DNA from: an uncultured Verrucomicrobiota bacterium
GTDB lineage: Bacteria; Verrucomicrobiota; Verrucomicrobiia; Limisphaerales; SXQI01
DNA length: 47,662 nt
Assembly: GCA_964611245.1 (NCBI GenBank)
Contig: CAZSXX010000001.1
Location: 5,038-52,699, forward strand
Reading direction: 5' to 3'
In this document: positions 1-47,662 of the stretch, piece after piece
How the letters are laid out: each line of letters starts with the position of its first letter
Position numbering within the stretch: position 1 is the stretch's first letter
Made by a program: the position numbers and the translations under genes
Notes under the pieces: generated by a model
What the model was told of the DNA's origin: nothing
Database searches by the model: none
The model's input: the letters and a program-made list of their open reading frames with translations, nothing else

Positions 1-761
1 TCGACGCAGTTCCGCAGAAGGATCCGCGAGATGCGGGCGTGATACGTGGGCGCTTCGGGGCGGGGTGCCTTACGGTTGGTGGTGTCCAACGCGCAACCCG
101 GCGCGGTCGTGGCTTCGATGGCCGGAGTTTTCCCGGCAAGCGCCGCCTCGAGCGCCTGGGCCAAATAGCGATGGCTTGGTTCGGCCTTCGAATATCCCAC
201 CCCATATTGGTCATCAACTGCGCCGCGATAAAGCAGGGTGCGCGCGGCGTCCATGACAAAGACCTCCGCCGTGGACCCCGCATCCAGGGCGGTGGCAATC
301 CGGCCGCCTGTGTCCCTCACATAGGGCCCGGCCAACCCGTGGACCGAAATGGCCTCGCGGATGCTGGCGGAGGAATCGGACTCGGTGGGGTTCACAAAAA
401 TGAAGCGCACCCCGCGGCTGGAATACTCCCGCTCCAACGCGGCCAAGGTTGGCGCATACCGGCGGGTCACCGGGCAACTGGTGCTGGTGAACGCGATCAC
501 CACGGCGGGGCTGGACCGTAGGTGGCTCAGGCGGAATTTCTTTCCGGAGATCGGTTTCAAATCAAAGTCCGGGGCCAACCGGCCGACGCCCGCCGCTGGG
601 GCGGGCCGAACCATCGGAGCTTCTTGCGATGGCTGACCGTTCGCGCCCGCGTTCGGATTCTCCGCGCAGACGGCGCCGGTCCCACCGACAACACCGGCCA
701 GAAACACAGAGATTCCCGCCACTTTCGCCTTGTTCCACGCCCGTTGGGCCCGGTTGATCAT
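1..761 (-). CDS. Secreted thioredoxin-fold (redoxin/AhpC-TSA-like) domain protein, partial; C-terminal part runs off the left edge
   Basis: Absent from the ORF track because it is open at position 1. ATG at 761-759 (minus), then 'MINRAQRAWNKAKVAGISVFLAGVVGG' (signal/TM-like). 'APDFDLKPISGKKFRLSHLRSSPAVVIAFTSTSCPVTRRYAPTLAALEREYSSRGVRFIFVNP' is redoxin-like with a single Cys at the CxxC position. The last visible residues 'YHARISRILLRNCV' resemble the start of a planctomycete-type cytochrome c domain whose CxxCH would lie outside the window. Confidence 0.6.
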   Translation of the reverse strand, partial: MINRAQRAWNKAKVAGISVFLAGVVGGTGAVCAENPNAGANGQPSQEAPMVRPAPAAGVGRLAPDFDLKPISGKKFRLSHLRSSPAVVIAFTSTSCPVTRRYAPTLAALEREYSSRGVRFIFVNPTESDSSASIREAISVHGLAGPYVRDTGGRIATALDAGSTAEVFVMDAARTLLYRGAVDDQYGVGYSKAEPSHRYLAQALEAALAGKTPAIEATTAPGCALDTTNRKAPRPEAPTYHARISRILLRNCV

Positions 762-856
762 TCGTTCCACACCATCCATTTCCCAGTCCCCGGCCAAAAC
801 GTTACAGCATATTTGAAAAATCGCATCTCCGGCGGCGGCCTGGTTCCACCCGATTC

Positions 857-885
857 TTGTCAAGGCACGCATCCTCACCTACCTT
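857..885 (+). promoter_or_regulatory. Candidate sigma70-type promoter for ffh (TTGTCA-N17-TACCTT)
   Basis: TTGTCA at 857-862, a 17-nt spacer, then TACCTT (TAnnnT) at 880-885. The A of the ffh ATG (892) lies 7 nt after the -10 element, which would give a leaderless transcript. Motif match only. Confidence 0.25.
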
Positions 886-891
886 GCGCGC

Positions 892-2232
892 ATGTTTGAT
901 AGTTTGTCTGGCAAGCTCCAGAACGTGTTCAAGAACCTCCGGGGATTGGGCAAAATCTCGGAGGAGAACGTCACGGACGCGCTCAAGGACGTCCGGGTGG
1001 CGTTGCTCGACGCGGACGTCAATTTCAAGGTCGCCCGCGATTTCATCGAGCGGGTTAAGGCCAAGGCGATCGGCGTGGAGGTCATCCAAAGCATCCATCC
1101 TGGCCAGCAAATCGTCAAAATCATCCACGACGAACTGGTCGACCTGCTGGGCTCCCAGAACGCCGGCTTGGAAATCACGGGGAATCCGGCGTGCATCCTG
1201 ATGGTTGGCCTGCATGGGTCGGGCAAAACGACCTCCAGCGCCAAGCTCGCCCGGCTGCTGGTCAAGAATGCCCGCCTGCCTCTGCTGGTGGCCGCCGATG
1301 TCTACCGGCCCGCCGCGATGGACCAGTTGGAAACTTTGGGCCGCCAACTGCAGGTCCCCGTGTTCCTGAAGCGCGGCGAAACGGATGTCCTGAAGATCGC
1401 CCGCGAAGCCCTTGAGCACGCGGAAAAAACGGGCCGCAACACCCTGATTTTCGACACGGCGGGCCGCCTGCAGATCGACGAGCCGCTGGTCCTGGAGCTG
1501 GTCCGGCTGCGCGACCTGATCAAGCCACAGGAAATCCTCCTTGTCCTGGACGCCGCCACCGGCCAGGAGGCGGTCAACGTCGCGGCCCACTTTGACCAAG
1601 CCCTGAATGTCACCGGCGCGGTCCTCACCAAACTGGACGGCGACGCCCGCGGCGGCGCGGCGCTTTCATTGAAGTCGGTGACCGGCAAGCCGATCAAGTT
1701 TGTCGGCGTGGGCGAAAAGCCGGAGGATTTTGAGCCGTTCCATCCAGAGCGGATGGCTTCGCGCATCTTGGGGATGGGCGACGTTGTGAGTTTGGTCGAG
1801 CGCGCCGCGGAAGCGGTCGACGCAGAGGAGGCGGCCAAGCTCGAGGAGAAAATGCGGAAAGGCCAGTTCACTCTGGAGGATTTCCTGGACCAACTGCGGC
1901 AGATGAAAAAGCTGGGCTCGCTCGAAAGCATCGTAGGGATGCTGCCAGGCGGCGCGGAGGCGTTGAAAACCGCCGACATGACCAAAAGCGAGAAGGATTT
2001 CCGGCGGATGGAGGGGATGATCTGCGCGATGACGCTCAAGGAGCGGCGCCATCCCCAGATCATCAACGCCAAGCGACGCATCCGCATCGCCAAAGGGAGC
2101 GGCGTGACCGTCACTGAACTGAACAACCTCCTGAACCGGTTCGGCCAAATGCAGCAAATGATGAAGCGCATGGGGAAATTCCAGAAGATGATGTCCCGCG
2201 CGGGCGGAGCCATTCCCGGATTGAAGCGGTAG
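892..2232 (+). CDS. ffh: Signal recognition particle protein Ffh
   Basis: 446 aa. N domain, then SRP54-type GTPase motifs 'GLHGSGKTTSSAKLA', 'DTAGRL' and 'TKLDGDARGGAALS'. Met-rich C-terminal M domain ('FGQMQQMMKRMGKFQKMM'). Confidence 0.97.
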   Translation: MFDSLSGKLQNVFKNLRGLGKISEENVTDALKDVRVALLDADVNFKVARDFIERVKAKAIGVEVIQSIHPGQQIVKIIHDELVDLLGSQNAGLEITGNPACILMVGLHGSGKTTSSAKLARLLVKNARLPLLVAADVYRPAAMDQLETLGRQLQVPVFLKRGETDVLKIAREALEHAEKTGRNTLIFDTAGRLQIDEPLVLELVRLRDLIKPQEILLVLDAATGQEAVNVAAHFDQALNVTGAVLTKLDGDARGGAALSLKSVTGKPIKFVGVGEKPEDFEPFHPERMASRILGMGDVVSLVERAAEAVDAEEAAKLEEKMRKGQFTLEDFLDQLRQMKKLGSLESIVGMLPGGAEALKTADMTKSEKDFRRMEGMICAMTLKERRHPQIINAKRRIRIAKGSGVTVTELNNLLNRFGQMQQMMKRMGKFQKMMSRAGGAIPGLKR

Positions 2233-2318
2233 CGGAAAAAAGTTGGCGCCAAGGGGCAGTCCAATCGGCCGCGCGGTTTGCTCTGGACCTTCCCGCTGGA
2301 GCGTGAAAGTACTCTGCC

Positions 2319-5270
2319 ATGCGCCCGCTGGAGCCCACCCCCTCCCTCCCGGAAAACTGCCCCGCGGTGGCGGACCACGCGATGCTGCAACGCATCGGCG
2401 CGGGGGCCTGCGGGGAAGTCTGGATGGCGCGCAGCATCACCGGCGCCCTGCGCGCCGTGAAAGTGGTGTGGCGCGAACGGTTTGACCACGACCGGACCTA
2501 CGAGCGGGAGTTCATCGGGCTGAAAAACTTCGAGCCCATCTCCCGCGGCCACCCCGGGGTGGTGGACATCCTGCAGGTCGGCCGCAACGACGCGGAGGGT
2601 TACTTCTATTGCGTGATGGAGCTGGCCGACGACGCGGTGGCGCCACATGGCTACACCCCCCTCACCCTCGCGGAGCACATCCGCGCCCGGCGGCGGCTGG
2701 CGCCATTGGAATGCGCGCGCATCGGCGCGCAGGTGGCGGAGGCGCTCTCCTACCTGCATGGCAAAGGGCTGATCCACCGGGATGTAAAACCCTCGAACAT
2801 CATTTTTGTGAATGGCCATCCGCTTCTGGCGGACATCGGATTGGTGAGCAGCGTCGGCGCCGCCCGGTCATTTGTCGGGACCGACGGATTCATCCCGCCC
2901 GAGGGCCCCGGAACGCCGCGCGCCGACATTTTCAGCTTTGGCAAAACGCTTTACGAAATGGCCACAGGCCGGAGCCGGCTGGATTTTCCGGACCTCCCGC
3001 CGGACCTCGAGTCGAACGGCGACAGCAACCTGTTCATGGAGATCAATGAGATCATCCTGCGGGCCTGCGCGGAGAAGGCGGACGAGCGCCACGCGTCGCC
3101 GGAGGAGATGCGCGGGGAGCTTCTCCTGCTGGACGCCGGCCGTTCAGTCCGCCGCGTCCGACGAAACGAGCGGCTGTTGGCGGCTTGGCGCCGCGCTGGC
3201 CTGTTGGCTGGCCTGCTGTTCCTCGCCGTGGCGGGGGCGCTCGCCTGGGAGCGAAGGATTGCGGACAACGCGCGGCGCGAGGCGGCCTCCCAGGCAAGGC
3301 AGCGGCTGGTCGTCGAGGAAAAAGAGCGCCATGCCAGGGAGAATCTTTACGCGGCCGACATGAACCTGGCGCAACAGGCGATTGGAACGGGCAACTACGG
3401 CCGGGCGGAATCTTTGCTCGCCGAATACATTCCCGCCATCGGGCAACCGGACCTCCGGGGCTTCGAGTGGCGTCACTTTTGGAAGCAGGTCCGGGGCGAC
3501 AGCATCGGCGCCCTGTCCGGGCACTCGAACCTAGTCTCATCCTTGGTCCTCGGTCGGAAGCCAGGCCAACTGTTCTCCGCAAGTTTTGACTCCACCATCC
3601 GGGAATGGGACATGGCGGGCCGACGCGAGATCCGGCGGTGGAGCCTGCCCGGGGCTCTTTTCACGAGCCTGGCACTAAGCCCATCCGGATCCGTGCTGGC
3701 GGCGGAAGGGGACCGGCCATTCTCGCTCATCTTGAATCTGGAAAGCGGCGCAATGCTCACCAACAACTCAACCGCGTCCTCACGAATCACGTTTGCCCCC
3801 GGCGGCGACAAACTGGCGCGCGGCTCCCATTTCAAGCTGTTCGACACGAATGGCGTGACGCAGATCATCGATCAGCAGTTCCGCGTGATGCACACCCTGC
3901 CGGATTCGGGCGCGCGTCCTGTGTTTTCACCCACGGGCACGCTGTTGCTGACCGCCTCGTGGTCCCATTCGGCGAAGCTTTGGTCCTGGCCGGGGATGGA
4001 ACCCTTGGGCGAGTTGGCCGGCGCAGGGGTGGTTCTCTCTTCCACCTTCTCGCCGGATGGGTCAATGGCCGCCACTGTCTCGCGGGATGGCCAACTCCGC
4101 CTTTGGGACATCGCCACGCGGACGCTCTTGGCCGAAAAAACGGCGCACGGAGGGGGCATTGTGTGGAGCGCGGCGTTCTCGCCGGACGGCCTGCGCATCG
4201 CCACCGGCGGCAATGACCAGGCGGTCCGCGTTTGGGAGGCGGCAACCCTCCGGGAACTCCATGTTTACCGCGGGCATGGCAGCGAGGTGTGGTCCGTCAT
4301 TTGGTCGGAGGATGGGTCGCAAATCATTTCGACCGGCAAGGACGCCGACATCCGGATCTGGACTGCTTCTCCGCCCCGGGACACAGGCGAAATTTCATCC
4401 GCCGCCCAACGGCCCGTTTTTTCCCCCGACGGCCGTCGCGTCGCCGCCATGGTGCGGGGGGGCGGGGCCTCCGTCTGGGAGACGGCCTCGGGCCAAAAGG
4501 TCGCTCACATTCCGCAAGCCTTCGAAATCGGGGGATTCAGCGGGAGCGGGGAGCAGTTGGTGATCCTCGGCGGCCGGAATGAAATCCAGAAAATCAACGT
4601 GGCCGACGGCCAGGTCCTCGAAACGCGCGCCATTCCCCCGCCCTCCGAAGGCCAGACCAAGCGGCTGCTCAGTGAAAACGGGCGCTGGCTGGCCTCTGGC
4701 TACCGCGGTGGCGTTGTCGTGGCGCAGGACACCAGCGGGGAGAAAGAGCCGAGGCATCTCTCCGGCCTCACGGAGATGATCGTGGCGTTCGCGTTTTCGC
4801 CCGACCAAAAATTGCTGCTCGCGGGAAGCATCGACCGCTCGGCACGCCTGTGGGACCTCGAAACCGGGGAGACACTGGGCGTCTACACCGGGCACCGCAT
4901 GGGAGTTGGCTCCGTCGCTTTCTCGCCGGATGCGCGGCTGATCGCGACCGGGAGCTGGGATGACACGGTCCACGTCTGGAGTGTGGGGACAGGCGAGCGC
5001 CTGATGGTTCTCCCCGGGCATGAGGGCGGTGTCCAAGCCGTGGCGTTCACTCCGGACAACCGCACGCTGCTCTGCTTGGGCGGGTCCGGGATGCTCAAAT
5101 GCTGGAGCCTCGCCGCCCGGCGCGAGTCGGGACAGTTCCGCCTCCGCACCGGGGTCCATCAGGGCTGGGTGGCAGTCTCGCCGGATGGAGAATCCGTGGC
5201 GGTGGTCAGCCAGGACGAAACCCTGAGCTTTTTGCGCGGGCCAAGGGAGAATTCCAAGATATCCCGTTAG
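2319..5270 (+). CDS. Ser/Thr protein kinase with one TM helix and a C-terminal WD40 beta-propeller region
   Basis: 983 aa. Gly-loop 'IGAGACGEVW', 'AVKVV' lysine, catalytic loop 'HRDVKPSNIIF', 'DIG' in place of DFG, and 'PPEG'. TM segment 'LLAGLLFLAVAGALAW'. Many WD40-like units follow ('GHSNLVSSL', 'DGQLRLWD', 'DQAVRVWE', 'GHGSEVWSV', 'RSARLWDL', 'DDTVHVWS'). Confidence 0.9.
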   Translation: MRPLEPTPSLPENCPAVADHAMLQRIGAGACGEVWMARSITGALRAVKVVWRERFDHDRTYEREFIGLKNFEPISRGHPGVVDILQVGRNDAEGYFYCVMELADDAVAPHGYTPLTLAEHIRARRRLAPLECARIGAQVAEALSYLHGKGLIHRDVKPSNIIFVNGHPLLADIGLVSSVGAARSFVGTDGFIPPEGPGTPRADIFSFGKTLYEMATGRSRLDFPDLPPDLESNGDSNLFMEINEIILRACAEKADERHASPEEMRGELLLLDAGRSVRRVRRNERLLAAWRRAGLLAGLLFLAVAGALAWERRIADNARREAASQARQRLVVEEKERHARENLYAADMNLAQQAIGTGNYGRAESLLAEYIPAIGQPDLRGFEWRHFWKQVRGDSIGALSGHSNLVSSLVLGRKPGQLFSASFDSTIREWDMAGRREIRRWSLPGALFTSLALSPSGSVLAAEGDRPFSLILNLESGAMLTNNSTASSRITFAPGGDKLARGSHFKLFDTNGVTQIIDQQFRVMHTLPDSGARPVFSPTGTLLLTASWSHSAKLWSWPGMEPLGELAGAGVVLSSTFSPDGSMAATVSRDGQLRLWDIATRTLLAEKTAHGGGIVWSAAFSPDGLRIATGGNDQAVRVWEAATLRELHVYRGHGSEVWSVIWSEDGSQIISTGKDADIRIWTASPPRDTGEISSAAQRPVFSPDGRRVAAMVRGGGASVWETASGQKVAHIPQAFEIGGFSGSGEQLVILGGRNEIQKINVADGQVLETRAIPPPSEGQTKRLLSENGRWLASGYRGGVVVAQDTSGEKEPRHLSGLTEMIVAFAFSPDQKLLLAGSIDRSARLWDLETGETLGVYTGHRMGVGSVAFSPDARLIATGSWDDTVHVWSVGTGERLMVLPGHEGGVQAVAFTPDNRTLLCLGGSGMLKCWSLAARRESGQFRLRTGVHQGWVAVSPDGESVAVVSQDETLSFLRGPRENSKISR

Positions 5271-5301
5271 ATCAAGGCCCAGTCGGGCGAATCGCATAAA
5301 A

Positions 5302-5967
5302 ATGGAACCAGGATCGAGCCTCCGCGCCACCCGGGCAACTCCGCGTCCGGACTGGGGCGCCGGCCTCGCGGCGACCCGCCTCAGCCTGCTGACGCGCCTG
5401 AAAAAATCCGACGACCACGACGGGTGGCAGCAGTTTTTTGACACGTACGCGGGGGTGATCCACGCCCTTGCCGTCCGCTCCGGATTGAGCGTGGCCGAGG
5501 CCGACGATGCCTTGCAGGAGACGCTTCTGAGCGTCTCGCGCGAAATGCCGGGCTTCCGCTACGACCCCTCCCGGGGGTCCTTCAAATCGTGGCTGTTCCA
5601 AATTTCCCGGCGGCGGATCGTGGACCAATTTCGGCGGCGGGGGCGCCGCCAGCGGGACGGCGACGACGCGGGCGACGCGATTGCGCAGGCGGCGGATCCC
5701 AGCGCCGATCCATTGACCCAGCTCTGGGAGGACGAATGGCGCCAGAATCAACTGAAGCTGGCGACCGAGCGGGTGAAACTAAAAGTCGCGGCCCGCCAAT
5801 GGCAGATGTTCGACCTCGCCGCGCTTCAAAACTGGCCGGTGGAACGGATTTGCTCGCTGCTGGGAGTCAACCGCGCCCAACTGTACATGGCGCGGCTGCG
5901 GGTCGGCCGGCTGCTGAAGGCGGAAATTCAGGCGCTGCCGCCGGACGGCCCGGTCGAGGGAAAATAA
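5302..5967 (+). CDS. ECF-family RNA polymerase sigma-70 factor
   Basis: 221 aa. Region 2-like 'WQQFFDTYAGVIHALAVRSGLSVAEADDALQETLLSV...SFKSWLFQISRRRIVDQFRRR'. Region 4 HTH 'MFDLAALQNWPVERICSLLGVNRAQLYMARLRVGRLLKAEI'. No anti-sigma-like ORF is adjacent. Confidence 0.85.
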   Translation: MEPGSSLRATRATPRPDWGAGLAATRLSLLTRLKKSDDHDGWQQFFDTYAGVIHALAVRSGLSVAEADDALQETLLSVSREMPGFRYDPSRGSFKSWLFQISRRRIVDQFRRRGRRQRDGDDAGDAIAQAADPSADPLTQLWEDEWRQNQLKLATERVKLKVAARQWQMFDLAALQNWPVERICSLLGVNRAQLYMARLRVGRLLKAEIQALPPDGPVEGK

Positions 5968-6016
5968 TCGCGAAAGTTCGTTAGATCGCGGCGAGCGCCC
6001 GCGAATCAAGGACAGA

Positions 6017-9000
6017 ATGAACTTTTGTCGCCTTGGAAGGATGCGCAATCTGCTCCCGCTTTTCCTCGTCGCAGCCTTCCAGCCCGCGCGCGCCCAGTTC
6101 ACCGTCGAGGGCATCGAGTTCCGGGCCGACGGCAGTTTGGAGGTTCGTTTCCCCGCCGATGCCGGCAGCTACTATCGGCTTCTGGGCGGCGCCGAGCCCT
6201 CGGCGATCATCGCCCCTGTGGCGCTGGGGCTCACCCCGCCACTCTTGGCGCCGCCCGGGGAGGGCCCGATGCGGTTTTACCGCGTCCAGCAGGTTCCGCG
6301 CACTCTTTCGATCGACTCCGACGGCGACCAGATCCCTGACTTCTACGAGCTGCAGCATGAGTTTTTAAACGGGCTCAATTCCCTCGACGCGGCGGCGGAT
6401 CCGGACGGCAACGGCCGCACGGCGTTGCAGGAGTACACCGATTCGCTCGACGACGGAAAGCTGGTGACCATCTCCAGCACTTTTCCCACGGCGGGCGAGG
6501 CCGGGGTTTCGGTGAACCGTGAAACGGTCCTGCATTTCTCCGCCCCAATCGCCGCCAACGCGGAGATCACCTCCGCCAATTTTTTCGCGGGCTTTGCGGG
6601 CCGCAAATTCCTGAGCCGCGTCGAGCTGAGCTCGGATCGCCGGAAGGCGACGCTCTTTTACCTCGAACCGATCCCGGGCAGCACGCGGATCAGCGCGGTC
6701 TTTGACGCCACTGGGATCAAGGATCGAAATGGGCGCGACCTGGACGCCGATGGGGACGGCCAACCGGGGGGCCTGCACCTGTTGCAGTTCGACACATACA
6801 GCACGACGCCGATCGTCAACACCGCGATCTCCGGAAGGGTCTTCGCCAGCGAGCCGGTTCCCGATGGCGCCGGAGGCGTCGCCAACCGCCCGCTTCCCGG
6901 CGTGACCGTCACGGTCGACGGGGCGGAGGAAACGATGCGAGCCGTCACGGACGCAGAGGGGCGTTTCACATTGCAGAATTGCCCGGCGGGCCGGTTCTTT
7001 GTGCACATCGACGGGCGCACCTCCCCGCTCAGCTCCTGGCCGGGCGGGGCATACTACCCGAACGTCGGGAAGGCTTGGACGGCTCTGGGCGGAAGGGCCG
7101 ACAATCTCGTGCCGGGCGACGGGATCATTTATCTGCCTCTCATCGCCGCCGAGACGCTCAAGCCCGTCAGCGTCACTCAGGACACGGAAATCCGCCTTGC
7201 CCCCTCCGCCATTGAAGCCAATCCGGCCTTGGCTGGGGTCAAGATTCTCGTCCCCGCCAATTCGCTCTTCGACAACGATGGCAAACGGGGCGGGATGGTG
7301 GGCATCACAATCGTGGATCCGGCGCGCTTGCCGGAGCCGCTTCCGGGGGGGCTCGTCCCAACCCTGGTCATCACGGTCCAATCCGATGGCGGCCAAAATT
7401 TCGACCGTCCGGTCCCCGCGTGCTTCCCAAACCTGCCGAACAGCGACGGCTTTCCGCTCCTGCCGGGGGCCCGGGGAGCGCTGATTTCATTCAATCATGA
7501 CACTGGCAAGTGGGAGACGATTGGCAGCGCAACCGTAAGCGGCGATGGCAAGCTGGTTTGCACCGATCCAGGCGTCGGCATCCGCCAGCCAGGGTGGCAC
7601 CTGATCACCTGCCCGCAGCCCAACAACTCGCCTCCCAAGCCCCCCTCTCCCCCGTTCCCGCCCACAAGCCCAAACCCGACCGATCCCGACCGCGACAATT
7701 GTCACACGGTGACGGACCCCGGCAAAAAGAGGAATTGCGATTTGACGAACGACGCGGAACAGGCCGAATGCCAAAGGGCCCGCGACGCCGCGCACAATGC
7801 GTGCGTCGAGGCTGGCAACAGCTCCGGAAACTGCTCCGGCGCGTTTCTCGATCAACAGCGGGACGAATGCGTCGCGAACGCGAAATCGAAGCGAAACAAA
7901 TGCGTGGATGGCGCCGTCACCACGGTTTGTTCCAGCGGCGCCCCGTCGCCGCTTCGCCCGACCGAGGACGCGGGCCCTGGCCGCGATGAGACCCCAGCGC
8001 AGCGGGCGTTGGCGTTGCTCGATCAAATCACAGCCCTTCGCCTGGGGTTGGCCGGAGCCGCTCCGACCGGTCAGGAATTGGCTGCGCTTCAAGCGCTCCA
8101 AGCCGAGCTGAACGGCATCACTGGCCCGGATTCGGTCGCCTTCTGGCGGGCGGTCGCTGCGGCCGCCGGCGCCGAAGCGGCCCGTTTTGATCTGTACTCC
8201 TGGGGAGCGCCGCCCCATGCCATTTACCGGGCTGGTTTCCATCTTCGCTCGCGCCTGCTTGTGGAATTTGGAAGCCTCAAACTGGCCTGGCAGAACTTTT
8301 TTCAACGGGAACTCACTGAGCCCTTTGGGCAGTACCAGGTGTTCCTGCCCGTCTCCGCGCTCCGGGGAATGGATGGGCGCGAGGCGACTGACTCGATTCG
8401 AATCGACAACTGGTTCTATGATGCGCGCACCCGCTCCGTCGGCCGCTCCTCCGTGAATGGGATCTCCGCCGCCGGCCTGTCCGCGATTCTGCCTTCCTTC
8501 ACCTTGGTTCCATTGCGCTCCCGCTTGGGCGAAACCGCTCCGCTTCTCCCAACCATCGTGAATTCGACGCTTGGGTCAATCAATACGGAGGGCCAATTCC
8601 ACAACGCGGAGGCGATGGCGGATCAAATCAACGCCGCCATCACCGCCTTGGACGGCCGCGACACGGACAACGATGGCCTCGCGGACCTCGCCGAGTTCAT
8701 CATCGGGACCGATCCGCGAAACCCTGACTCCGATGGGGATGGGATTGCGGACGGAGCCGAGATTGACCAAGGCACAAATCCCTTGGACGGCCGCCCAGCC
8801 GCGGTCGGGGTGGTCGGCTCGGTGCCAGTGCAAGGGGAGGCGGTGGACGTGGCGGCCTTCAACGACCGCGCGGTCATGGCGTTGAGGGGCGGCGGCATCG
8901 GTGTGTTCGACGTGGCGGCGGAGCGGCTCGGCGTCCTGGTCGCGCGGTTGGACGCTCCGGGCGAGGTGCGGGTGGTGGCGCTCAGCCAGGAATTCGCGGT

Positions 9001-11125
9001 TGCCGGCGGCGATTATGAGGGGCTCCTTGTGCTGGATCCGCGCAACCCAGGGTCCGGCTTGCGACGGATTCTCGTGGCGGGAAAGGTTTCCGCGGCGGCG
9101 GTCGAAGGCGGTTTCGCATGGATCGGAACGAGTGTGGCGGAGTTGCACCTGATGGACCTGTCGACCGGGCGGGTCTTGGACTCCGCTTACCTTTCCGCGC
9201 CTGCCTTCGACATTGCCCTCGATCAAGGCGTGGCCACGGTCGTGCTTAACCAAGATCTGCTCACGTTTGAGCAAGTCGGCGGGATGATCTTCCCGTTGGG
9301 CCAGGCGCCCCACGGCCTGTTCTTGGTGGATCCGGTGACGGGCCGCCGCCGGCTTTCGGTCGGCAATCAAACCGCCTACGCGAATTCCTATGCCGGATTC
9401 GGCCGGTACGACCTCTCGAACCCTCTTTCGCCGAGCCTGATTTCCCCCTGGCGGGAGGTCGCCGGATCCTTCAAGCAGATTCTGCCCACAGGCTCTGGGT
9501 TCGGCCTCGCGGTCGTTGGCGCGAATCCAAACGACAAAAATCCAGCCACCCACAACGTGCAACTCATCGACCTGCGGGACCCGCTGGTGAACAACAATGC
9601 CGGCGCGATCATCCGCACACCGGGGCTGGCCCGGGCCGCCTCGATCTACAACGGCCTCGCCTACGTCGCCGACAGCGCCGCCGGGCTTCAGATCGTCAAT
9701 TTCCTGGCCAGCGACACCGGCGGGATCCCCCCCACCATTTCACTGCGAACCTCCGCCGATGGAGGCAGGGCCGAGGAGGGCCACCTCTTGCGGTTGAGCG
9801 CCGCGGTGACGGACGACGTCATGGTCCGCGCCGTTGAGTTTTACCGGAATGGCGAACGGCTGGCGAGCGACGGGAATTTCCCGTTCGAGGTCGCTTTCCT
9901 GGCGCCCACCGCGACCGCGGCGAAATCGAATGTGGTCGTCCGCGCCCGCGCCATCGACACGGGCGGGCACGCCACGTGGAGCGAGGAACTGACGCTCGAA
10001 CTCACGCCGGACGCAACCGCTCCCCGGCTCGTGCGCACCCTGCCCGCCTCGGGGGCGCTCCAGCCGAGCATCACCTCGGTGTTGGCTCTGTTCAGCGAAT
10101 CGCTCGACCCCAAGACGGTCACCCAAACGGCCATCCAACTTCGCGGGGCCGGACCCGATGGGGTTTTTGGCAACGCGGACGACCTCTTGATTCAGGACGT
10201 TTCGTTCGACCTTCGCGCCGAGGTGCCCTCGGTCGCCGTCAACCTGCGCACGATCCTGGCTCCGGGCGCGTACCGGCTCACGTTCTCGCAGCTTCTGAAG
10301 GATCTGGCTGGCAATCCACTGGCGGCGGAAGTGAACGTTCAGGTCAGCATTTACGATGTCACTCTGGACACCGATGGGGATGGCCTCCCCGATGGGGTCG
10401 AATTGTTGCTGGGCCTGGACCCACTGAAGCTCGACTCCAACAATGACGGCATTCCCGACGGCAATGTGGACTCGGACGCCGATGGATTGCGAAATTCCTT
10501 TGAAATCGCTTATGGCCTCAATCCGCTCCTCCGCGACACCGACAGGAATGGAATCCTCGATGGGGACGAGGACCGGGATCAGGACGGTTTGCGCGAAAAA
10601 CGCGAGCAAGCTGCGGGCACAAATCCCCTCCAAGCCGACTCCGACGCCGATGGGTGGAGCGATGAATCCGAATTGACCGCGGGCAGCAATCCGCTTTCGC
10701 CCGCATCCAAGCCGTTCCTGGCCATCGTGGCCCTGCCGCCGATCGAGGTGATCGCCCCCCGCGTCACTTTCGGCCCGATCGGCCTGTTTGGGACCACGGT
10801 CGCGCAGCCGCCGGTCGAGATCATCGCGCCCCGGGTGGCTTTCGACAGAGGTGTTTCCTTTGGAACGACGGTGGCCCGGCCGCCCGTCGAGATTCTGGCG
10901 CCCCGCGTCACCTTCGGCGTGGACGGGTCGTTTGGGACCACGGTCGCGCAACCACCGGTCGAGATCCTCGCGCCCCAGGTGGTTTTCGGTGGTGACGTTT
11001 CCTTCGGGACGACGGTGGCCCGGCCGCCCGTCGAAATTCTCGCCCCCCGCGTCATTTTTGGACCAAATGGTTTCTTTGGAACCACCGTGGCCAACCCTCC
11101 GGTGACCGTCGAATTCTCCCAATGA
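6017..11125 (+). CDS. Giant secreted multidomain surface/adhesin-like protein (TSP3-like Ca-binding repeats, Ig-like and CarboxypepD_reg-like domains, LVIVD-like propeller, C-terminal tandem repeats)
   Basis: 1702 aa. Signal peptide 'LLPLFLVAAFQPARAQ'. Repeated D-x-D-x-DG-x-x-D motifs ('DTDNDGLADLAEF', 'DSDGDGIADGAE', 'DTDGDGLPDGVE', 'DSDADGWSDESE'). 'ISGRVF...PLPGVTVTVDG...TDAEGRFTLQNCPAGRFFVHIDG' is CarboxypepD_reg-like. Pro-rich linker and an 8-Cys module. LVIVD-like strings ('YEGLLVLD', 'AYVADSAAGLQIVNF'). Confidence 0.8.
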   Translation: MNFCRLGRMRNLLPLFLVAAFQPARAQFTVEGIEFRADGSLEVRFPADAGSYYRLLGGAEPSAIIAPVALGLTPPLLAPPGEGPMRFYRVQQVPRTLSIDSDGDQIPDFYELQHEFLNGLNSLDAAADPDGNGRTALQEYTDSLDDGKLVTISSTFPTAGEAGVSVNRETVLHFSAPIAANAEITSANFFAGFAGRKFLSRVELSSDRRKATLFYLEPIPGSTRISAVFDATGIKDRNGRDLDADGDGQPGGLHLLQFDTYSTTPIVNTAISGRVFASEPVPDGAGGVANRPLPGVTVTVDGAEETMRAVTDAEGRFTLQNCPAGRFFVHIDGRTSPLSSWPGGAYYPNVGKAWTALGGRADNLVPGDGIIYLPLIAAETLKPVSVTQDTEIRLAPSAIEANPALAGVKILVPANSLFDNDGKRGGMVGITIVDPARLPEPLPGGLVPTLVITVQSDGGQNFDRPVPACFPNLPNSDGFPLLPGARGALISFNHDTGKWETIGSATVSGDGKLVCTDPGVGIRQPGWHLITCPQPNNSPPKPPSPPFPPTSPNPTDPDRDNCHTVTDPGKKRNCDLTNDAEQAECQRARDAAHNACVEAGNSSGNCSGAFLDQQRDECVANAKSKRNKCVDGAVTTVCSSGAPSPLRPTEDAGPGRDETPAQRALALLDQITALRLGLAGAAPTGQELAALQALQAELNGITGPDSVAFWRAVAAAAGAEAARFDLYSWGAPPHAIYRAGFHLRSRLLVEFGSLKLAWQNFFQRELTEPFGQYQVFLPVSALRGMDGREATDSIRIDNWFYDARTRSVGRSSVNGISAAGLSAILPSFTLVPLRSRLGETAPLLPTIVNSTLGSINTEGQFHNAEAMADQINAAITALDGRDTDNDGLADLAEFIIGTDPRNPDSDGDGIADGAEIDQGTNPLDGRPAAVGVVGSVPVQGEAVDVAAFNDRAVMALRGGGIGVFDVAAERLGVLVARLDAPGEVRVVALSQEFAVAGGDYEGLLVLDPRNPGSGLRRILVAGKVSAAAVEGGFAWIGTSVAELHLMDLSTGRVLDSAYLSAPAFDIALDQGVATVVLNQDLLTFEQVGGMIFPLGQAPHGLFLVDPVTGRRRLSVGNQTAYANSYAGFGRYDLSNPLSPSLISPWREVAGSFKQILPTGSGFGLAVVGANPNDKNPATHNVQLIDLRDPLVNNNAGAIIRTPGLARAASIYNGLAYVADSAAGLQIVNFLASDTGGIPPTISLRTSADGGRAEEGHLLRLSAAVTDDVMVRAVEFYRNGERLASDGNFPFEVAFLAPTATAAKSNVVVRARAIDTGGHATWSEELTLELTPDATAPRLVRTLPASGALQPSITSVLALFSESLDPKTVTQTAIQLRGAGPDGVFGNADDLLIQDVSFDLRAEVPSVAVNLRTILAPGAYRLTFSQLLKDLAGNPLAAEVNVQVSIYDVTLDTDGDGLPDGVELLLGLDPLKLDSNNDGIPDGNVDSDADGLRNSFEIAYGLNPLLRDTDRNGILDGDEDRDQDGLREKREQAAGTNPLQADSDADGWSDESELTAGSNPLSPASKPFLAIVALPPIEVIAPRVTFGPIGLFGTTVAQPPVEIIAPRVAFDRGVSFGTTVARPPVEILAPRVTFGVDGSFGTTVAQPPVEILAPQVVFGGDVSFGTTVARPPVEILAPRVIFGPNGFFGTTVANPPVTVEFSQ
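10736..11122 (+). repeat. In-frame 72-nt (24-aa) tandem repeat, about 5.4 copies, at the C-terminus of the giant protein
   Basis: Units: 'PPIEVIAPRVTFGPIGLFGTTVAQ', 'PPVEIIAPRVAFDRGVSFGTTVAR', 'PPVEILAPRVTFGVDGSFGTTVAQ', 'PPVEILAPQVVFGGDVSFGTTVAR', 'PPVEILAPRVIFGPNGFFGTTVAN', then partial 'PPVTVEFSQ' followed by the stop. Confidence 0.9.
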
Positions 11126-11140
11126 CCGCCCTTTACATCT

Positions 11141-12325
11141 ATGACTATGAATAATATGAAAAAACGACTCCTGATGGCTCTGATGGGCGCGGCGGCTTTG
11201 GCCACCGCGCGAGGCCAGGGTTTCGACACTGGCAGCACCGGCGCCCTTGGACCCTTGGTGGTCGCCGACGCCAACGTCACCGTGACCCTGCCGCCGGACG
11301 GACGCCTCCATTACACCACCATCACGGTGGCCGCGGGGCGCACGTTGCGATTTGCGCGGAACGAGCTCAACACCCCAGTCATGCTGCTGGCGCAGGGGGA
11401 TGTTGTGGTGGATGGAACGATTGACGTCTCGGGCTCGGCGGGTCCAGGTAACCCTCCGATTGGCGGAATCGCGGGGCCGGGCGGCTTTGACGGTGGCAAG
11501 CCGGGGTTTGGGGATGGTTTCCCGCCGGGCGACGGCTACGGCCCAGGCGGGGGCGGGGGCGGGTCGGCCAACCAAGCCAGCAGCGGCGCCGGTGGCGGAG
11601 GCTATGGCACAGCCTCTGGCGGAGGCGGATCCATCGGCCACGGGTTGGCCTATGGAAGCCCACTGCTGATTCCTTTGATCGGAGGCTCCGGTGGCGGGGG
11701 CCAGGAGGGATTTCCCGGGGGCGGCGGCGGCGGCGGCGGGGGAGCGATCCTCGTCGCATCAAACAGCAGAATCCGCGTGGCCGGCACGGGCAGCATTATT
11801 TCCAGAGGAGGGAGTTGGAGAGGCGGAGCGCTGAACGCAGGCAGCGGTGGGGGCATACGTCTGCTGGCGCCAACAGTCGAAGGGTCCGGCAGCGTTGACG
11901 TGACACCTTCGGGGGCAGGCGGCGGCGCCGGACGAATCCGCATTGATTCACTGGACAAGACATCTCTTCAACTCGGTTTCAACCCGTTGGCCCAGACCAC
12001 CGTCGGCGCGAACATGTTTGTTGAACCGGATGTGGTCCCCCGGCTTGACGTCACCCAGGCCGCCGGCCAACCCATCGCCATTGGCGCGGGCGCGACCGTG
12101 CGAATTCTCCTGCCATTTGGGTCGGACACGAACCGCACCATCACTCTCCGGGCCCAGGATTTTCGGACGGACGTGCCCATTCGGGTCACGCTCACCCCGG
12201 ACAGCGGCCCGCGGATTGTCGTCGACACCAACATCGTCAACACCGCCGTCAACCCCGCCACGCTGGAGGTGCCCCTCGGCCTGCCGGCCAACACGTTGGT
12301 GACGATTCAAGCGTGGACCCGCTGA
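11141..12325 (+). CDS. Secreted glycine-rich repeat protein, predicted beta-helical (hypothetical)
   Basis: 394 aa. Signal peptide 'KKRLLMALMGAAALATARGQG'. Very Gly-rich core ('GPGGGGGGSANQASSGAGGGGYGTASGGGGS', 'GGSGGGGQEGFPGGGGGGGGGAILVAS') interleaved with short beta-strand-like segments ('IRVAGTGSIISRGG', 'GGIRLLAPTVEGSGSVDV', 'GRIRIDS'). Starts 15 nt after the giant gene. Confidence 0.65.
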   Translation: MTMNNMKKRLLMALMGAAALATARGQGFDTGSTGALGPLVVADANVTVTLPPDGRLHYTTITVAAGRTLRFARNELNTPVMLLAQGDVVVDGTIDVSGSAGPGNPPIGGIAGPGGFDGGKPGFGDGFPPGDGYGPGGGGGGSANQASSGAGGGGYGTASGGGGSIGHGLAYGSPLLIPLIGGSGGGGQEGFPGGGGGGGGGAILVASNSRIRVAGTGSIISRGGSWRGGALNAGSGGGIRLLAPTVEGSGSVDVTPSGAGGGAGRIRIDSLDKTSLQLGFNPLAQTTVGANMFVEPDVVPRLDVTQAAGQPIAIGAGATVRILLPFGSDTNRTITLRAQDFRTDVPIRVTLTPDSGPRIVVDTNIVNTAVNPATLEVPLGLPANTLVTIQAWTR

Positions 12326-12329
12326 TCCA

Positions 12330-13571
12330 ATGAAAGCGCCCAGCCTCCTACTCGCCTTGGCAGTGGGGGCGTTCCTGCAGGCGCGCGCCAACCCAGTGTT
12401 GGAGTGGAACGCGCTGGTGGTCGACGCCATCCGCGTGGACAACAGCGGACCGAACCTGAGCAGCCGCAATTTGGCCATCCTCCATGCCGCCGTTTTTGAC
12501 GCGGTCAACAGCGTGCGGAGAACCCATCAACCGCACCGCTCCCAACTCCCCTCCCCGGGCGAAGTTTCCCTGGAGGCGGCGGTGGTCGGCGCAAGCCACG
12601 AAGTGGCCCGGCGGCTTTATCCCGTGTTTGCGGCCAAGGCGGACGCCCTGCGCGGCCGGTTCGTCCAGTCCCACGCGGCGGGCCCCCCGCTAGTCAATGG
12701 CCTCGCCTTGGGAAAGCGGGTGGCGGAACTTGCGCTGCGCGACCGGGAGGACGACGGCATGGCGACGGAAACCCATTACATCCCGAGCGCGGAGCCAGGC
12801 CAGTGGCGCCGAACCGGCCCGCATTTCCGGCCCCCCTCCACACCGCATTGGCGGAACGTCCGCCTGTTCGCCCTGCCGGACAAGGATTCATTCCTTCCTC
12901 CGCCGCCGCCCCGACTGGACAGCCCGGAATACGCAGCCGCGTTCAACGAGGTCAAAACTCTTGGCTCCAAAAACAGTCCGGTTCGGACGCCCGATCAAAC
13001 GCAGGCCGCCCATTTCTGGGCGGACTTCAGCCACACCTCGATGCCGCCCGGGCATTGGCACCAAATCGCGGCCTCCATCTGCCGGGAGAGGAAAACGCCC
13101 CTCGCCGAAACCGCCCGCCTGTTCGCGCTGCTGAGCATCGCGCAAGCCGACGCCGCGATTGTCTGCTGGGAGGCGAAATATCGATCCAACCTCTGGCGGC
13201 CCGTGACCGCGATCCAGCGCGGCGACGACGATGGGAATCCGGCGACCGCCCAGGATGAAAAATGGGATTCCCTGCTCGCGGCCCCGCCGTTCCCCGCCCA
13301 CGTGAGCGGACACAGCGTTTTCAGCGGCGCCAGCGCGACGGTCCTGGCCCGCTTTTTTGGAACGGATGACCTCGCGTTCACCGCCACGTCGGACACGTTG
13401 CCTGGCGTTCAGCGGCATTTCTCCAGCTTCACCGCCTGCGCGGATGAAATCGGCCTGAGCCGCATTTACGGCGGAATCCACTTCGCCTTCGACAACATTG
13501 AGGGCAAGGCGGCCGGCGCGCGGATCGGCGAACACATTTCGCACAACATCCTCCAACGGGTCTCCGAATAG
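12330..13571 (+). CDS. Secreted PAP2-superfamily protein, vanadium-dependent haloperoxidase/acid-phosphatase-like
   Basis: 413 aa. Signal peptide 'LLLALAVGAFLQARANP'. 'NPVLEWNALVVDAIR...RNLAILHAAVFDAVNS'. C-terminal PAP2-type motifs 'PFPAHVSGHSVFSGASA' and 'SRIYGGIHFAFD'. Confidence 0.75.
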   Translation: MKAPSLLLALAVGAFLQARANPVLEWNALVVDAIRVDNSGPNLSSRNLAILHAAVFDAVNSVRRTHQPHRSQLPSPGEVSLEAAVVGASHEVARRLYPVFAAKADALRGRFVQSHAAGPPLVNGLALGKRVAELALRDREDDGMATETHYIPSAEPGQWRRTGPHFRPPSTPHWRNVRLFALPDKDSFLPPPPPRLDSPEYAAAFNEVKTLGSKNSPVRTPDQTQAAHFWADFSHTSMPPGHWHQIAASICRERKTPLAETARLFALLSIAQADAAIVCWEAKYRSNLWRPVTAIQRGDDDGNPATAQDEKWDSLLAAPPFPAHVSGHSVFSGASATVLARFFGTDDLAFTATSDTLPGVQRHFSSFTACADEIGLSRIYGGIHFAFDNIEGKAAGARIGEHISHNILQRVSE

Positions 13572-13644
13572 CCAACCCGCGTTCCCTCCCCGGCGCAATC
13601 GCCTTGACCCGCCCCGTCGGCCCAGCATTCTCTCGTCCTCAAGA

Positions 13645-14802
13645 ATGAGCGTCGCGATCCATCAGTTGCGGGCTGGAGTCATCGGCTCCGGTTTCATTGG
13701 CCCAGTCCATATTGAGGCGCTGCAACGCCTCGGCGTGCGGGTCACCGCCATCGCCGGGTCGGAGCGCGCGAAGGAGGTCGCCGCAAAGTGGAACATTCCA
13801 AACGTCCATTTGAACTACGACCACCGGGCGCTGATCCAGTCGCCGGAGGTGGACGTTGTCCACATCACCTCCCCTAACAAGGAGCACGCGCCCCAAGCCT
13901 TGGAGGCATTGCGCGCGGGCAAGCATGTGGTGTGCGAAAAGCCGCTCTCGATGACCGCCCGCGAATCCGCCGCCCTCGTCAAGGAATGCGCGCGCCGGCC
14001 CAAACAAATATTCGCGGTCAATTACAACGTGCGCTTCTACCCCGCCGTCCTGCAGATGCGCGCCGACATCGCCGCCGGGCGCCTCGGCCGGATCATCCAT
14101 GTGCAGGGCTCATATTTCCAGGACTGGCTGCTCAAGCCCGAGGATTTCAATTGGCGCCTGTTGCCGAGCGAAGGTGGAAAGCTTCGCGCGGTGTCCGACA
14201 TCGGCACGCACTGGATGGACACCGTCTCGTTCATCCTTCAGGCGCCCATCGCCTCCGTGTTTGCGCGGTTGGGCATCGCGCACCCGACCCGCATGCGGCC
14301 CCCGGGTCCGGTGCAGACGTTCACCAAGGTGAAATCGACCAAAGGATGGAAGCGTTACCCGGTTGAGACGGATGATTATTCGAGCCTGTTGCTGGAGTGG
14401 GCGAACGGCGTGCATGGCAACGCCTCCGTCTCGCAGGTGGCCGCCGGCCGCAAAAACTCCATCCGCATGGAAATTTACGGCACGGAGGGCTCCGTCTCCT
14501 GGGGGAGCGAGGAGCCGAACACGCTGCAATATGGTTCTCGCGACCACGCGAATGGCGTCTCGCACCGCGCCTGCCCAGGTTTTGCCGAGGACGTGTCGGG
14601 CTTCGCCGATTATCCGCCGGGCCATGCGGAGGGCTTCCCCGACTCGTTCAAAATGCTTTATCGGGCGGTTTACCGCGACATCGCGGTGGGCAAAATCCCC
14701 GGCGCCCCGCTCTACGCCACCGCCCGCGATGGGCACCACGAAATAGAGGTGTGCGAAGCGATCTTGAAAAGCAACGCCTCCAAAAAATGGGTGAATCTAT
14801 GA
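13645..14802 (+). CDS. Gfo/Idh/MocA-family NAD(P)-dependent oxidoreductase
   Basis: The track ORF starts at 13498, but the Rossmann N-terminus 'MSVAIHQLRAGVIGSGFIGPVHIEAL' begins at ATG 13645. 'VVHITSPNKEHAPQALEALRAGKHVVCEKPL' is typical of the family. Confidence 0.88.
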   Translation: MSVAIHQLRAGVIGSGFIGPVHIEALQRLGVRVTAIAGSERAKEVAAKWNIPNVHLNYDHRALIQSPEVDVVHITSPNKEHAPQALEALRAGKHVVCEKPLSMTARESAALVKECARRPKQIFAVNYNVRFYPAVLQMRADIAAGRLGRIIHVQGSYFQDWLLKPEDFNWRLLPSEGGKLRAVSDIGTHWMDTVSFILQAPIASVFARLGIAHPTRMRPPGPVQTFTKVKSTKGWKRYPVETDDYSSLLLEWANGVHGNASVSQVAAGRKNSIRMEIYGTEGSVSWGSEEPNTLQYGSRDHANGVSHRACPGFAEDVSGFADYPPGHAEGFPDSFKMLYRAVYRDIAVGKIPGAPLYATARDGHHEIEVCEAILKSNASKKWVNL

Positions 14803-15716
14803 AGCTTGGTTTCGTGTCCGCCATCCTGCCCGAATGGTCCCTGGAGGAGGTCCTCGAGTTCGCCGCCGCGGAGGGATTCTCGTGCGTCGAAGTCATGTGC
14901 TGGCCCCCCGGGAAGGCCGAGCGCCGTTACGCGGGCATCACCCACATCGACGTCACCTCGTTGAATAAAACGCGCGCGGCGGAGATCAACCAGCTTTGCG
15001 AAAAATACGGCGTGGAGATCAGCGGCCTGGGCTATTACCCGAACCCGCTCGATCCGGATGCGCGCGCCTCCACCGCCGTGGTGGCGCATTTGAAGGCGGT
15101 GATCCGCGCCGCGCCCATGCTAGGCCTCAAGAATGTCAACACGTTCGTCGGGCGCGACTGGCGGCAAAGCGTTGAGCAAAACTGGCCGCGTTTCCTGAAA
15201 ATCTGGAAGCCAATCGTCGCCCTGGCCGAGAAGTCCGGAGTGAGGATCGGCATCGAAAACTGCGCCATGCTGTATTCCGCCGACGAATGGCCCGGCGGCA
15301 AGAACCTGGCCATGTGCCCCGCGATCTGGCGGCGGATGTTCGCGGACATCCCGTCGGATTCCTTCGGCCTGAATTACGACCCGTCGCATCCCTTGTTGCT
15401 GCGCTTCGACCCGATCGAGCCACTGCGCGAATTCCGGCACAAGCTTTTCCACATCCACGCCAAGGACATTCGCATCGACCAGAAGGCGGCCAACGACTGG
15501 GGGATCATGGCCCTGCCCAAAGCCTATCACCAGCCGCGCATTCCCGGCTTTGGCCAGCTCGATTGGGCCCACTTCATGGGCACGCTGTTGGAGGTCGGCT
15601 ACGACGGGCCGGTCTGCATCGAAGTCGAGGACGACACGTTCGGGAAAACACTCGAAGGACGCCAAAACGCCCTGCGGGTCGCGCGCAATGTTTTGAGGCC
15701 GTATTTTCCGTGCTAA
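14799..15716 (+). CDS. Sugar phosphate isomerase/epimerase (xylose-isomerase-like TIM barrel)
   Basis: The real start is ATG 14799, an ATGA overlap with the upstream stop. 'MKLGFVSAILPEWSLEEVLEFAAAEGFSCVEV', 'GVRIGIENC', 'NYDPSH', 'HIHAKD' and 'CIEVED' are metal-ligand-type motifs of the family. The 14397 start in the track is an out-of-context extension. Confidence 0.85.
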   Translation: MKLGFVSAILPEWSLEEVLEFAAAEGFSCVEVMCWPPGKAERRYAGITHIDVTSLNKTRAAEINQLCEKYGVEISGLGYYPNPLDPDARASTAVVAHLKAVIRAAPMLGLKNVNTFVGRDWRQSVEQNWPRFLKIWKPIVALAEKSGVRIGIENCAMLYSADEWPGGKNLAMCPAIWRRMFADIPSDSFGLNYDPSHPLLLRFDPIEPLREFRHKLFHIHAKDIRIDQKAANDWGIMALPKAYHQPRIPGFGQLDWAHFMGTLLEVGYDGPVCIEVEDDTFGKTLEGRQNALRVARNVLRPYFPC

Positions 15717-15748
15717 TTCGGCCGATCATCTGCTAAAAGGGGGCCACC

Positions 15749-17275
15749 ATGAAAACTGCCAAAATCCCTTCCGCAGGCGTCCGCCCACAGCCATCTCCTA
15801 CGAAGAACGGGTCCGCGCGGCCCGCTTGGGTGCGCAAGCCCAAGCGCATGTTGATCAATGGCGAATGGCTCCCCGCCGTCACCGGCGAAGTTTTCCCAAC
15901 CTTGGACCCATCCACCGGCGAGGTGATCGCCCATATCCCGGCGGGCGACCGCCAGGATGTTGACCGCGCGGTCAACGCCGCGCGGGCCGCCTTCAACTCC
16001 GATGCGTGGCGGCTGATGTCTCCCTCGCAGCGTGGCCGGCTGCTCTGGAAACTGGCCGACCTGCTTGAAGCCCACCTCGAGGAGTTCGCCGCCCTCGAGT
16101 CCCTCGACAATGGCAAGCCCCTTGCCGTCGCGCGCGTTGCGGACCTGCCCCTCGCCGTGGACCTTTTCCGCTACATGGCCGGGTGGACGACAAAGATCCA
16201 CGGCCGCACCTTCCCGATCTCCACCCCCGGCGCGCAATTCTTCACCTACACCCAACGCGAGCCGATCGGCGTGGTGGGCCAGATCATTCCCTGGAATTTC
16301 CCGCTGTTGATGGCCGCGTGGAAGCTCGGGCCCGCGCTGGCGACGGGCTGCACGGTGGTGCTCAAGCCCGCGGAACAAACGCCGCTCTCCGCGTTGCGCC
16401 TTGGCGAGCTGATCCAGGAAGCAGGCTTTCCCCCGGGCGTGGTGAACATCGTCACCGGCTTGGGCGAAACCGCGGGCGCCGCCTTGGCCGCGCACCCGGG
16501 CGTGGACAAAATCGCGTTCACCGGCTCCACCGAAGTCGGCAAGCTGATCGTCAAAGCGGCCGCCAACGACCTAAAAAAGGTCTCCCTGGAATTGGGCGGC
16601 AAATCGCCGAACATCATCATGGACGACGCGGACCTCGCCTCCGCCATTCCCGGCGCCGCCAGCGCGATCTTCTTCAACCATGGCCAGTGCTGCTGCGCGG
16701 GCTCGCGGCTGTACGTCCACAAAAAGCATTTCAACAAGGTCGTTGATGGCATCGCGGAGGCGGCCAGCAAGATCAAAATTGGACCCGGACACGCCCCAGA
16801 CACCGAGATGGGACCGCTGGTTTCCGAGGAGCAGCTCAACCGCGTGATGGGCTACCTTCAATCCGGCCAAAGCGAAGGCGCCCGCGCCGTGGTTGGCGGC
16901 GGGCGCTCGGGGGACCGCGGTTATTTTGTGCAGCCGACAGTGCTCGTTGACGCAAAGCCCGGCATGAAAGTCATGGACGAAGAGATTTTCGGCCCGGTGG
17001 TCTGCGCCACGCCGTTCAAGGAAGTCGAGGAAATCGTCGCCGCCGCCAACAACAACATCTACGGCCTGGCCGCCGCCGTGTGGACCAAGGACGTCTCCCG
17101 CGCCCACCGGATTGCCGGCGGCCTGCGCGCCGGCACGGTCTGGGTCAATTGCTACAACATTTTCGACGCCTCGATGCCGTTCGGCGGGTACAAACAGTCC
17201 GGCTGGGGCCGCGAAATGGGCGAGGAGGCGCTGCACCTATACACTGAGACAAAAGCCGTCTGCATCCGGCTGTAG
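15749..17275 (+). CDS. NAD(P)-dependent aldehyde dehydrogenase
   Basis: 508 aa. 'GQIIPWNFPLLMAAWKLGPALATGCTVVLKPAEQTP', 'FTGSTEVGK', 'LELGGKSP' and catalytic 'FFNHGQCCCAGSR'. Confidence 0.93.
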   Translation: MKTAKIPSAGVRPQPSPTKNGSARPAWVRKPKRMLINGEWLPAVTGEVFPTLDPSTGEVIAHIPAGDRQDVDRAVNAARAAFNSDAWRLMSPSQRGRLLWKLADLLEAHLEEFAALESLDNGKPLAVARVADLPLAVDLFRYMAGWTTKIHGRTFPISTPGAQFFTYTQREPIGVVGQIIPWNFPLLMAAWKLGPALATGCTVVLKPAEQTPLSALRLGELIQEAGFPPGVVNIVTGLGETAGAALAAHPGVDKIAFTGSTEVGKLIVKAAANDLKKVSLELGGKSPNIIMDDADLASAIPGAASAIFFNHGQCCCAGSRLYVHKKHFNKVVDGIAEAASKIKIGPGHAPDTEMGPLVSEEQLNRVMGYLQSGQSEGARAVVGGGRSGDRGYFVQPTVLVDAKPGMKVMDEEIFGPVVCATPFKEVEEIVAAANNNIYGLAAAVWTKDVSRAHRIAGGLRAGTVWVNCYNIFDASMPFGGYKQSGWGREMGEEALHLYTETKAVCIRL

Positions 17276-17302
17276 CCCACACGCGGCTCGGCCGCCTGAT
17301 TT

Positions 17303-18064
17303 ATGAAATATACCTACGAGGAATTGGCCAAAATGATCGACCACTCGCTCCTTCATCCCACGATGACGGACCGCGAATTGGAGGAAGGCTGCAAGGTCGC
17401 CGCCAAATACAAGGTCGCGAGCGTCTGCATCAAGCCTTACTACGTGAAGCGCGCCGTGGAACTGCTCAAAGGCTCCGGCGTTCTCGTCGGGACCGTCATT
17501 GGCTTCCCGCACGGCGGAAGCGCCACGGACGTGAAGCGGCACGAAACTGAAATCGCCTGCAAGGATGGCGCGGTGGAGATCGACATGGTCATCAACATCG
17601 GCAAGGCGCTTTCGGGCGATTGGGATTATGTCGAGGCCGATGTCCGGGCCGTCTGCGTCACCGCCCACAAGCATGGCGCGATTGTGAAGGTGATCTTCGA
17701 GAATGATTTCCTCACCGGCGACGACATCAAGGTGAAGCTCTGCCAGGTCTGCGAAAAAGCCGGGGCCGACTTCGTCAAGACGAGCACGGGCTACGGCTTC
17801 GTCAAGCAACCGGCGGGCGGCTACAATTACAAGGGCGCGACGGAGTCCGACTTGAAGCTCATGCGCGCCAATTGTTCCCCCAAGGTCCAAGTCAAGGCCG
17901 CGGGCGGGGTGCGCGACCTCGACGGGCTGGTCATGGTGCGCGACCTCGGCGGAACCCGATGCGGAGCGAGCGCCACGGTGGCCATGCTGGAGGAGTTTCA
18001 TCGGCGGGCCGCGTCCGGGGAGGCGGCCGGGAATTCGGGGAAGATTGGCGCGGGGGGATATTAG
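17303..18064 (+). CDS. deoC: Deoxyribose-phosphate aldolase
   Basis: 253 aa. 'LAKMIDHSLLHPTMTDRELEEGC', 'ASVCIKP', 'VGTVIGFPHG', 'EIDMVINIG' and Schiff-base region 'ADFVKTSTGY'. Confidence 0.9.
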   Translation: MKYTYEELAKMIDHSLLHPTMTDRELEEGCKVAAKYKVASVCIKPYYVKRAVELLKGSGVLVGTVIGFPHGGSATDVKRHETEIACKDGAVEIDMVINIGKALSGDWDYVEADVRAVCVTAHKHGAIVKVIFENDFLTGDDIKVKLCQVCEKAGADFVKTSTGYGFVKQPAGGYNYKGATESDLKLMRANCSPKVQVKAAGGVRDLDGLVMVRDLGGTRCGASATVAMLEEFHRRAASGEAAGNSGKIGAGGY

Positions 18065-18129
18065 CGGGGATGGCGCGGGGCGACGGCTCGCCCACCGCTT
18101 TTCTGTAACCGAAACGAACCTGCCTGTGT

Positions 18130-18156
18130 ATTGTCAGTTAAGATGGGACTGACAAT
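18130..18156 (+). promoter_or_regulatory. Perfect 9-bp inverted repeat (ATTGTCAGT-N9-ACTGACAAT) overlapping the start codon of the pseudopilin-like gene
   Basis: Arms at 18130-18138 and 18148-18156. The right arm contains the A and T of ATG 18155. It could be an RNA stem-loop occluding the start or a palindromic operator. Function is not established. Confidence 0.35.
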
Positions 18157-18862
18157 GAAAACACGGAATGCCCGCGGGTTCACCTTGGTCGAGCTGCTGG
18201 TGGTGATTGGAATCATCGCCATCCTGATGAGCATGCTCATGCCCGCCCTCAGCCGCGCCAAACAGAAGGGCAACAAGATCGCCTGCGTCAACAATGTCCG
18301 CCAATTGGGGCTCTCCGCGGCTCTGTACGCGGGGGATTACGACAGTGAGTTCCCGCGCCGGCTCCACATGACCAACGCGTGGATGTTCGCCCTCAAGTCC
18401 TATTATGGAAACTCCTCGCGGACCAACAACTCGACCAGCAAGGAGGGCAACAGCAAGATCCTCAAATGCCCGTCGGACAACTGGCTGGAATGGCGCAGTT
18501 TCCTGATCAATGGCTGGAATGATTATTGGGCGGCCACGCTCTCCAAGGAAAACTACGACCGCGTGATGGCATGGAACTACGAACATGGCATGAAGGACAG
18601 CGCGGTGAAGCTCCCCTCGGAAACCGTCCTGTTCGGCGAAAAGCGCCGCGGCTCCTATCACGTCCACATGGATTTCGGCCAGAACCAGGGAAATGACAGG
18701 CAGGAGGTCAACCAGAACATGCACAATCCTGGATCCAATTTCGCGTTCGTGGATGGCAGTGTCCGTTCGCTCGGCATTGGAGGGTCGGTCCGGCCCGTGA
18801 ATCTTTGGGCGATCACTGACGTGTGGCGCGGCGCCCCGGTTGACATTGAGGAAACGAAATAG
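18155..18862 (+). CDS. Prepilin-type N-terminal cleavage/methylation domain protein with H-X9-DG motif (DUF1559-like pseudopilin)
   Basis: 'MKTRNARG|[24 protein letters not shown]' is a class III signal. C-terminal '[14 protein letters not shown]' matches H-X9-DG. The track start 18131 is a TTG; ATG 18155 gives the canonical short basic leader, and ATG 18143 is an alternative. Confidence 0.85.
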
Positions 18863-18900
18863 GGATTTCCACCGCCGCTGGCTCGGCATAAAAACATCCA

Positions 18901-21174
18901 ATGACCGACACCCTTTCGCCGCTTTCCGGGGCGTTGACCGTCCGCCACCTCCGCCGGGACCGCGCGCTCGCCCCGGGCGGGGACCGTTTCCCGGACGTCG
19001 TCCGGAAATTCCTTCCGCTCGTGCATGGAACCGCCCTGGCGCTGATCCCGGAGAATCCTGCGGCTGCGGAAACGGTCGCGCGGGCCGTGTTCGAAACTTT
19101 GGCCATCCGGTGGCGGAGCCTTTCGCGGAAAACCGCGCTGGCCACTTGGCTGACGCGATCCACTTGGCTCGCCACCGCGCGTGAACGGAGCGCACTCGGA
19201 CTGGCGCGAAAACCGCAGACGCCCGAGGGCCAAGTGGCTTTCGCATGCGTCAAAGCGGTGACCGCGTTGAAGGCCTCTTTTGCGGACGCGGTCTTGGCCT
19301 GCCATGCCCTCAACGAACCGCTGGAGGAAGCGGCTGCGGCCCTGAGAGTCAAGCCAGCGCGCCTCGGCAAATGGCGGGCGGCTGGCGCGGCCAAGCTCAA
19401 CAAACGCCTCCAGAAAATCGCCGCCCGCCTCCAAGCTCCGCAATTTGACGCGGCGGCCTACCTGGCCGCGATGCCACTCCAGCCACCGCCGGAAATGGAA
19501 TCCGGCATCGTCGAGGCGATGGCAGCTTGGCAACGCAAAACCAAGCGGTCCCGCCTCGCCGCCAAAACAGTGGCGGCCTGGCAATGGATCGGATTCAGGC
19601 GTTTTTGCAAGGGAATTGCGGCCGGGGTCGCCATCACCCTCTGCGCGCTGGTTGGCTTCGGCCTGACGATGAAGTTCCTCATCGACGGAGGTCATTTCAA
19701 TTTGGCGTTGGCCTTCACCGAAAACATGCAAAAGGGGCTCGCCAAGGAATTCCCGGGGATGTTGGCGCCCGCGCGGCCCTGGCCGGTGACCCCGGAGGAT
19801 CGGCGGCACGCCTCATTGGCCCCACCCAAAAGCTCCGCGGAACTGTATGGCCTCACGAACATCTGGCTGGCGCGGATCATCCTCACGCCCAGCCAATGGA
19901 AAGCCATCCAGCCAAAAAGCATCCCCCCGGTGCAGAACAATGGCGGGCCACTGGCCCTGCGAAATTCCAAGGCGAGCCGCAGCGGTCTGGCTGGGGCCTT
20001 GGGCATCGATTTCCATTGGGGCGAAGGCTCCTTCGAATTCGCCGGCGAAACGTTCGACCCGGTGGGTGTCCGTTTTCGCGGCAATGGCACGTTTCTCAAC
20101 TCGCTCTTTGGCCACAAACAATCGTACAAGGTGGACCTGAACCGCGTCAAAAAAGGCCAAAGCATCGTCGGCGTCAGCACCCTGAACTTCGTCAATTCCA
20201 TTCCGGATTTCTCATACGTCAAGGATGCGCTCGCCGAGAAATTATTCCGCGAATTGGGGGCCGTCGCCCCGCGCACCGCCTATGCTTACCTGACCGTGGA
20301 CGCCCCGGGCGCGCTGACCAACCAACCCTTGGGCCTGTTCGCGCTGATCGAAAACATCGACGCGGATTTCGCGAAGGACCGGTTTGGCTCCAAGGCCGTC
20401 CCCATTTTCAAGCCGGTCGATTACAACCTCTTCTCGGACCTTGGGAAATCCTGGGAAGATTACCGGGAGATTTATGACCTGAAGACGAAGGCTACGGAGG
20501 AACAGCTCCAACGGGTCGTCGACATGGCCCACTTGGTTTCCCATGCCGGCGACGAAGAGTTCGCCACCCGACTGCCGGACTTTTTGGATTTGGAGGAGTA
20601 CGCGGCCTTCCTGGCGGGCCACGTCCTGCTGTCGAGCTACGATGGATACCTCTCGAACGGGCAGAATTTTTACATGTACTTGGACCCGCGCTCGAACAAA
20701 TTTGGTTTCATCCCATGGGACCAAGACCACGCGTGGGGCGAATTCGCCTATGTCAGCACGGCGGAAAAGCGCGAGACCGCCAGCATTTGGAAACCAGCCA
20801 GCTACAACAACAAATTCCTCGCGCGCGTCCTGAAAGTGGAGGCGTTCCGCGTGGTTTACCGGAAAAAACTCGAGGAGGCGCTTGCCGGCCCATTCACCGT
20901 CGAACGGCTGAACCGCGACGTGGACATGTTGGCGGCGGCGATTAGGCCAGCGGTGGCGGCGGAGTCCGCTTTCCGCCTCCAGCGGTTTGAGATCGCGGTG
21001 AGCACCAACTGGGTCAGCGGGCCGCGCGATGGGCACATGCACGATGGCACGGCGGAGGGCCCCCGGCGCCCCGCCCACCAAATCAAGCGGTTCATCCTCG
21101 CCCGCACACAATCGGTGCGCGACCAACTCGACGGGAAAAGCGAGGGATCCCTGATCACAGGCTTCGGAAACTGA
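18901..21174 (+). CDS. Membrane-anchored fusion: N-terminal ECF-sigma-like domain, one TM helix, C-terminal CotH kinase-family domain
   Basis: 757 aa. Region 2-like 'FLPLVHGTALALIPENPAAAETVARAVFETLAIRWRSL...LATWLTRSTWLATARE'. Region 4-like 'AVLACHALNEPLEEAAAALRVKPARLGKWRAAGAAKLNKRL'. TM 'IAAGVAITLCALVGFGLTMKFLI'. CotH-like 'QSYKVDLNR', 'YLSNGQNFYMYLDPRSNKFGFIPWDQDHAWGEF'. Confidence 0.7.
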   Translation: MTDTLSPLSGALTVRHLRRDRALAPGGDRFPDVVRKFLPLVHGTALALIPENPAAAETVARAVFETLAIRWRSLSRKTALATWLTRSTWLATARERSALGLARKPQTPEGQVAFACVKAVTALKASFADAVLACHALNEPLEEAAAALRVKPARLGKWRAAGAAKLNKRLQKIAARLQAPQFDAAAYLAAMPLQPPPEMESGIVEAMAAWQRKTKRSRLAAKTVAAWQWIGFRRFCKGIAAGVAITLCALVGFGLTMKFLIDGGHFNLALAFTENMQKGLAKEFPGMLAPARPWPVTPEDRRHASLAPPKSSAELYGLTNIWLARIILTPSQWKAIQPKSIPPVQNNGGPLALRNSKASRSGLAGALGIDFHWGEGSFEFAGETFDPVGVRFRGNGTFLNSLFGHKQSYKVDLNRVKKGQSIVGVSTLNFVNSIPDFSYVKDALAEKLFRELGAVAPRTAYAYLTVDAPGALTNQPLGLFALIENIDADFAKDRFGSKAVPIFKPVDYNLFSDLGKSWEDYREIYDLKTKATEEQLQRVVDMAHLVSHAGDEEFATRLPDFLDLEEYAAFLAGHVLLSSYDGYLSNGQNFYMYLDPRSNKFGFIPWDQDHAWGEFAYVSTAEKRETASIWKPASYNNKFLARVLKVEAFRVVYRKKLEEALAGPFTVERLNRDVDMLAAAIRPAVAAESAFRLQRFEIAVSTNWVSGPRDGHMHDGTAEGPRRPAHQIKRFILARTQSVRDQLDGKSEGSLITGFGN

Positions 21175-21211
21175 CTGATTTCCGCCTGAAAAGAGCCGTT
21201 TTCACGCGGAG

Positions 21212-21240
21212 TTGACGCCACCCGGAACGGGGCCTATCGT
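21212..21240 (+). promoter_or_regulatory. Candidate sigma70-type promoter (TTGACG-N17-TATCGT) upstream of the LapA-like gene
   Basis: TTGACG at 21212-21217, a 17-nt spacer, then TATCGT at 21235-21240. The ATG is at 21259. The site overlaps a GGGCC/GGCCC hairpin followed by a T-run (see rejected items), so its interpretation is ambiguous. Confidence 0.3.
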
Positions 21241-21258
21241 CGGCCCACTTTTTGGGGT

Positions 21259-21516
21259 ATGAACGCAAAACTTCTTTTTAAAACGATTTTCTTGATGGTC
21301 GTCCTGTTGCTGCTGGTGATGATGGGGATGAACAACCGTTCCTCCGTGTCCTTCGCCCTGCCGCCGATCATCCCGAGGGCCATTTCCCAACCCGCCGCCA
21401 TCATGTACTTCGCCTTCTTCGCTGTGGGCGTCATCACCGGCACCGTGTTGACGGCCGGCGGCGGCAAGTCCTCCGGGGGATCCCCGAGCAAACCGGCCAA
21501 ACCCTCAAAGTCCTGA
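21259..21516 (+). CDS. Small membrane protein, LapA/DUF1049-like
   Basis: 85 aa. Two hydrophobic helices ('IFLMVVLLLLVMMGM', 'AAIMYFAFFAVGVITGTVL') and a Gly/Ser/Lys/Pro-rich tail. Confidence 0.6.
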   Translation: MNAKLLFKTIFLMVVLLLLVMMGMNNRSSVSFALPPIIPRAISQPAAIMYFAFFAVGVITGTVLTAGGGKSSGGSPSKPAKPSKS

Positions 21517-21559
21517 GCAAATCATTGCCGAAGCCCGCCGAACCCTCCATACTTCGCCT

Positions 21560-22600
21560 GTGCTGTCCGGTGTTTTAGAGCGGCAGATGGCGGCGCCGCC
21601 AGAATCATTCCAGGATTTGTTCATCCAGTCGTTCCGCTGGATGGTTCTGGCGCGGGCGCTCGACGAAAAACTGGCCAGCCTTTACCGCGCCGGAAAAATT
21701 CCCGGCGGCGGCGTCTACCTCGGGCGCGGCCAGGAGGCCCTCAGCGTTGCCACGGGGATTTCGCTTCGCAAAGGGGATGTTTTCGCCCCGTTGATCCGCG
21801 ATGGGGCCGGGCGGCTCGCCTTCGCCGAAACTGTCCTGGAGGCGGTCCGGACCTGCCTGGGCTCCCCCCTCGGCCCCATGCGCGCCCGCGACGGCAACGT
21901 GCATCGCGGCAAACCCCGCGAGGGATACCTTCCGATGATCAGCCATCTCGGCGCGATGATTTCCGTGGTCAATGGGGTCCTCATGGCGCACCGGTTCAAG
22001 GGAAAAACCGGAACGGTCGGCGCGGCCTCCATCGGCGAAGGCGGCACCTCCACGGGGGCCTGCCACGAAGCGTTGAACCAGGCCGCTGTCGAAAAACTGC
22101 CGCTGGTCCTGGTCGTGGCGGACAATCAATACGCTTATTCGACCCCAAACACCCGGCAGTTCGCTTGCCGCACGCTGGTGGACCGCGCGATTGGTTACGG
22201 CGTCGAGGGCCACTCGGTGGACGGGACCGACCTCGCGGATTGCCTGAGAACGATTGGGGCGGCCGTGGACAAGGCCCGCGCGGGCGGAGGTCCCCAACTG
22301 GTGGTCGCGACCCTGCTTCGCTTGTGCGGCCACGGCGAGCATGACGACGCCAGCTACATCCGCGCCGACCAAAAAAACTCCGATTTGGGGCGCGACTGCG
22401 TGGAGATCGCCCGCCGGGAGCTTTTGGAAAACCAGTGGGCCACCGAAGCGCAGTTCGAGCAGTGGCAAGCCGAATCCTCGGCCCAGATCGAGGAGGCCGT
22501 CTCCGTCGCGCAGAAGGATCTCAGCCCGGATCCCGCGCGGGAGGAGTGGTGCGCGCTTTCCTGCAAGCGCCTTTCGGGCACGTTTGACTCCACGCCGTGA
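21560..22600 (+). CDS. Thiamine-diphosphate-dependent 2-oxoacid dehydrogenase E1 alpha subunit (pyruvate/acetoin/branched-chain type)
   Basis: 346 aa from GTG 21560; an in-frame ATG at 21587 is an alternative start. TPP-binding region 'GAASIGEGGTSTGACHEALNQAAVEKLPLVLVVADNQYA'. Confidence 0.85.
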   Translation: MLSGVLERQMAAPPESFQDLFIQSFRWMVLARALDEKLASLYRAGKIPGGGVYLGRGQEALSVATGISLRKGDVFAPLIRDGAGRLAFAETVLEAVRTCLGSPLGPMRARDGNVHRGKPREGYLPMISHLGAMISVVNGVLMAHRFKGKTGTVGAASIGEGGTSTGACHEALNQAAVEKLPLVLVVADNQYAYSTPNTRQFACRTLVDRAIGYGVEGHSVDGTDLADCLRTIGAAVDKARAGGGPQLVVATLLRLCGHGEHDDASYIRADQKNSDLGRDCVEIARRELLENQWATEAQFEQWQAESSAQIEEAVSVAQKDLSPDPAREEWCALSCKRLSGTFDSTP

Positions 22601-22601
22601 C

Positions 22602-23567
22602 ATGAGCATCACTTACCTCGACGCCATCCGTGAAGCGCAGGCGCGGGCGCTGCGGGAAGACCCCCGCGTTTATATTTATGGGCAGGACGTCGGCGCCTTT
22701 GGCGGGGCGTTCAAGGCCACCAAAGGGCTCGCCAAGGAATTTCCCGGCCGCGTGCTGGACGCGCCCATCAGCGAGGACGCGATCATCGGATCGGCCATCG
22801 GCGCGACGATTGAGGGGTTGCGGCCCATCATCGAAATGCAGTTCGCCGATTTTTCGACGCCGGGCCTGAACCAGATCATCAACCACGCGGCCACCCTTTA
22901 TTGGCGGACGCAGGTCCCCTGCCCCATCGTCATCCGCATGCCCTCCGGCGGGACCTCCGGCAGCGGCCCATTCCACAGTCAAAGTCTGGAGGCGCTCTAT
23001 GCGCATTACCCCGGGTTGATCGTGATGACCCCCGCCACGGTCGAGGACGCCTACAGCATGCTGCTGGAAGCCGTCGCGATCGATGATCCGGTCATCTTTT
23101 GCGAGCACAAGTTCCTCTATTACCACCTGAAGGCCGACCGGCTGCCGGATGAAGCCATGCCCGTGGGCAAGGCGCGGATCGCCCGCCCCGGCCGAGACGC
23201 CACCATCGTGGCCTACAGCGCGATGGTGCATGAGGCCTTGGCCGTCGCGGACGAGATGGCGGCGGATGGGGTGCAACTGGAGGTGGTTGACCTGCGCTCG
23301 GTCAAGCCGCTGGACACGGACACGATCATCGCTTCGGTGGCCCGCACGGGCCGGGTGCTTTGCGTGGGCGAAGCGTTCCCGTGGGGTGGGGTGACGGCCG
23401 AGGTGGTCGCCCGCATCGCGTCGGAGGGGTTCGGCCTGCTGGATGCCCCGCCGCAGCGATTGAACGCGAAGGACACTCCCATCCCCTTTCATCCCAACCT
23501 GTGGTCCACCCATCGGCCCACCGCGCGCAGCATCGCCGACGCCGTGCGCAACTTGCTCCGCCTCTGA
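22602..23567 (+). CDS. 2-oxoacid dehydrogenase E1 beta subunit
   Basis: Real start is ATG 22602, 1 nt after the E1 alpha stop. 'MSITYLDAIREAQARALREDPRVYIYGQDVGAFGGAFKATKGL...DAPISEDAIIGSAIGA'. The upstream part of track ORF 22254 is out of context. Confidence 0.9.
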   Translation: MSITYLDAIREAQARALREDPRVYIYGQDVGAFGGAFKATKGLAKEFPGRVLDAPISEDAIIGSAIGATIEGLRPIIEMQFADFSTPGLNQIINHAATLYWRTQVPCPIVIRMPSGGTSGSGPFHSQSLEALYAHYPGLIVMTPATVEDAYSMLLEAVAIDDPVIFCEHKFLYYHLKADRLPDEAMPVGKARIARPGRDATIVAYSAMVHEALAVADEMAADGVQLEVVDLRSVKPLDTDTIIASVARTGRVLCVGEAFPWGGVTAEVVARIASEGFGLLDAPPQRLNAKDTPIPFHPNLWSTHRPTARSIADAVRNLLRL

Positions 23568-23569
23568 TT

Positions 23570-24748
23570 ATGGCCCTAGTTCCAATCATCCTCCCCCAAC
23601 TCGGCGAATCGATCGCCGAGGCGACCGTGGTCAGCATCGCCGTCAGTGTCGGCGACAAAGTCGATGTGGACCAGAATGTGATGGAGGTGGAAACAACCAA
23701 GGCGGCCACCCATGTCACCTCGCCCGCCACCGGCATTGTCCGTCGCATCGCCGCGGTCCCCGGCCAGAGCTACGTGGTGGGGGCGGAGTTGGCGCAACTG
23801 GAGGTGGAGGACCAAGAGGCCGCGCCTTCCAACGGCTCGCACTTTTCGTCGCCCCAGGACGCCGGCGCCCAGCCCATCGCGGCCCGGCCAATGGGCGTGG
23901 AGCCAACCGTGAGCAGCCTCCCGGTGCCGGCCCAGGCCGGCGGAGCCAGCTTCATGTCCCCGCGCATGAAGGCCCGCATGCACGAACTCGGATTGCACGC
24001 CGCCGACCTCGCCGGCGTGGCGGGCAGCGGCGCGGGCGGCCGGGTGACCATCCAGGATTTCGAGAAATTCATCTCCAACCTCGAAAAGCACCGCACCTCG
24101 CAGGCTTCGTCGATGCGGGTCGCCGTGGCGGACGCGATGCGCCGAAGCTGGACGCGGCCCCTGGCCACGGTCGCGCTCCCCATCACGCTCGATCCCGTGC
24201 TGGCCCACCGGCGGCAAAGCGACCCAAAGCCCGGCCCCGCCCTCTACGCGCTGCGCGCCTTGGCCATCGCCCTGGCCGAGAACAGCGCCCCCGCCGGGCG
24301 CCTCGTCGGAAACCACATTGTCCACCCCGCCGCGATCGACGTTGGTTTTGCGGTCGAAGCGGAGGATGGCGTCCTGGTCCCCGTGCTGCGCAACGCCGAC
24401 AAAAAGCCGCTCCAGGAACTCGTGGGGCGTTACAACCAACTGGTGGACCTCGCGCGCCAGCGAAAACTGCCGCTCGACGCGCAGGGCGGATCAATCGCCA
24501 CCGTCACCAATTTTGGGACGTTCGGGCTGACTTGGGCCACGCCGATCCCCTTGCCGGAGCAGACCCTTGTCCTCGGGATGGGCGCCGGGAAGCGGGTCCC
24601 GTTTTGGGACGACGCGAAAGGCCAGTTTGTCCCCGTCATGGAGGCCAACCTGACCTTGAGCTTCGATCATCGCGTCCTTGACGGCGGCGGGGCTGGCCGG
24701 TTGCTCGCCCGCATCGCCGCGTTGATGGCCGAGCCGGAGAAGCTCTAA
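23570..24748 (+). CDS. Dihydrolipoamide acyltransferase (E2) of the 2-oxoacid dehydrogenase complex
   Basis: Start is ATG 23570. Lipoyl domain 'VMEVETTKAATHVTSPATG', E3/E1-binding domain 'SPRMKARMHELGLHAADLAGVAGSGAGGRVTIQDFEKF', catalytic 'SFDHRVLDGG'. Confidence 0.9.
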   Translation: MALVPIILPQLGESIAEATVVSIAVSVGDKVDVDQNVMEVETTKAATHVTSPATGIVRRIAAVPGQSYVVGAELAQLEVEDQEAAPSNGSHFSSPQDAGAQPIAARPMGVEPTVSSLPVPAQAGGASFMSPRMKARMHELGLHAADLAGVAGSGAGGRVTIQDFEKFISNLEKHRTSQASSMRVAVADAMRRSWTRPLATVALPITLDPVLAHRRQSDPKPGPALYALRALAIALAENSAPAGRLVGNHIVHPAAIDVGFAVEAEDGVLVPVLRNADKKPLQELVGRYNQLVDLARQRKLPLDAQGGSIATVTNFGTFGLTWATPIPLPEQTLVLGMGAGKRVPFWDDAKGQFVPVMEANLTLSFDHRVLDGGGAGRLLARIAALMAEPEKL

Positions 24749-26109
24749 TCCGCGCCCTCGCGAAAGTCCCCGGGAATCTCCGGCGCGCGCGTGAACTCGA
24801 GCTTGGAAATGGTCCGCCCATCGGCCTCCATGACCTTCAGCGAGCCGCTGGCCAGGACCAGGACGTCGCCAACTTTCGGGAAACCCCCGAGGCGCTGCGT
24901 CACAAACCCGCTGGCCGTCACAATTCCTTCCTCGTCCAACGGCTCCCCCACCATTTCAGCCAAGTCATGCAGCGGAAGATTGCCCTGGATTTCCCAAGTG
25001 TTCTCCCGGACCAGCAGGGCCATCGGATTCTCCTGGTCAAACTCGTCCTGAATCTGGCCCACCAGCTCCTCGAGGATGTTCTCGAGCGTGACCATTCCAA
25101 TGACGCCGCCATACTCATCGACCACGAAGGCCATGTGCAATCTCCGCTCGAGCAACAACTGCAACACCCGTTCCAAGCGGGCGGTGGGGGGCACAAAAAC
25201 GATCTTCCGCGCGAAGGGAAGGAGGTCATGGGCCGATTTCGCGCGGAGGCGAAGTGCGACCAAGTCTTTGAAATGAACGACGCCGCGCACCCGGTCCAAC
25301 TCGCCGCCTTCGCAAATCGGCAGCCTGGAGTACCGTGATTTCTCCGCCACATCCAGGCAATCCGCCATGGTCGCCTCCGAGTTGAGGTAAACGATTTCAT
25401 GGCGCGGTCGCATGACCTCCCGGGCCCGGCGGCGATGCAGGTCCATTGCGTTGAGAACAATGGTCCGGCCCAGGTCGGTGGCGCCGGAGTGGCGCTGCGC
25501 GGTGGAAACCATCACCCGCAATTCGTCGTGCGAATGCGAGGAGGAATGCTCCCCGGCCGGCTCCACCCCGAACTGGCGCAGGAGCCATAGGGAGGCATGG
25601 TTGAGGCCCCAAATGAAGGGATACGAGGCTTGGTGGAACCACTTCAAGGGATAGGCCGCGAACAGGGAGGTGGGAAGCGGCCGCTGGATGGCCAGCCATT
25701 TGGGCGCCTGCTCCCCGGCCACGATGTGCAGGAAGGTGAGGGCGCTGAACCCAACCATGAACGACAGGGTGTGCCTCACTTCCGGCGACTCGATTTTGAG
25801 GGCGTCCAGCACAGGCGTGAGCAACGCGCTGAACACCGGCTCGCCCACCCATCCCAGCGCGAGGCTCGCCAGGGTGATGCCCAACTGGCAGGCGCTCAAC
25901 GAGGCGTCCAGATTCTCGAGAATCTTGCGCGTGGCCCGCGCCGCCCGGTTCCCCTTTCGGATCAGGGGGTCCAACTGCGAGTCCCGTATTTTCACCAAGG
26001 CGAATTCCGCCGCGACAAAAAAACCGTTCACCAGCACCAGCACCAACACGGCCAAGAGTTTCAGCATGATCGCGCCGGCCGACTCCGCATGGGGGATCGT
26101 GGCGTCCAT
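24745..26109 (-). CDS. CNNM/DUF21 transmembrane domain, CBS pair and CorC_HlyC domain protein (CorB/TlyC-like)
   Basis: 454 aa. 'VLVLVNGFFVAAEFALVKIR' marks the DUF21 start. CBS region 'RAREVMRPRHEIVYL'. C-terminal 'LPLHDLAEMVGEPLDEEGIVTASGFVTQRLGGFPKVGDV'. Confidence 0.88.
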   Translation of the reverse strand: MDATIPHAESAGAIMLKLLAVLVLVLVNGFFVAAEFALVKIRDSQLDPLIRKGNRAARATRKILENLDASLSACQLGITLASLALGWVGEPVFSALLTPVLDALKIESPEVRHTLSFMVGFSALTFLHIVAGEQAPKWLAIQRPLPTSLFAAYPLKWFHQASYPFIWGLNHASLWLLRQFGVEPAGEHSSSHSHDELRVMVSTAQRHSGATDLGRTIVLNAMDLHRRRAREVMRPRHEIVYLNSEATMADCLDVAEKSRYSRLPICEGGELDRVRGVVHFKDLVALRLRAKSAHDLLPFARKIVFVPPTARLERVLQLLLERRLHMAFVVDEYGGVIGMVTLENILEELVGQIQDEFDQENPMALLVRENTWEIQGNLPLHDLAEMVGEPLDEEGIVTASGFVTQRLGGFPKVGDVLVLASGSLKVMEADGRTISKLEFTRAPEIPGDFREGAD

Positions 26110-27089
26110 CAGATTTTCACCTCGCCAAATATGGCCTTCAGGATTTCCTCAAAGCCAACAACGCCGACCTCCCGGCGCTCTGGATTGAGCACAATCGCGA
26201 GGGGCTGGCCGGAGCGCTGCAGGCGCCGCAACGCCTCTTCGATGGCGATGTGGTCGCTGATGTAAAGCGCGGGAATGATCCGCTCCCGGATTGGCCGCGC
26301 CTGCTCTTCCGCCGTGCCATAAAGGATGGAGCGGAAATCCACCACCCCCGCGACCCGCCGCCGCGAGGCGTCCTCCCAAACCGGAAGCTGGTTGCGGTTC
26401 GTGTCGCGGGCCGCGCGCAACAACTCCGCGCCGGTGAGCTGCGCGGTCAAATCCGGCAGCCGGCCAAACGGAAGCGTGATCTGTCCCACGGTCGTCTGCT
26501 GCAGGTCCAGCACGCGCGTGATCATCGTCCGCTCCTCGCCGGAGAGCGTGCCTGCCGAATCCTGGACGGCCATCCTCAACTCCTTGCGGCTGCTGAACAC
26601 TTTCCCGGTGTAGGCATGGCCGCCCGTCCAGCGCAGGAATAGGTCGGAGAACTGTTGGATCAAATGAGCCAGCGGCCGCATAAGCAGGTCGATCAGTTGG
26701 AAGGGAATCGCGGCCATCATGCAGAGCCGGTTTGGATACATGCGGAAAATCACTTTGGGGAAAAGGTCGCAGGCGACATAGAACACGACGATGGCCGTCC
26801 CAAACAGCGCCAGGCAGGCCAGCGGGCGTCCGCGCAGATGGTCGAAAAGCTCATACACAATCACGCTGAAGGCGCCAAACGCCGCCAGCGTGTTTGCGAC
26901 CAGGATGGTCCAGAGGAATTTTTCCGGCCGGTCCAGATACCCCATCAGCACTTTGGCCCGCCGCCGGCCCTCTCGCGCCTGCTGGCGGATTCTCCATCGG
27001 CCCAGGGTGAGGACCCCAACCTCCATTCCCGCGCAAAGGAATGAAATCGCCAGAAACAGCGCCAGCAAAACTAGGATGGCCGGGCTCAT
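26109..27089 (-). CDS. CNNM/DUF21 and CBS pair protein lacking the CorC_HlyC domain
   Basis: 326 aa. 'LFLAISFLCAGMEVGVLTLGRWRI' (DUF21). CBS pair ('TVGQITLPFGRL', 'VAGVVDFRSIL', 'EVGVVGFEEILKAIFGE'). The protein ends right after the CBS pair. Confidence 0.82.
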   Translation of the reverse strand: MSPAILVLLALFLAISFLCAGMEVGVLTLGRWRIRQQAREGRRRAKVLMGYLDRPEKFLWTILVANTLAAFGAFSVIVYELFDHLRGRPLACLALFGTAIVVFYVACDLFPKVIFRMYPNRLCMMAAIPFQLIDLLMRPLAHLIQQFSDLFLRWTGGHAYTGKVFSSRKELRMAVQDSAGTLSGEERTMITRVLDLQQTTVGQITLPFGRLPDLTAQLTGAELLRAARDTNRNQLPVWEDASRRRVAGVVDFRSILYGTAEEQARPIRERIIPALYISDHIAIEEALRRLQRSGQPLAIVLNPERREVGVVGFEEILKAIFGEVKI

Positions 27090-28315
27090 GCGCGTTTGAC
27101 CGTTTCGACAATCAGTTCATGGACCCGGCGGTCATCCACCGCGTGCGCGGTGAGCCGCAGACCCCGGAACACCGCGCTCTCGCCGATGTTTGGCACCACC
27201 TCCAACGCGTGCACCAACAACCCGCCCATGGTGTCCACATCGGGCGTTTCGCCAAGGTCGGGAAATTCCCGGCGGAAATCCTCGATGCTGGTCGCCCCGC
27301 TGACCCGCCATTTTCCCGGCCCCTGCTTTTCCAACAGGTAGCCGCGTTCGTCGGTGTCCCGCCGGATCTCGCCGATCACTTCCTCCAGGATGTCGTGGAT
27401 CGACACCAAGCCGGCCGTCCCGCCAAACTCGTCCAGCACAATGGCGAGCCCGCGCCGCTGGCGCTGCAACGCCTGGAAAAGCTGCAGCAAGTTCATGCTC
27501 GCCGGCACGAACGAGGGAAACTCGATCGCCTCGGACAGGTCGATGGAAGGGTTGAGCAAAAGCGAGCGCGTGTTCAGAATCCCGACGATCGTGTCCGGAT
27601 TCTCGTCATAAATGGGAAGCCGCGAGTGCTTGTGCCGCCGGGCGGCTTCAATCATCTCCTCAACCGAAAGGTCGTCGGGGATGCACGCCATGGTGGCCCG
27701 CGGCTTCATGACATCTCCCGCGGTGCGACGCTCCATGCCCACGATTTGAAGGATGATTTCCTTCTCTGTCCGGGCCAGCGTCCCCTGCTGCCACGCGATC
27801 TCCAGCAAATCCTGGTACTCCTGGTCCGACAGGTGCGGCTGCGGCTTGATGTTTTTGGCGATCAGCCGGAACGCCAACTGCTCGATTCCGCCGGCCAGCC
27901 TGCGGGCGGGCCGGCTGTAGCGCGTCAGCATCTCGATCGCCCTGGCCAGGCGCAGGGCCCAAAATTCCGGCGCCCGCACCCCCAACGCCTTGGGCAACAC
28001 CTCGCAGAACAGCAGGATGAACAGGAACAGGGCGGCCATCGGCAGGATCACCGGGACCTCCCGCTTCAGCAACAGCCACAGGACCGTGGCCACCATCGCC
28101 CCGTTGGCGAAGGTGTTGCCGAGGACGATCGACGCCAGCACCTCATGCGGTTGGGCCAGCAAGGACTGCACGCGCAACGCGGCCGGCGTGGCGTCGCTCA
28201 ACTGCTGCAACCGCCAGCGCCCCAGGGAAAACAGGGCCGTCTCCGCCAACGCGCAGAAAAAACTGGCCGCCGCGCCGAACAGGATCACGAACAGCGCTGT
28301 CTCCCATGTCAACAT
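27086..28315 (-). CDS. CNNM/DUF21, CBS pair and CorC_HlyC domain protein
   Basis: 409 aa. 'AAASFFCALAETALFSLGRWRL', 'TAGDVMKPRATMACI', 'GLAIVLDEFGGTAGLVSIHDILEEVIGEI'. C-terminal 'WRVSGATSIEDFRREFPDLG...DTMGGLLVHAL'. Confidence 0.88.
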   Translation of the reverse strand: MLTWETALFVILFGAAASFFCALAETALFSLGRWRLQQLSDATPAALRVQSLLAQPHEVLASIVLGNTFANGAMVATVLWLLLKREVPVILPMAALFLFILLFCEVLPKALGVRAPEFWALRLARAIEMLTRYSRPARRLAGGIEQLAFRLIAKNIKPQPHLSDQEYQDLLEIAWQQGTLARTEKEIILQIVGMERRTAGDVMKPRATMACIPDDLSVEEMIEAARRHKHSRLPIYDENPDTIVGILNTRSLLLNPSIDLSEAIEFPSFVPASMNLLQLFQALQRQRRGLAIVLDEFGGTAGLVSIHDILEEVIGEIRRDTDERGYLLEKQGPGKWRVSGATSIEDFRREFPDLGETPDVDTMGGLLVHALEVVPNIGESAVFRGLRLTAHAVDDRRVHELIVETVKRA

Positions 28316-28398
28316 TCCGTGGAAAGCATTGCGAATATGGCCGCGAATTGCAACGAACCCCCTCGCCGATTTTCGCCCCGCCGCCCAATGGCCCGCAA

Positions 28399-28427
28399 TT
28401 GACTTGCCGCCCGGGCGCCGATACCGT
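28399..28427 (+). promoter_or_regulatory. Candidate sigma70-type promoter (TTGACT-N17-TACCGT)
   Basis: TTGACT at 28399-28404, a 17-nt spacer, then TACCGT at 28422-28427, 11 nt before ATG 28438. It lies in the 122-nt divergent region between the CNNM operon and the zinc-ribbon gene. Confidence 0.3.
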
Positions 28428-28437
28428 CTGGAGCCCG

Positions 28438-29166
28438 ATGCTTAGCGTTATCGAAAATCTCCTCATCCTGCAGGACCGCGACCGAAAAATTCACCGCGTC
28501 CAGACCGAGTTGAACAACATCGACCCCGAACGCGCGTCGCTCCACGAAAAAGCCAAAGCCGCGCAGGTCGGCCATGAGGCGGCCAAAACCCGGGCCAAGC
28601 AGATTGAGTCGGACCGGAAGAACCTGGAGCTTGAAGTCGAGGCGAAAAAGAAGCTGATCGAAAAATACTCACTCCAGCAGTTCGAGACCAAAAAGAACGA
28701 GGAGTACCGCGCGTTGGCCCATGAAATCGACGGCTGCAAGGAGGCCATCGTCAAATTTGAGGACCAACAACTGGAGCTGATGGAAAAAGCGGAGGTCGCC
28801 GCCGCCGAGGTCGCCGCCGCGGCCAAAATCTCCAGCGAGCTGGTCAAGCAGGTCGACGCGCTCATCAAATCGCTCGCCGACCGCGAGACCAGCCTCAAAC
28901 GGCAGTTGGAGGAATTGCGGCAGGACCACGACAAGCTGGTCTCCGCCGTCGATGACGGGGCGCGGGCCCGCTACGACCGCCTGCGCCGGACCAAGGGCGG
29001 CACCGCGCTGGTGGGCATCGAGCACGGTGTTTGCGGTGGCTGCCACATGAAGCTGCCCATGGCGGTGGTGCTCGGGGTCCAGGGCGACCAGGACATCATG
29101 ACCTGCCCCAACTGCGGCCGCATCCTTTATTACCTGCGGCAAATGGACCTGACCACGACGGATTAG
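28438..29166 (+). CDS. Coiled-coil / C4 zinc-ribbon protein (COG1579/DUF164-like)
   Basis: Start is ATG 28438 ('MLSVIENLLILQDRDRKIHRVQTEL'). Long coiled-coil, then a C-terminal zinc ribbon 'CGGCHMKLP...MTCPNCGRILY'. Confidence 0.8.
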   Translation: MLSVIENLLILQDRDRKIHRVQTELNNIDPERASLHEKAKAAQVGHEAAKTRAKQIESDRKNLELEVEAKKKLIEKYSLQQFETKKNEEYRALAHEIDGCKEAIVKFEDQQLELMEKAEVAAAEVAAAAKISSELVKQVDALIKSLADRETSLKRQLEELRQDHDKLVSAVDDGARARYDRLRRTKGGTALVGIEHGVCGGCHMKLPMAVVLGVQGDQDIMTCPNCGRILYYLRQMDLTTTD

Positions 29167-29168
29167 CC

Positions 29169-30089
29169 GTGGCGCCAATTTCAATCGCCGAGATAGCCGC
29201 CGCGATCCGCGGGTCGCCGCGCGTTGAGGCGGTTGACCTTTCCGAGTTCCGCCGGGTCCTCGCGCACCATCCCGAGGACATGACCGTGACGGTCCAGGCT
29301 GGCCTCCCTTGGGCGGACCTTGGCGCGGCCCTGGGCGAACATGACCAATGGCTCCCGATCGACCCTCCCCTCGCGCACCTCTGGACCGTGCGGGACGTGC
29401 TCGACCACGGCATCACCGGCCCGCGCCGCTGCGGGCATGGTCTCGTCCGCGACCATGTGCTCGGCCTGAGGGTCATCCTCGCCAACGGCGAGGTGATCCG
29501 CACCGGCGGCAAGGTCGTCAAGAATGTCGCCGGGTATGACCTGACGCGCATGTTCGTCGGCGCGCGTGGCTCCTTGGGCCTCATTGTGGAGGCGACGTTC
29601 AAAACCCTGCCGCGGCCGGAGGCGGAGCGTTTCGGCCAGGCGCAGGTCCAGTCCCTTGAGCAGGCGGAGGACCTGATCGCCGGAATTTCCGAATCGGACC
29701 TCAACCCCACCGTCCTCGATTTTCACAACGTCCCCGCGGCCGGGGAGCGCGCTGGATGGTGGCTGGTCATCGGCTTTGCGGGCGCGGCCGAGGACGTCGA
29801 AGAACAGATGGCGCAAGCCTCCGCCGCGGGATTTTCCAAGGCATCCGACCTGGACCACGAGAAACGATTCTGGGAGGCGGCGCCGGCCGGAGGGGTCCAA
29901 ATGATTTCGGTCCTGCCGTCGGACCTGATCAAACGATTGGCCTCGCTTGCGCCCCAGTTTTTTGTCGCCCGGGCCGCCAATGGCGTCATCCATTACCTGG
30001 GCGACCCTCCCAGGCTGGATAAAAGCGACACCGCCCACCTGCAGGAACGGTTGAAAAAAGCCTTTGATCCGGAGGGCAAATTCCGATGA
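29169..30089 (+). CDS. glcE: FAD-binding oxidoreductase, glycolate oxidase subunit GlcE-like
   Basis: In-frame GTG at 29169, 2 nt after the upstream stop. 'VQAGLPWADLGAAL', 'TVRDVLDHGITGPRRCGHGLVRDHVLGLRVILANGEVIRTGGKVVKNVAGYDLTRMFVGARGSLGLIVEATFK'. Confidence 0.75.
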   Translation: MAPISIAEIAAAIRGSPRVEAVDLSEFRRVLAHHPEDMTVTVQAGLPWADLGAALGEHDQWLPIDPPLAHLWTVRDVLDHGITGPRRCGHGLVRDHVLGLRVILANGEVIRTGGKVVKNVAGYDLTRMFVGARGSLGLIVEATFKTLPRPEAERFGQAQVQSLEQAEDLIAGISESDLNPTVLDFHNVPAAGERAGWWLVIGFAGAAEDVEEQMAQASAAGFSKASDLDHEKRFWEAAPAGGVQMISVLPSDLIKRLASLAPQFFVARAANGVIHYLGDPPRLDKSDTAHLQERLKKAFDPEGKFR

Positions 30090-31318
30090 GCGCGCCGGGC
30101 CCCATTTTGGACGCCCAAAAGAGCCTGGCCTGCATTCATTGTGGGATTTGCCTTTCCTCCTGCCCCACCTACCTCGAAACCGGCGATGAAAACGACTCGC
30201 CCCGCGGCCGCATCTATTTGATGCGGGGCATGGACAGCGGCCGGCTGCCCGTCGGCGGCGCGCCGGTCAAGCACATCGACCGCTGCCTGGGCTGCCGCGC
30301 ATGCGAGGCCGCCTGCCCCAGCGGCGTGCAATATGGGGCGTTGCTCGAGGAAACGCGGGACCACATCGAACGGCATCACCACCGCTCCCTTTGGCAAAAA
30401 CTCCTCCGGCGCGTGGCCATTGAGCAAGTGTTTCCATTTCCCTGGCGCATCCGCCTTTCGCTGCTCCCGGCCCGCGCCATCCGCCGCCTTGGGCTTGAGG
30501 GCGAACTGCCCCGGTTCCTGCGTGATCTGCTGGCCCTCCTCCCTGAGCAAATCCGCAGTTTTCCGGCGCCGGAATTTTCCCCCGCCATTGGCGAACGCAA
30601 GGGCCGCGTGGGCATGGTGTCGGGATGCGTCATGAGCGTGCTGTTCAGCCGCACCAACGCCGCGACCATCCGTCTCCTCAATCAGCTTGGCTACGACGTC
30701 GTCACCCCCCGGGATCAAGTCTGCTGCGGCGCCTTGCACGCGCACAGCGGCCGGCTCGCCCAAGCCCGCTCCCTGGCGCGGAAAAACATCCGGGCGTTTG
30801 ACGACGCCAAGGTTGACCTGATCGTCATTAACGCCGCGGGCTGCGGGTCCTCCCTCAAGGAGTACGGCCATCTTCTGCGGGCCAGTCCCGACGCGGGGCG
30901 GGCCAAGGCCTTTGAGGCCAAGGTGCTTGACCTCACGGAAATGCTGGCGCGCCATCCCGGGCTGGAGGTCAACCCGCGCCTGGCCCAGTACCGCACCACG
31001 TACCACGACGCCTGCCACCTTGCGCACGCGCAGGGGATCACTCTTCCGCCCCGCGAGTTGGTCCTGAAAGCCGCCGGCAAGAATTACGTGGAGCTGCCCG
31101 AGTCGGACGTCTGCTGCGGCAGCGCCGGAACCTACAACCTCACCGAACCCGCCATGGCCGAACGCCTTCAGGCGCGCAAGATAAGCAACATCATCGCGAC
31201 CGGAGCCGAGGTGGTCGTCACCACCAATCCCGGCTGCATCTTGCAGATCCGGGCCGGCCTGAAAAAGGCGGGCGCCGACCGCGTCAAAGTCATCCACATC
31301 GCCGACTACTTGGCTTGA
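30086..31318 (+). CDS. glcF: (Fe-S)-binding protein, glycolate oxidase iron-sulfur subunit GlcF-like
   Basis: 410 aa. Two 4Fe-4S motifs 'CIHCGICLSSCP' and 'CLGCRACEAACP'. Two CCG-type Cys-rich domains ('CCGALH', 'AAGCGS', 'CCGSAGTYN', 'NPGC'). Confidence 0.85.
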   Translation: MSAPGPILDAQKSLACIHCGICLSSCPTYLETGDENDSPRGRIYLMRGMDSGRLPVGGAPVKHIDRCLGCRACEAACPSGVQYGALLEETRDHIERHHHRSLWQKLLRRVAIEQVFPFPWRIRLSLLPARAIRRLGLEGELPRFLRDLLALLPEQIRSFPAPEFSPAIGERKGRVGMVSGCVMSVLFSRTNAATIRLLNQLGYDVVTPRDQVCCGALHAHSGRLAQARSLARKNIRAFDDAKVDLIVINAAGCGSSLKEYGHLLRASPDAGRAKAFEAKVLDLTEMLARHPGLEVNPRLAQYRTTYHDACHLAHAQGITLPPRELVLKAAGKNYVELPESDVCCGSAGTYNLTEPAMAERLQARKISNIIATGAEVVVTTNPGCILQIRAGLKKAGADRVKVIHIADYLA

Positions 31319-32568
31319 GCCATGGATTCATGCTCCTCCAGGATCGGTTTCCGGTGCGTGCGATCCAGGCCAAAATGATCCGCGTAAATACGGCGCAGGT
31401 CCGCCCCAAGCCCATCCCACGAAAGCCGGGCGGCCACTGACTTCTGGCCTTCCCGAGTCAGGCGTTCGCGGAGTTGGCCGTCGCTCAGGGCCCGCAATGT
31501 CTCCGCCGCAAAATCCTTTTCCGTGTCCGCCAGCAGCGCGTCGTGCCCATGAACGATCCCCAGTCCCTGCGCGCCAATCGTGGTCGAGACCACCGGCGTG
31601 CCCATCGCGAGCGACTCGACGATCTTCAGCCGTGTGCCCCCGCCGATCCGGATGGGCACCACTTGGACCCACGCCTGCTGATAATAGGGCCGCACATCCG
31701 GCACCCCGCCAGTGACGGTCACGTTGGGAATCTTCCCAAATGCGCGGACCTCCGGCGTCGGCTCCTTTCCAACCACCCACATTTGCAGGTCGGGCTCCCG
31801 GGCCGCGATGGACGGATGGATCTTTTCGAAGTACCAACGAAGCCCGTCGACGTTCGGGTTGTAGTCCATGGCTCCGCAAAAGAGGATGGTCGGACGCCCG
31901 CACTTCGCGCCGAAAGCCGGATTGGCCTTGAAATGGGCCAAGTCCACGCCATTGGCGATCACCTCGACCGCCCCCCGGCGGGTGATGTACTTTCGCACAA
32001 ACGTCAGGTCGTCCCCGCCGCAGACTATCTGGACCGCGCACCGACGCGCCACCGCCCGCTCATACCTCCACAATTTCGCCATGTTCTCGACGTTCAAAAG
32101 CTGGGTTTTGAAGGAAAACTTCATGCGCTGTTGTTCCATGGCCTGGTACTGCAAGTCAACGCGGGTGCGGTCCACCACAAGCGGCACGCTCCGGAGCCGC
32201 CGCAGGAATGGCCGTGCCATCACCACGTCAAACACATGGGCAGCCGCGTATTCCCCGCCCGCGAGGCGGCGCGCGATGGCCTCGTCAAGCGCCGGGATGT
32301 TCCAATGCTCGATGGTCGCAGGCAGGGGGTTCGCGAGCCGGGATGGGATCAGCCGCTGCCATTGGGGATGTTCAAAGGGGACAATTTCGACCTCCCGGCA
32401 GAATTTCTCGAACTCCCGCGCGTGCTCGCGCCCGGCCCCATTTTCAGCCAGCGCGACCAAATCCACCTCGTGCGCCTGGCACAGTCCCTTGAGCAGGTGG
32501 AAGGCGCGGTAATGGGCGCCGCGGTCCAGCGGATAAGGCACATAGGGATACACAGCGAGTATTTTCAT
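31306..32568 (-). CDS. Glycosyltransferase family 4 (GT-B, group 1)
   Basis: 420 aa. 'MKILAVYPYVPYPLDRGAHYR'. C-terminal 'RIGGGTRLKIVESLAMGTPVVSTTIGAQGL' (EX7E-type region). Confidence 0.85.
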   Translation of the reverse strand: MKILAVYPYVPYPLDRGAHYRAFHLLKGLCQAHEVDLVALAENGAGREHAREFEKFCREVEIVPFEHPQWQRLIPSRLANPLPATIEHWNIPALDEAIARRLAGGEYAAAHVFDVVMARPFLRRLRSVPLVVDRTRVDLQYQAMEQQRMKFSFKTQLLNVENMAKLWRYERAVARRCAVQIVCGGDDLTFVRKYITRRGAVEVIANGVDLAHFKANPAFGAKCGRPTILFCGAMDYNPNVDGLRWYFEKIHPSIAAREPDLQMWVVGKEPTPEVRAFGKIPNVTVTGGVPDVRPYYQQAWVQVVPIRIGGGTRLKIVESLAMGTPVVSTTIGAQGLGIVHGHDALLADTEKDFAAETLRALSDGQLRERLTREGQKSVAARLSWDGLGADLRRIYADHFGLDRTHRKPILEEHESMAQAK

Positions 32569-33701
32569 CAGTTAAATTGGGCCCATATCTTCTGATACGC
32601 GCGCACGAACCCCGCGAAGTCCGCGCTGTCCGTCCCGAGGCGGGCCTGGAGCTTTGCCACCGAATCCGGATCGGACAGCGCCCCGGGTGTCCAGAGCAGC
32701 AACGCCAGCGACTCCAAGAGCCGCGCCCGTGGATACACCGTGGCCAGCCCGCGTGGGCCGAAAGCCCGGAGGTTCAGCAGGAGATTGCGCACCCGGCGTT
32801 GGTCCGGGTGTTTCTCAATGGGATCGAACGCGTAATCGCGGGCCGAGCGGAATCCCTTCCCCAAGCGGCGCGCCTCCAGCCAAAGAAAAATCTGCTCGGA
32901 CAGGTCCCGCATTTCTTGGTGCTCCGCGCGCAAGGCGGCCCGTGTTTCACCCGAGACGAAGGGATGCAGCTTGAAGGACACTCCGGCGGCGTGGTGCCGA
33001 AGCAACTCCGGCAGCCAGGCCAACCCCGGGGTCGGCTCAATTTTCTCCAGCCTCCGATGCCGCTCCCGGCAGCTCGCGTGGTACCTGCCGAAGGCCGTCA
33101 ACACGGCGTCCCCCAAGGCGAGCTGCGCCTTGGCGATGTTGCGCCTCACGAAATCCGCGTCCTCCCCCGCGAAGGCCGTTTGGTCCAGTCGGGCCGCCGC
33201 AAAGAGCAGGCCTGAGGATCGGTTCATCAGCAGCCGGGTCGCCTCATGCAGCGGGATGCGGTGCGCGGCGCGGTGGTGTTCGCAGTCAAATTCCTCGCGG
33301 ACTCCGTGCAGCCAGCGGTGGCCGACCACCAGGTCGTGGTAGAACATGCTCACCTGCGCGCGGCGGATTTTCTCGAACGTGAGCAGCTTGATTTCGAACT
33401 CGATGCCCGTCTTGGCCGTCCAATGGTGGGTCAGCTCGAGCAGGCGTTTATTGAACCGGCGTTCCTGCGCCAGCAGCGGGCCCGCGACGAAAATGTAAAA
33501 CTCAAGGTCGTTGTAGGGCTCCTCCCCGCGCGGGCCCCGCACCACGCCGCCCTCCCCGCGCCCATATCCGCCACCCAGGACCACTGCCCGCAATGCCCAC
33601 TCGGGAATGATTCCCCGCACCCCCACCGTGAACGCGGCGCACCAACTTTCCAAGCGTTTCTCCAGCTCCGGGCCTCCGTCCGTTGTGAATCGCTGCGTCA
33701 T
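32568..33701 (-). CDS. Hypothetical protein with Pol-beta-superfamily nucleotidyltransferase-like N-terminus and a helical C-terminal domain
   Basis: 'VVLGGGYGRGEGGVV...YNDLEFYIFV' fits the G[GS]...[DE]h[DE]h minimal NTase pattern. The track start 33716 is a TTG. The first ATG (33701) forms an ATGA overlap with the upstream GT4 stop. Confidence 0.5.
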   Translation of the reverse strand: MTQRFTTDGGPELEKRLESWCAAFTVGVRGIIPEWALRAVVLGGGYGRGEGGVVRGPRGEEPYNDLEFYIFVAGPLLAQERRFNKRLLELTHHWTAKTGIEFEIKLLTFEKIRRAQVSMFYHDLVVGHRWLHGVREEFDCEHHRAAHRIPLHEATRLLMNRSSGLLFAAARLDQTAFAGEDADFVRRNIAKAQLALGDAVLTAFGRYHASCRERHRRLEKIEPTPGLAWLPELLRHHAAGVSFKLHPFVSGETRAALRAEHQEMRDLSEQIFLWLEARRLGKGFRSARDYAFDPIEKHPDQRRVRNLLLNLRAFGPRGLATVYPRARLLESLALLLWTPGALSDPDSVAKLQARLGTDSADFAGFVRAYQKIWAQFN

Positions 33702-34939
33702 GGCAAAGTGGGCCAAAGTCGGACGGTTTCCTCCAAATACGACTCAATCTGGCCGACAATGCGCGGTTCGTCGTAGTTCGCCCGGACTTCGGTTTGGCCC
33801 GCGGCCGAAATGCGCGCTCGCAGCTCGCCGTCGCTGGCCAACCGCTGAATTCGTTCGGCCAGTTCGTCGGCCTGCCCCGCGGCGTAGGTCAGCGCGTTGT
33901 CCCGGTCCCGGAACAGCTCGCGGCTGCCGCCGGTCGTCGTGCCGATGACCGGCAGCCCGCAACTCATCGCCTCCAGCGGGGTCAGGGCGAACGGCTCCGC
34001 CCATTCCGAGGTGAAGAGCAGCGCGTCGTGCGCGGCGTAAACGGCGGGCATCTGGTCCATGCTGGCCTGTTGAAAACGCACCGGGATCTTGTTCACCGCC
34101 ACAAAATCATGGAGCTCCCGCACATAGCCCGCCTCGCCGACGCCGTAAACATTCAGGACCACCCCCAACCCTTTGGGGAGCGCCTTCATCGCTTTGAGCG
34201 CCGTCAGGATTCCTTTGTCTTCGCTTAGCCGCCCAACCCAAAGAAGGTTGCGGCAAGGCTCATCCGCCCGGCGGGCCGCGCCATTGAAACGCCGGGTGTC
34301 CACCGGGCAATAAATGACGGCGCCATGCATCACGTCGAAGCCCGCGGCGGCCGTGAGTTTACGCAGCGCCTTGCTGCAAAAATAGACGCGGCGGAACTTC
34401 AGGGCGCCCGCCGCCGCAGTCGGTGCCAGCCGGTCCACACCCGCCCGGACTCCCACCGCCCGCAAGACTGCCCTCGCCACGCTCCGGCTCCGGGAGCCGG
34501 GCTGGTTCCACCAGTTCATCCAGACATCGGCCGCCAGCCCCCTGGCGATCCAATGGTCGGACAGGTAAAAAGCGGTCGGCACGCCCATTCGCTCCAGCGT
34601 GGTGAGCAGCGATTTCGAAATTCCGCCCATGTTCCAGACGTAGACCAAATCAGGTTGGAATCGCGCGAGCGCGGCCCGAAGAATCCGGTTGTTCGTGATC
34701 TCCAGCCTGGCCAGGGACCCGATGCCACGCCACGCGTGCCCGTAAAATCCATGCACCAACAAGGAACGCTCGACCCCAGTCAGTTCGTCGCCCGTGGGAT
34801 TGTTCACCCGATGGTTGGACGTCAGCGTCTCGACGATGTGTCCCCGCGCCCGCAGCGCCTTGACCACGGCGTGGCAAATCAATTCATAGCCCCCGAGGTA
34901 ATGGGGCGGGAAAAGATTGGTGAGAACGAGGATTTTCAT
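33698..34939 (-). CDS. Glycosyltransferase family 4 (GT-B, group 1)
   Basis: Start is ATG 34939 ('MKILVLTNLFPPHYLGGYE'), an ATGA overlap with the GT2 stop. 'WVGRLSEDKGI', 'SEWAEPFALTPLEAMSCGLPVIGTTTGGSRELF'. Confidence 0.85.
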   Translation of the reverse strand: MKILVLTNLFPPHYLGGYELICHAVVKALRARGHIVETLTSNHRVNNPTGDELTGVERSLLVHGFYGHAWRGIGSLARLEITNNRILRAALARFQPDLVYVWNMGGISKSLLTTLERMGVPTAFYLSDHWIARGLAADVWMNWWNQPGSRSRSVARAVLRAVGVRAGVDRLAPTAAAGALKFRRVYFCSKALRKLTAAAGFDVMHGAVIYCPVDTRRFNGAARRADEPCRNLLWVGRLSEDKGILTALKAMKALPKGLGVVLNVYGVGEAGYVRELHDFVAVNKIPVRFQQASMDQMPAVYAAHDALLFTSEWAEPFALTPLEAMSCGLPVIGTTTGGSRELFRDRDNALTYAAGQADELAERIQRLASDGELRARISAAGQTEVRANYDEPRIVGQIESYLEETVRLWPTLP

Positions 34940-35853
34940 GCGGCGCGCGGGGCTGCGGTGGCGGGGCGGACGGCGGCGGGCTTGGCGGGTGCGCGATACT
35001 GGTGCCACCCATCCCGGAAACCTTGCAGGCGGCCCATGCGTTGATTCCAGCGAACAACCGCGGCGTGCGCCAACTCGCCCAATCGGCGGTTCTTCGCGCA
35101 GAATCGAAGGTCATGCCGGAAGTCGCTGAACCAGCCGAGCGCCACCGTGGAGGGCCAGTTGAAATCGCGCGCCGATCCCGGCCAACTGGCGGCGAGCGCC
35201 TTCGCGTCGCCATGGGCCCGCCGCCGGGCTTGCTGCGGCGTGTAGTTGTGCGAGTGGATGGCGATCGACTCCGGGCAATACTCGACGCGGTGCCCCTGCG
35301 CCCGCGCCCACCGCGTGTATTCATCGTCCTCCGCGTATTGCAGGCTCTCTAGAAACCCGCGCTGCCGCCAGATGTCCTTCCGCAATCCGCTGCTGACCAT
35401 GCTGAAAAAATGGCCCCAGCCGGCGGACTCTCGATTCTCGCCAAAACACCGCTCGTAATCGCAGGCGTAAACCGCCCGGCAGTCCGGGCGCGGGATCTGC
35501 CTCCCAAAAACTGCGGCCACGCGTGGATCAGCCAGTCCGCGCGCCAGCGGCTCAAGCCAGCCCTCATTGGCGGGCGTTGCGTCGGCGTTCAGGAAAATCA
35601 CCCGTTCGGCGCGCGCCAACCGCATTCCCTGGTTCATGACCCGCCCGGGCACATACTCGTCACTCCGTAGCTGGATGAACCGCGCGGGCCTAAAATCCTG
35701 GATCATCGCCACGGAGCCATCCGTGGAGCCGGAGTCGAACACAATCAACTCCCAGGACGGCCCCGCCTGCCGCCGCAGGCCCGCCAAGGTCGCCCCCAAT
35801 GCCCATGCCTCATTGAAGGAACGCATCACAATCGACACCTCGGGGGCTGTCAT
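34936..35853 (-). CDS. Glycosyltransferase family 2
   Basis: 305 aa. 'VSIVMRSFNEAWALGATLAGLRRQ...ELIVFDSGSTDGS', 'VIFLNADATP'. Confidence 0.85.
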   Translation of the reverse strand: MTAPEVSIVMRSFNEAWALGATLAGLRRQAGPSWELIVFDSGSTDGSVAMIQDFRPARFIQLRSDEYVPGRVMNQGMRLARAERVIFLNADATPANEGWLEPLARGLADPRVAAVFGRQIPRPDCRAVYACDYERCFGENRESAGWGHFFSMVSSGLRKDIWRQRGFLESLQYAEDDEYTRWARAQGHRVEYCPESIAIHSHNYTPQQARRRAHGDAKALAASWPGSARDFNWPSTVALGWFSDFRHDLRFCAKNRRLGELAHAAVVRWNQRMGRLQGFRDGWHQYRAPAKPAAVRPATAAPRAA

Positions 35854-37424
35854 GCCGCCGTCCTCCTTCCCAGCCTGCTGGAAAAATAGGCGGTGAACTT
35901 CGCGCGCTCATTTTCGTCGAGGGCCACTTTCCAGAGGCCTGCCGCCGCGACGATCGCCGCCAGCGTCCCCTCGGCGAAGAACACGGCGTAGGAATCGGAG
36001 AACGGTTGGCGTGGGATCATCTGAATGATCGCGATCAACGCGATCAACGGCCAGCAGGCGGCCCACGCCGGGAACAGGACCGCCTGGGCCAGTTTCCAGC
36101 TTGAGATTTCCGCCTCACGCGCCGCCCAAGGCCAGATGAATCCCCAGCCAAAAACGCACGTGGCAATCAGCGAGCCCACCGCCACGCACAGCACATTCCG
36201 GAAAACCATGAGCAGCGCGATGCTCAACGCGAGGTTCAAGAATGCCTCGCCAACCCCCAGCCACATCAACCTCCGCTCATGGCCGCACATCATGAAAATA
36301 CGCTTGGTCACGCTTTGCGTGATCACCATCACGTAGGTCCACAACAGCAGAATCTGGCCAACCCAATACGTCTCGCTTCCACCCAGGCTCTCCCCGGTCA
36401 GGATCCTCAGGATTCCGGTCAGGAAGAACGCGGAGCAAAGATAAAGCGGCGTGGCCAACAGGCCGGTGAAGCGGGTTCCGTTGACCAACAGGTCCCGCAA
36501 CATGCTCCGGTCCCCGGTGGCGTGGAAATGCGCGGCGGCCGGCGAGAGTGTCTCCGCGATCTGCAGCGCGAACCCGCCGTACATTTCCGCCACTTTCGCT
36601 CCCGCCTGATAGATCGCCACCGCGGCCACCGCGAGGCCGGTGCTGATCACGATCTGGTCCGTCCTTGTCAATATCACCGTCGTCAATGTTGTGACGTAGG
36701 CGTAAACGGAGAAGCGCGTTGTCTCGTGGATCATTGCCCGAGAAAACAACCTCGGGGCAAGGGTCACCTTTGGCATGTCGCGCAGCGCGAAAAAACCGCA
36801 GAGCAGGTCCGCCATCAAGGTGCCGCCCAGGGAAATGACAAAGAGCCAAAGGAGACCCCAATTGTAAGTGATCGAGATCAGGATCAGAACGAAGCTGGCG
36901 AGGTAACTCCCCAACTGAAGGTAGTTGGCCAGGCAAATCCGCTGCTGGCCGCGCAGGATTTCCGGGAAGATTCCCAGCGGGAACGCCAGGCCAATCCCGA
37001 CCAAAAACACCCGCATGATGTCGGTGAATGGCCCGACGTTCTCCGGGGAAATGCGCAGGACGCCCACAATCCCGGGCGCCACAACCCACCCGCCCAGCAT
37101 GATCGCCACCGCGATTCCGACATACGCGTAAAAGATCGTGCTGAGCACCCGGCTCAGGCGGTCCCATTCCCCCTTCACCTTCAGCTCCGCCACCCGTTTC
37201 TGCGCGGTGAATCCAAAGCCGAAGTCCAGCAGGATCCCATACCCCAGCATGCTCCAGAGCACCGACCAGTATCCGAACTCCTCCTTGGGCAACTCTTGGT
37301 AGATGAGCCGGAAGAGGACCGCCCCCAGCCCAAGCCGAATCACCAGGAATACATAGTTGGAGATCGAGTTGCGGTAGATGTGCCGCTTCACCTCGTCATT
37401 GGTCATGCGCTGGGAATCCTCCAT
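35850..37424 (-). CDS. Polysaccharide/oligosaccharide flippase (Wzx-like, MOP superfamily)
   Basis: 524 aa. Hydrophobic throughout, with about 12-14 predicted TM segments. N-terminus 'ISNYVFLVIRLGLGAVLFRLIY' is typical of polysaccharide biosynthesis (PST) proteins. Confidence 0.75.
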   Translation of the reverse strand: MEDSQRMTNDEVKRHIYRNSISNYVFLVIRLGLGAVLFRLIYQELPKEEFGYWSVLWSMLGYGILLDFGFGFTAQKRVAELKVKGEWDRLSRVLSTIFYAYVGIAVAIMLGGWVVAPGIVGVLRISPENVGPFTDIMRVFLVGIGLAFPLGIFPEILRGQQRICLANYLQLGSYLASFVLILISITYNWGLLWLFVISLGGTLMADLLCGFFALRDMPKVTLAPRLFSRAMIHETTRFSVYAYVTTLTTVILTRTDQIVISTGLAVAAVAIYQAGAKVAEMYGGFALQIAETLSPAAAHFHATGDRSMLRDLLVNGTRFTGLLATPLYLCSAFFLTGILRILTGESLGGSETYWVGQILLLWTYVMVITQSVTKRIFMMCGHERRLMWLGVGEAFLNLALSIALLMVFRNVLCVAVGSLIATCVFGWGFIWPWAAREAEISSWKLAQAVLFPAWAACWPLIALIAIIQMIPRQPFSDSYAVFFAEGTLAAIVAAAGLWKVALDENERAKFTAYFSSRLGRRTAA

Positions 37425-37427
37425 CGC

Positions 37428-40400
37428 TCACTTTCGGGCCAACACACCGCGGACCGCCGCCGCGAGGGAACCGACGTTTGGCTCCGCCAGCATCGTGTCG
37501 TGGTTGCCGGCGACCTCGTGAATCTCAATTTCCTGGGCGAGGCCGGTCCACCCGTAGTTCGGGTCCGGCAGAATGCCCGGGTCTTGTTCCACCGCATTGA
37601 AAAGGGTCACCTTGCCGGGATACGCGCGGGGCCGGTGCACGTTCAAGGCCGCCATGTTCGCGTTGTAGACCCGTTCCAACCGCTCCAGCCACCGCTGCTC
37701 TTGCGGGTCGACCTCGCCGCCCGCCCGCCGAAAGCGCATCCGGTTGTCCAGTTCAACCTGCCGCCGGTACTTCGCTTTGGCCTCCAGGTACTGCCACCAC
37801 CGCCTGGGCGACATCTGGAAGAGGCATCTGAATCGGGCCAGTTGATACGCCCAATTGGCCAAACCGGGGCTGACGCTGATCGTCTCCATGAGCAGCAGCC
37901 CACCGACCTCCTGCCCGGCTTCGCGGAGTTGCTGCGCCATCTCCACCGCCACTATGCCGCCAAAGCACCATCCGCCGAGCAAGTACGGGCCGCGCGGCTG
38001 AAACTCACGGAGGAGCGCCACATATTCCCGCGCCATCCTCTCGATCGTGCTTTGCGGCTCCGCTCCATCCTTCAGCCCGAGCGCTTGGAAGCCATAACAG
38101 GGCTGGTCCGCCCCCAAGTGGTGGATCAGGTTCCCGTAGCCAAGCACATCTCCGGGGGTCGTGTGCACCAGGAACAATGGCGGGCGGGCCCCCGCTTTCT
38201 GCAACGGCACCAGGCAGGACCAGTCATTCCCCCGGGCGGCGCTTTCGATCTCGCGCGCGATGCTCCGGACAGTTGGGGTCAGGAAAAGCGACTCCAACGG
38301 GAGCCGCTTTCCGGTCGCTTTCTCAATCTGCACGATCAATTCCAGCGCCTGCAGCGAGTCGCCCCCCAACTCAAAAAAACTCTCGTCCACCCCCACGCCG
38401 GCCCTCCGCAGGGCCCGCTGGAACAGGAGCTGCAACTGCAGCTCCAGCGGCGTTTTTGGAATGGCTCCCGCCGGGGCGGAGCCGCTTTCCGAGCCCGGCT
38501 CAGGCAGCGCCTTCCGGTTCACTTTCCCGCTTGGAAGCAAGGGCATCGATTCAAGGCCGACGATGCCGTGGGGAATCATGTGCTCGGGCAGTCGGGCGCG
38601 CAGCCAATCCCGCAGCTCCCGCTCAGTGGCGGCCTTCCCACCGCGCGAGGTGACGTAGGCCAACAGGCGCTTCTGTCCAGCGCCATCATTCCGCGCCACG
38701 ACGATCGCCTCGCCCACGGTCTGATGCTCCTTCAGGGCCGCCTCAATCTCGCCCGGCTCAATTCGGAAACCGCGAATTTTGACCTGGTCGTCCAATCGCC
38801 CGAGGAACTCAATGTTCCCATCCTCCAGTATCCGGGCCAGGTCGCCCGTGGCGTACAGCCGCCCCTCGCCGAATGGATTTGGGATGAACCGCTCACGCGT
38901 CAGGTCGGCCCGGTTGACGTAGCCCGTGGCCAGGAGGGGGCCGCCAATGTGAAGCTGCCCGGCCACGCGGATGGGAACCGGCCGCAGCAAATCGTCGAGG
39001 ATGAATGTTCGCCGCCCGGGCAGCGGCCGCCCGATCGGCGTTCCGCCGCCTGTGCCTGACATCGGCGTGAATTGTCCGGCGTCAAACGCCGTCGCGGTCA
39101 CCGTGGCCTCGGTCGGGCCATAGGCGTTGACCAGTCGCCGGTTCCCGAAAGGCCCCCGCCGCCACTCCGCCAAACGGTCCGCCGGCATCGCCTCACCGCC
39201 CGCCACCACCAGGCGCAACCGTGCCGGGATGTTCACGCCCACCGCTGCGCTCGCGTGCTGCGCCAATTGGCCCCAATACGCCATGGGAATGTCCACCATG
39301 GTCAACTGGAACCGTTCAAGGTTGCGGATGAACTCCCCGGTGTCCCACAGCCGCTCGTCCCGAACGACCACGCTCGCCCCGGCCGCCAGCGGCGGCAACA
39401 GCTGCTCGAACGAGGCGTCGAAGGTGAACGGCGAAAAATGCAGGTGCCGGTCCTCCGGCGTGATCCTGTAATGCTCGATCATCGCCGTCACATGCTGCGC
39501 AATGGCCCCCTGGGTGATCGTCACGCCCTTCGGCTGGCCCGTGGAGCCCGAAGTGTAAATCACATAGGCCGGGTCGTGCGGCTCCACCCGCACGCTGGAC
39601 GAATCCTCCACGCCGTCCAACTCCTCTGCCATCAACGTCGGCACGCCCTCGGGAACAAGGCCCGCCAGCGCCCGGCTGGTGATCACCACTTTCATCCGTG
39701 CGTCCCACGCCATGAATCCCACGCGCTCGCGCGGGCAGCCCGGATCAATCGGCACAAACACGCCGCCCGCGCGCCAAATGCCAAGCATCGAAATGACAAC
39801 CTCGAGCGACCGGGGCAGCAAGACGCCAACGGGTGATCCCGCCCGCACGCCGCTGCGCCTCAACGCGGCCGCCAGACCGGCGGAGGCGGCGATCAATTCC
39901 GCGAAGCTCAAGCGGCGCGTCTCTCCGCTTTCCTCGCTTTGGCCCAGCGCCAACGCCACGGCGGCGGGCGTCCGCTTCGCTTGCCTCTCAATCATCTCCC
40001 AAACAGTCTTGCCGTCCCAATCGATCTCCCCGCCCGAACTCCATTCGTCCAGCAATTGCCTTTTCTCGGATTGCGGCAATATCTCCAACTCCCGGAGCGG
40101 ACTCGCGGGGTTCGTGGCCAATGAGTCGAACAGCGCTAACAGGTGGTTTCCCATCCGCCGGATCGCCTCGGGACTGAACAGCTCCGGGCAATATGAGATC
40201 TCGAACGGCCCGAACACGCCCTCGGGATTCAGCAATGTCAGGAACTCCGGACCGTCCTCAGGCGCCGGATCAAAACAGACGCCCGTTTCAATTTCCCCGC
40301 CTTCCGGGACCGGCGACCCCATCTCCCTCAGCCACGCCGCCGCGGATTTGTCGTTTTCAATGGCCCACCGGAATGCCCCAGAATTCCTTCCCTTGTACCG

Positions 40401-40748
40401 GACGCGGACGGCGACCTCCTCGCTCCTCAGGCACCGGGACATGAGCAACGCCCAGAGCCCGCAGATGGCGGATTCCGCCGGGATTTTCTCCTCCTCGCAG
40501 ACGCGCCGCAATCGGGCGCCGGTTGCAGTCGCCACGAGGAAGCGTTCGCGGCGCCTGGTGCCACCACCGCCGGAAATCCGCCCGGCGAACCCGAGCGCCT
40601 GGCTGACCGCGCTCTCCTCGAGTCGACCTGCGGCAGGCCAGGCAGCCTTCCGATATCCCACGCGGGCGAACACGGGCTGGAAACCCAGTTTCCCGTAAAG
40701 CCGCTCCGCGACGCTTCCCGCCTCCACCTGCAAAAAACCCAGCGGCAT
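37428..40748 (-). CDS. NRPS-like protein: GNAT C-terminal remnant, truncated condensation domain, adenylation, thiolation and thioesterase (3' part of a frameshifted gene)
   Basis: 1106 aa. A-domain motifs 'YVIYTSGSTGQPKGV', 'FDASFEQ', 'NAYGPTE', 'YATGDLAR', 'GRLDDQVKIRGFRIEPGEIE' and 'LPSGKVNRKAL'. PCP 'FFELGGDSLQALEL'. TE 'LFLVHTTPGDVLGY', 'GGWCFGG' and 'GNHDTML'. N-terminal 'LQVEAGSVAERLYGKLGF' is the end of a GNAT fold that begins in ORF 40427..41428. Confidence 0.9.
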   Translation of the reverse strand: MPLGFLQVEAGSVAERLYGKLGFQPVFARVGYRKAAWPAAGRLEESAVSQALGFAGRISGGGGTRRRERFLVATATGARLRRVCEEEKIPAESAICGLWALLMSRCLRSEEVAVRVRYKGRNSGAFRWAIENDKSAAAWLREMGSPVPEGGEIETGVCFDPAPEDGPEFLTLLNPEGVFGPFEISYCPELFSPEAIRRMGNHLLALFDSLATNPASPLRELEILPQSEKRQLLDEWSSGGEIDWDGKTVWEMIERQAKRTPAAVALALGQSEESGETRRLSFAELIAASAGLAAALRRSGVRAGSPVGVLLPRSLEVVISMLGIWRAGGVFVPIDPGCPRERVGFMAWDARMKVVITSRALAGLVPEGVPTLMAEELDGVEDSSSVRVEPHDPAYVIYTSGSTGQPKGVTITQGAIAQHVTAMIEHYRITPEDRHLHFSPFTFDASFEQLLPPLAAGASVVVRDERLWDTGEFIRNLERFQLTMVDIPMAYWGQLAQHASAAVGVNIPARLRLVVAGGEAMPADRLAEWRRGPFGNRRLVNAYGPTEATVTATAFDAGQFTPMSGTGGGTPIGRPLPGRRTFILDDLLRPVPIRVAGQLHIGGPLLATGYVNRADLTRERFIPNPFGEGRLYATGDLARILEDGNIEFLGRLDDQVKIRGFRIEPGEIEAALKEHQTVGEAIVVARNDGAGQKRLLAYVTSRGGKAATERELRDWLRARLPEHMIPHGIVGLESMPLLPSGKVNRKALPEPGSESGSAPAGAIPKTPLELQLQLLFQRALRRAGVGVDESFFELGGDSLQALELIVQIEKATGKRLPLESLFLTPTVRSIAREIESAARGNDWSCLVPLQKAGARPPLFLVHTTPGDVLGYGNLIHHLGADQPCYGFQALGLKDGAEPQSTIERMAREYVALLREFQPRGPYLLGGWCFGGIVAVEMAQQLREAGQEVGGLLLMETISVSPGLANWAYQLARFRCLFQMSPRRWWQYLEAKAKYRRQVELDNRMRFRRAGGEVDPQEQRWLERLERVYNANMAALNVHRPRAYPGKVTLFNAVEQDPGILPDPNYGWTGLAQEIEIHEVAGNHDTMLAEPNVGSLAAAVRGVLARK

Positions 40749-41428
40749 CCTTCGTCGCGCGCGGCCTCGATCAAACCCTCGACAACGGCCCGGCCGGCCC
40801 CGCGCCCGCGCGCCTCCGGCGCCGAGCCCACGTTGTAAATGCAGGCGGTTTCCCCATCGATTCCGATCGTGCCCACCGCCACCGGACTGCCGCCAGCGCG
40901 CGCCAAAAGGTGCTTCTGCCGCGTCGCCCCATCGCCCGGCTCCCGGCGCAAGGCCGTTTCGTATGCGCCCGATTTCGCGTGGAACGCCGCCTGGAAAACT
41001 TGGATGAACCCCGAAAGCTCCTCCGGCTCCTCGATGGAATACACAGGGGCCGCAGCAGGCTCCAACTCAGTGTCACGGACCATCCAAGTTTCACGGTCGA
41101 ACTGTTCGTAGCCTCCGCCCGCCAAGGCCTGCTCCGCCCCTCCGGATTCGTCCCCCAGCACATAAACTACCGGCCTTCGCCCATGCCGCCCATGCCAACC
41201 CTCTGCCTCCTTGAGAAACTCCGCCGCGTCGCCCACCGCTAACCACATGGAGTGGTTCCACATCGGCGCCGGGAGGTCGGACGCGCTGTGCACTCCCCTT
41301 TCCCCGATTCGCGTCTCCGTGAAAAATCGGCCGTTCTGCAGCCGATAATGCGTCCGCACCAACTCCAGGCGGCTCGGCGCCGGCGGCGCTTTTCGTCGGG
41401 AAGGGGTTGTCGGCGCGGCGATCATCAC
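40427..41428 (-). CDS. GNAT-family N-acyltransferase, N-terminal portion of the frameshifted GNAT-NRPS gene
   Basis: GTG 41428 / ATG 41425. 'ACIYNVGSAPEARGRGAGRAVVEGLIEAARDEGC' is the acyl-CoA-binding motif A. After about 40740 the translation becomes an Arg/Ser/Pro-rich out-of-frame readthrough that overlaps ORF 37428..40748 by 322 nt. Genuine coding probably covers only 40738..41428. Confidence 0.7.
   Translation of the reverse strand: MMIAAPTTPSRRKAPPAPSRLELVRTHYRLQNGRFFTETRIGERGVHSASDLPAPMWNHSMWLAVGDAAEFLKEAEGWHGRHGRRPVVYVLGDESGGAEQALAGGGYEQFDRETWMVRDTELEPAAAPVYSIEEPEELSGFIQVFQAAFHAKSGAYETALRREPGDGATRQKHLLARAGGSPVAVGTIGIDGETACIYNVGSAPEARGRGAGRAVVEGLIEAARDEGCRWVFCRWRREASRSGFTGNWVSSPCSPAWDIGRLPGLPQVDSRRARSARRSGSPGGFPAVVAPGAANASSWRLQPAPDCGASARRRKSRRNPPSAGSGRCSCPGA
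40732..40737 (-). other. T6 homopolymer (A6 on the plus strand) where the GNAT-NRPS reading frame breaks
   Basis: Minus strand reads 'tgc cgc tgg gtt ttt tgc agg'. Adding one T gives '...DEGCRWVFLQVEAGSVAERLYGKLGF', a continuous GNAT motif joining the two ORFs. Confidence 0.7.
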
Positions 41429-42177
41429 TTGCGCAAAAACGCGAAGGTTTGGCTTTCTTCCCTGGCCACACGGAAGCCCCGGTTCAACAGCGCCCCAACG
41501 ATGTCGTAGGCCGCGGCCTGGCCAATCACCCCCGGGTGGATCTCCATGATCACCTTGTTCACTTCCGGCGGCAGCGCCCCGAAATCAATGAATTGCTCCG
41601 CCCCCTCGATGTCGATGATCAGCACATTCGGCCGCACCCCGCATTTCCGCAGCAAGGTTTCCAGCGTGCCGCATTCAACCCGCACTGTGTGCCGCCCCGG
41701 CGCCTTGTCCGACGCGACGATGGTGTTCTCCCAAAAGTCACTGCCGATCTCGAGGTCCACCTCGCCGTCCGAGGCGCCCAACGCCACGTTCCACACATTG
41801 GGTTTCACGCCGTTCAATTGGTGATTCCGCCTCAGGATCTCCGTCGTCTTGGGGTTCGCCTCGAACACCGCGTAATTGCGGATGCCAAGCTCCTTCTGGC
41901 AGAGCAGGCCAATGAAGCCAATCGCGCCGCCCAGTTCAACGATGCTGTCGGAAGGCCGCAGAAAATCACGGCACATCCCCTTCTCCCCGGCCTCGTACGC
42001 CCCGCTGAGCAGCCGGTTCCTCACTTTCGGCGAGAGCTGGGACACATCGAGCTTCACGCCCTCCAACTCGATCTCCGTGATCTTCGGCAGGACGTACTTG
42101 AAGTGATACCGGAGCGCCACCTCTTGGTAGAGGTGGTACATGAGTGTTTTGGTCATCCATTCGCGTGCGATATTCAT
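41425..42177 (-). CDS. FkbM-family SAM-dependent methyltransferase
   Basis: 250 aa. 'IVELGGAIGFIGLL', 'AVFEANPKTTEILRRNHQLNG', 'NVALGASDGEVDLEIG', 'LIIDIEGAEQ'. Confidence 0.8.
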   Translation of the reverse strand: MNIAREWMTKTLMYHLYQEVALRYHFKYVLPKITEIELEGVKLDVSQLSPKVRNRLLSGAYEAGEKGMCRDFLRPSDSIVELGGAIGFIGLLCQKELGIRNYAVFEANPKTTEILRRNHQLNGVKPNVWNVALGASDGEVDLEIGSDFWENTIVASDKAPGRHTVRVECGTLETLLRKCGVRPNVLIIDIEGAEQFIDFGALPPEVNKVIMEIHPGVIGQAAAYDIVGALLNRGFRVAREESQTFAFLRK

Positions 42178-43379
42178 ACGGCCGATAGCTCCTCCTTCAT
42201 TTCGCGGGCTGGCGGCGCCTGGTTTTGGCGCGCTGCCTCCTCTGACTCCAGGATCATCAAGTCATGAATCTGGGGAATGGATTGAATCCTCTCCGGCGTT
42301 GGCTGGTTTGAAAACAGCGCCGCGAAGCTCTGGGGATCGTCCGGATGGTACCCATGCATCGCGCGGATGGGCCGCTCGCCCATGTGGCTTGGAACGATCA
42401 AGACCCCTTCCTGGACCAAAAAGATCAACTCGCCAAATTCGCCGTTCGGGAAAAAGGCGCGCAGTTTCTTCAGCTCCGCCTCCTCCATGATCCGGCCTTC
42501 AGGAACTTTCCGCAGCGCGTCCGCGATGACGGTGCCTACCCCATTTTTCAGGAACCAGAACCGGGCCATCGTCGAGTCAAAAACAGCCACGTAATCGACG
42601 CCGAACTTCAACGGCAAGCGGCCGATGATCCGCATCAAATCCAGCAACCGGTCGCAATTGGCCATCCCGTGGTCGCTGAACACATACAGCCGGACCTCGT
42701 CGTATTTCTCCCCTGCCTGCTCCACCAACCGTCCGACCCACGCCTCATACTGCGCCAGGCGCGGCCCGATCAGCGCGGAATCGTTGCCCGCAGTGTGCAG
42801 CAACCCATCCAGCCCAGGCCAGTAGATGAAGGCAAAGTCGATCCCCCCGTTCCGGATCGCCTCCCCTGCGGCATCCCGATTGTCCTCCTCGCTCCGCAGC
42901 GGATCGCTCACGAAATAGGGAATCCCCTTGTTTTCCAGGTGGTCGAAGATGTTTGGCCCGCGGTTCATCCCGCGTGGTTGGAGCGGGCTTTTCTTCTCCG
43001 TGAAATCAAACAGGTGAATGTGGGAGAATGGGATGTTGTACAGGTCAAAATACCCTTTGAACCCGAGGCGTTCCTTGACCATTTTTGTCAGGAGGCGCCG
43101 GACAATTCTACGCCCGCTGATCGCCTTTGGGATAAACCGCAGCCAACGCAATTTCGAGAACGGCGAATGGACCGGGTCATAAACGAAGTAACACCAGTTG
43201 TGGTGCTCATCCGGCCAGCGCCCCGAAACGATGCTGGGCACACAGGTCGAGCTGTAGCCAAAAACCGAGCCGAGCTTCCGCCGGTTGGGCGCCAAGGCTT
43301 GGAGGAACGGGCGATCCTTGATGATCTCCCAGCCACAGGCGTCGATCATCACAAAAAGCGGAAGGATTCGTTTTTTCAT
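42174..43379 (-). CDS. Alkaline-phosphatase-superfamily protein (type I phosphodiesterase / nucleotide pyrophosphatase-like)
   Basis: 401 aa. 'LFVMIDACGWE' metal site, 'YSSTCVPSIVSGRWPDEHH' putative Thr nucleophile region, 'YWPGLDGLLHTAG', 'VFSDHGM'. Confidence 0.75.
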   Translation of the reverse strand: MKKRILPLFVMIDACGWEIIKDRPFLQALAPNRRKLGSVFGYSSTCVPSIVSGRWPDEHHNWCYFVYDPVHSPFSKLRWLRFIPKAISGRRIVRRLLTKMVKERLGFKGYFDLYNIPFSHIHLFDFTEKKSPLQPRGMNRGPNIFDHLENKGIPYFVSDPLRSEEDNRDAAGEAIRNGGIDFAFIYWPGLDGLLHTAGNDSALIGPRLAQYEAWVGRLVEQAGEKYDEVRLYVFSDHGMANCDRLLDLMRIIGRLPLKFGVDYVAVFDSTMARFWFLKNGVGTVIADALRKVPEGRIMEEAELKKLRAFFPNGEFGELIFLVQEGVLIVPSHMGERPIRAMHGYHPDDPQSFAALFSNQPTPERIQSIPQIHDLMILESEEAARQNQAPPAREMKEELSAV

Positions 43380-45148
43380 TCAGCCAGGATTAAAAACGTT
43401 TGATCGTCCGTTTGCGCGGCGCTGGACTGGAATTCGCTGAGGTCACCGGCGAGGTCGAGCGCCAATCGCTCGGCGCTGAAGCCGCGTGGCGCCCCCTTGC
43501 GTAGCCATTTCACCAAGCGGTCCTGCCCGAAGAATTCGCCCAAGGGGTTGCGCGCTTCCGTCAAGCCGTCCGTGTAGAGCAGCAGCTTGCAGGGCCGGTC
43601 CAAAACTTGGGTGTGGCTTTCGAAAAGGGTGTTGGGCTGGATTCCAAGGGGCAATCCATCGGGCGCTATCGAGACGATCGATCCCTGGTCATCGATCGCC
43701 AGCAGCCCGGGGCAATGCCCCGCGCTGGCCGCCGTGATCTGCCGCCGCGTCGCGTCCACGAACACCAGTTGCGCGGTGATGAACATGTCCACCGCCGAGA
43801 GTTCCTCATACATCAGCCGGTTGGCCCGCTCCAGCAGCGTGGCTGGCTGGTCCATCCACTCGGGGGCGGCCCGGAGAAGGCTGCGCAACACCGCGGCGAA
43901 CATCGCGGCCGGGATTCCCTTGCCCATCACGTCGGCGATCACCAGAAGAACCGCGTCGTCGCGCACCCTCAGCACATCGTAGAAGTCGCCCCCGACCTGG
44001 TGCGCGCTTTGGCAAAACCCCGCGAGGTCCATCCCGGGCAGGCGCGGGATGCTTTTGGGCAGCAGTGACCGCTGGATTTGCTGGGCGATTTCCAACTCGC
44101 GCGAAACCAGCCGCGTGCGGACCTGGTCTTCGTTGAAGCGCGAATTGACGATCTGGATCGCGAGGAAGTCAGAGAACGTGTGCACCACGTTCGCCTGCAC
44201 CGCCGTGAACGAAGGCCCCGCCGCGTCCTTCGCCACCGCCACCGTCCCAATCAAATGGTCCCCCAGGAAAATGGGATGCGCGAGGCCGTGCGCTTTCGGG
44301 TTCACTTCGAAGAGCGGATCGCCCTCCCGCAACGGCCGGTGGGAATCGAACCAGACGTCATCCCGCCCCCGCCCCGCCTGCAGCTCCACCGAACCCCCGG
44401 CGCGGTCAAATGTGATCCGTTCCGTTCCCGTGAACGGGCGCGACGCGGTGAACACCCGAAGTTCCCCGCCCTCGCGCGGCACCAACCGCAGCACAAACCA
44501 ATCCGCCGAGGTGATCTGCGCCAGGTCCATCAGCAGGCGCCGGGCGAACTCCTCCAAGTCGTTGGTCTTCCCCAGCTCCGAGCTGCACCGGAAAATGGCC
44601 GACAGGGACTCGTAACAGGAGCTCAGCTCCTCCGCCATGTCCCGGATCACCTGTTCGCTCTCCGAGAGCCGGCGCTTGGCCTCCTCCGCCGAGATCTCCA
44701 TCGTTTTCTCCTCCGGCTCGGGCGCCCTCCTCTTCCGCATCACCAAACAATTCTCCCCTTGTCCACGCAGGTATTTCACGTCGTCCATGAGCGAGTCGAT
44801 CAGGTAAAGGCCCCGCCCGCTTTCCCTCTCAAAATCCGGCAGCTCGATTTCCCGCGGCATCTCAAATCCGCGGGTGTGGTCATGCACCCGGATCTCCAGC
44901 TCAGTCCGCCCGCACACAACCTCCAGCAACACCTCTTTTCCCCGCGCGTCCCCTTCGGCGTATTTGATCGCATTGTTGCAGGCCTCCACGGCCGCCAGCT
45001 CGCACCCGTCCACGTCCGCGCGCGAAAACCCCTGGTCCGCCAGGAACACCTTCATCTGCGCCGAAGCCTGCCGGACCTTCGAGAGGTCGCATTCCATGCG
45101 GACCTGCAGGACCACCGGCCGGGAAACGGGAAGCGCGTGGAGGGCCAT
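43376..45148 (-). CDS. Fusion protein: RsbW/SpoIIAB-like Ser kinase (HATPase_c), GAF-like domain and PP2C (SpoIIE-type) phosphatase
   Basis: 590 aa. N-box 'AAVEACNNAIKYA', 'VHDHTRGF', 'GRGLYLIDSLMDDV'. The middle roughly 150 aa is GAF-like. 'GGDFYDV', 'LVIADVMGKGIPAAMFAA', 'LLLYTDGLTEA' and 'DDQTFLILA' are PP2C/SpoIIE motifs. Confidence 0.85.
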   Translation of the reverse strand: MALHALPVSRPVVLQVRMECDLSKVRQASAQMKVFLADQGFSRADVDGCELAAVEACNNAIKYAEGDARGKEVLLEVVCGRTELEIRVHDHTRGFEMPREIELPDFERESGRGLYLIDSLMDDVKYLRGQGENCLVMRKRRAPEPEEKTMEISAEEAKRRLSESEQVIRDMAEELSSCYESLSAIFRCSSELGKTNDLEEFARRLLMDLAQITSADWFVLRLVPREGGELRVFTASRPFTGTERITFDRAGGSVELQAGRGRDDVWFDSHRPLREGDPLFEVNPKAHGLAHPIFLGDHLIGTVAVAKDAAGPSFTAVQANVVHTFSDFLAIQIVNSRFNEDQVRTRLVSRELEIAQQIQRSLLPKSIPRLPGMDLAGFCQSAHQVGGDFYDVLRVRDDAVLLVIADVMGKGIPAAMFAAVLRSLLRAAPEWMDQPATLLERANRLMYEELSAVDMFITAQLVFVDATRRQITAASAGHCPGLLAIDDQGSIVSIAPDGLPLGIQPNTLFESHTQVLDRPCKLLLYTDGLTEARNPLGEFFGQDRLVKWLRKGAPRGFSAERLALDLAGDLSEFQSSAAQTDDQTFLILAE

Positions 45149-45153
45149 GGGGG

Positions 45154-45462
45154 CTAATCGTTGACGATCTCAAAAATCCGGTGCATCCGCGTCAGCTCCA
45201 GGATTTGCTGGACCGGCGCGGTCGGGTTCATCAGCCGCACGGTGCCATTCCGGTTGCAGGTCGCCTTGTGCAGGGAAATCAGCGCCCCCAGCCCGCAACT
45301 GTCCACGAACATCGTCTGGGACATGTCGATTTCGATGTTCTTTTGGGGCTCCCGGAACTCCGCCTTGACTTGGTCCCGGAACACATTGGAATTGGTGGCT
45401 CCGAGCTCTTTGATCCCACTCACGCTCAGGGTTTCACCGTTCGATTGAACTTTCATATTCAT
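45154..45462 (-). CDS. STAS-domain anti-sigma-factor antagonist (RsbV/SpoIIAA-like)
   Basis: Start at ATG 45462 or 45456 ('MNMKVQSNGETLSVSGIKEL'). 'IEIDMSQTMFVDSCGLGALISL' keeps the phosphorylatable Ser of the DSxGLG motif (codon 45298-45300). The upstream extension to 45525 is unlikely. Confidence 0.85.
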   Translation of the reverse strand: MNMKVQSNGETLSVSGIKELGATNSNVFRDQVKAEFREPQKNIEIDMSQTMFVDSCGLGALISLHKATCNRNGTVRLMNPTAPVQQILELTRMHRIFEIVND

Positions 45463-45597
45463 GATTTTTTCCCGACGAAATGACTTAACGCGCCAAGGGT
45501 ATCGACCCCAGCTCCGCGCCAACATCAGGCACGGTCCGGTCTCGACTCCGCTCCTTTACCTTGCCCGCCATCGGGCAATCCGGGTCAAACCCACATT

Positions 45598-46473
45598 TCA
45601 ACCCGGCAATTTCGCTTTCAGGCTTGCCCACGCCGCGATGGGCCGGGCCATGGAGCCTTGGAATATGGCGGGGATTCGCTTGCCCGACAGCCAGCCCTTG
45701 ACCGCGCGCCCGGCCGGGTCCACCGAAGAGAGCAAATACGCGTCCGGCACGACGATGTGGGAACCTGTGCGCCAATTGATCAGCCCGCTGCCCCAAGCCA
45801 GGGATTCCGAAATCCTCGTCAACGCTCCGACAAACGTTTGCGGCCCCACCCACGCATCCTCCAATTCCGCCCGTTCATCGATGAATGTCTCGTCCTCAAC
45901 GATCACGTTGGGCCCAATGGAAGCATGGGCTCCCACATGCACGCCGCGCCCGAGCCAGCAGGGGGCGGTCAGCTTCGCGTTCGGGGCGACTTGGCAATCG
46001 CGCCCCACCCAGACGCCGGGCGTCCGTTCCCTCATCCCAACTCGGAACCCGGGCTGCGCCCGCTCCAAGATCTTCCGGCACGCGGCGAACCATCCCGCGT
46101 AATCGGCGAACATCGGATAAGAATCGTCCCACGGCAGGTGGTCCACCACCTGGACATCTCCGGGCTCCGGCAGGTACCCGGACTCGCTGGCCGGCTTGTG
46201 TTTGCGCCGCGCCTCCGCCGGGGTCGGCTCAATCGCCTCCGCGTGCACCGTCGCCTCGATGCCCCATTTTTCCCCGGACCCAGCCACCCGACGGATCTCT
46301 TCCTGCCGGTCGGCGGCGAGGATTTTCACCTGCTTGAACCCGTTCGCCGCTAGATGCCGGAGCCAAAGCTCCAGCGGGGTTTCGCCAAACAGGGGCAAGG
46401 CCGCCAGCGGCAGCGTGCCGGTGAGTTGGTCCATTTCACTCCGTTCACTGGGACAAATCAGGATCATTTTCAT
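45598..46473 (-). CDS. Nucleotidyltransferase-fold-like N-domain plus left-handed beta-helix (hexapeptide) C-domain protein; N-domain apparently degenerate
   Basis: Start is ATG 46473 ('MKMILICPSERSEMDQLTGTLPLAALPLFGETPLELWLRHLAANGFKQVKIL'). The topology resembles sugar-1-P nucleotidyltransferases (COG1208-like), but the G-x-G-T-R signature is replaced by 'CPSERSEM'. The C-terminal half has hexapeptide-like periodicity ('VGRDCQVAPNAKLTAPCWLGRGVHVGAHASIGPNVIVED'). Confidence 0.55.
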   Translation of the reverse strand: MKMILICPSERSEMDQLTGTLPLAALPLFGETPLELWLRHLAANGFKQVKILAADRQEEIRRVAGSGEKWGIEATVHAEAIEPTPAEARRKHKPASESGYLPEPGDVQVVDHLPWDDSYPMFADYAGWFAACRKILERAQPGFRVGMRERTPGVWVGRDCQVAPNAKLTAPCWLGRGVHVGAHASIGPNVIVEDETFIDERAELEDAWVGPQTFVGALTRISESLAWGSGLINWRTGSHIVVPDAYLLSSVDPAGRAVKGWLSGKRIPAIFQGSMARPIAAWASLKAKLPG

Positions 46474-46475
46474 GT

Positions 46476-47204
46476 TCAACAGGCTCCTCTCCCCAGCAGC
46501 ACGGCTGGAACAGTTTTCACGCAAATCCACACATCCAGCCAAAAGCTCTGGCTTTCGATGTATTGGACGTCCAATTGCACTTGCTCCGGAAAATCGATGT
46601 TGGCCCGCCCGCCAATCTGCCAAAAACAGGTCAACCCCGGAGTCACGGCCAGCCGCTGACGGTCTTTCATCGTGTAGAGCGCCACTTCCCGCGGCACCGG
46701 CGGGCGCGGCCCGACCATCGACATCTCACCCTTGAGCACGTTGACGAACTGCGGCAGCTCATCCAGCGAGTATTTCCGCAAAATGCCCCCGATCCGCGTG
46801 ATCCTCGGGTCGTTCTTCATTTTGAATGTCACCCCAGTGGCATGCCCGTTTTGCGCCAGCAATTTTTGCAACTGCGCCTCCGCGCCCACCCGCATCGACC
46901 GGAACTTGAACATTTTGAACTCGCGGCCGAATTTTCCGACCCGACGCTGGGCGAAGATGACTGGCCCGCCATCCTCCACCTTCACCAGCAGGGCGATCAC
47001 CGCCAAAACCGGGCTGATCGCGATGAGGATGCACGTCGCGGCGACGAGGTCGAACAACCGCTTGAGGAACGTGCTGCTGGCCACCACTGCTTTCCACGAA
47101 ATCCGCTTCCAATAGCAGTAGATGCTCCATCGCACCCGCGAGGTGGATGACTCCATCGAGCCAAACCGCTTGATCAACAATTCCTTTAGCTCTTGGTCGC
47201 TCAT
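46476..47204 (-). CDS. Bacterial sugar transferase (small monotopic phosphoglycosyl transferase, initiating enzyme)
   Basis: Start is ATG 47204, an ATGA overlap with the udk stop. 'KRLFDLVAATCILIAISPVLAVIALLVKVEDGGPVIFAQRRVGKFGREFKMFKFRSM', 'DPRITRIGGILRKYSLDELPQFVNVLKGEMSMVGPRP'. Confidence 0.9.
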   Translation of the reverse strand: MSDQELKELLIKRFGSMESSTSRVRWSIYCYWKRISWKAVVASSTFLKRLFDLVAATCILIAISPVLAVIALLVKVEDGGPVIFAQRRVGKFGREFKMFKFRSMRVGAEAQLQKLLAQNGHATGVTFKMKNDPRITRIGGILRKYSLDELPQFVNVLKGEMSMVGPRPPVPREVALYTMKDRQRLAVTPGLTCFWQIGGRANIDFPEQVQLDVQYIESQSFWLDVWICVKTVPAVLLGRGAC

Positions 47205-47662
47205 TTGCCTCCCAGCATTTTTGAAATTTTCTCCGCCAGCTTCGCGGCCACCGCCCCGTCGGCCGGTCCCGGCCAGATCAAATCCGCCCGCGCGCTTTGC
47301 GGATTCACATGCTTCCGCTGCATCGGCAGCACCCGTTCGGCATACCACGCGTTCACCTCCGCGGCGGCGCGCCCCCTCTCCCGCGTGTCGCGCTCCAACC
47401 GGCGGCCCAGGCACAGCTCCGGCGAGGCGTCCAAAAACACGGCCAGTTGATAAAACCGCCGAAGCGCAGGCTTATGCAGCAGCCACAATCCCTCAAAAAT
47501 CACCACGCGGCGCGGCTCCAGCACAACCTCCCCGGCCTCCCGCGTGTGGGTGTTGAAATTGTATTGCGGAACGCGCGCCGCCCGGCCGCACGCGGCGTGC
47601 AGAAGGGACTTGCGGAAGGCCGGCCAATCCAACGCGTTCGGATGGTCAAAATTGACTTCCCG
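47201..47662 (-). CDS. udk: Uridine kinase, partial (N-terminal P-loop part lies beyond the right edge)
   Basis: The frame is open to position 47662. 'REVNFDHPNALDWPAFRKSLLHAACGRAARVPQYNFNTHTR...VVIFEGLWLL...AVFLDASPELCLGRRLERDTRERGR' is collinear with the Udk region 'NYDHP...PVYSY..HTR...ILEG...FVD...R..RD..ERGR'. Confidence 0.85.
   Translation of the reverse strand, partial: REVNFDHPNALDWPAFRKSLLHAACGRAARVPQYNFNTHTREAGEVVLEPRRVVIFEGLWLLHKPALRRFYQLAVFLDASPELCLGRRLERDTRERGRAAAEVNAWYAERVLPMQRKHVNPQSARADLIWPGPADGAVAAKLAEKISKMLGGK

What the first reader, a model, noticed from the sequence alone, without database searches (positions are those of the whole stretch)
31306..47662. A 16-kb translationally coupled operon merges glycan assembly, an NRPS-like module, tailoring enzymes and a partner-switching switch
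Thirteen consecutive minus-strand genes run in this order: udk (partial), initiating phosphoglycosyl transferase, degenerate NTP-transferase/LbH protein, STAS, RsbW-GAF-PP2C fusion, alkaline-phosphatase-family enzyme, FkbM methyltransferase, GNAT-(C*)-A-T-TE, Wzx-like flippase, GT2, GT4, Pol-beta NTase-like protein, GT4.

The junctions read directly from the sequence are ATGA or TGATG overlaps at 47201-04, 43376-79, 42174-77, 41425-28, 35850-53, 34936-39, 33698-701 and 32568. Gaps of 2-5 nt occur at 46474-75, 45149-53 and 37425-27. Only one real intergenic gap exists (135 nt, 45463-45597). This points to one or two transcripts and stoichiometric co-expression.

The window shows a flippase but no Wzy polymerase, chain-length regulator or outer-membrane exporter. 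That fits a lipid-linked oligosaccharide or glycolipid better than a classical capsule.

The inferred logic is that a carrier-protein-tethered (acyl-)amino acid, a methyl group and a phospho-substituent are added to a flipped glycan, gated post-translationally by a Ser-phosphorylation switch. I do not recognise this composition as a characterised pathway. The operon continues beyond the right edge.
Basis: partly seen in the sequence, partly recalled or inferred. Interest (0 to 1): 0.78.

Follow-up and report, generated by a model that had tools for sequence, protein, structure and literature searches.

The report
Switch-controlled glycan locus with NRPS-like enzyme
This is a real, conserved but uncharacterised gene cluster of Verrucomicrobia that builds a lipid-linked surface sugar unit, seems to decorate it with one specific amino acid through a rare NRPS-like enzyme, and carries its own protein-phosphorylation switch; in this window the key enzyme gene is broken by a one-base frameshift.

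Summary
The gene order, domain calls and every junction coordinate hold. One thing was missed. The GNAT-(C*)-A-T-TE "gene" is two overlapping ORFs here, because one base is missing in a T6 run (40732-40737). All relatives encode one 1306-1402 aa protein.

The 13-gene order recurs in independent metagenome contigs down to 41% NRPS identity, some with different flanks, so this is a functional module. It has layers:
- **Backbone:** STAS, RsbW-PP2C, NPP-type phosphodiesterase, Wzx, GT2 and an ANT-like nucleotidyltransferase. It is widespread and in relatives lies beside Wzy, Wza-type or exosortase genes.
- **Rare cassette:** FkbM plus the NRPS-like gene, about eight 50%-identity clusters among 1.84 billion representatives.
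- **Dispensable trio:** udk-PGT-LbH.

The NRPS-like enzyme is tandem GNAT, C-domain remnant, A, T, TE. Its specificity code (DAED[IV]GA[IV]TK) and its cysteine TE nucleophile are conserved across the family.

Best reading: a Wzx-pathway repeat unit is tailored in the cytoplasm, before flipping, and gated by a SypA/SypE-like phospho-switch.

Partner-switch control of polysaccharide synthesis and carrier-protein acylation of glycans both have precedents, so this is a new variant of a known kind. Chemistry, transcripts and switch target remain inferred.

The parts
47201..47662 (-). udk (uridine kinase), 3' part only. About 55 N-terminal codons lie beyond the window edge. First gene of the conserved block.
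   Evidence: PF00485 91 bits, profile 60-188. NF004018 122.6 bits. Conserved as first gene in L001 and L092/L093. The gene upstream in L001 is not conserved.
46476..47204 (-). Small initiating phosphoglycosyl transferase (242 aa from ATG 47204). ATGA overlap with udk.
   Evidence: Bac_transf 229 bits. TIGR03025 294.2 bits against a cut-off of 295.55. Two TM-like segments. Junction verified.
45598..46473 (-). Left-handed beta-helix (hexapeptide) protein, 291 aa. The N-terminal half is not recognised by any profile.
   Evidence: Hexapep 34.6 bits; LbH_EIF2B 21.8 bits, below its cut-off. Only the LbH part matches GlmU or GMPP-type NCBIfam models.
45457..45597 (-). The only sizeable intergenic region. 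It contains the conserved decamer GCCTGATGTT (45521-45530), about 60 nt before the STAS start. Probable promoter or regulatory region of the second unit.
   Evidence: Alignment A4 of five loci. No sigma-70-like site and no Rfam family.
45154..45456 (-). STAS-domain anti-sigma-antagonist-like protein (100 aa). Predicted phospho-acceptor Ser53 in DSCGLG (codon 45298-45300).
   Evidence: PF01740 54.6 bits. TIGR00377 60.6 bits, above its cut-off. The Ser is conserved in six loci. Start inferred from the conserved TATGAAAGTTCAA.
43376..45148 (-). Fused RsbW-type Ser kinase (44732-45088), GAF-like domain (44150-44560) and PP2C/SpoIIE phosphatase (43385-43960); 590 aa.
   Evidence: HATPase_c_2 87.6 bits, GAF 24.7 bits, SpoIIE 145.6 bits. 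SiaA and RsbW NCBIfam hits fall below their cut-offs. Kinase N/G boxes and the PP2C motifs GGDFYD, ADVMGKG, YTDGL and DDQT are conserved.
42174..43379 (-). Soluble alkaline-phosphatase-superfamily enzyme of the NPP / type I phosphodiesterase family, 401 aa. Part of the widespread backbone.
   Evidence: PF01663 56.4 bits over the whole profile. The closest solved relative is only ENPP5, E 6.5e-6. Identity is 61-64% in backbone-only loci L096 and L097. No TM segment.
41425..42177 (-). FkbM-family SAM methyltransferase, 250 aa. It always lies directly upstream of the NRPS-like gene (two-gene cassette).
   Evidence: TIGR01444 57 bits against a cut-off of 37.7. PF05050 26.5 bits. It co-occurs with the NRPS gene in every NRPS-bearing locus and is absent from the backbone-only loci L096, L097 and the P0154 contig.
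37428..41425 (-). NRPS-like gene, frameshifted in this window.
- Tandem GNAT: 40632-41425.
- Condensation-domain C-terminal remnant without HHxxxDG: 40092-40574.
- A domain: 38472-40019.
- T domain: 38247-38444, Ser codon 38355-38357.
- TE: 37431-38189, nucleophile Cys codon 37965-37967.
   Evidence: Domain and motif evidence. Relatives are single proteins of 1306-1402 aa.
40732..40737 (-). T6 run (A6 on the + strand) where one base is missing relative to the family reading frame. It splits the gene into ORFs 40427-41428 and 37428-40748.
   Evidence: Repair restores the invariant WVFLQVE. Homologous DNA reads TGGGTTTTCCTGCAG or TGGGTATTTTTGCAG.
35850..37424 (-). MOP-superfamily (Wzx-like) flippase, 524 aa, 11 TM-like segments.
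   Evidence: MatE 36.1 bits and Polysacc_synt_3 24.6 bits, both above their cut-offs. Orthologues hit PF01943. Hydropathy.
34936..35853 (-). GT2 glycosyltransferase, 305 aa. Part of the backbone.
   Evidence: PF00535 75.1 bits. 62% identical in L096 and L097.
33698..34939 (-). GT4 glycosyltransferase, 413 aa from ATG 34939.
   Evidence: PF00534 97.6 bits. Junction verified. Not orthologous to the GT4s of backbone-only loci.
32568..33701 (-). Family without a Pfam model: Pol-beta-type nucleotidyltransferase fold with a helical C-domain, like ANT(4')/AAD(9); 377 aa. Invariant G43-G52 loop, D65-x-E67 and E103. Part of the backbone.
   Evidence: No Pfam or NCBIfam hit. 1618 homologues; none of the 120 listed has a Pfam domain. 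Invariant columns from alignment A2. Model pLDDT 93.9. Foldseek top hits 6sxj, 1kny and 6un8 at E 2e-3 to 5e-3, TM(target) about 0.49.
31306..32568 (-). GT4 glycosyltransferase, 420 aa, last gene. It ends convergently against a GlcF-like gene (30086-31318, + strand).
   Evidence: Glyco_trans_1_4 96.2 bits. TIGR03087 (PEP-CTERM/XrtA-system GT 'stp1') 250 bits, below the 316.65 cut-off.

Best explanation
This is a conserved verrucomicrobial surface-glycan locus organised as two units: udk-PGT-LbH, and STAS through to the last GT4.

**Assembly (inferred from family knowledge).**
- The small PGT primes a polyprenyl phosphate with a sugar-1-phosphate.
- The GT2 and the two GT4 enzymes extend it to a short repeat unit.
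- Soluble enzymes tailor the unit on the cytoplasmic face. These are the NPP-type phosphodiesterase, the ANT-like nucleotidyltransferase, the FkbM methyltransferase and the NRPS-like enzyme.
- The Wzx-like protein then flips it. Polymerisation or ligation and export are encoded elsewhere, as they are next to the orthologous backbone in relatives.

**NRPS-like enzyme (domains shown, chemistry inferred).**
- The A domain adenylates one fixed alpha-amino acid. Its specificity code is the same across the whole family, and acidic residues at positions 239 and 278 point to a cationic side chain.
- The amino acid is loaded on the T domain and passed to the invariant Cys of the TE.
- The TE transfers it to a hydroxyl or amine of the lipid-linked glycan.
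- The N-terminal MshD-like tandem GNAT N-acylates an amine with acyl-CoA.
- The co-inherited FkbM enzyme methylates the same moiety or a neighbouring sugar.

**Switch (parts shown, action inferred).**
- The fused RsbW-GAF-PP2C protein phosphorylates and dephosphorylates Ser53 of the STAS protein, according to a signal read by the GAF-like domain.
- The unphosphorylated STAS protein acts post-translationally on an assembly enzyme, as proposed for SypA/SypE and HenR/All4160.

**This window.** The NRPS-like gene carries a 1-nt deletion in a T run. This copy is either an assembly error or an 'off' allele lacking the intact GNAT-A-T-TE fusion.
For: - **Gene content and tight coupling:**
- **Full 13-gene synteny:** L001 at 59% NRPS identity and L092/L093 at 41%.
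- **Core synteny:** 10 genes in L003 and L004. L087/L091 keeps the order from the RsbW gene (cut at the contig start) to the last GT4 and is flanked downstream by a peptidase M1 gene instead of the GlcF-like gene.
- **Orthologous backbone:** RsbW-PP2C 45%, STAS 44%, Phosphodiest 61-64%, Wzx 42-47%, GT2 62%, NTase 51%. It lies next to Wzy_C, WecG-STAS fusions, Poly_export, and Exosortase_EpsH/EpsI plus a PGT.
- **Cassette behaviour:** FkbM and the NRPS gene are always adjacent, and both are missing from backbone-only loci.
- **A domain:** TIGR01733 395 bits against a cut-off of 317.
- **Conserved NRPS features:** T-domain GGDS Ser, TE GWC[FY]GG Cys, GxHD[TS]ML His, and the code D[AT]ED[IV]GA[IV]TK. 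They hold in 14 aligned proteins, in L087 (43.5% identity) and in six more distant representatives.
- **N-terminus:** tandem-GNAT fold, with VipF at E 1.5e-13 and MshD among the top hits. The RxxGxG acyl-CoA motif is invariant among the closer homologues of alignments A1 and A3, and reads RxxGxA in L087. Residues about 280-430 match the C-terminal half of C domains.
- **Cytoplasmic tailoring:** all tailoring enzymes lack TM segments.
- **Switch parts:** STAS Ser, kinase boxes and PP2C metal motifs are conserved.
- **No evidence against co-transcription:** no internal terminator signal above chance.
- **Precedents:** the syp locus (PMC4517449, PMC3610818) and HenR/All4160 (PMC13555669; bioRxiv 10.64898/2026.04.08.717354).
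Against: - No chemistry, transcript or phosphorylation data exist for any member.
- The acceptor of the aminoacyl group is unknown. Nothing shows that it is the glycan rather than water or a small molecule.
- The A-domain code matches nothing in the searchable literature. Reading the code positions rests on motif mapping from memory of GrsA numbering.
- Cys-TE domains are best known from beta-lactone and beta-lactam formation (ObiF1, SulM), not from glycan transfer.
- The GAF call is borderline (24.7 bits against 22.4) and only 'faint' or absent in orthologues.
- The window copy is frameshifted, so in this genome the decoration step may not operate.
- No Wzy, ligase or exporter is in the window.
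- All related loci come from metagenomes of apparently one phylum, so part of the synteny reflects shared ancestry.
Confidence: 0.55

Rival explanations
1. The FkbM plus GNAT-C*-A-T-TE cassette makes its own small molecule, and only shares an operon with the glycan genes. The product could be an N-acyl amino acid, its methyl ester, or a strained lactone or lactam released by the Cys-TE.
For: - The backbone exists without the cassette.
- Catalytic Cys in TE domains is documented for beta-lactone (ObiF1) and monobactam (SulM) formation (PMC6668435, PMC11298585). ObiF1 is among the PDB sequence matches.
- The enzyme has every domain needed to make and release an N-acyl amino acid on its own.
Against: - The cassette always sits between the phosphodiesterase and flippase genes, with overlapping or near-abutting stop and start codons, in lineages down to 41% identity.
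- No dedicated exporter, regulator or further tailoring genes travel with it.
- The two GT4 genes change together with the presence of the cassette, as expected if the glycan is its acceptor.
Confidence: 0.15
2. The STAS / RsbW-GAF-PP2C pair is a conventional partner switch. The kinase domain sequesters a sigma factor or other transcription regulator encoded elsewhere. The pair sits in this operon for autoregulation and does not act on an enzyme.
For: - The kinase domain is RsbW/SpoIIAB-like.
- Classical systems work this way (review PMC8256260).
- The output of SypA is still unknown (PMC4517449).
- A sigma-54 activator lies near the backbone in L096.
Against: - No sigma factor gene lies in or next to the block in any of the loci examined. 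The only sigma gene in the window is an ECF sigma about 37 kb away, in an unrelated gene neighbourhood.
- Kinase-phosphatase fusions of the SypE kind act through the STAS protein itself.
- Relatives carry glycosyltransferase-STAS fusions (WecG+STAS), as do the cyanobacterial enzymes regulated directly.
Confidence: 0.2
3. In this genome the NRPS-like gene is a genuine null or phase-variable allele, through slipped-strand loss of one T in a T7 tract. The strain population sampled here makes the undecorated glycan.
For: - The missing base lies in a homopolymer.
- The public annotation of the source contig also calls the truncated 1106-aa product (P0001).
- There is a precedent in a glycan-acylation gene: V. 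cholerae wbeL switches by A8 to A7 under phage pressure (PMC3441752).
Against: - Homopolymer indels are a typical assembly or sequencing error.
- Relatives have no long T tract at this site (TTTTCC or TATTTTTG), so the tract is not a conserved contingency locus.
- Both halves keep coding-type composition, and the repaired protein matches every invariant family column, so any inactivation is very recent.
Confidence: 0.25
4. The product is not a polymerised exopolysaccharide. It is a single lipid-linked oligosaccharide used for LPS O-unit capping or for general protein O-glycosylation.
For: - There is no Wzy, chain-length regulator or exporter in the 47.7-kb window or in the 10-kb flanks of L001, L003, L004 and L087.
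- The PGT is of the small monotopic type.
Against: - Orthologous backbones lie next to Wzy_C, Poly_export and exosortase genes.
- The last GT4 resembles the PEP-CTERM/XrtA-system GT model at 250 bits.
- Polymerase genes are often unlinked.
Confidence: 0.3

Closest known systems
Vibrio fischeri syp locus with SypA (STAS) and SypE (RsbW-like kinase, REC, PP2C)
   Same: - A polysaccharide biosynthesis locus (PGT, several GTs, flippase) encodes its own single-domain STAS protein. It also encodes one polypeptide that joins an RsbW-type kinase to a PP2C phosphatase through a central sensory domain.
- No sigma factor is in the locus.
- Regulation acts downstream of transcription (PMC4517449, PMC3610818, PMC10120452).
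   Different: - The central domain here is GAF-like, not a receiver domain.
- The syp locus has 18 genes including Wza/Wzc/Wzy-like functions and sigma-54 regulators. It has no NRPS-like, FkbM, NPP-type or ANT-like genes.
- The sequence relationship was not tested directly.
Cyanobacterial HenR / Alr3423 / All4160 module, and the All4160 homologue XssP
   Same: A PP2C (SpoIIE-type) phosphatase and a Ser kinase set the phosphorylation state of a STAS domain that controls a polysaccharide glycosyltransferase directly (PMC13555669). Relatives of the present locus also carry GT-STAS fusions (WecG+STAS).
   Different: - There the STAS domain is fused to the enzyme, and the kinase and phosphatase are separate, unlinked genes.
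- Here STAS is free-standing and the kinase and phosphatase are fused.
- The target enzyme is unknown here.
Vibrio cholerae O1 wbe tetronate module (WbeL and neighbours)
   Same: - Genes inside a glycan locus supply and attach an acyl substituent (tetronate) to an amino sugar of the unit (PMC3441752). Its acyl-carrier-protein and AMP-ligase-type composition is from memory of the older literature.
- The wbeL gene is subject to homopolymer frameshifting.
   Different: - Those are separate small proteins that activate a hydroxy acid, not a true amino-acid A domain fused to T, TE and a tandem GNAT.
- That glycan uses the ABC-transporter pathway, not Wzx.
Dlt system (DltA/DltC/DltB/DltD) for D-alanylation of teichoic acids
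   Same: An A-domain enzyme loads an amino acid on a carrier protein, and the amino acid ends up esterified to a cell-surface glycopolymer. DltA models match the A domain (232 and 222 bits).
   Different: - Both DltA scores fall below their cut-offs (476 and 560).
- There is no MBOAT (DltB) or DltD.
- Transfer here must be cytoplasmic, through an in-cis TE.
- The specificity code differs.
NRPS termination modules with a cysteine TE (ObiF1, SulM)
   Same: C-A-T-TE-type layout with Cys replacing the canonical Ser nucleophile.
   Different: - Those enzymes have a complete C domain and form beta-lactone or beta-lactam rings in secondary metabolites.
- Here the C domain is a remnant without HHxxxDG, a tandem GNAT is fused N-terminally, and the context is a glycan locus.
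Mycothiol synthase MshD (tandem GNAT)
   Same: Same two-GNAT fold (Foldseek 2c27 at E 2.9e-9 and 1ozp). MshD N-acetylates the amino group of an amino acid already linked to an amino sugar (from memory), which is the kind of step proposed here.
   Different: - Sequence identity in the structural alignment is low (15-16%).
- MshD is free-standing, and the Cys is added by a tRNA-synthetase-like ligase, not by an A-T-TE.

Membership tests
Wzx/Wzy-dependent glycan (O-antigen/EPS) assembly locus | Initiating polyprenyl-phosphate phosphoglycosyl transferase | tested here: met
   Bac_transf 229 bits. TIGR03025 scores 294.2 bits against a cut-off of 295.55.
Wzx/Wzy-dependent glycan (O-antigen/EPS) assembly locus | Cytoplasmic glycosyltransferases that build the unit | tested here: met
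   One GT2 and two GT4, all above their Pfam cut-offs.
Wzx/Wzy-dependent glycan (O-antigen/EPS) assembly locus | MOP-superfamily Wzx flippase | tested here: met
   MatE 36.1 bits and Polysacc_synt_3 24.6 bits, both above their cut-offs. 11 TM-like segments. Orthologues hit PF01943. The NCBIfam WZX_like score of 33.5 is far below its subfamily cut-off of 300.
Wzx/Wzy-dependent glycan (O-antigen/EPS) assembly locus | Wzy polymerase, chain-length regulator and outer-membrane exporter | tested here: not met
   None in the window or in the flanks of L001, L003, L004 and L087. They are present beside the orthologous backbone in L096 (Wzy_C, Poly_export). They may be unlinked here.
Partner-switching module (RsbV/RsbW/RsbU; SypA/SypE type) | Single-domain STAS protein with the conserved phosphorylatable Ser after Asp (DS motif) | tested here: met
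   PF01740 54.6 bits. TIGR00377 60.6 bits against a cut-off of 53.45. FVDSCGLG is conserved in six loci. Equating this Ser with SpoIIAA Ser58 is from memory.
Partner-switching module (RsbV/RsbW/RsbU; SypA/SypE type) | RsbW/SpoIIAB-type GHKL Ser kinase | tested here: met
   HATPase_c_2 87.6 bits. The N-box (ELAxVEAxNNAxKY) and the GRGLxLI box are conserved.
Partner-switching module (RsbV/RsbW/RsbU; SypA/SypE type) | PP2C/SpoIIE phosphatase with metal-binding Asp motifs | tested here: met
   SpoIIE 145.6 bits. GGDFYD, ADVMGKG, YTDGL and DDQT are conserved.
Partner-switching module (RsbV/RsbW/RsbU; SypA/SypE type) | A defined output partner (sigma factor or enzyme) and demonstrated phosphotransfer | not testable with these tools
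   No sigma factor lies in or beside the block in any locus. The target is unknown.
Non-ribosomal peptide synthetase module | Amino-acid adenylation domain with core motifs and the invariant Lys | tested here: met
   TIGR01733 394.7 bits against a cut-off of 317.4. D670 and K968 are invariant.
Non-ribosomal peptide synthetase module | Carrier (T) domain with the GGxS phosphopantetheinylation Ser | tested here: met
   PP-binding 50.8 bits. The GGDS Ser1024 is invariant.
Non-ribosomal peptide synthetase module | Condensation domain with the HHxxxDG active site | tested here: not met
   Only Pfam profile positions 405-456 match. No HHxxxDG is present. The structural match covers only the C-terminal half of C domains. 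One family member (P0239) lacks the remnant altogether.
Non-ribosomal peptide synthetase module | TE domain with the canonical GxSxG Ser nucleophile | tested here: not met
   Thioesterase scores 73.4 bits, but the nucleophile is Cys in every member (GWC[FY]GG). This variant is known from ObiF1 and SulM.
Non-ribosomal peptide synthetase module | Intact reading frame in this window | tested here: not met
   A 1-nt deletion in the T6 run at 40732-40737.
PEP-CTERM / exosortase A (XrtA) EPS system | System-specific GT (TIGR03087) and acyl-CoA ligase (TIGR03098) above the curated cut-offs | tested here: not met
   TIGR03087 scores 250.3 against 316.65. TIGR03098 scores 224.2 against 592.35.
PEP-CTERM / exosortase A (XrtA) EPS system | Exosortase EpsH and EpsI, and PEP-CTERM substrates nearby | tested here: not met
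   Absent from the window. Exosortase_EpsH and EpsI are present 2-4 kb from the orthologous backbone on the P0154 contig. PEP-CTERM proteins were not searched for.
Dlt-type D-alanylation system | DltA equivalog score, plus DltB (MBOAT) and DltD partners | tested here: not met
   NF003417 scores 231.8 against 476. TIGR01734 scores 221.9 against 559.85. No MBOAT or DltD is in the block.
ANT/KNTase-type (Pol-beta superfamily) nucleotidyltransferases | NTase fold with a Gly-rich loop and a carboxylate triad, plus a helical C-terminal domain | tested here: inconclusive
   Model pLDDT 93.9. The ten best PDB matches are AAD(9), ANT(4') and HalB, but at E 2e-3 to 1.3e-2 and TM about 0.28-0.50. G43-G52, D65-x-E67 and E103 are invariant in 40 sequences. 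There is no sequence-profile hit. Substrate and activity are unknown.

The most novel reading that the evidence does not exclude
The tandem-GNAT / C-remnant / A / T / Cys-TE enzyme would be the first NRPS-type, carrier-protein-dependent aminoacyl transferase that acts on a lipid-linked Wzx-pathway glycan.
- It would install a specific, probably cationic, N-acylated and methylated amino acid before flipping.
- The co-conserved ANT-like nucleotidyltransferase and NPP-type phosphodiesterase would form a two-step route to a phosphodiester-linked or phosphate substituent.
- The in-cis STAS/kinase-phosphatase switch would gate an assembly enzyme directly.
- The T-tract frameshift in this genome would be a natural on/off allele of the decoration.
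Probability: 0.25. Interest if true: 0.75.

Novelty: new variant of a known kind. Interest (0 to 1): 0.55.

Why it matters
- **Biology of the group.** Surface glycans of Verrucomicrobia are almost unstudied. This locus type is widespread in metagenomes: the nucleotidyltransferase-like backbone protein has 1618 homologues and no Pfam family.
- **Regulation.** The locus offers a compact model for how partner-switching modules control polysaccharide synthesis without a sigma factor. That question is still open for SypA and has only just been addressed in cyanobacteria.
- **Enzymology.** The rare NRPS-like cassette would extend NRPS logic (A-T-TE with a Cys nucleophile and a fused MshD-like tandem GNAT) from secondary metabolites to glycan decoration. 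It would also define a new specificity code.
- **Annotation.** The family is currently split or mislabelled. The source record calls a truncated 1106-aa product here.

Tried and rejected
- **Exact look-ups.** Look-ups of the window's RsbW-PP2C protein and of P0001 found no indexed contig. The source contig could not be extended.
- **Species-representative genome scan.** It returned 80 ordinary NRPS loci at 41% identity or less. This says nothing about taxonomic distribution. The only taxonomy in hand is 'Verrucomicrobiae/Verrucomicrobiia bacterium' labels.
- **Specificity code in the literature.** Searches for the code and its prefixes found nothing relevant. The substrate stays a guess.
- **Solved structures.** The FkbM protein has no PDB sequence relative. 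The phosphodiesterase has only a weak ENPP5 match.
- **RNA and transcription signals.** Rfam found nothing in the window. There were no sigma-70-like promoter sites, and terminator-like sites were below the shuffled expectation. Transcript structure is therefore inferred only from spacing and synteny.
- **Longer STAS ORF rejected.** Relatives have in-frame stops in the extension of the 123-aa ORF.
- **Programmed -1 frameshifting, considered and not adopted.** A -1 slip on GUU UUU U would yield exactly the consensus WVFLQVE. However, relatives have no slippery tract, and the heptamer is not canonical.
- **PEP-CTERM/XrtA and Dlt membership rejected.** Curated cut-offs are not reached and partner genes are missing.
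- **Literature on this locus type.** A search for a described verrucomicrobial NRPS/EPS/STAS locus returned only irrelevant papers.

Full report
**1. What is in the sequence**

From 31306 to the right edge, the minus strand carries an unbroken series of coding regions with coding-type GC3.
- udk, C-terminal part only;
- a small Bac_transf phosphoglycosyl transferase;
- a hexapeptide/LbH protein;
- a STAS protein;
- a HATPase_c_2, GAF, SpoIIE fusion;
- a PF01663 phosphodiesterase-family protein;
- an FkbM methyltransferase;
- an A/PP-binding/Thioesterase protein preceded by a GNAT;
- a MatE/Polysacc_synt_3 flippase;
- a GT2 and a GT4;
- a protein with no family;
- a second GT4.

The block ends convergently against a GlcF-like gene.

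The other 31 kb of the window hold unrelated genes: ffh, a WD40 Ser/Thr kinase, an ECF sigma, a 1702-aa Ig-repeat protein, dehydrogenase complex genes and three CNNM transporters. They hold no Wzy, chain-length or export gene. Within the cluster, only the flippase and the PGT look like membrane proteins. Two unannotated or weakly annotated upstream ORFs also lack TM segments.

**2.

The 'GNAT-(C*)-A-T-TE gene' is two ORFs in different frames, 40427-41428 and 37428-40748. The GNAT domain is cut in the middle. One frame reads ...DEGCRWVFCRW..., and the other reads MPLGFLQVEAGSVAERLYGKLGF....

Inserting one T into the T6 run at 40732-40737 gives ...CRWVFLQVEAGS.... In an alignment with 13 full-length relatives, C227, W229, F231, L232, Q233, V234 and E235 are invariant. 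The relatives' DNA reads TGGGTTTTCCTGCAG or TGGGTATTTTTGCAG at this site.

So the window lacks exactly one base in a homopolymer. I cannot tell an assembly error from a real null or phase-off allele. The public record of the source contig also calls the truncated 1106-aa product (P0001).

**3. Conservation**

The repaired protein found 14 relatives at 54-65% identity. Thirteen match over the full length and are single polypeptides of 1306-1327 aa; the fourteenth (P0014, 1133 aa) matches over 66% of the query. The next best hits are ordinary NRPSs at about 36%, over the A-T part only.

Gene neighbourhoods of the relatives, with tblastn of all 13 window proteins, gave the following:

| Locus | NRPS identity | Genes present | Note |
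|---|---|---|---|
| L001 | 59% | all 13, same order | full synteny |
| L092 / L093 | 41% | all 13, same order | two contigs, 54 and 90 kb; NTase-like protein 47% |
| L087 / L091 | 43.5% | RsbW to last GT4 | cut at the contig start; downstream gene is a peptidase M1 instead of GlcF |
| L003, L004 | 60-61% | ten genes, STAS to last GT4 | udk-PGT-LbH absent; divergent dehydrogenase and cyclase genes upstream |

The gene upstream of udk in L001 is not conserved. The block therefore starts at udk, and only about 55 udk codons lie outside the window.

**4. The module is layered**

The family-less protein has 1618 homologues at E of 1e-3 or better. None of the 120 listed has a Pfam domain.

Three of its more distant neighbourhoods (about 51-54% identity) carry an orthologous backbone without any FkbM or NRPS gene. 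The backbone comprises STAS, RsbW-PP2C (45%), Phosphodiest (61-64%), Wzx (42-47%), GT2 (62%) and the NTase-like protein (51%). Not every locus has every part; L097 lacks the RsbW-PP2C gene.

These backbones lie beside:
- Wzy_C, WecG+STAS fusion glycosyltransferases, Poly_export genes and a sigma-54 activator (L096);
- a pyruvyl transferase and a WecG+STAS fusion (L097);
- Exosortase_EpsH, EpsI and a long PGT (the P0154 contig).

A fourth relative (L086) has only the NTase-like gene plus a GT4, next to integrases.

FkbM directly precedes the NRPS-like gene in every locus that has either, so the two behave as a two-gene cassette. An exhaustive HMMER search with the N-terminal 229 aa, against 1.84 billion 50%-identity representatives, found only 29 hits at E of 1e-10 or better. 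About eight of them are NRPS-sized clusters. The cassette is rare while the backbone is common.

In relatives the same backbone belongs to Wzy/Wza- or exosortase-type EPS loci.

**5. Anatomy of the NRPS-like enzyme**

- **A domain.** It passes the curated amino-acid adenylation model, 395 bits against 317.
- **T domain.** The GGDS Ser is invariant.
- **TE domain.** The nucleophile is Cys (GGWCFGG), not Ser. The His of GNHDTML and a Glu in LLMET are also invariant. This holds in all 14 aligned proteins, in L087 at 43.5% identity, and in six further representatives at 30-40% N-terminal identity.
- **Specificity code.** I mapped the ten Stachelhaus positions by motif, using GrsA numbering from memory. 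The result is D-A-E-D-[V/I]-G-A-[V/I]-T-K, conserved through the whole family with one D-T-E-D variant. D235 and K517 indicate an alpha-amino acid. Acidic residues at 239 and 278 suggest a basic side chain; this is an inference of low confidence, and the code has no literature match.
- **C remnant.** The region between the GNAT and A domains matches only the last 50 profile positions of Condensation and has no HHxxxDG.
- **N-terminus.** A model of the N-terminal 432 aa of orthologue P0013 has pLDDT 74 and is good in the GNAT core and the C remnant. It matches tandem-GNAT proteins best: VipF at E 1.5e-13, MshD, MAB_4324 and a glucosamine N-acetyltransferase. The aminoacyl-tRNA-dependent dupGNAT enzymes MprF/A-PGS and Sba18 rank lower. 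Residues about 280-430 match the C-terminal half of C domains. The RxxGxG acyl-CoA motif (R206, G209, G211) is invariant among the closer homologues and reads RxxGxA in L087.
- **Closest solved multidomain relatives.** LgrA, AB3403 (C-A-T-TE) and, further down the list, ObiF1.

**6. Other enzymes**

- **NTase-like protein.** The model is confident, pLDDT 93.9. Its ten best PDB matches are Pol-beta-fold nucleotidyltransferases: nine are the aminoglycoside enzymes AAD(9) and ANT(4'), and one is Hailong HalB. Scores are modest, E about 2e-3 and TM about 0.49 on the target. A Gly-rich loop, D65-x-E67 and E103 are invariant in 40 sequences.
- **Phosphodiesterase-family protein.** It covers the whole PF01663 profile. 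Read by eye, it keeps NPP-type metal and nucleophile motifs (DACGW, SSTCVPS, SDHGM, HGYHP); I did not test this.
- **Location.** The NRPS-like enzyme, the FkbM enzyme, the GTs, the phosphodiesterase-family protein and the NTase-like protein all lack TM segments. Those with known cofactor needs use ATP, acyl-CoA, SAM or nucleotide sugars, which are cytoplasmic (established knowledge).
- **LbH protein.** Its N-terminal half is not recognised by any model. 'Degenerate NTP-transferase' remains an eye reading.

**7. The switch**

The STAS protein keeps the Asp-Ser of FVDSCGLG (Ser53). The fusion protein keeps the GHKL N-box and the GRGLxLI box, and the four PP2C motifs GGDFYD, ADVMGKG, YTDGL and DDQT. 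This holds in the window, L001, L003, L004 and L093. L096 supplies only the fusion protein and L097 only the STAS protein.

The middle domain is strongly conserved, but it is only a borderline GAF by Pfam. No sigma factor accompanies the block in any locus.

Partner-switch control of polysaccharide synthesis is established or proposed in several systems:
- V. fischeri: SypA/SypE inside the syp locus (PMC4517449, PMC3610818);
- Nostoc (PMC9127174);
- Anabaena, where HenR and Alr3423 control the STAS-glycosyltransferase All4160 (PMC13555669).

**8. Transcription units**

- Spacing is tight everywhere except upstream of STAS: about 141 nt here, 214 nt in L001, about 170-240 nt in L093.
- That region holds a conserved GCCTGATGTT about 60 nt before the start in four of five loci.
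- In L003 and L004 the block begins there.
- There are no sigma-70-like sites, no excess of terminator-like hairpins and no Rfam hit.

I infer two units, udk-PGT-LbH and STAS through to the last GT4. Read-through is possible, and this is not shown.

**9. Most likely mechanism, and rivals**

Best explanation (confidence 0.55):
- A Wzx-pathway repeat unit is assembled on polyprenyl phosphate.
- It is tailored in the cytoplasm.
- The rare cassette adds one specific amino acid through A, then T, then Cys-TE, then the glycan, with GNAT-dependent N-acylation and FkbM methylation.
- The STAS/kinase-phosphatase pair gates the process post-translationally.

Gene content, domains, motif conservation, synteny and cassette behaviour are shown. 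Every chemical step, the acceptor, the order of GNAT action, the switch target and the transcripts are inferred.

Rivals:
- The cassette makes its own small molecule; the Cys-TE precedent is lactone or lactam formation (0.15).
- The switch works through an unlinked transcription factor (0.2).
- This genome carries a real off allele, as with V. cholerae wbeL A8 to A7 (PMC3441752) (0.25; compatible with the main model).
- The product is an unpolymerised LLO for O-unit or protein glycosylation (0.3; a sub-variant of the main model).

**10. Comparison with known systems, and novelty**

Each ingredient has a precedent:
- syp-type loci with an in-locus STAS protein and kinase-phosphatase fusion;
- cyanobacterial STAS-regulated glycosyltransferases;
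- carrier-protein-dependent acylation in the V. cholerae O1 locus, and Dlt;
- Cys-TE NRPS modules;
- MshD-type tandem GNATs.

Membership in the PEP-CTERM/XrtA and Dlt families fails on curated cut-offs and missing partners. The combination is not described in the searchable literature. This applies above all to the tandem-GNAT, C-remnant, A, T, Cys-TE protein embedded in a glycan locus, and to the Pfam-less NTase-like backbone protein. I rate it a new variant of a known kind, of moderate to good interest.

**11. Dead ends**

- Exact look-ups of two window proteins failed.
- The one genome-collection scan was wasted on generic NRPS motifs, so taxonomic breadth beyond 'Verrucomicrobiae/-iia bacterium' labels is unknown.
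- The FkbM protein has no PDB sequence relative, and the phosphodiesterase has only a weak ENPP5 match.
- Searches for the specificity code found nothing.

Noticed in passing
window 40732-40737 (T6 on the minus strand): A single-base deletion in a homopolymer splits the NRPS-like gene. A -1 slip on GUU UUU U, or one extra U, would restore exactly the family consensus WVFLQVE. This could be an assembly error, a null allele or a phase-variable tract.
   Followed up: partly
window 45521-45530 (minus strand); L001, L003, L004 in alignment A4: The decamer GCCTGATGTT is conserved about 60 nt upstream of the STAS start in four of five loci. The ATG inside it opens short ORFs that are not conserved in relatives. 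It is a candidate promoter or operator of the STAS-to-GT4 unit.
   Followed up: partly
L096 13005-14465; L097 13347-14816: Relatives of the backbone locus encode WecG-family glycosyltransferases fused to a STAS domain. They lie next to the free STAS and RsbW-PP2C genes and are reminiscent of cyanobacterial STAS-glycosyltransferases. They suggest glycosyltransferases as direct targets of the switch.
   Followed up: no
L086 10001-12340 (Verrucomicrobiia, 9.9-Mb contig): The NTase-like gene and a GT4 occur as an isolated pair, flanked by integrases and a PIN/Phd toxin-antitoxin pair. The pair may move as a mobile sub-module.
   Followed up: no
window 47201-47204; L001 3510-4115; L093 3124-3780: Uridine kinase is the conserved first gene of the block, and in the window and L001 it overlaps the PGT start codon. 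The reason for linking nucleoside salvage to a UMP-releasing PGT is unexplained.
   Followed up: partly
window 24745-28315 (minus strand): Three tandem CNNM/CBS/CorC-type transporter paralogues lie in a row with overlapping stop and start codons.
   Followed up: no
window 2319-11125 (plus strand): A 983-aa Ser/Thr kinase with WD40 repeats is followed by an ECF-type sigma factor and a 1702-aa secreted protein with TSP3 and Ig-like repeats. This may be a surface-protein regulatory unit unrelated to the glycan block.
   Followed up: no
window 18131-18862 (plus strand); L001 2412-3326: Prepilin-type N-terminal methylation motif (N_methyl) proteins appear here; the window copy also matches DUF1559.
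   Followed up: no
P0239 (1211 aa) against the other family members: One divergent family member lacks the condensation-domain remnant altogether and joins the tandem GNAT directly to the A domain. The remnant is therefore dispensable.
   Followed up: no
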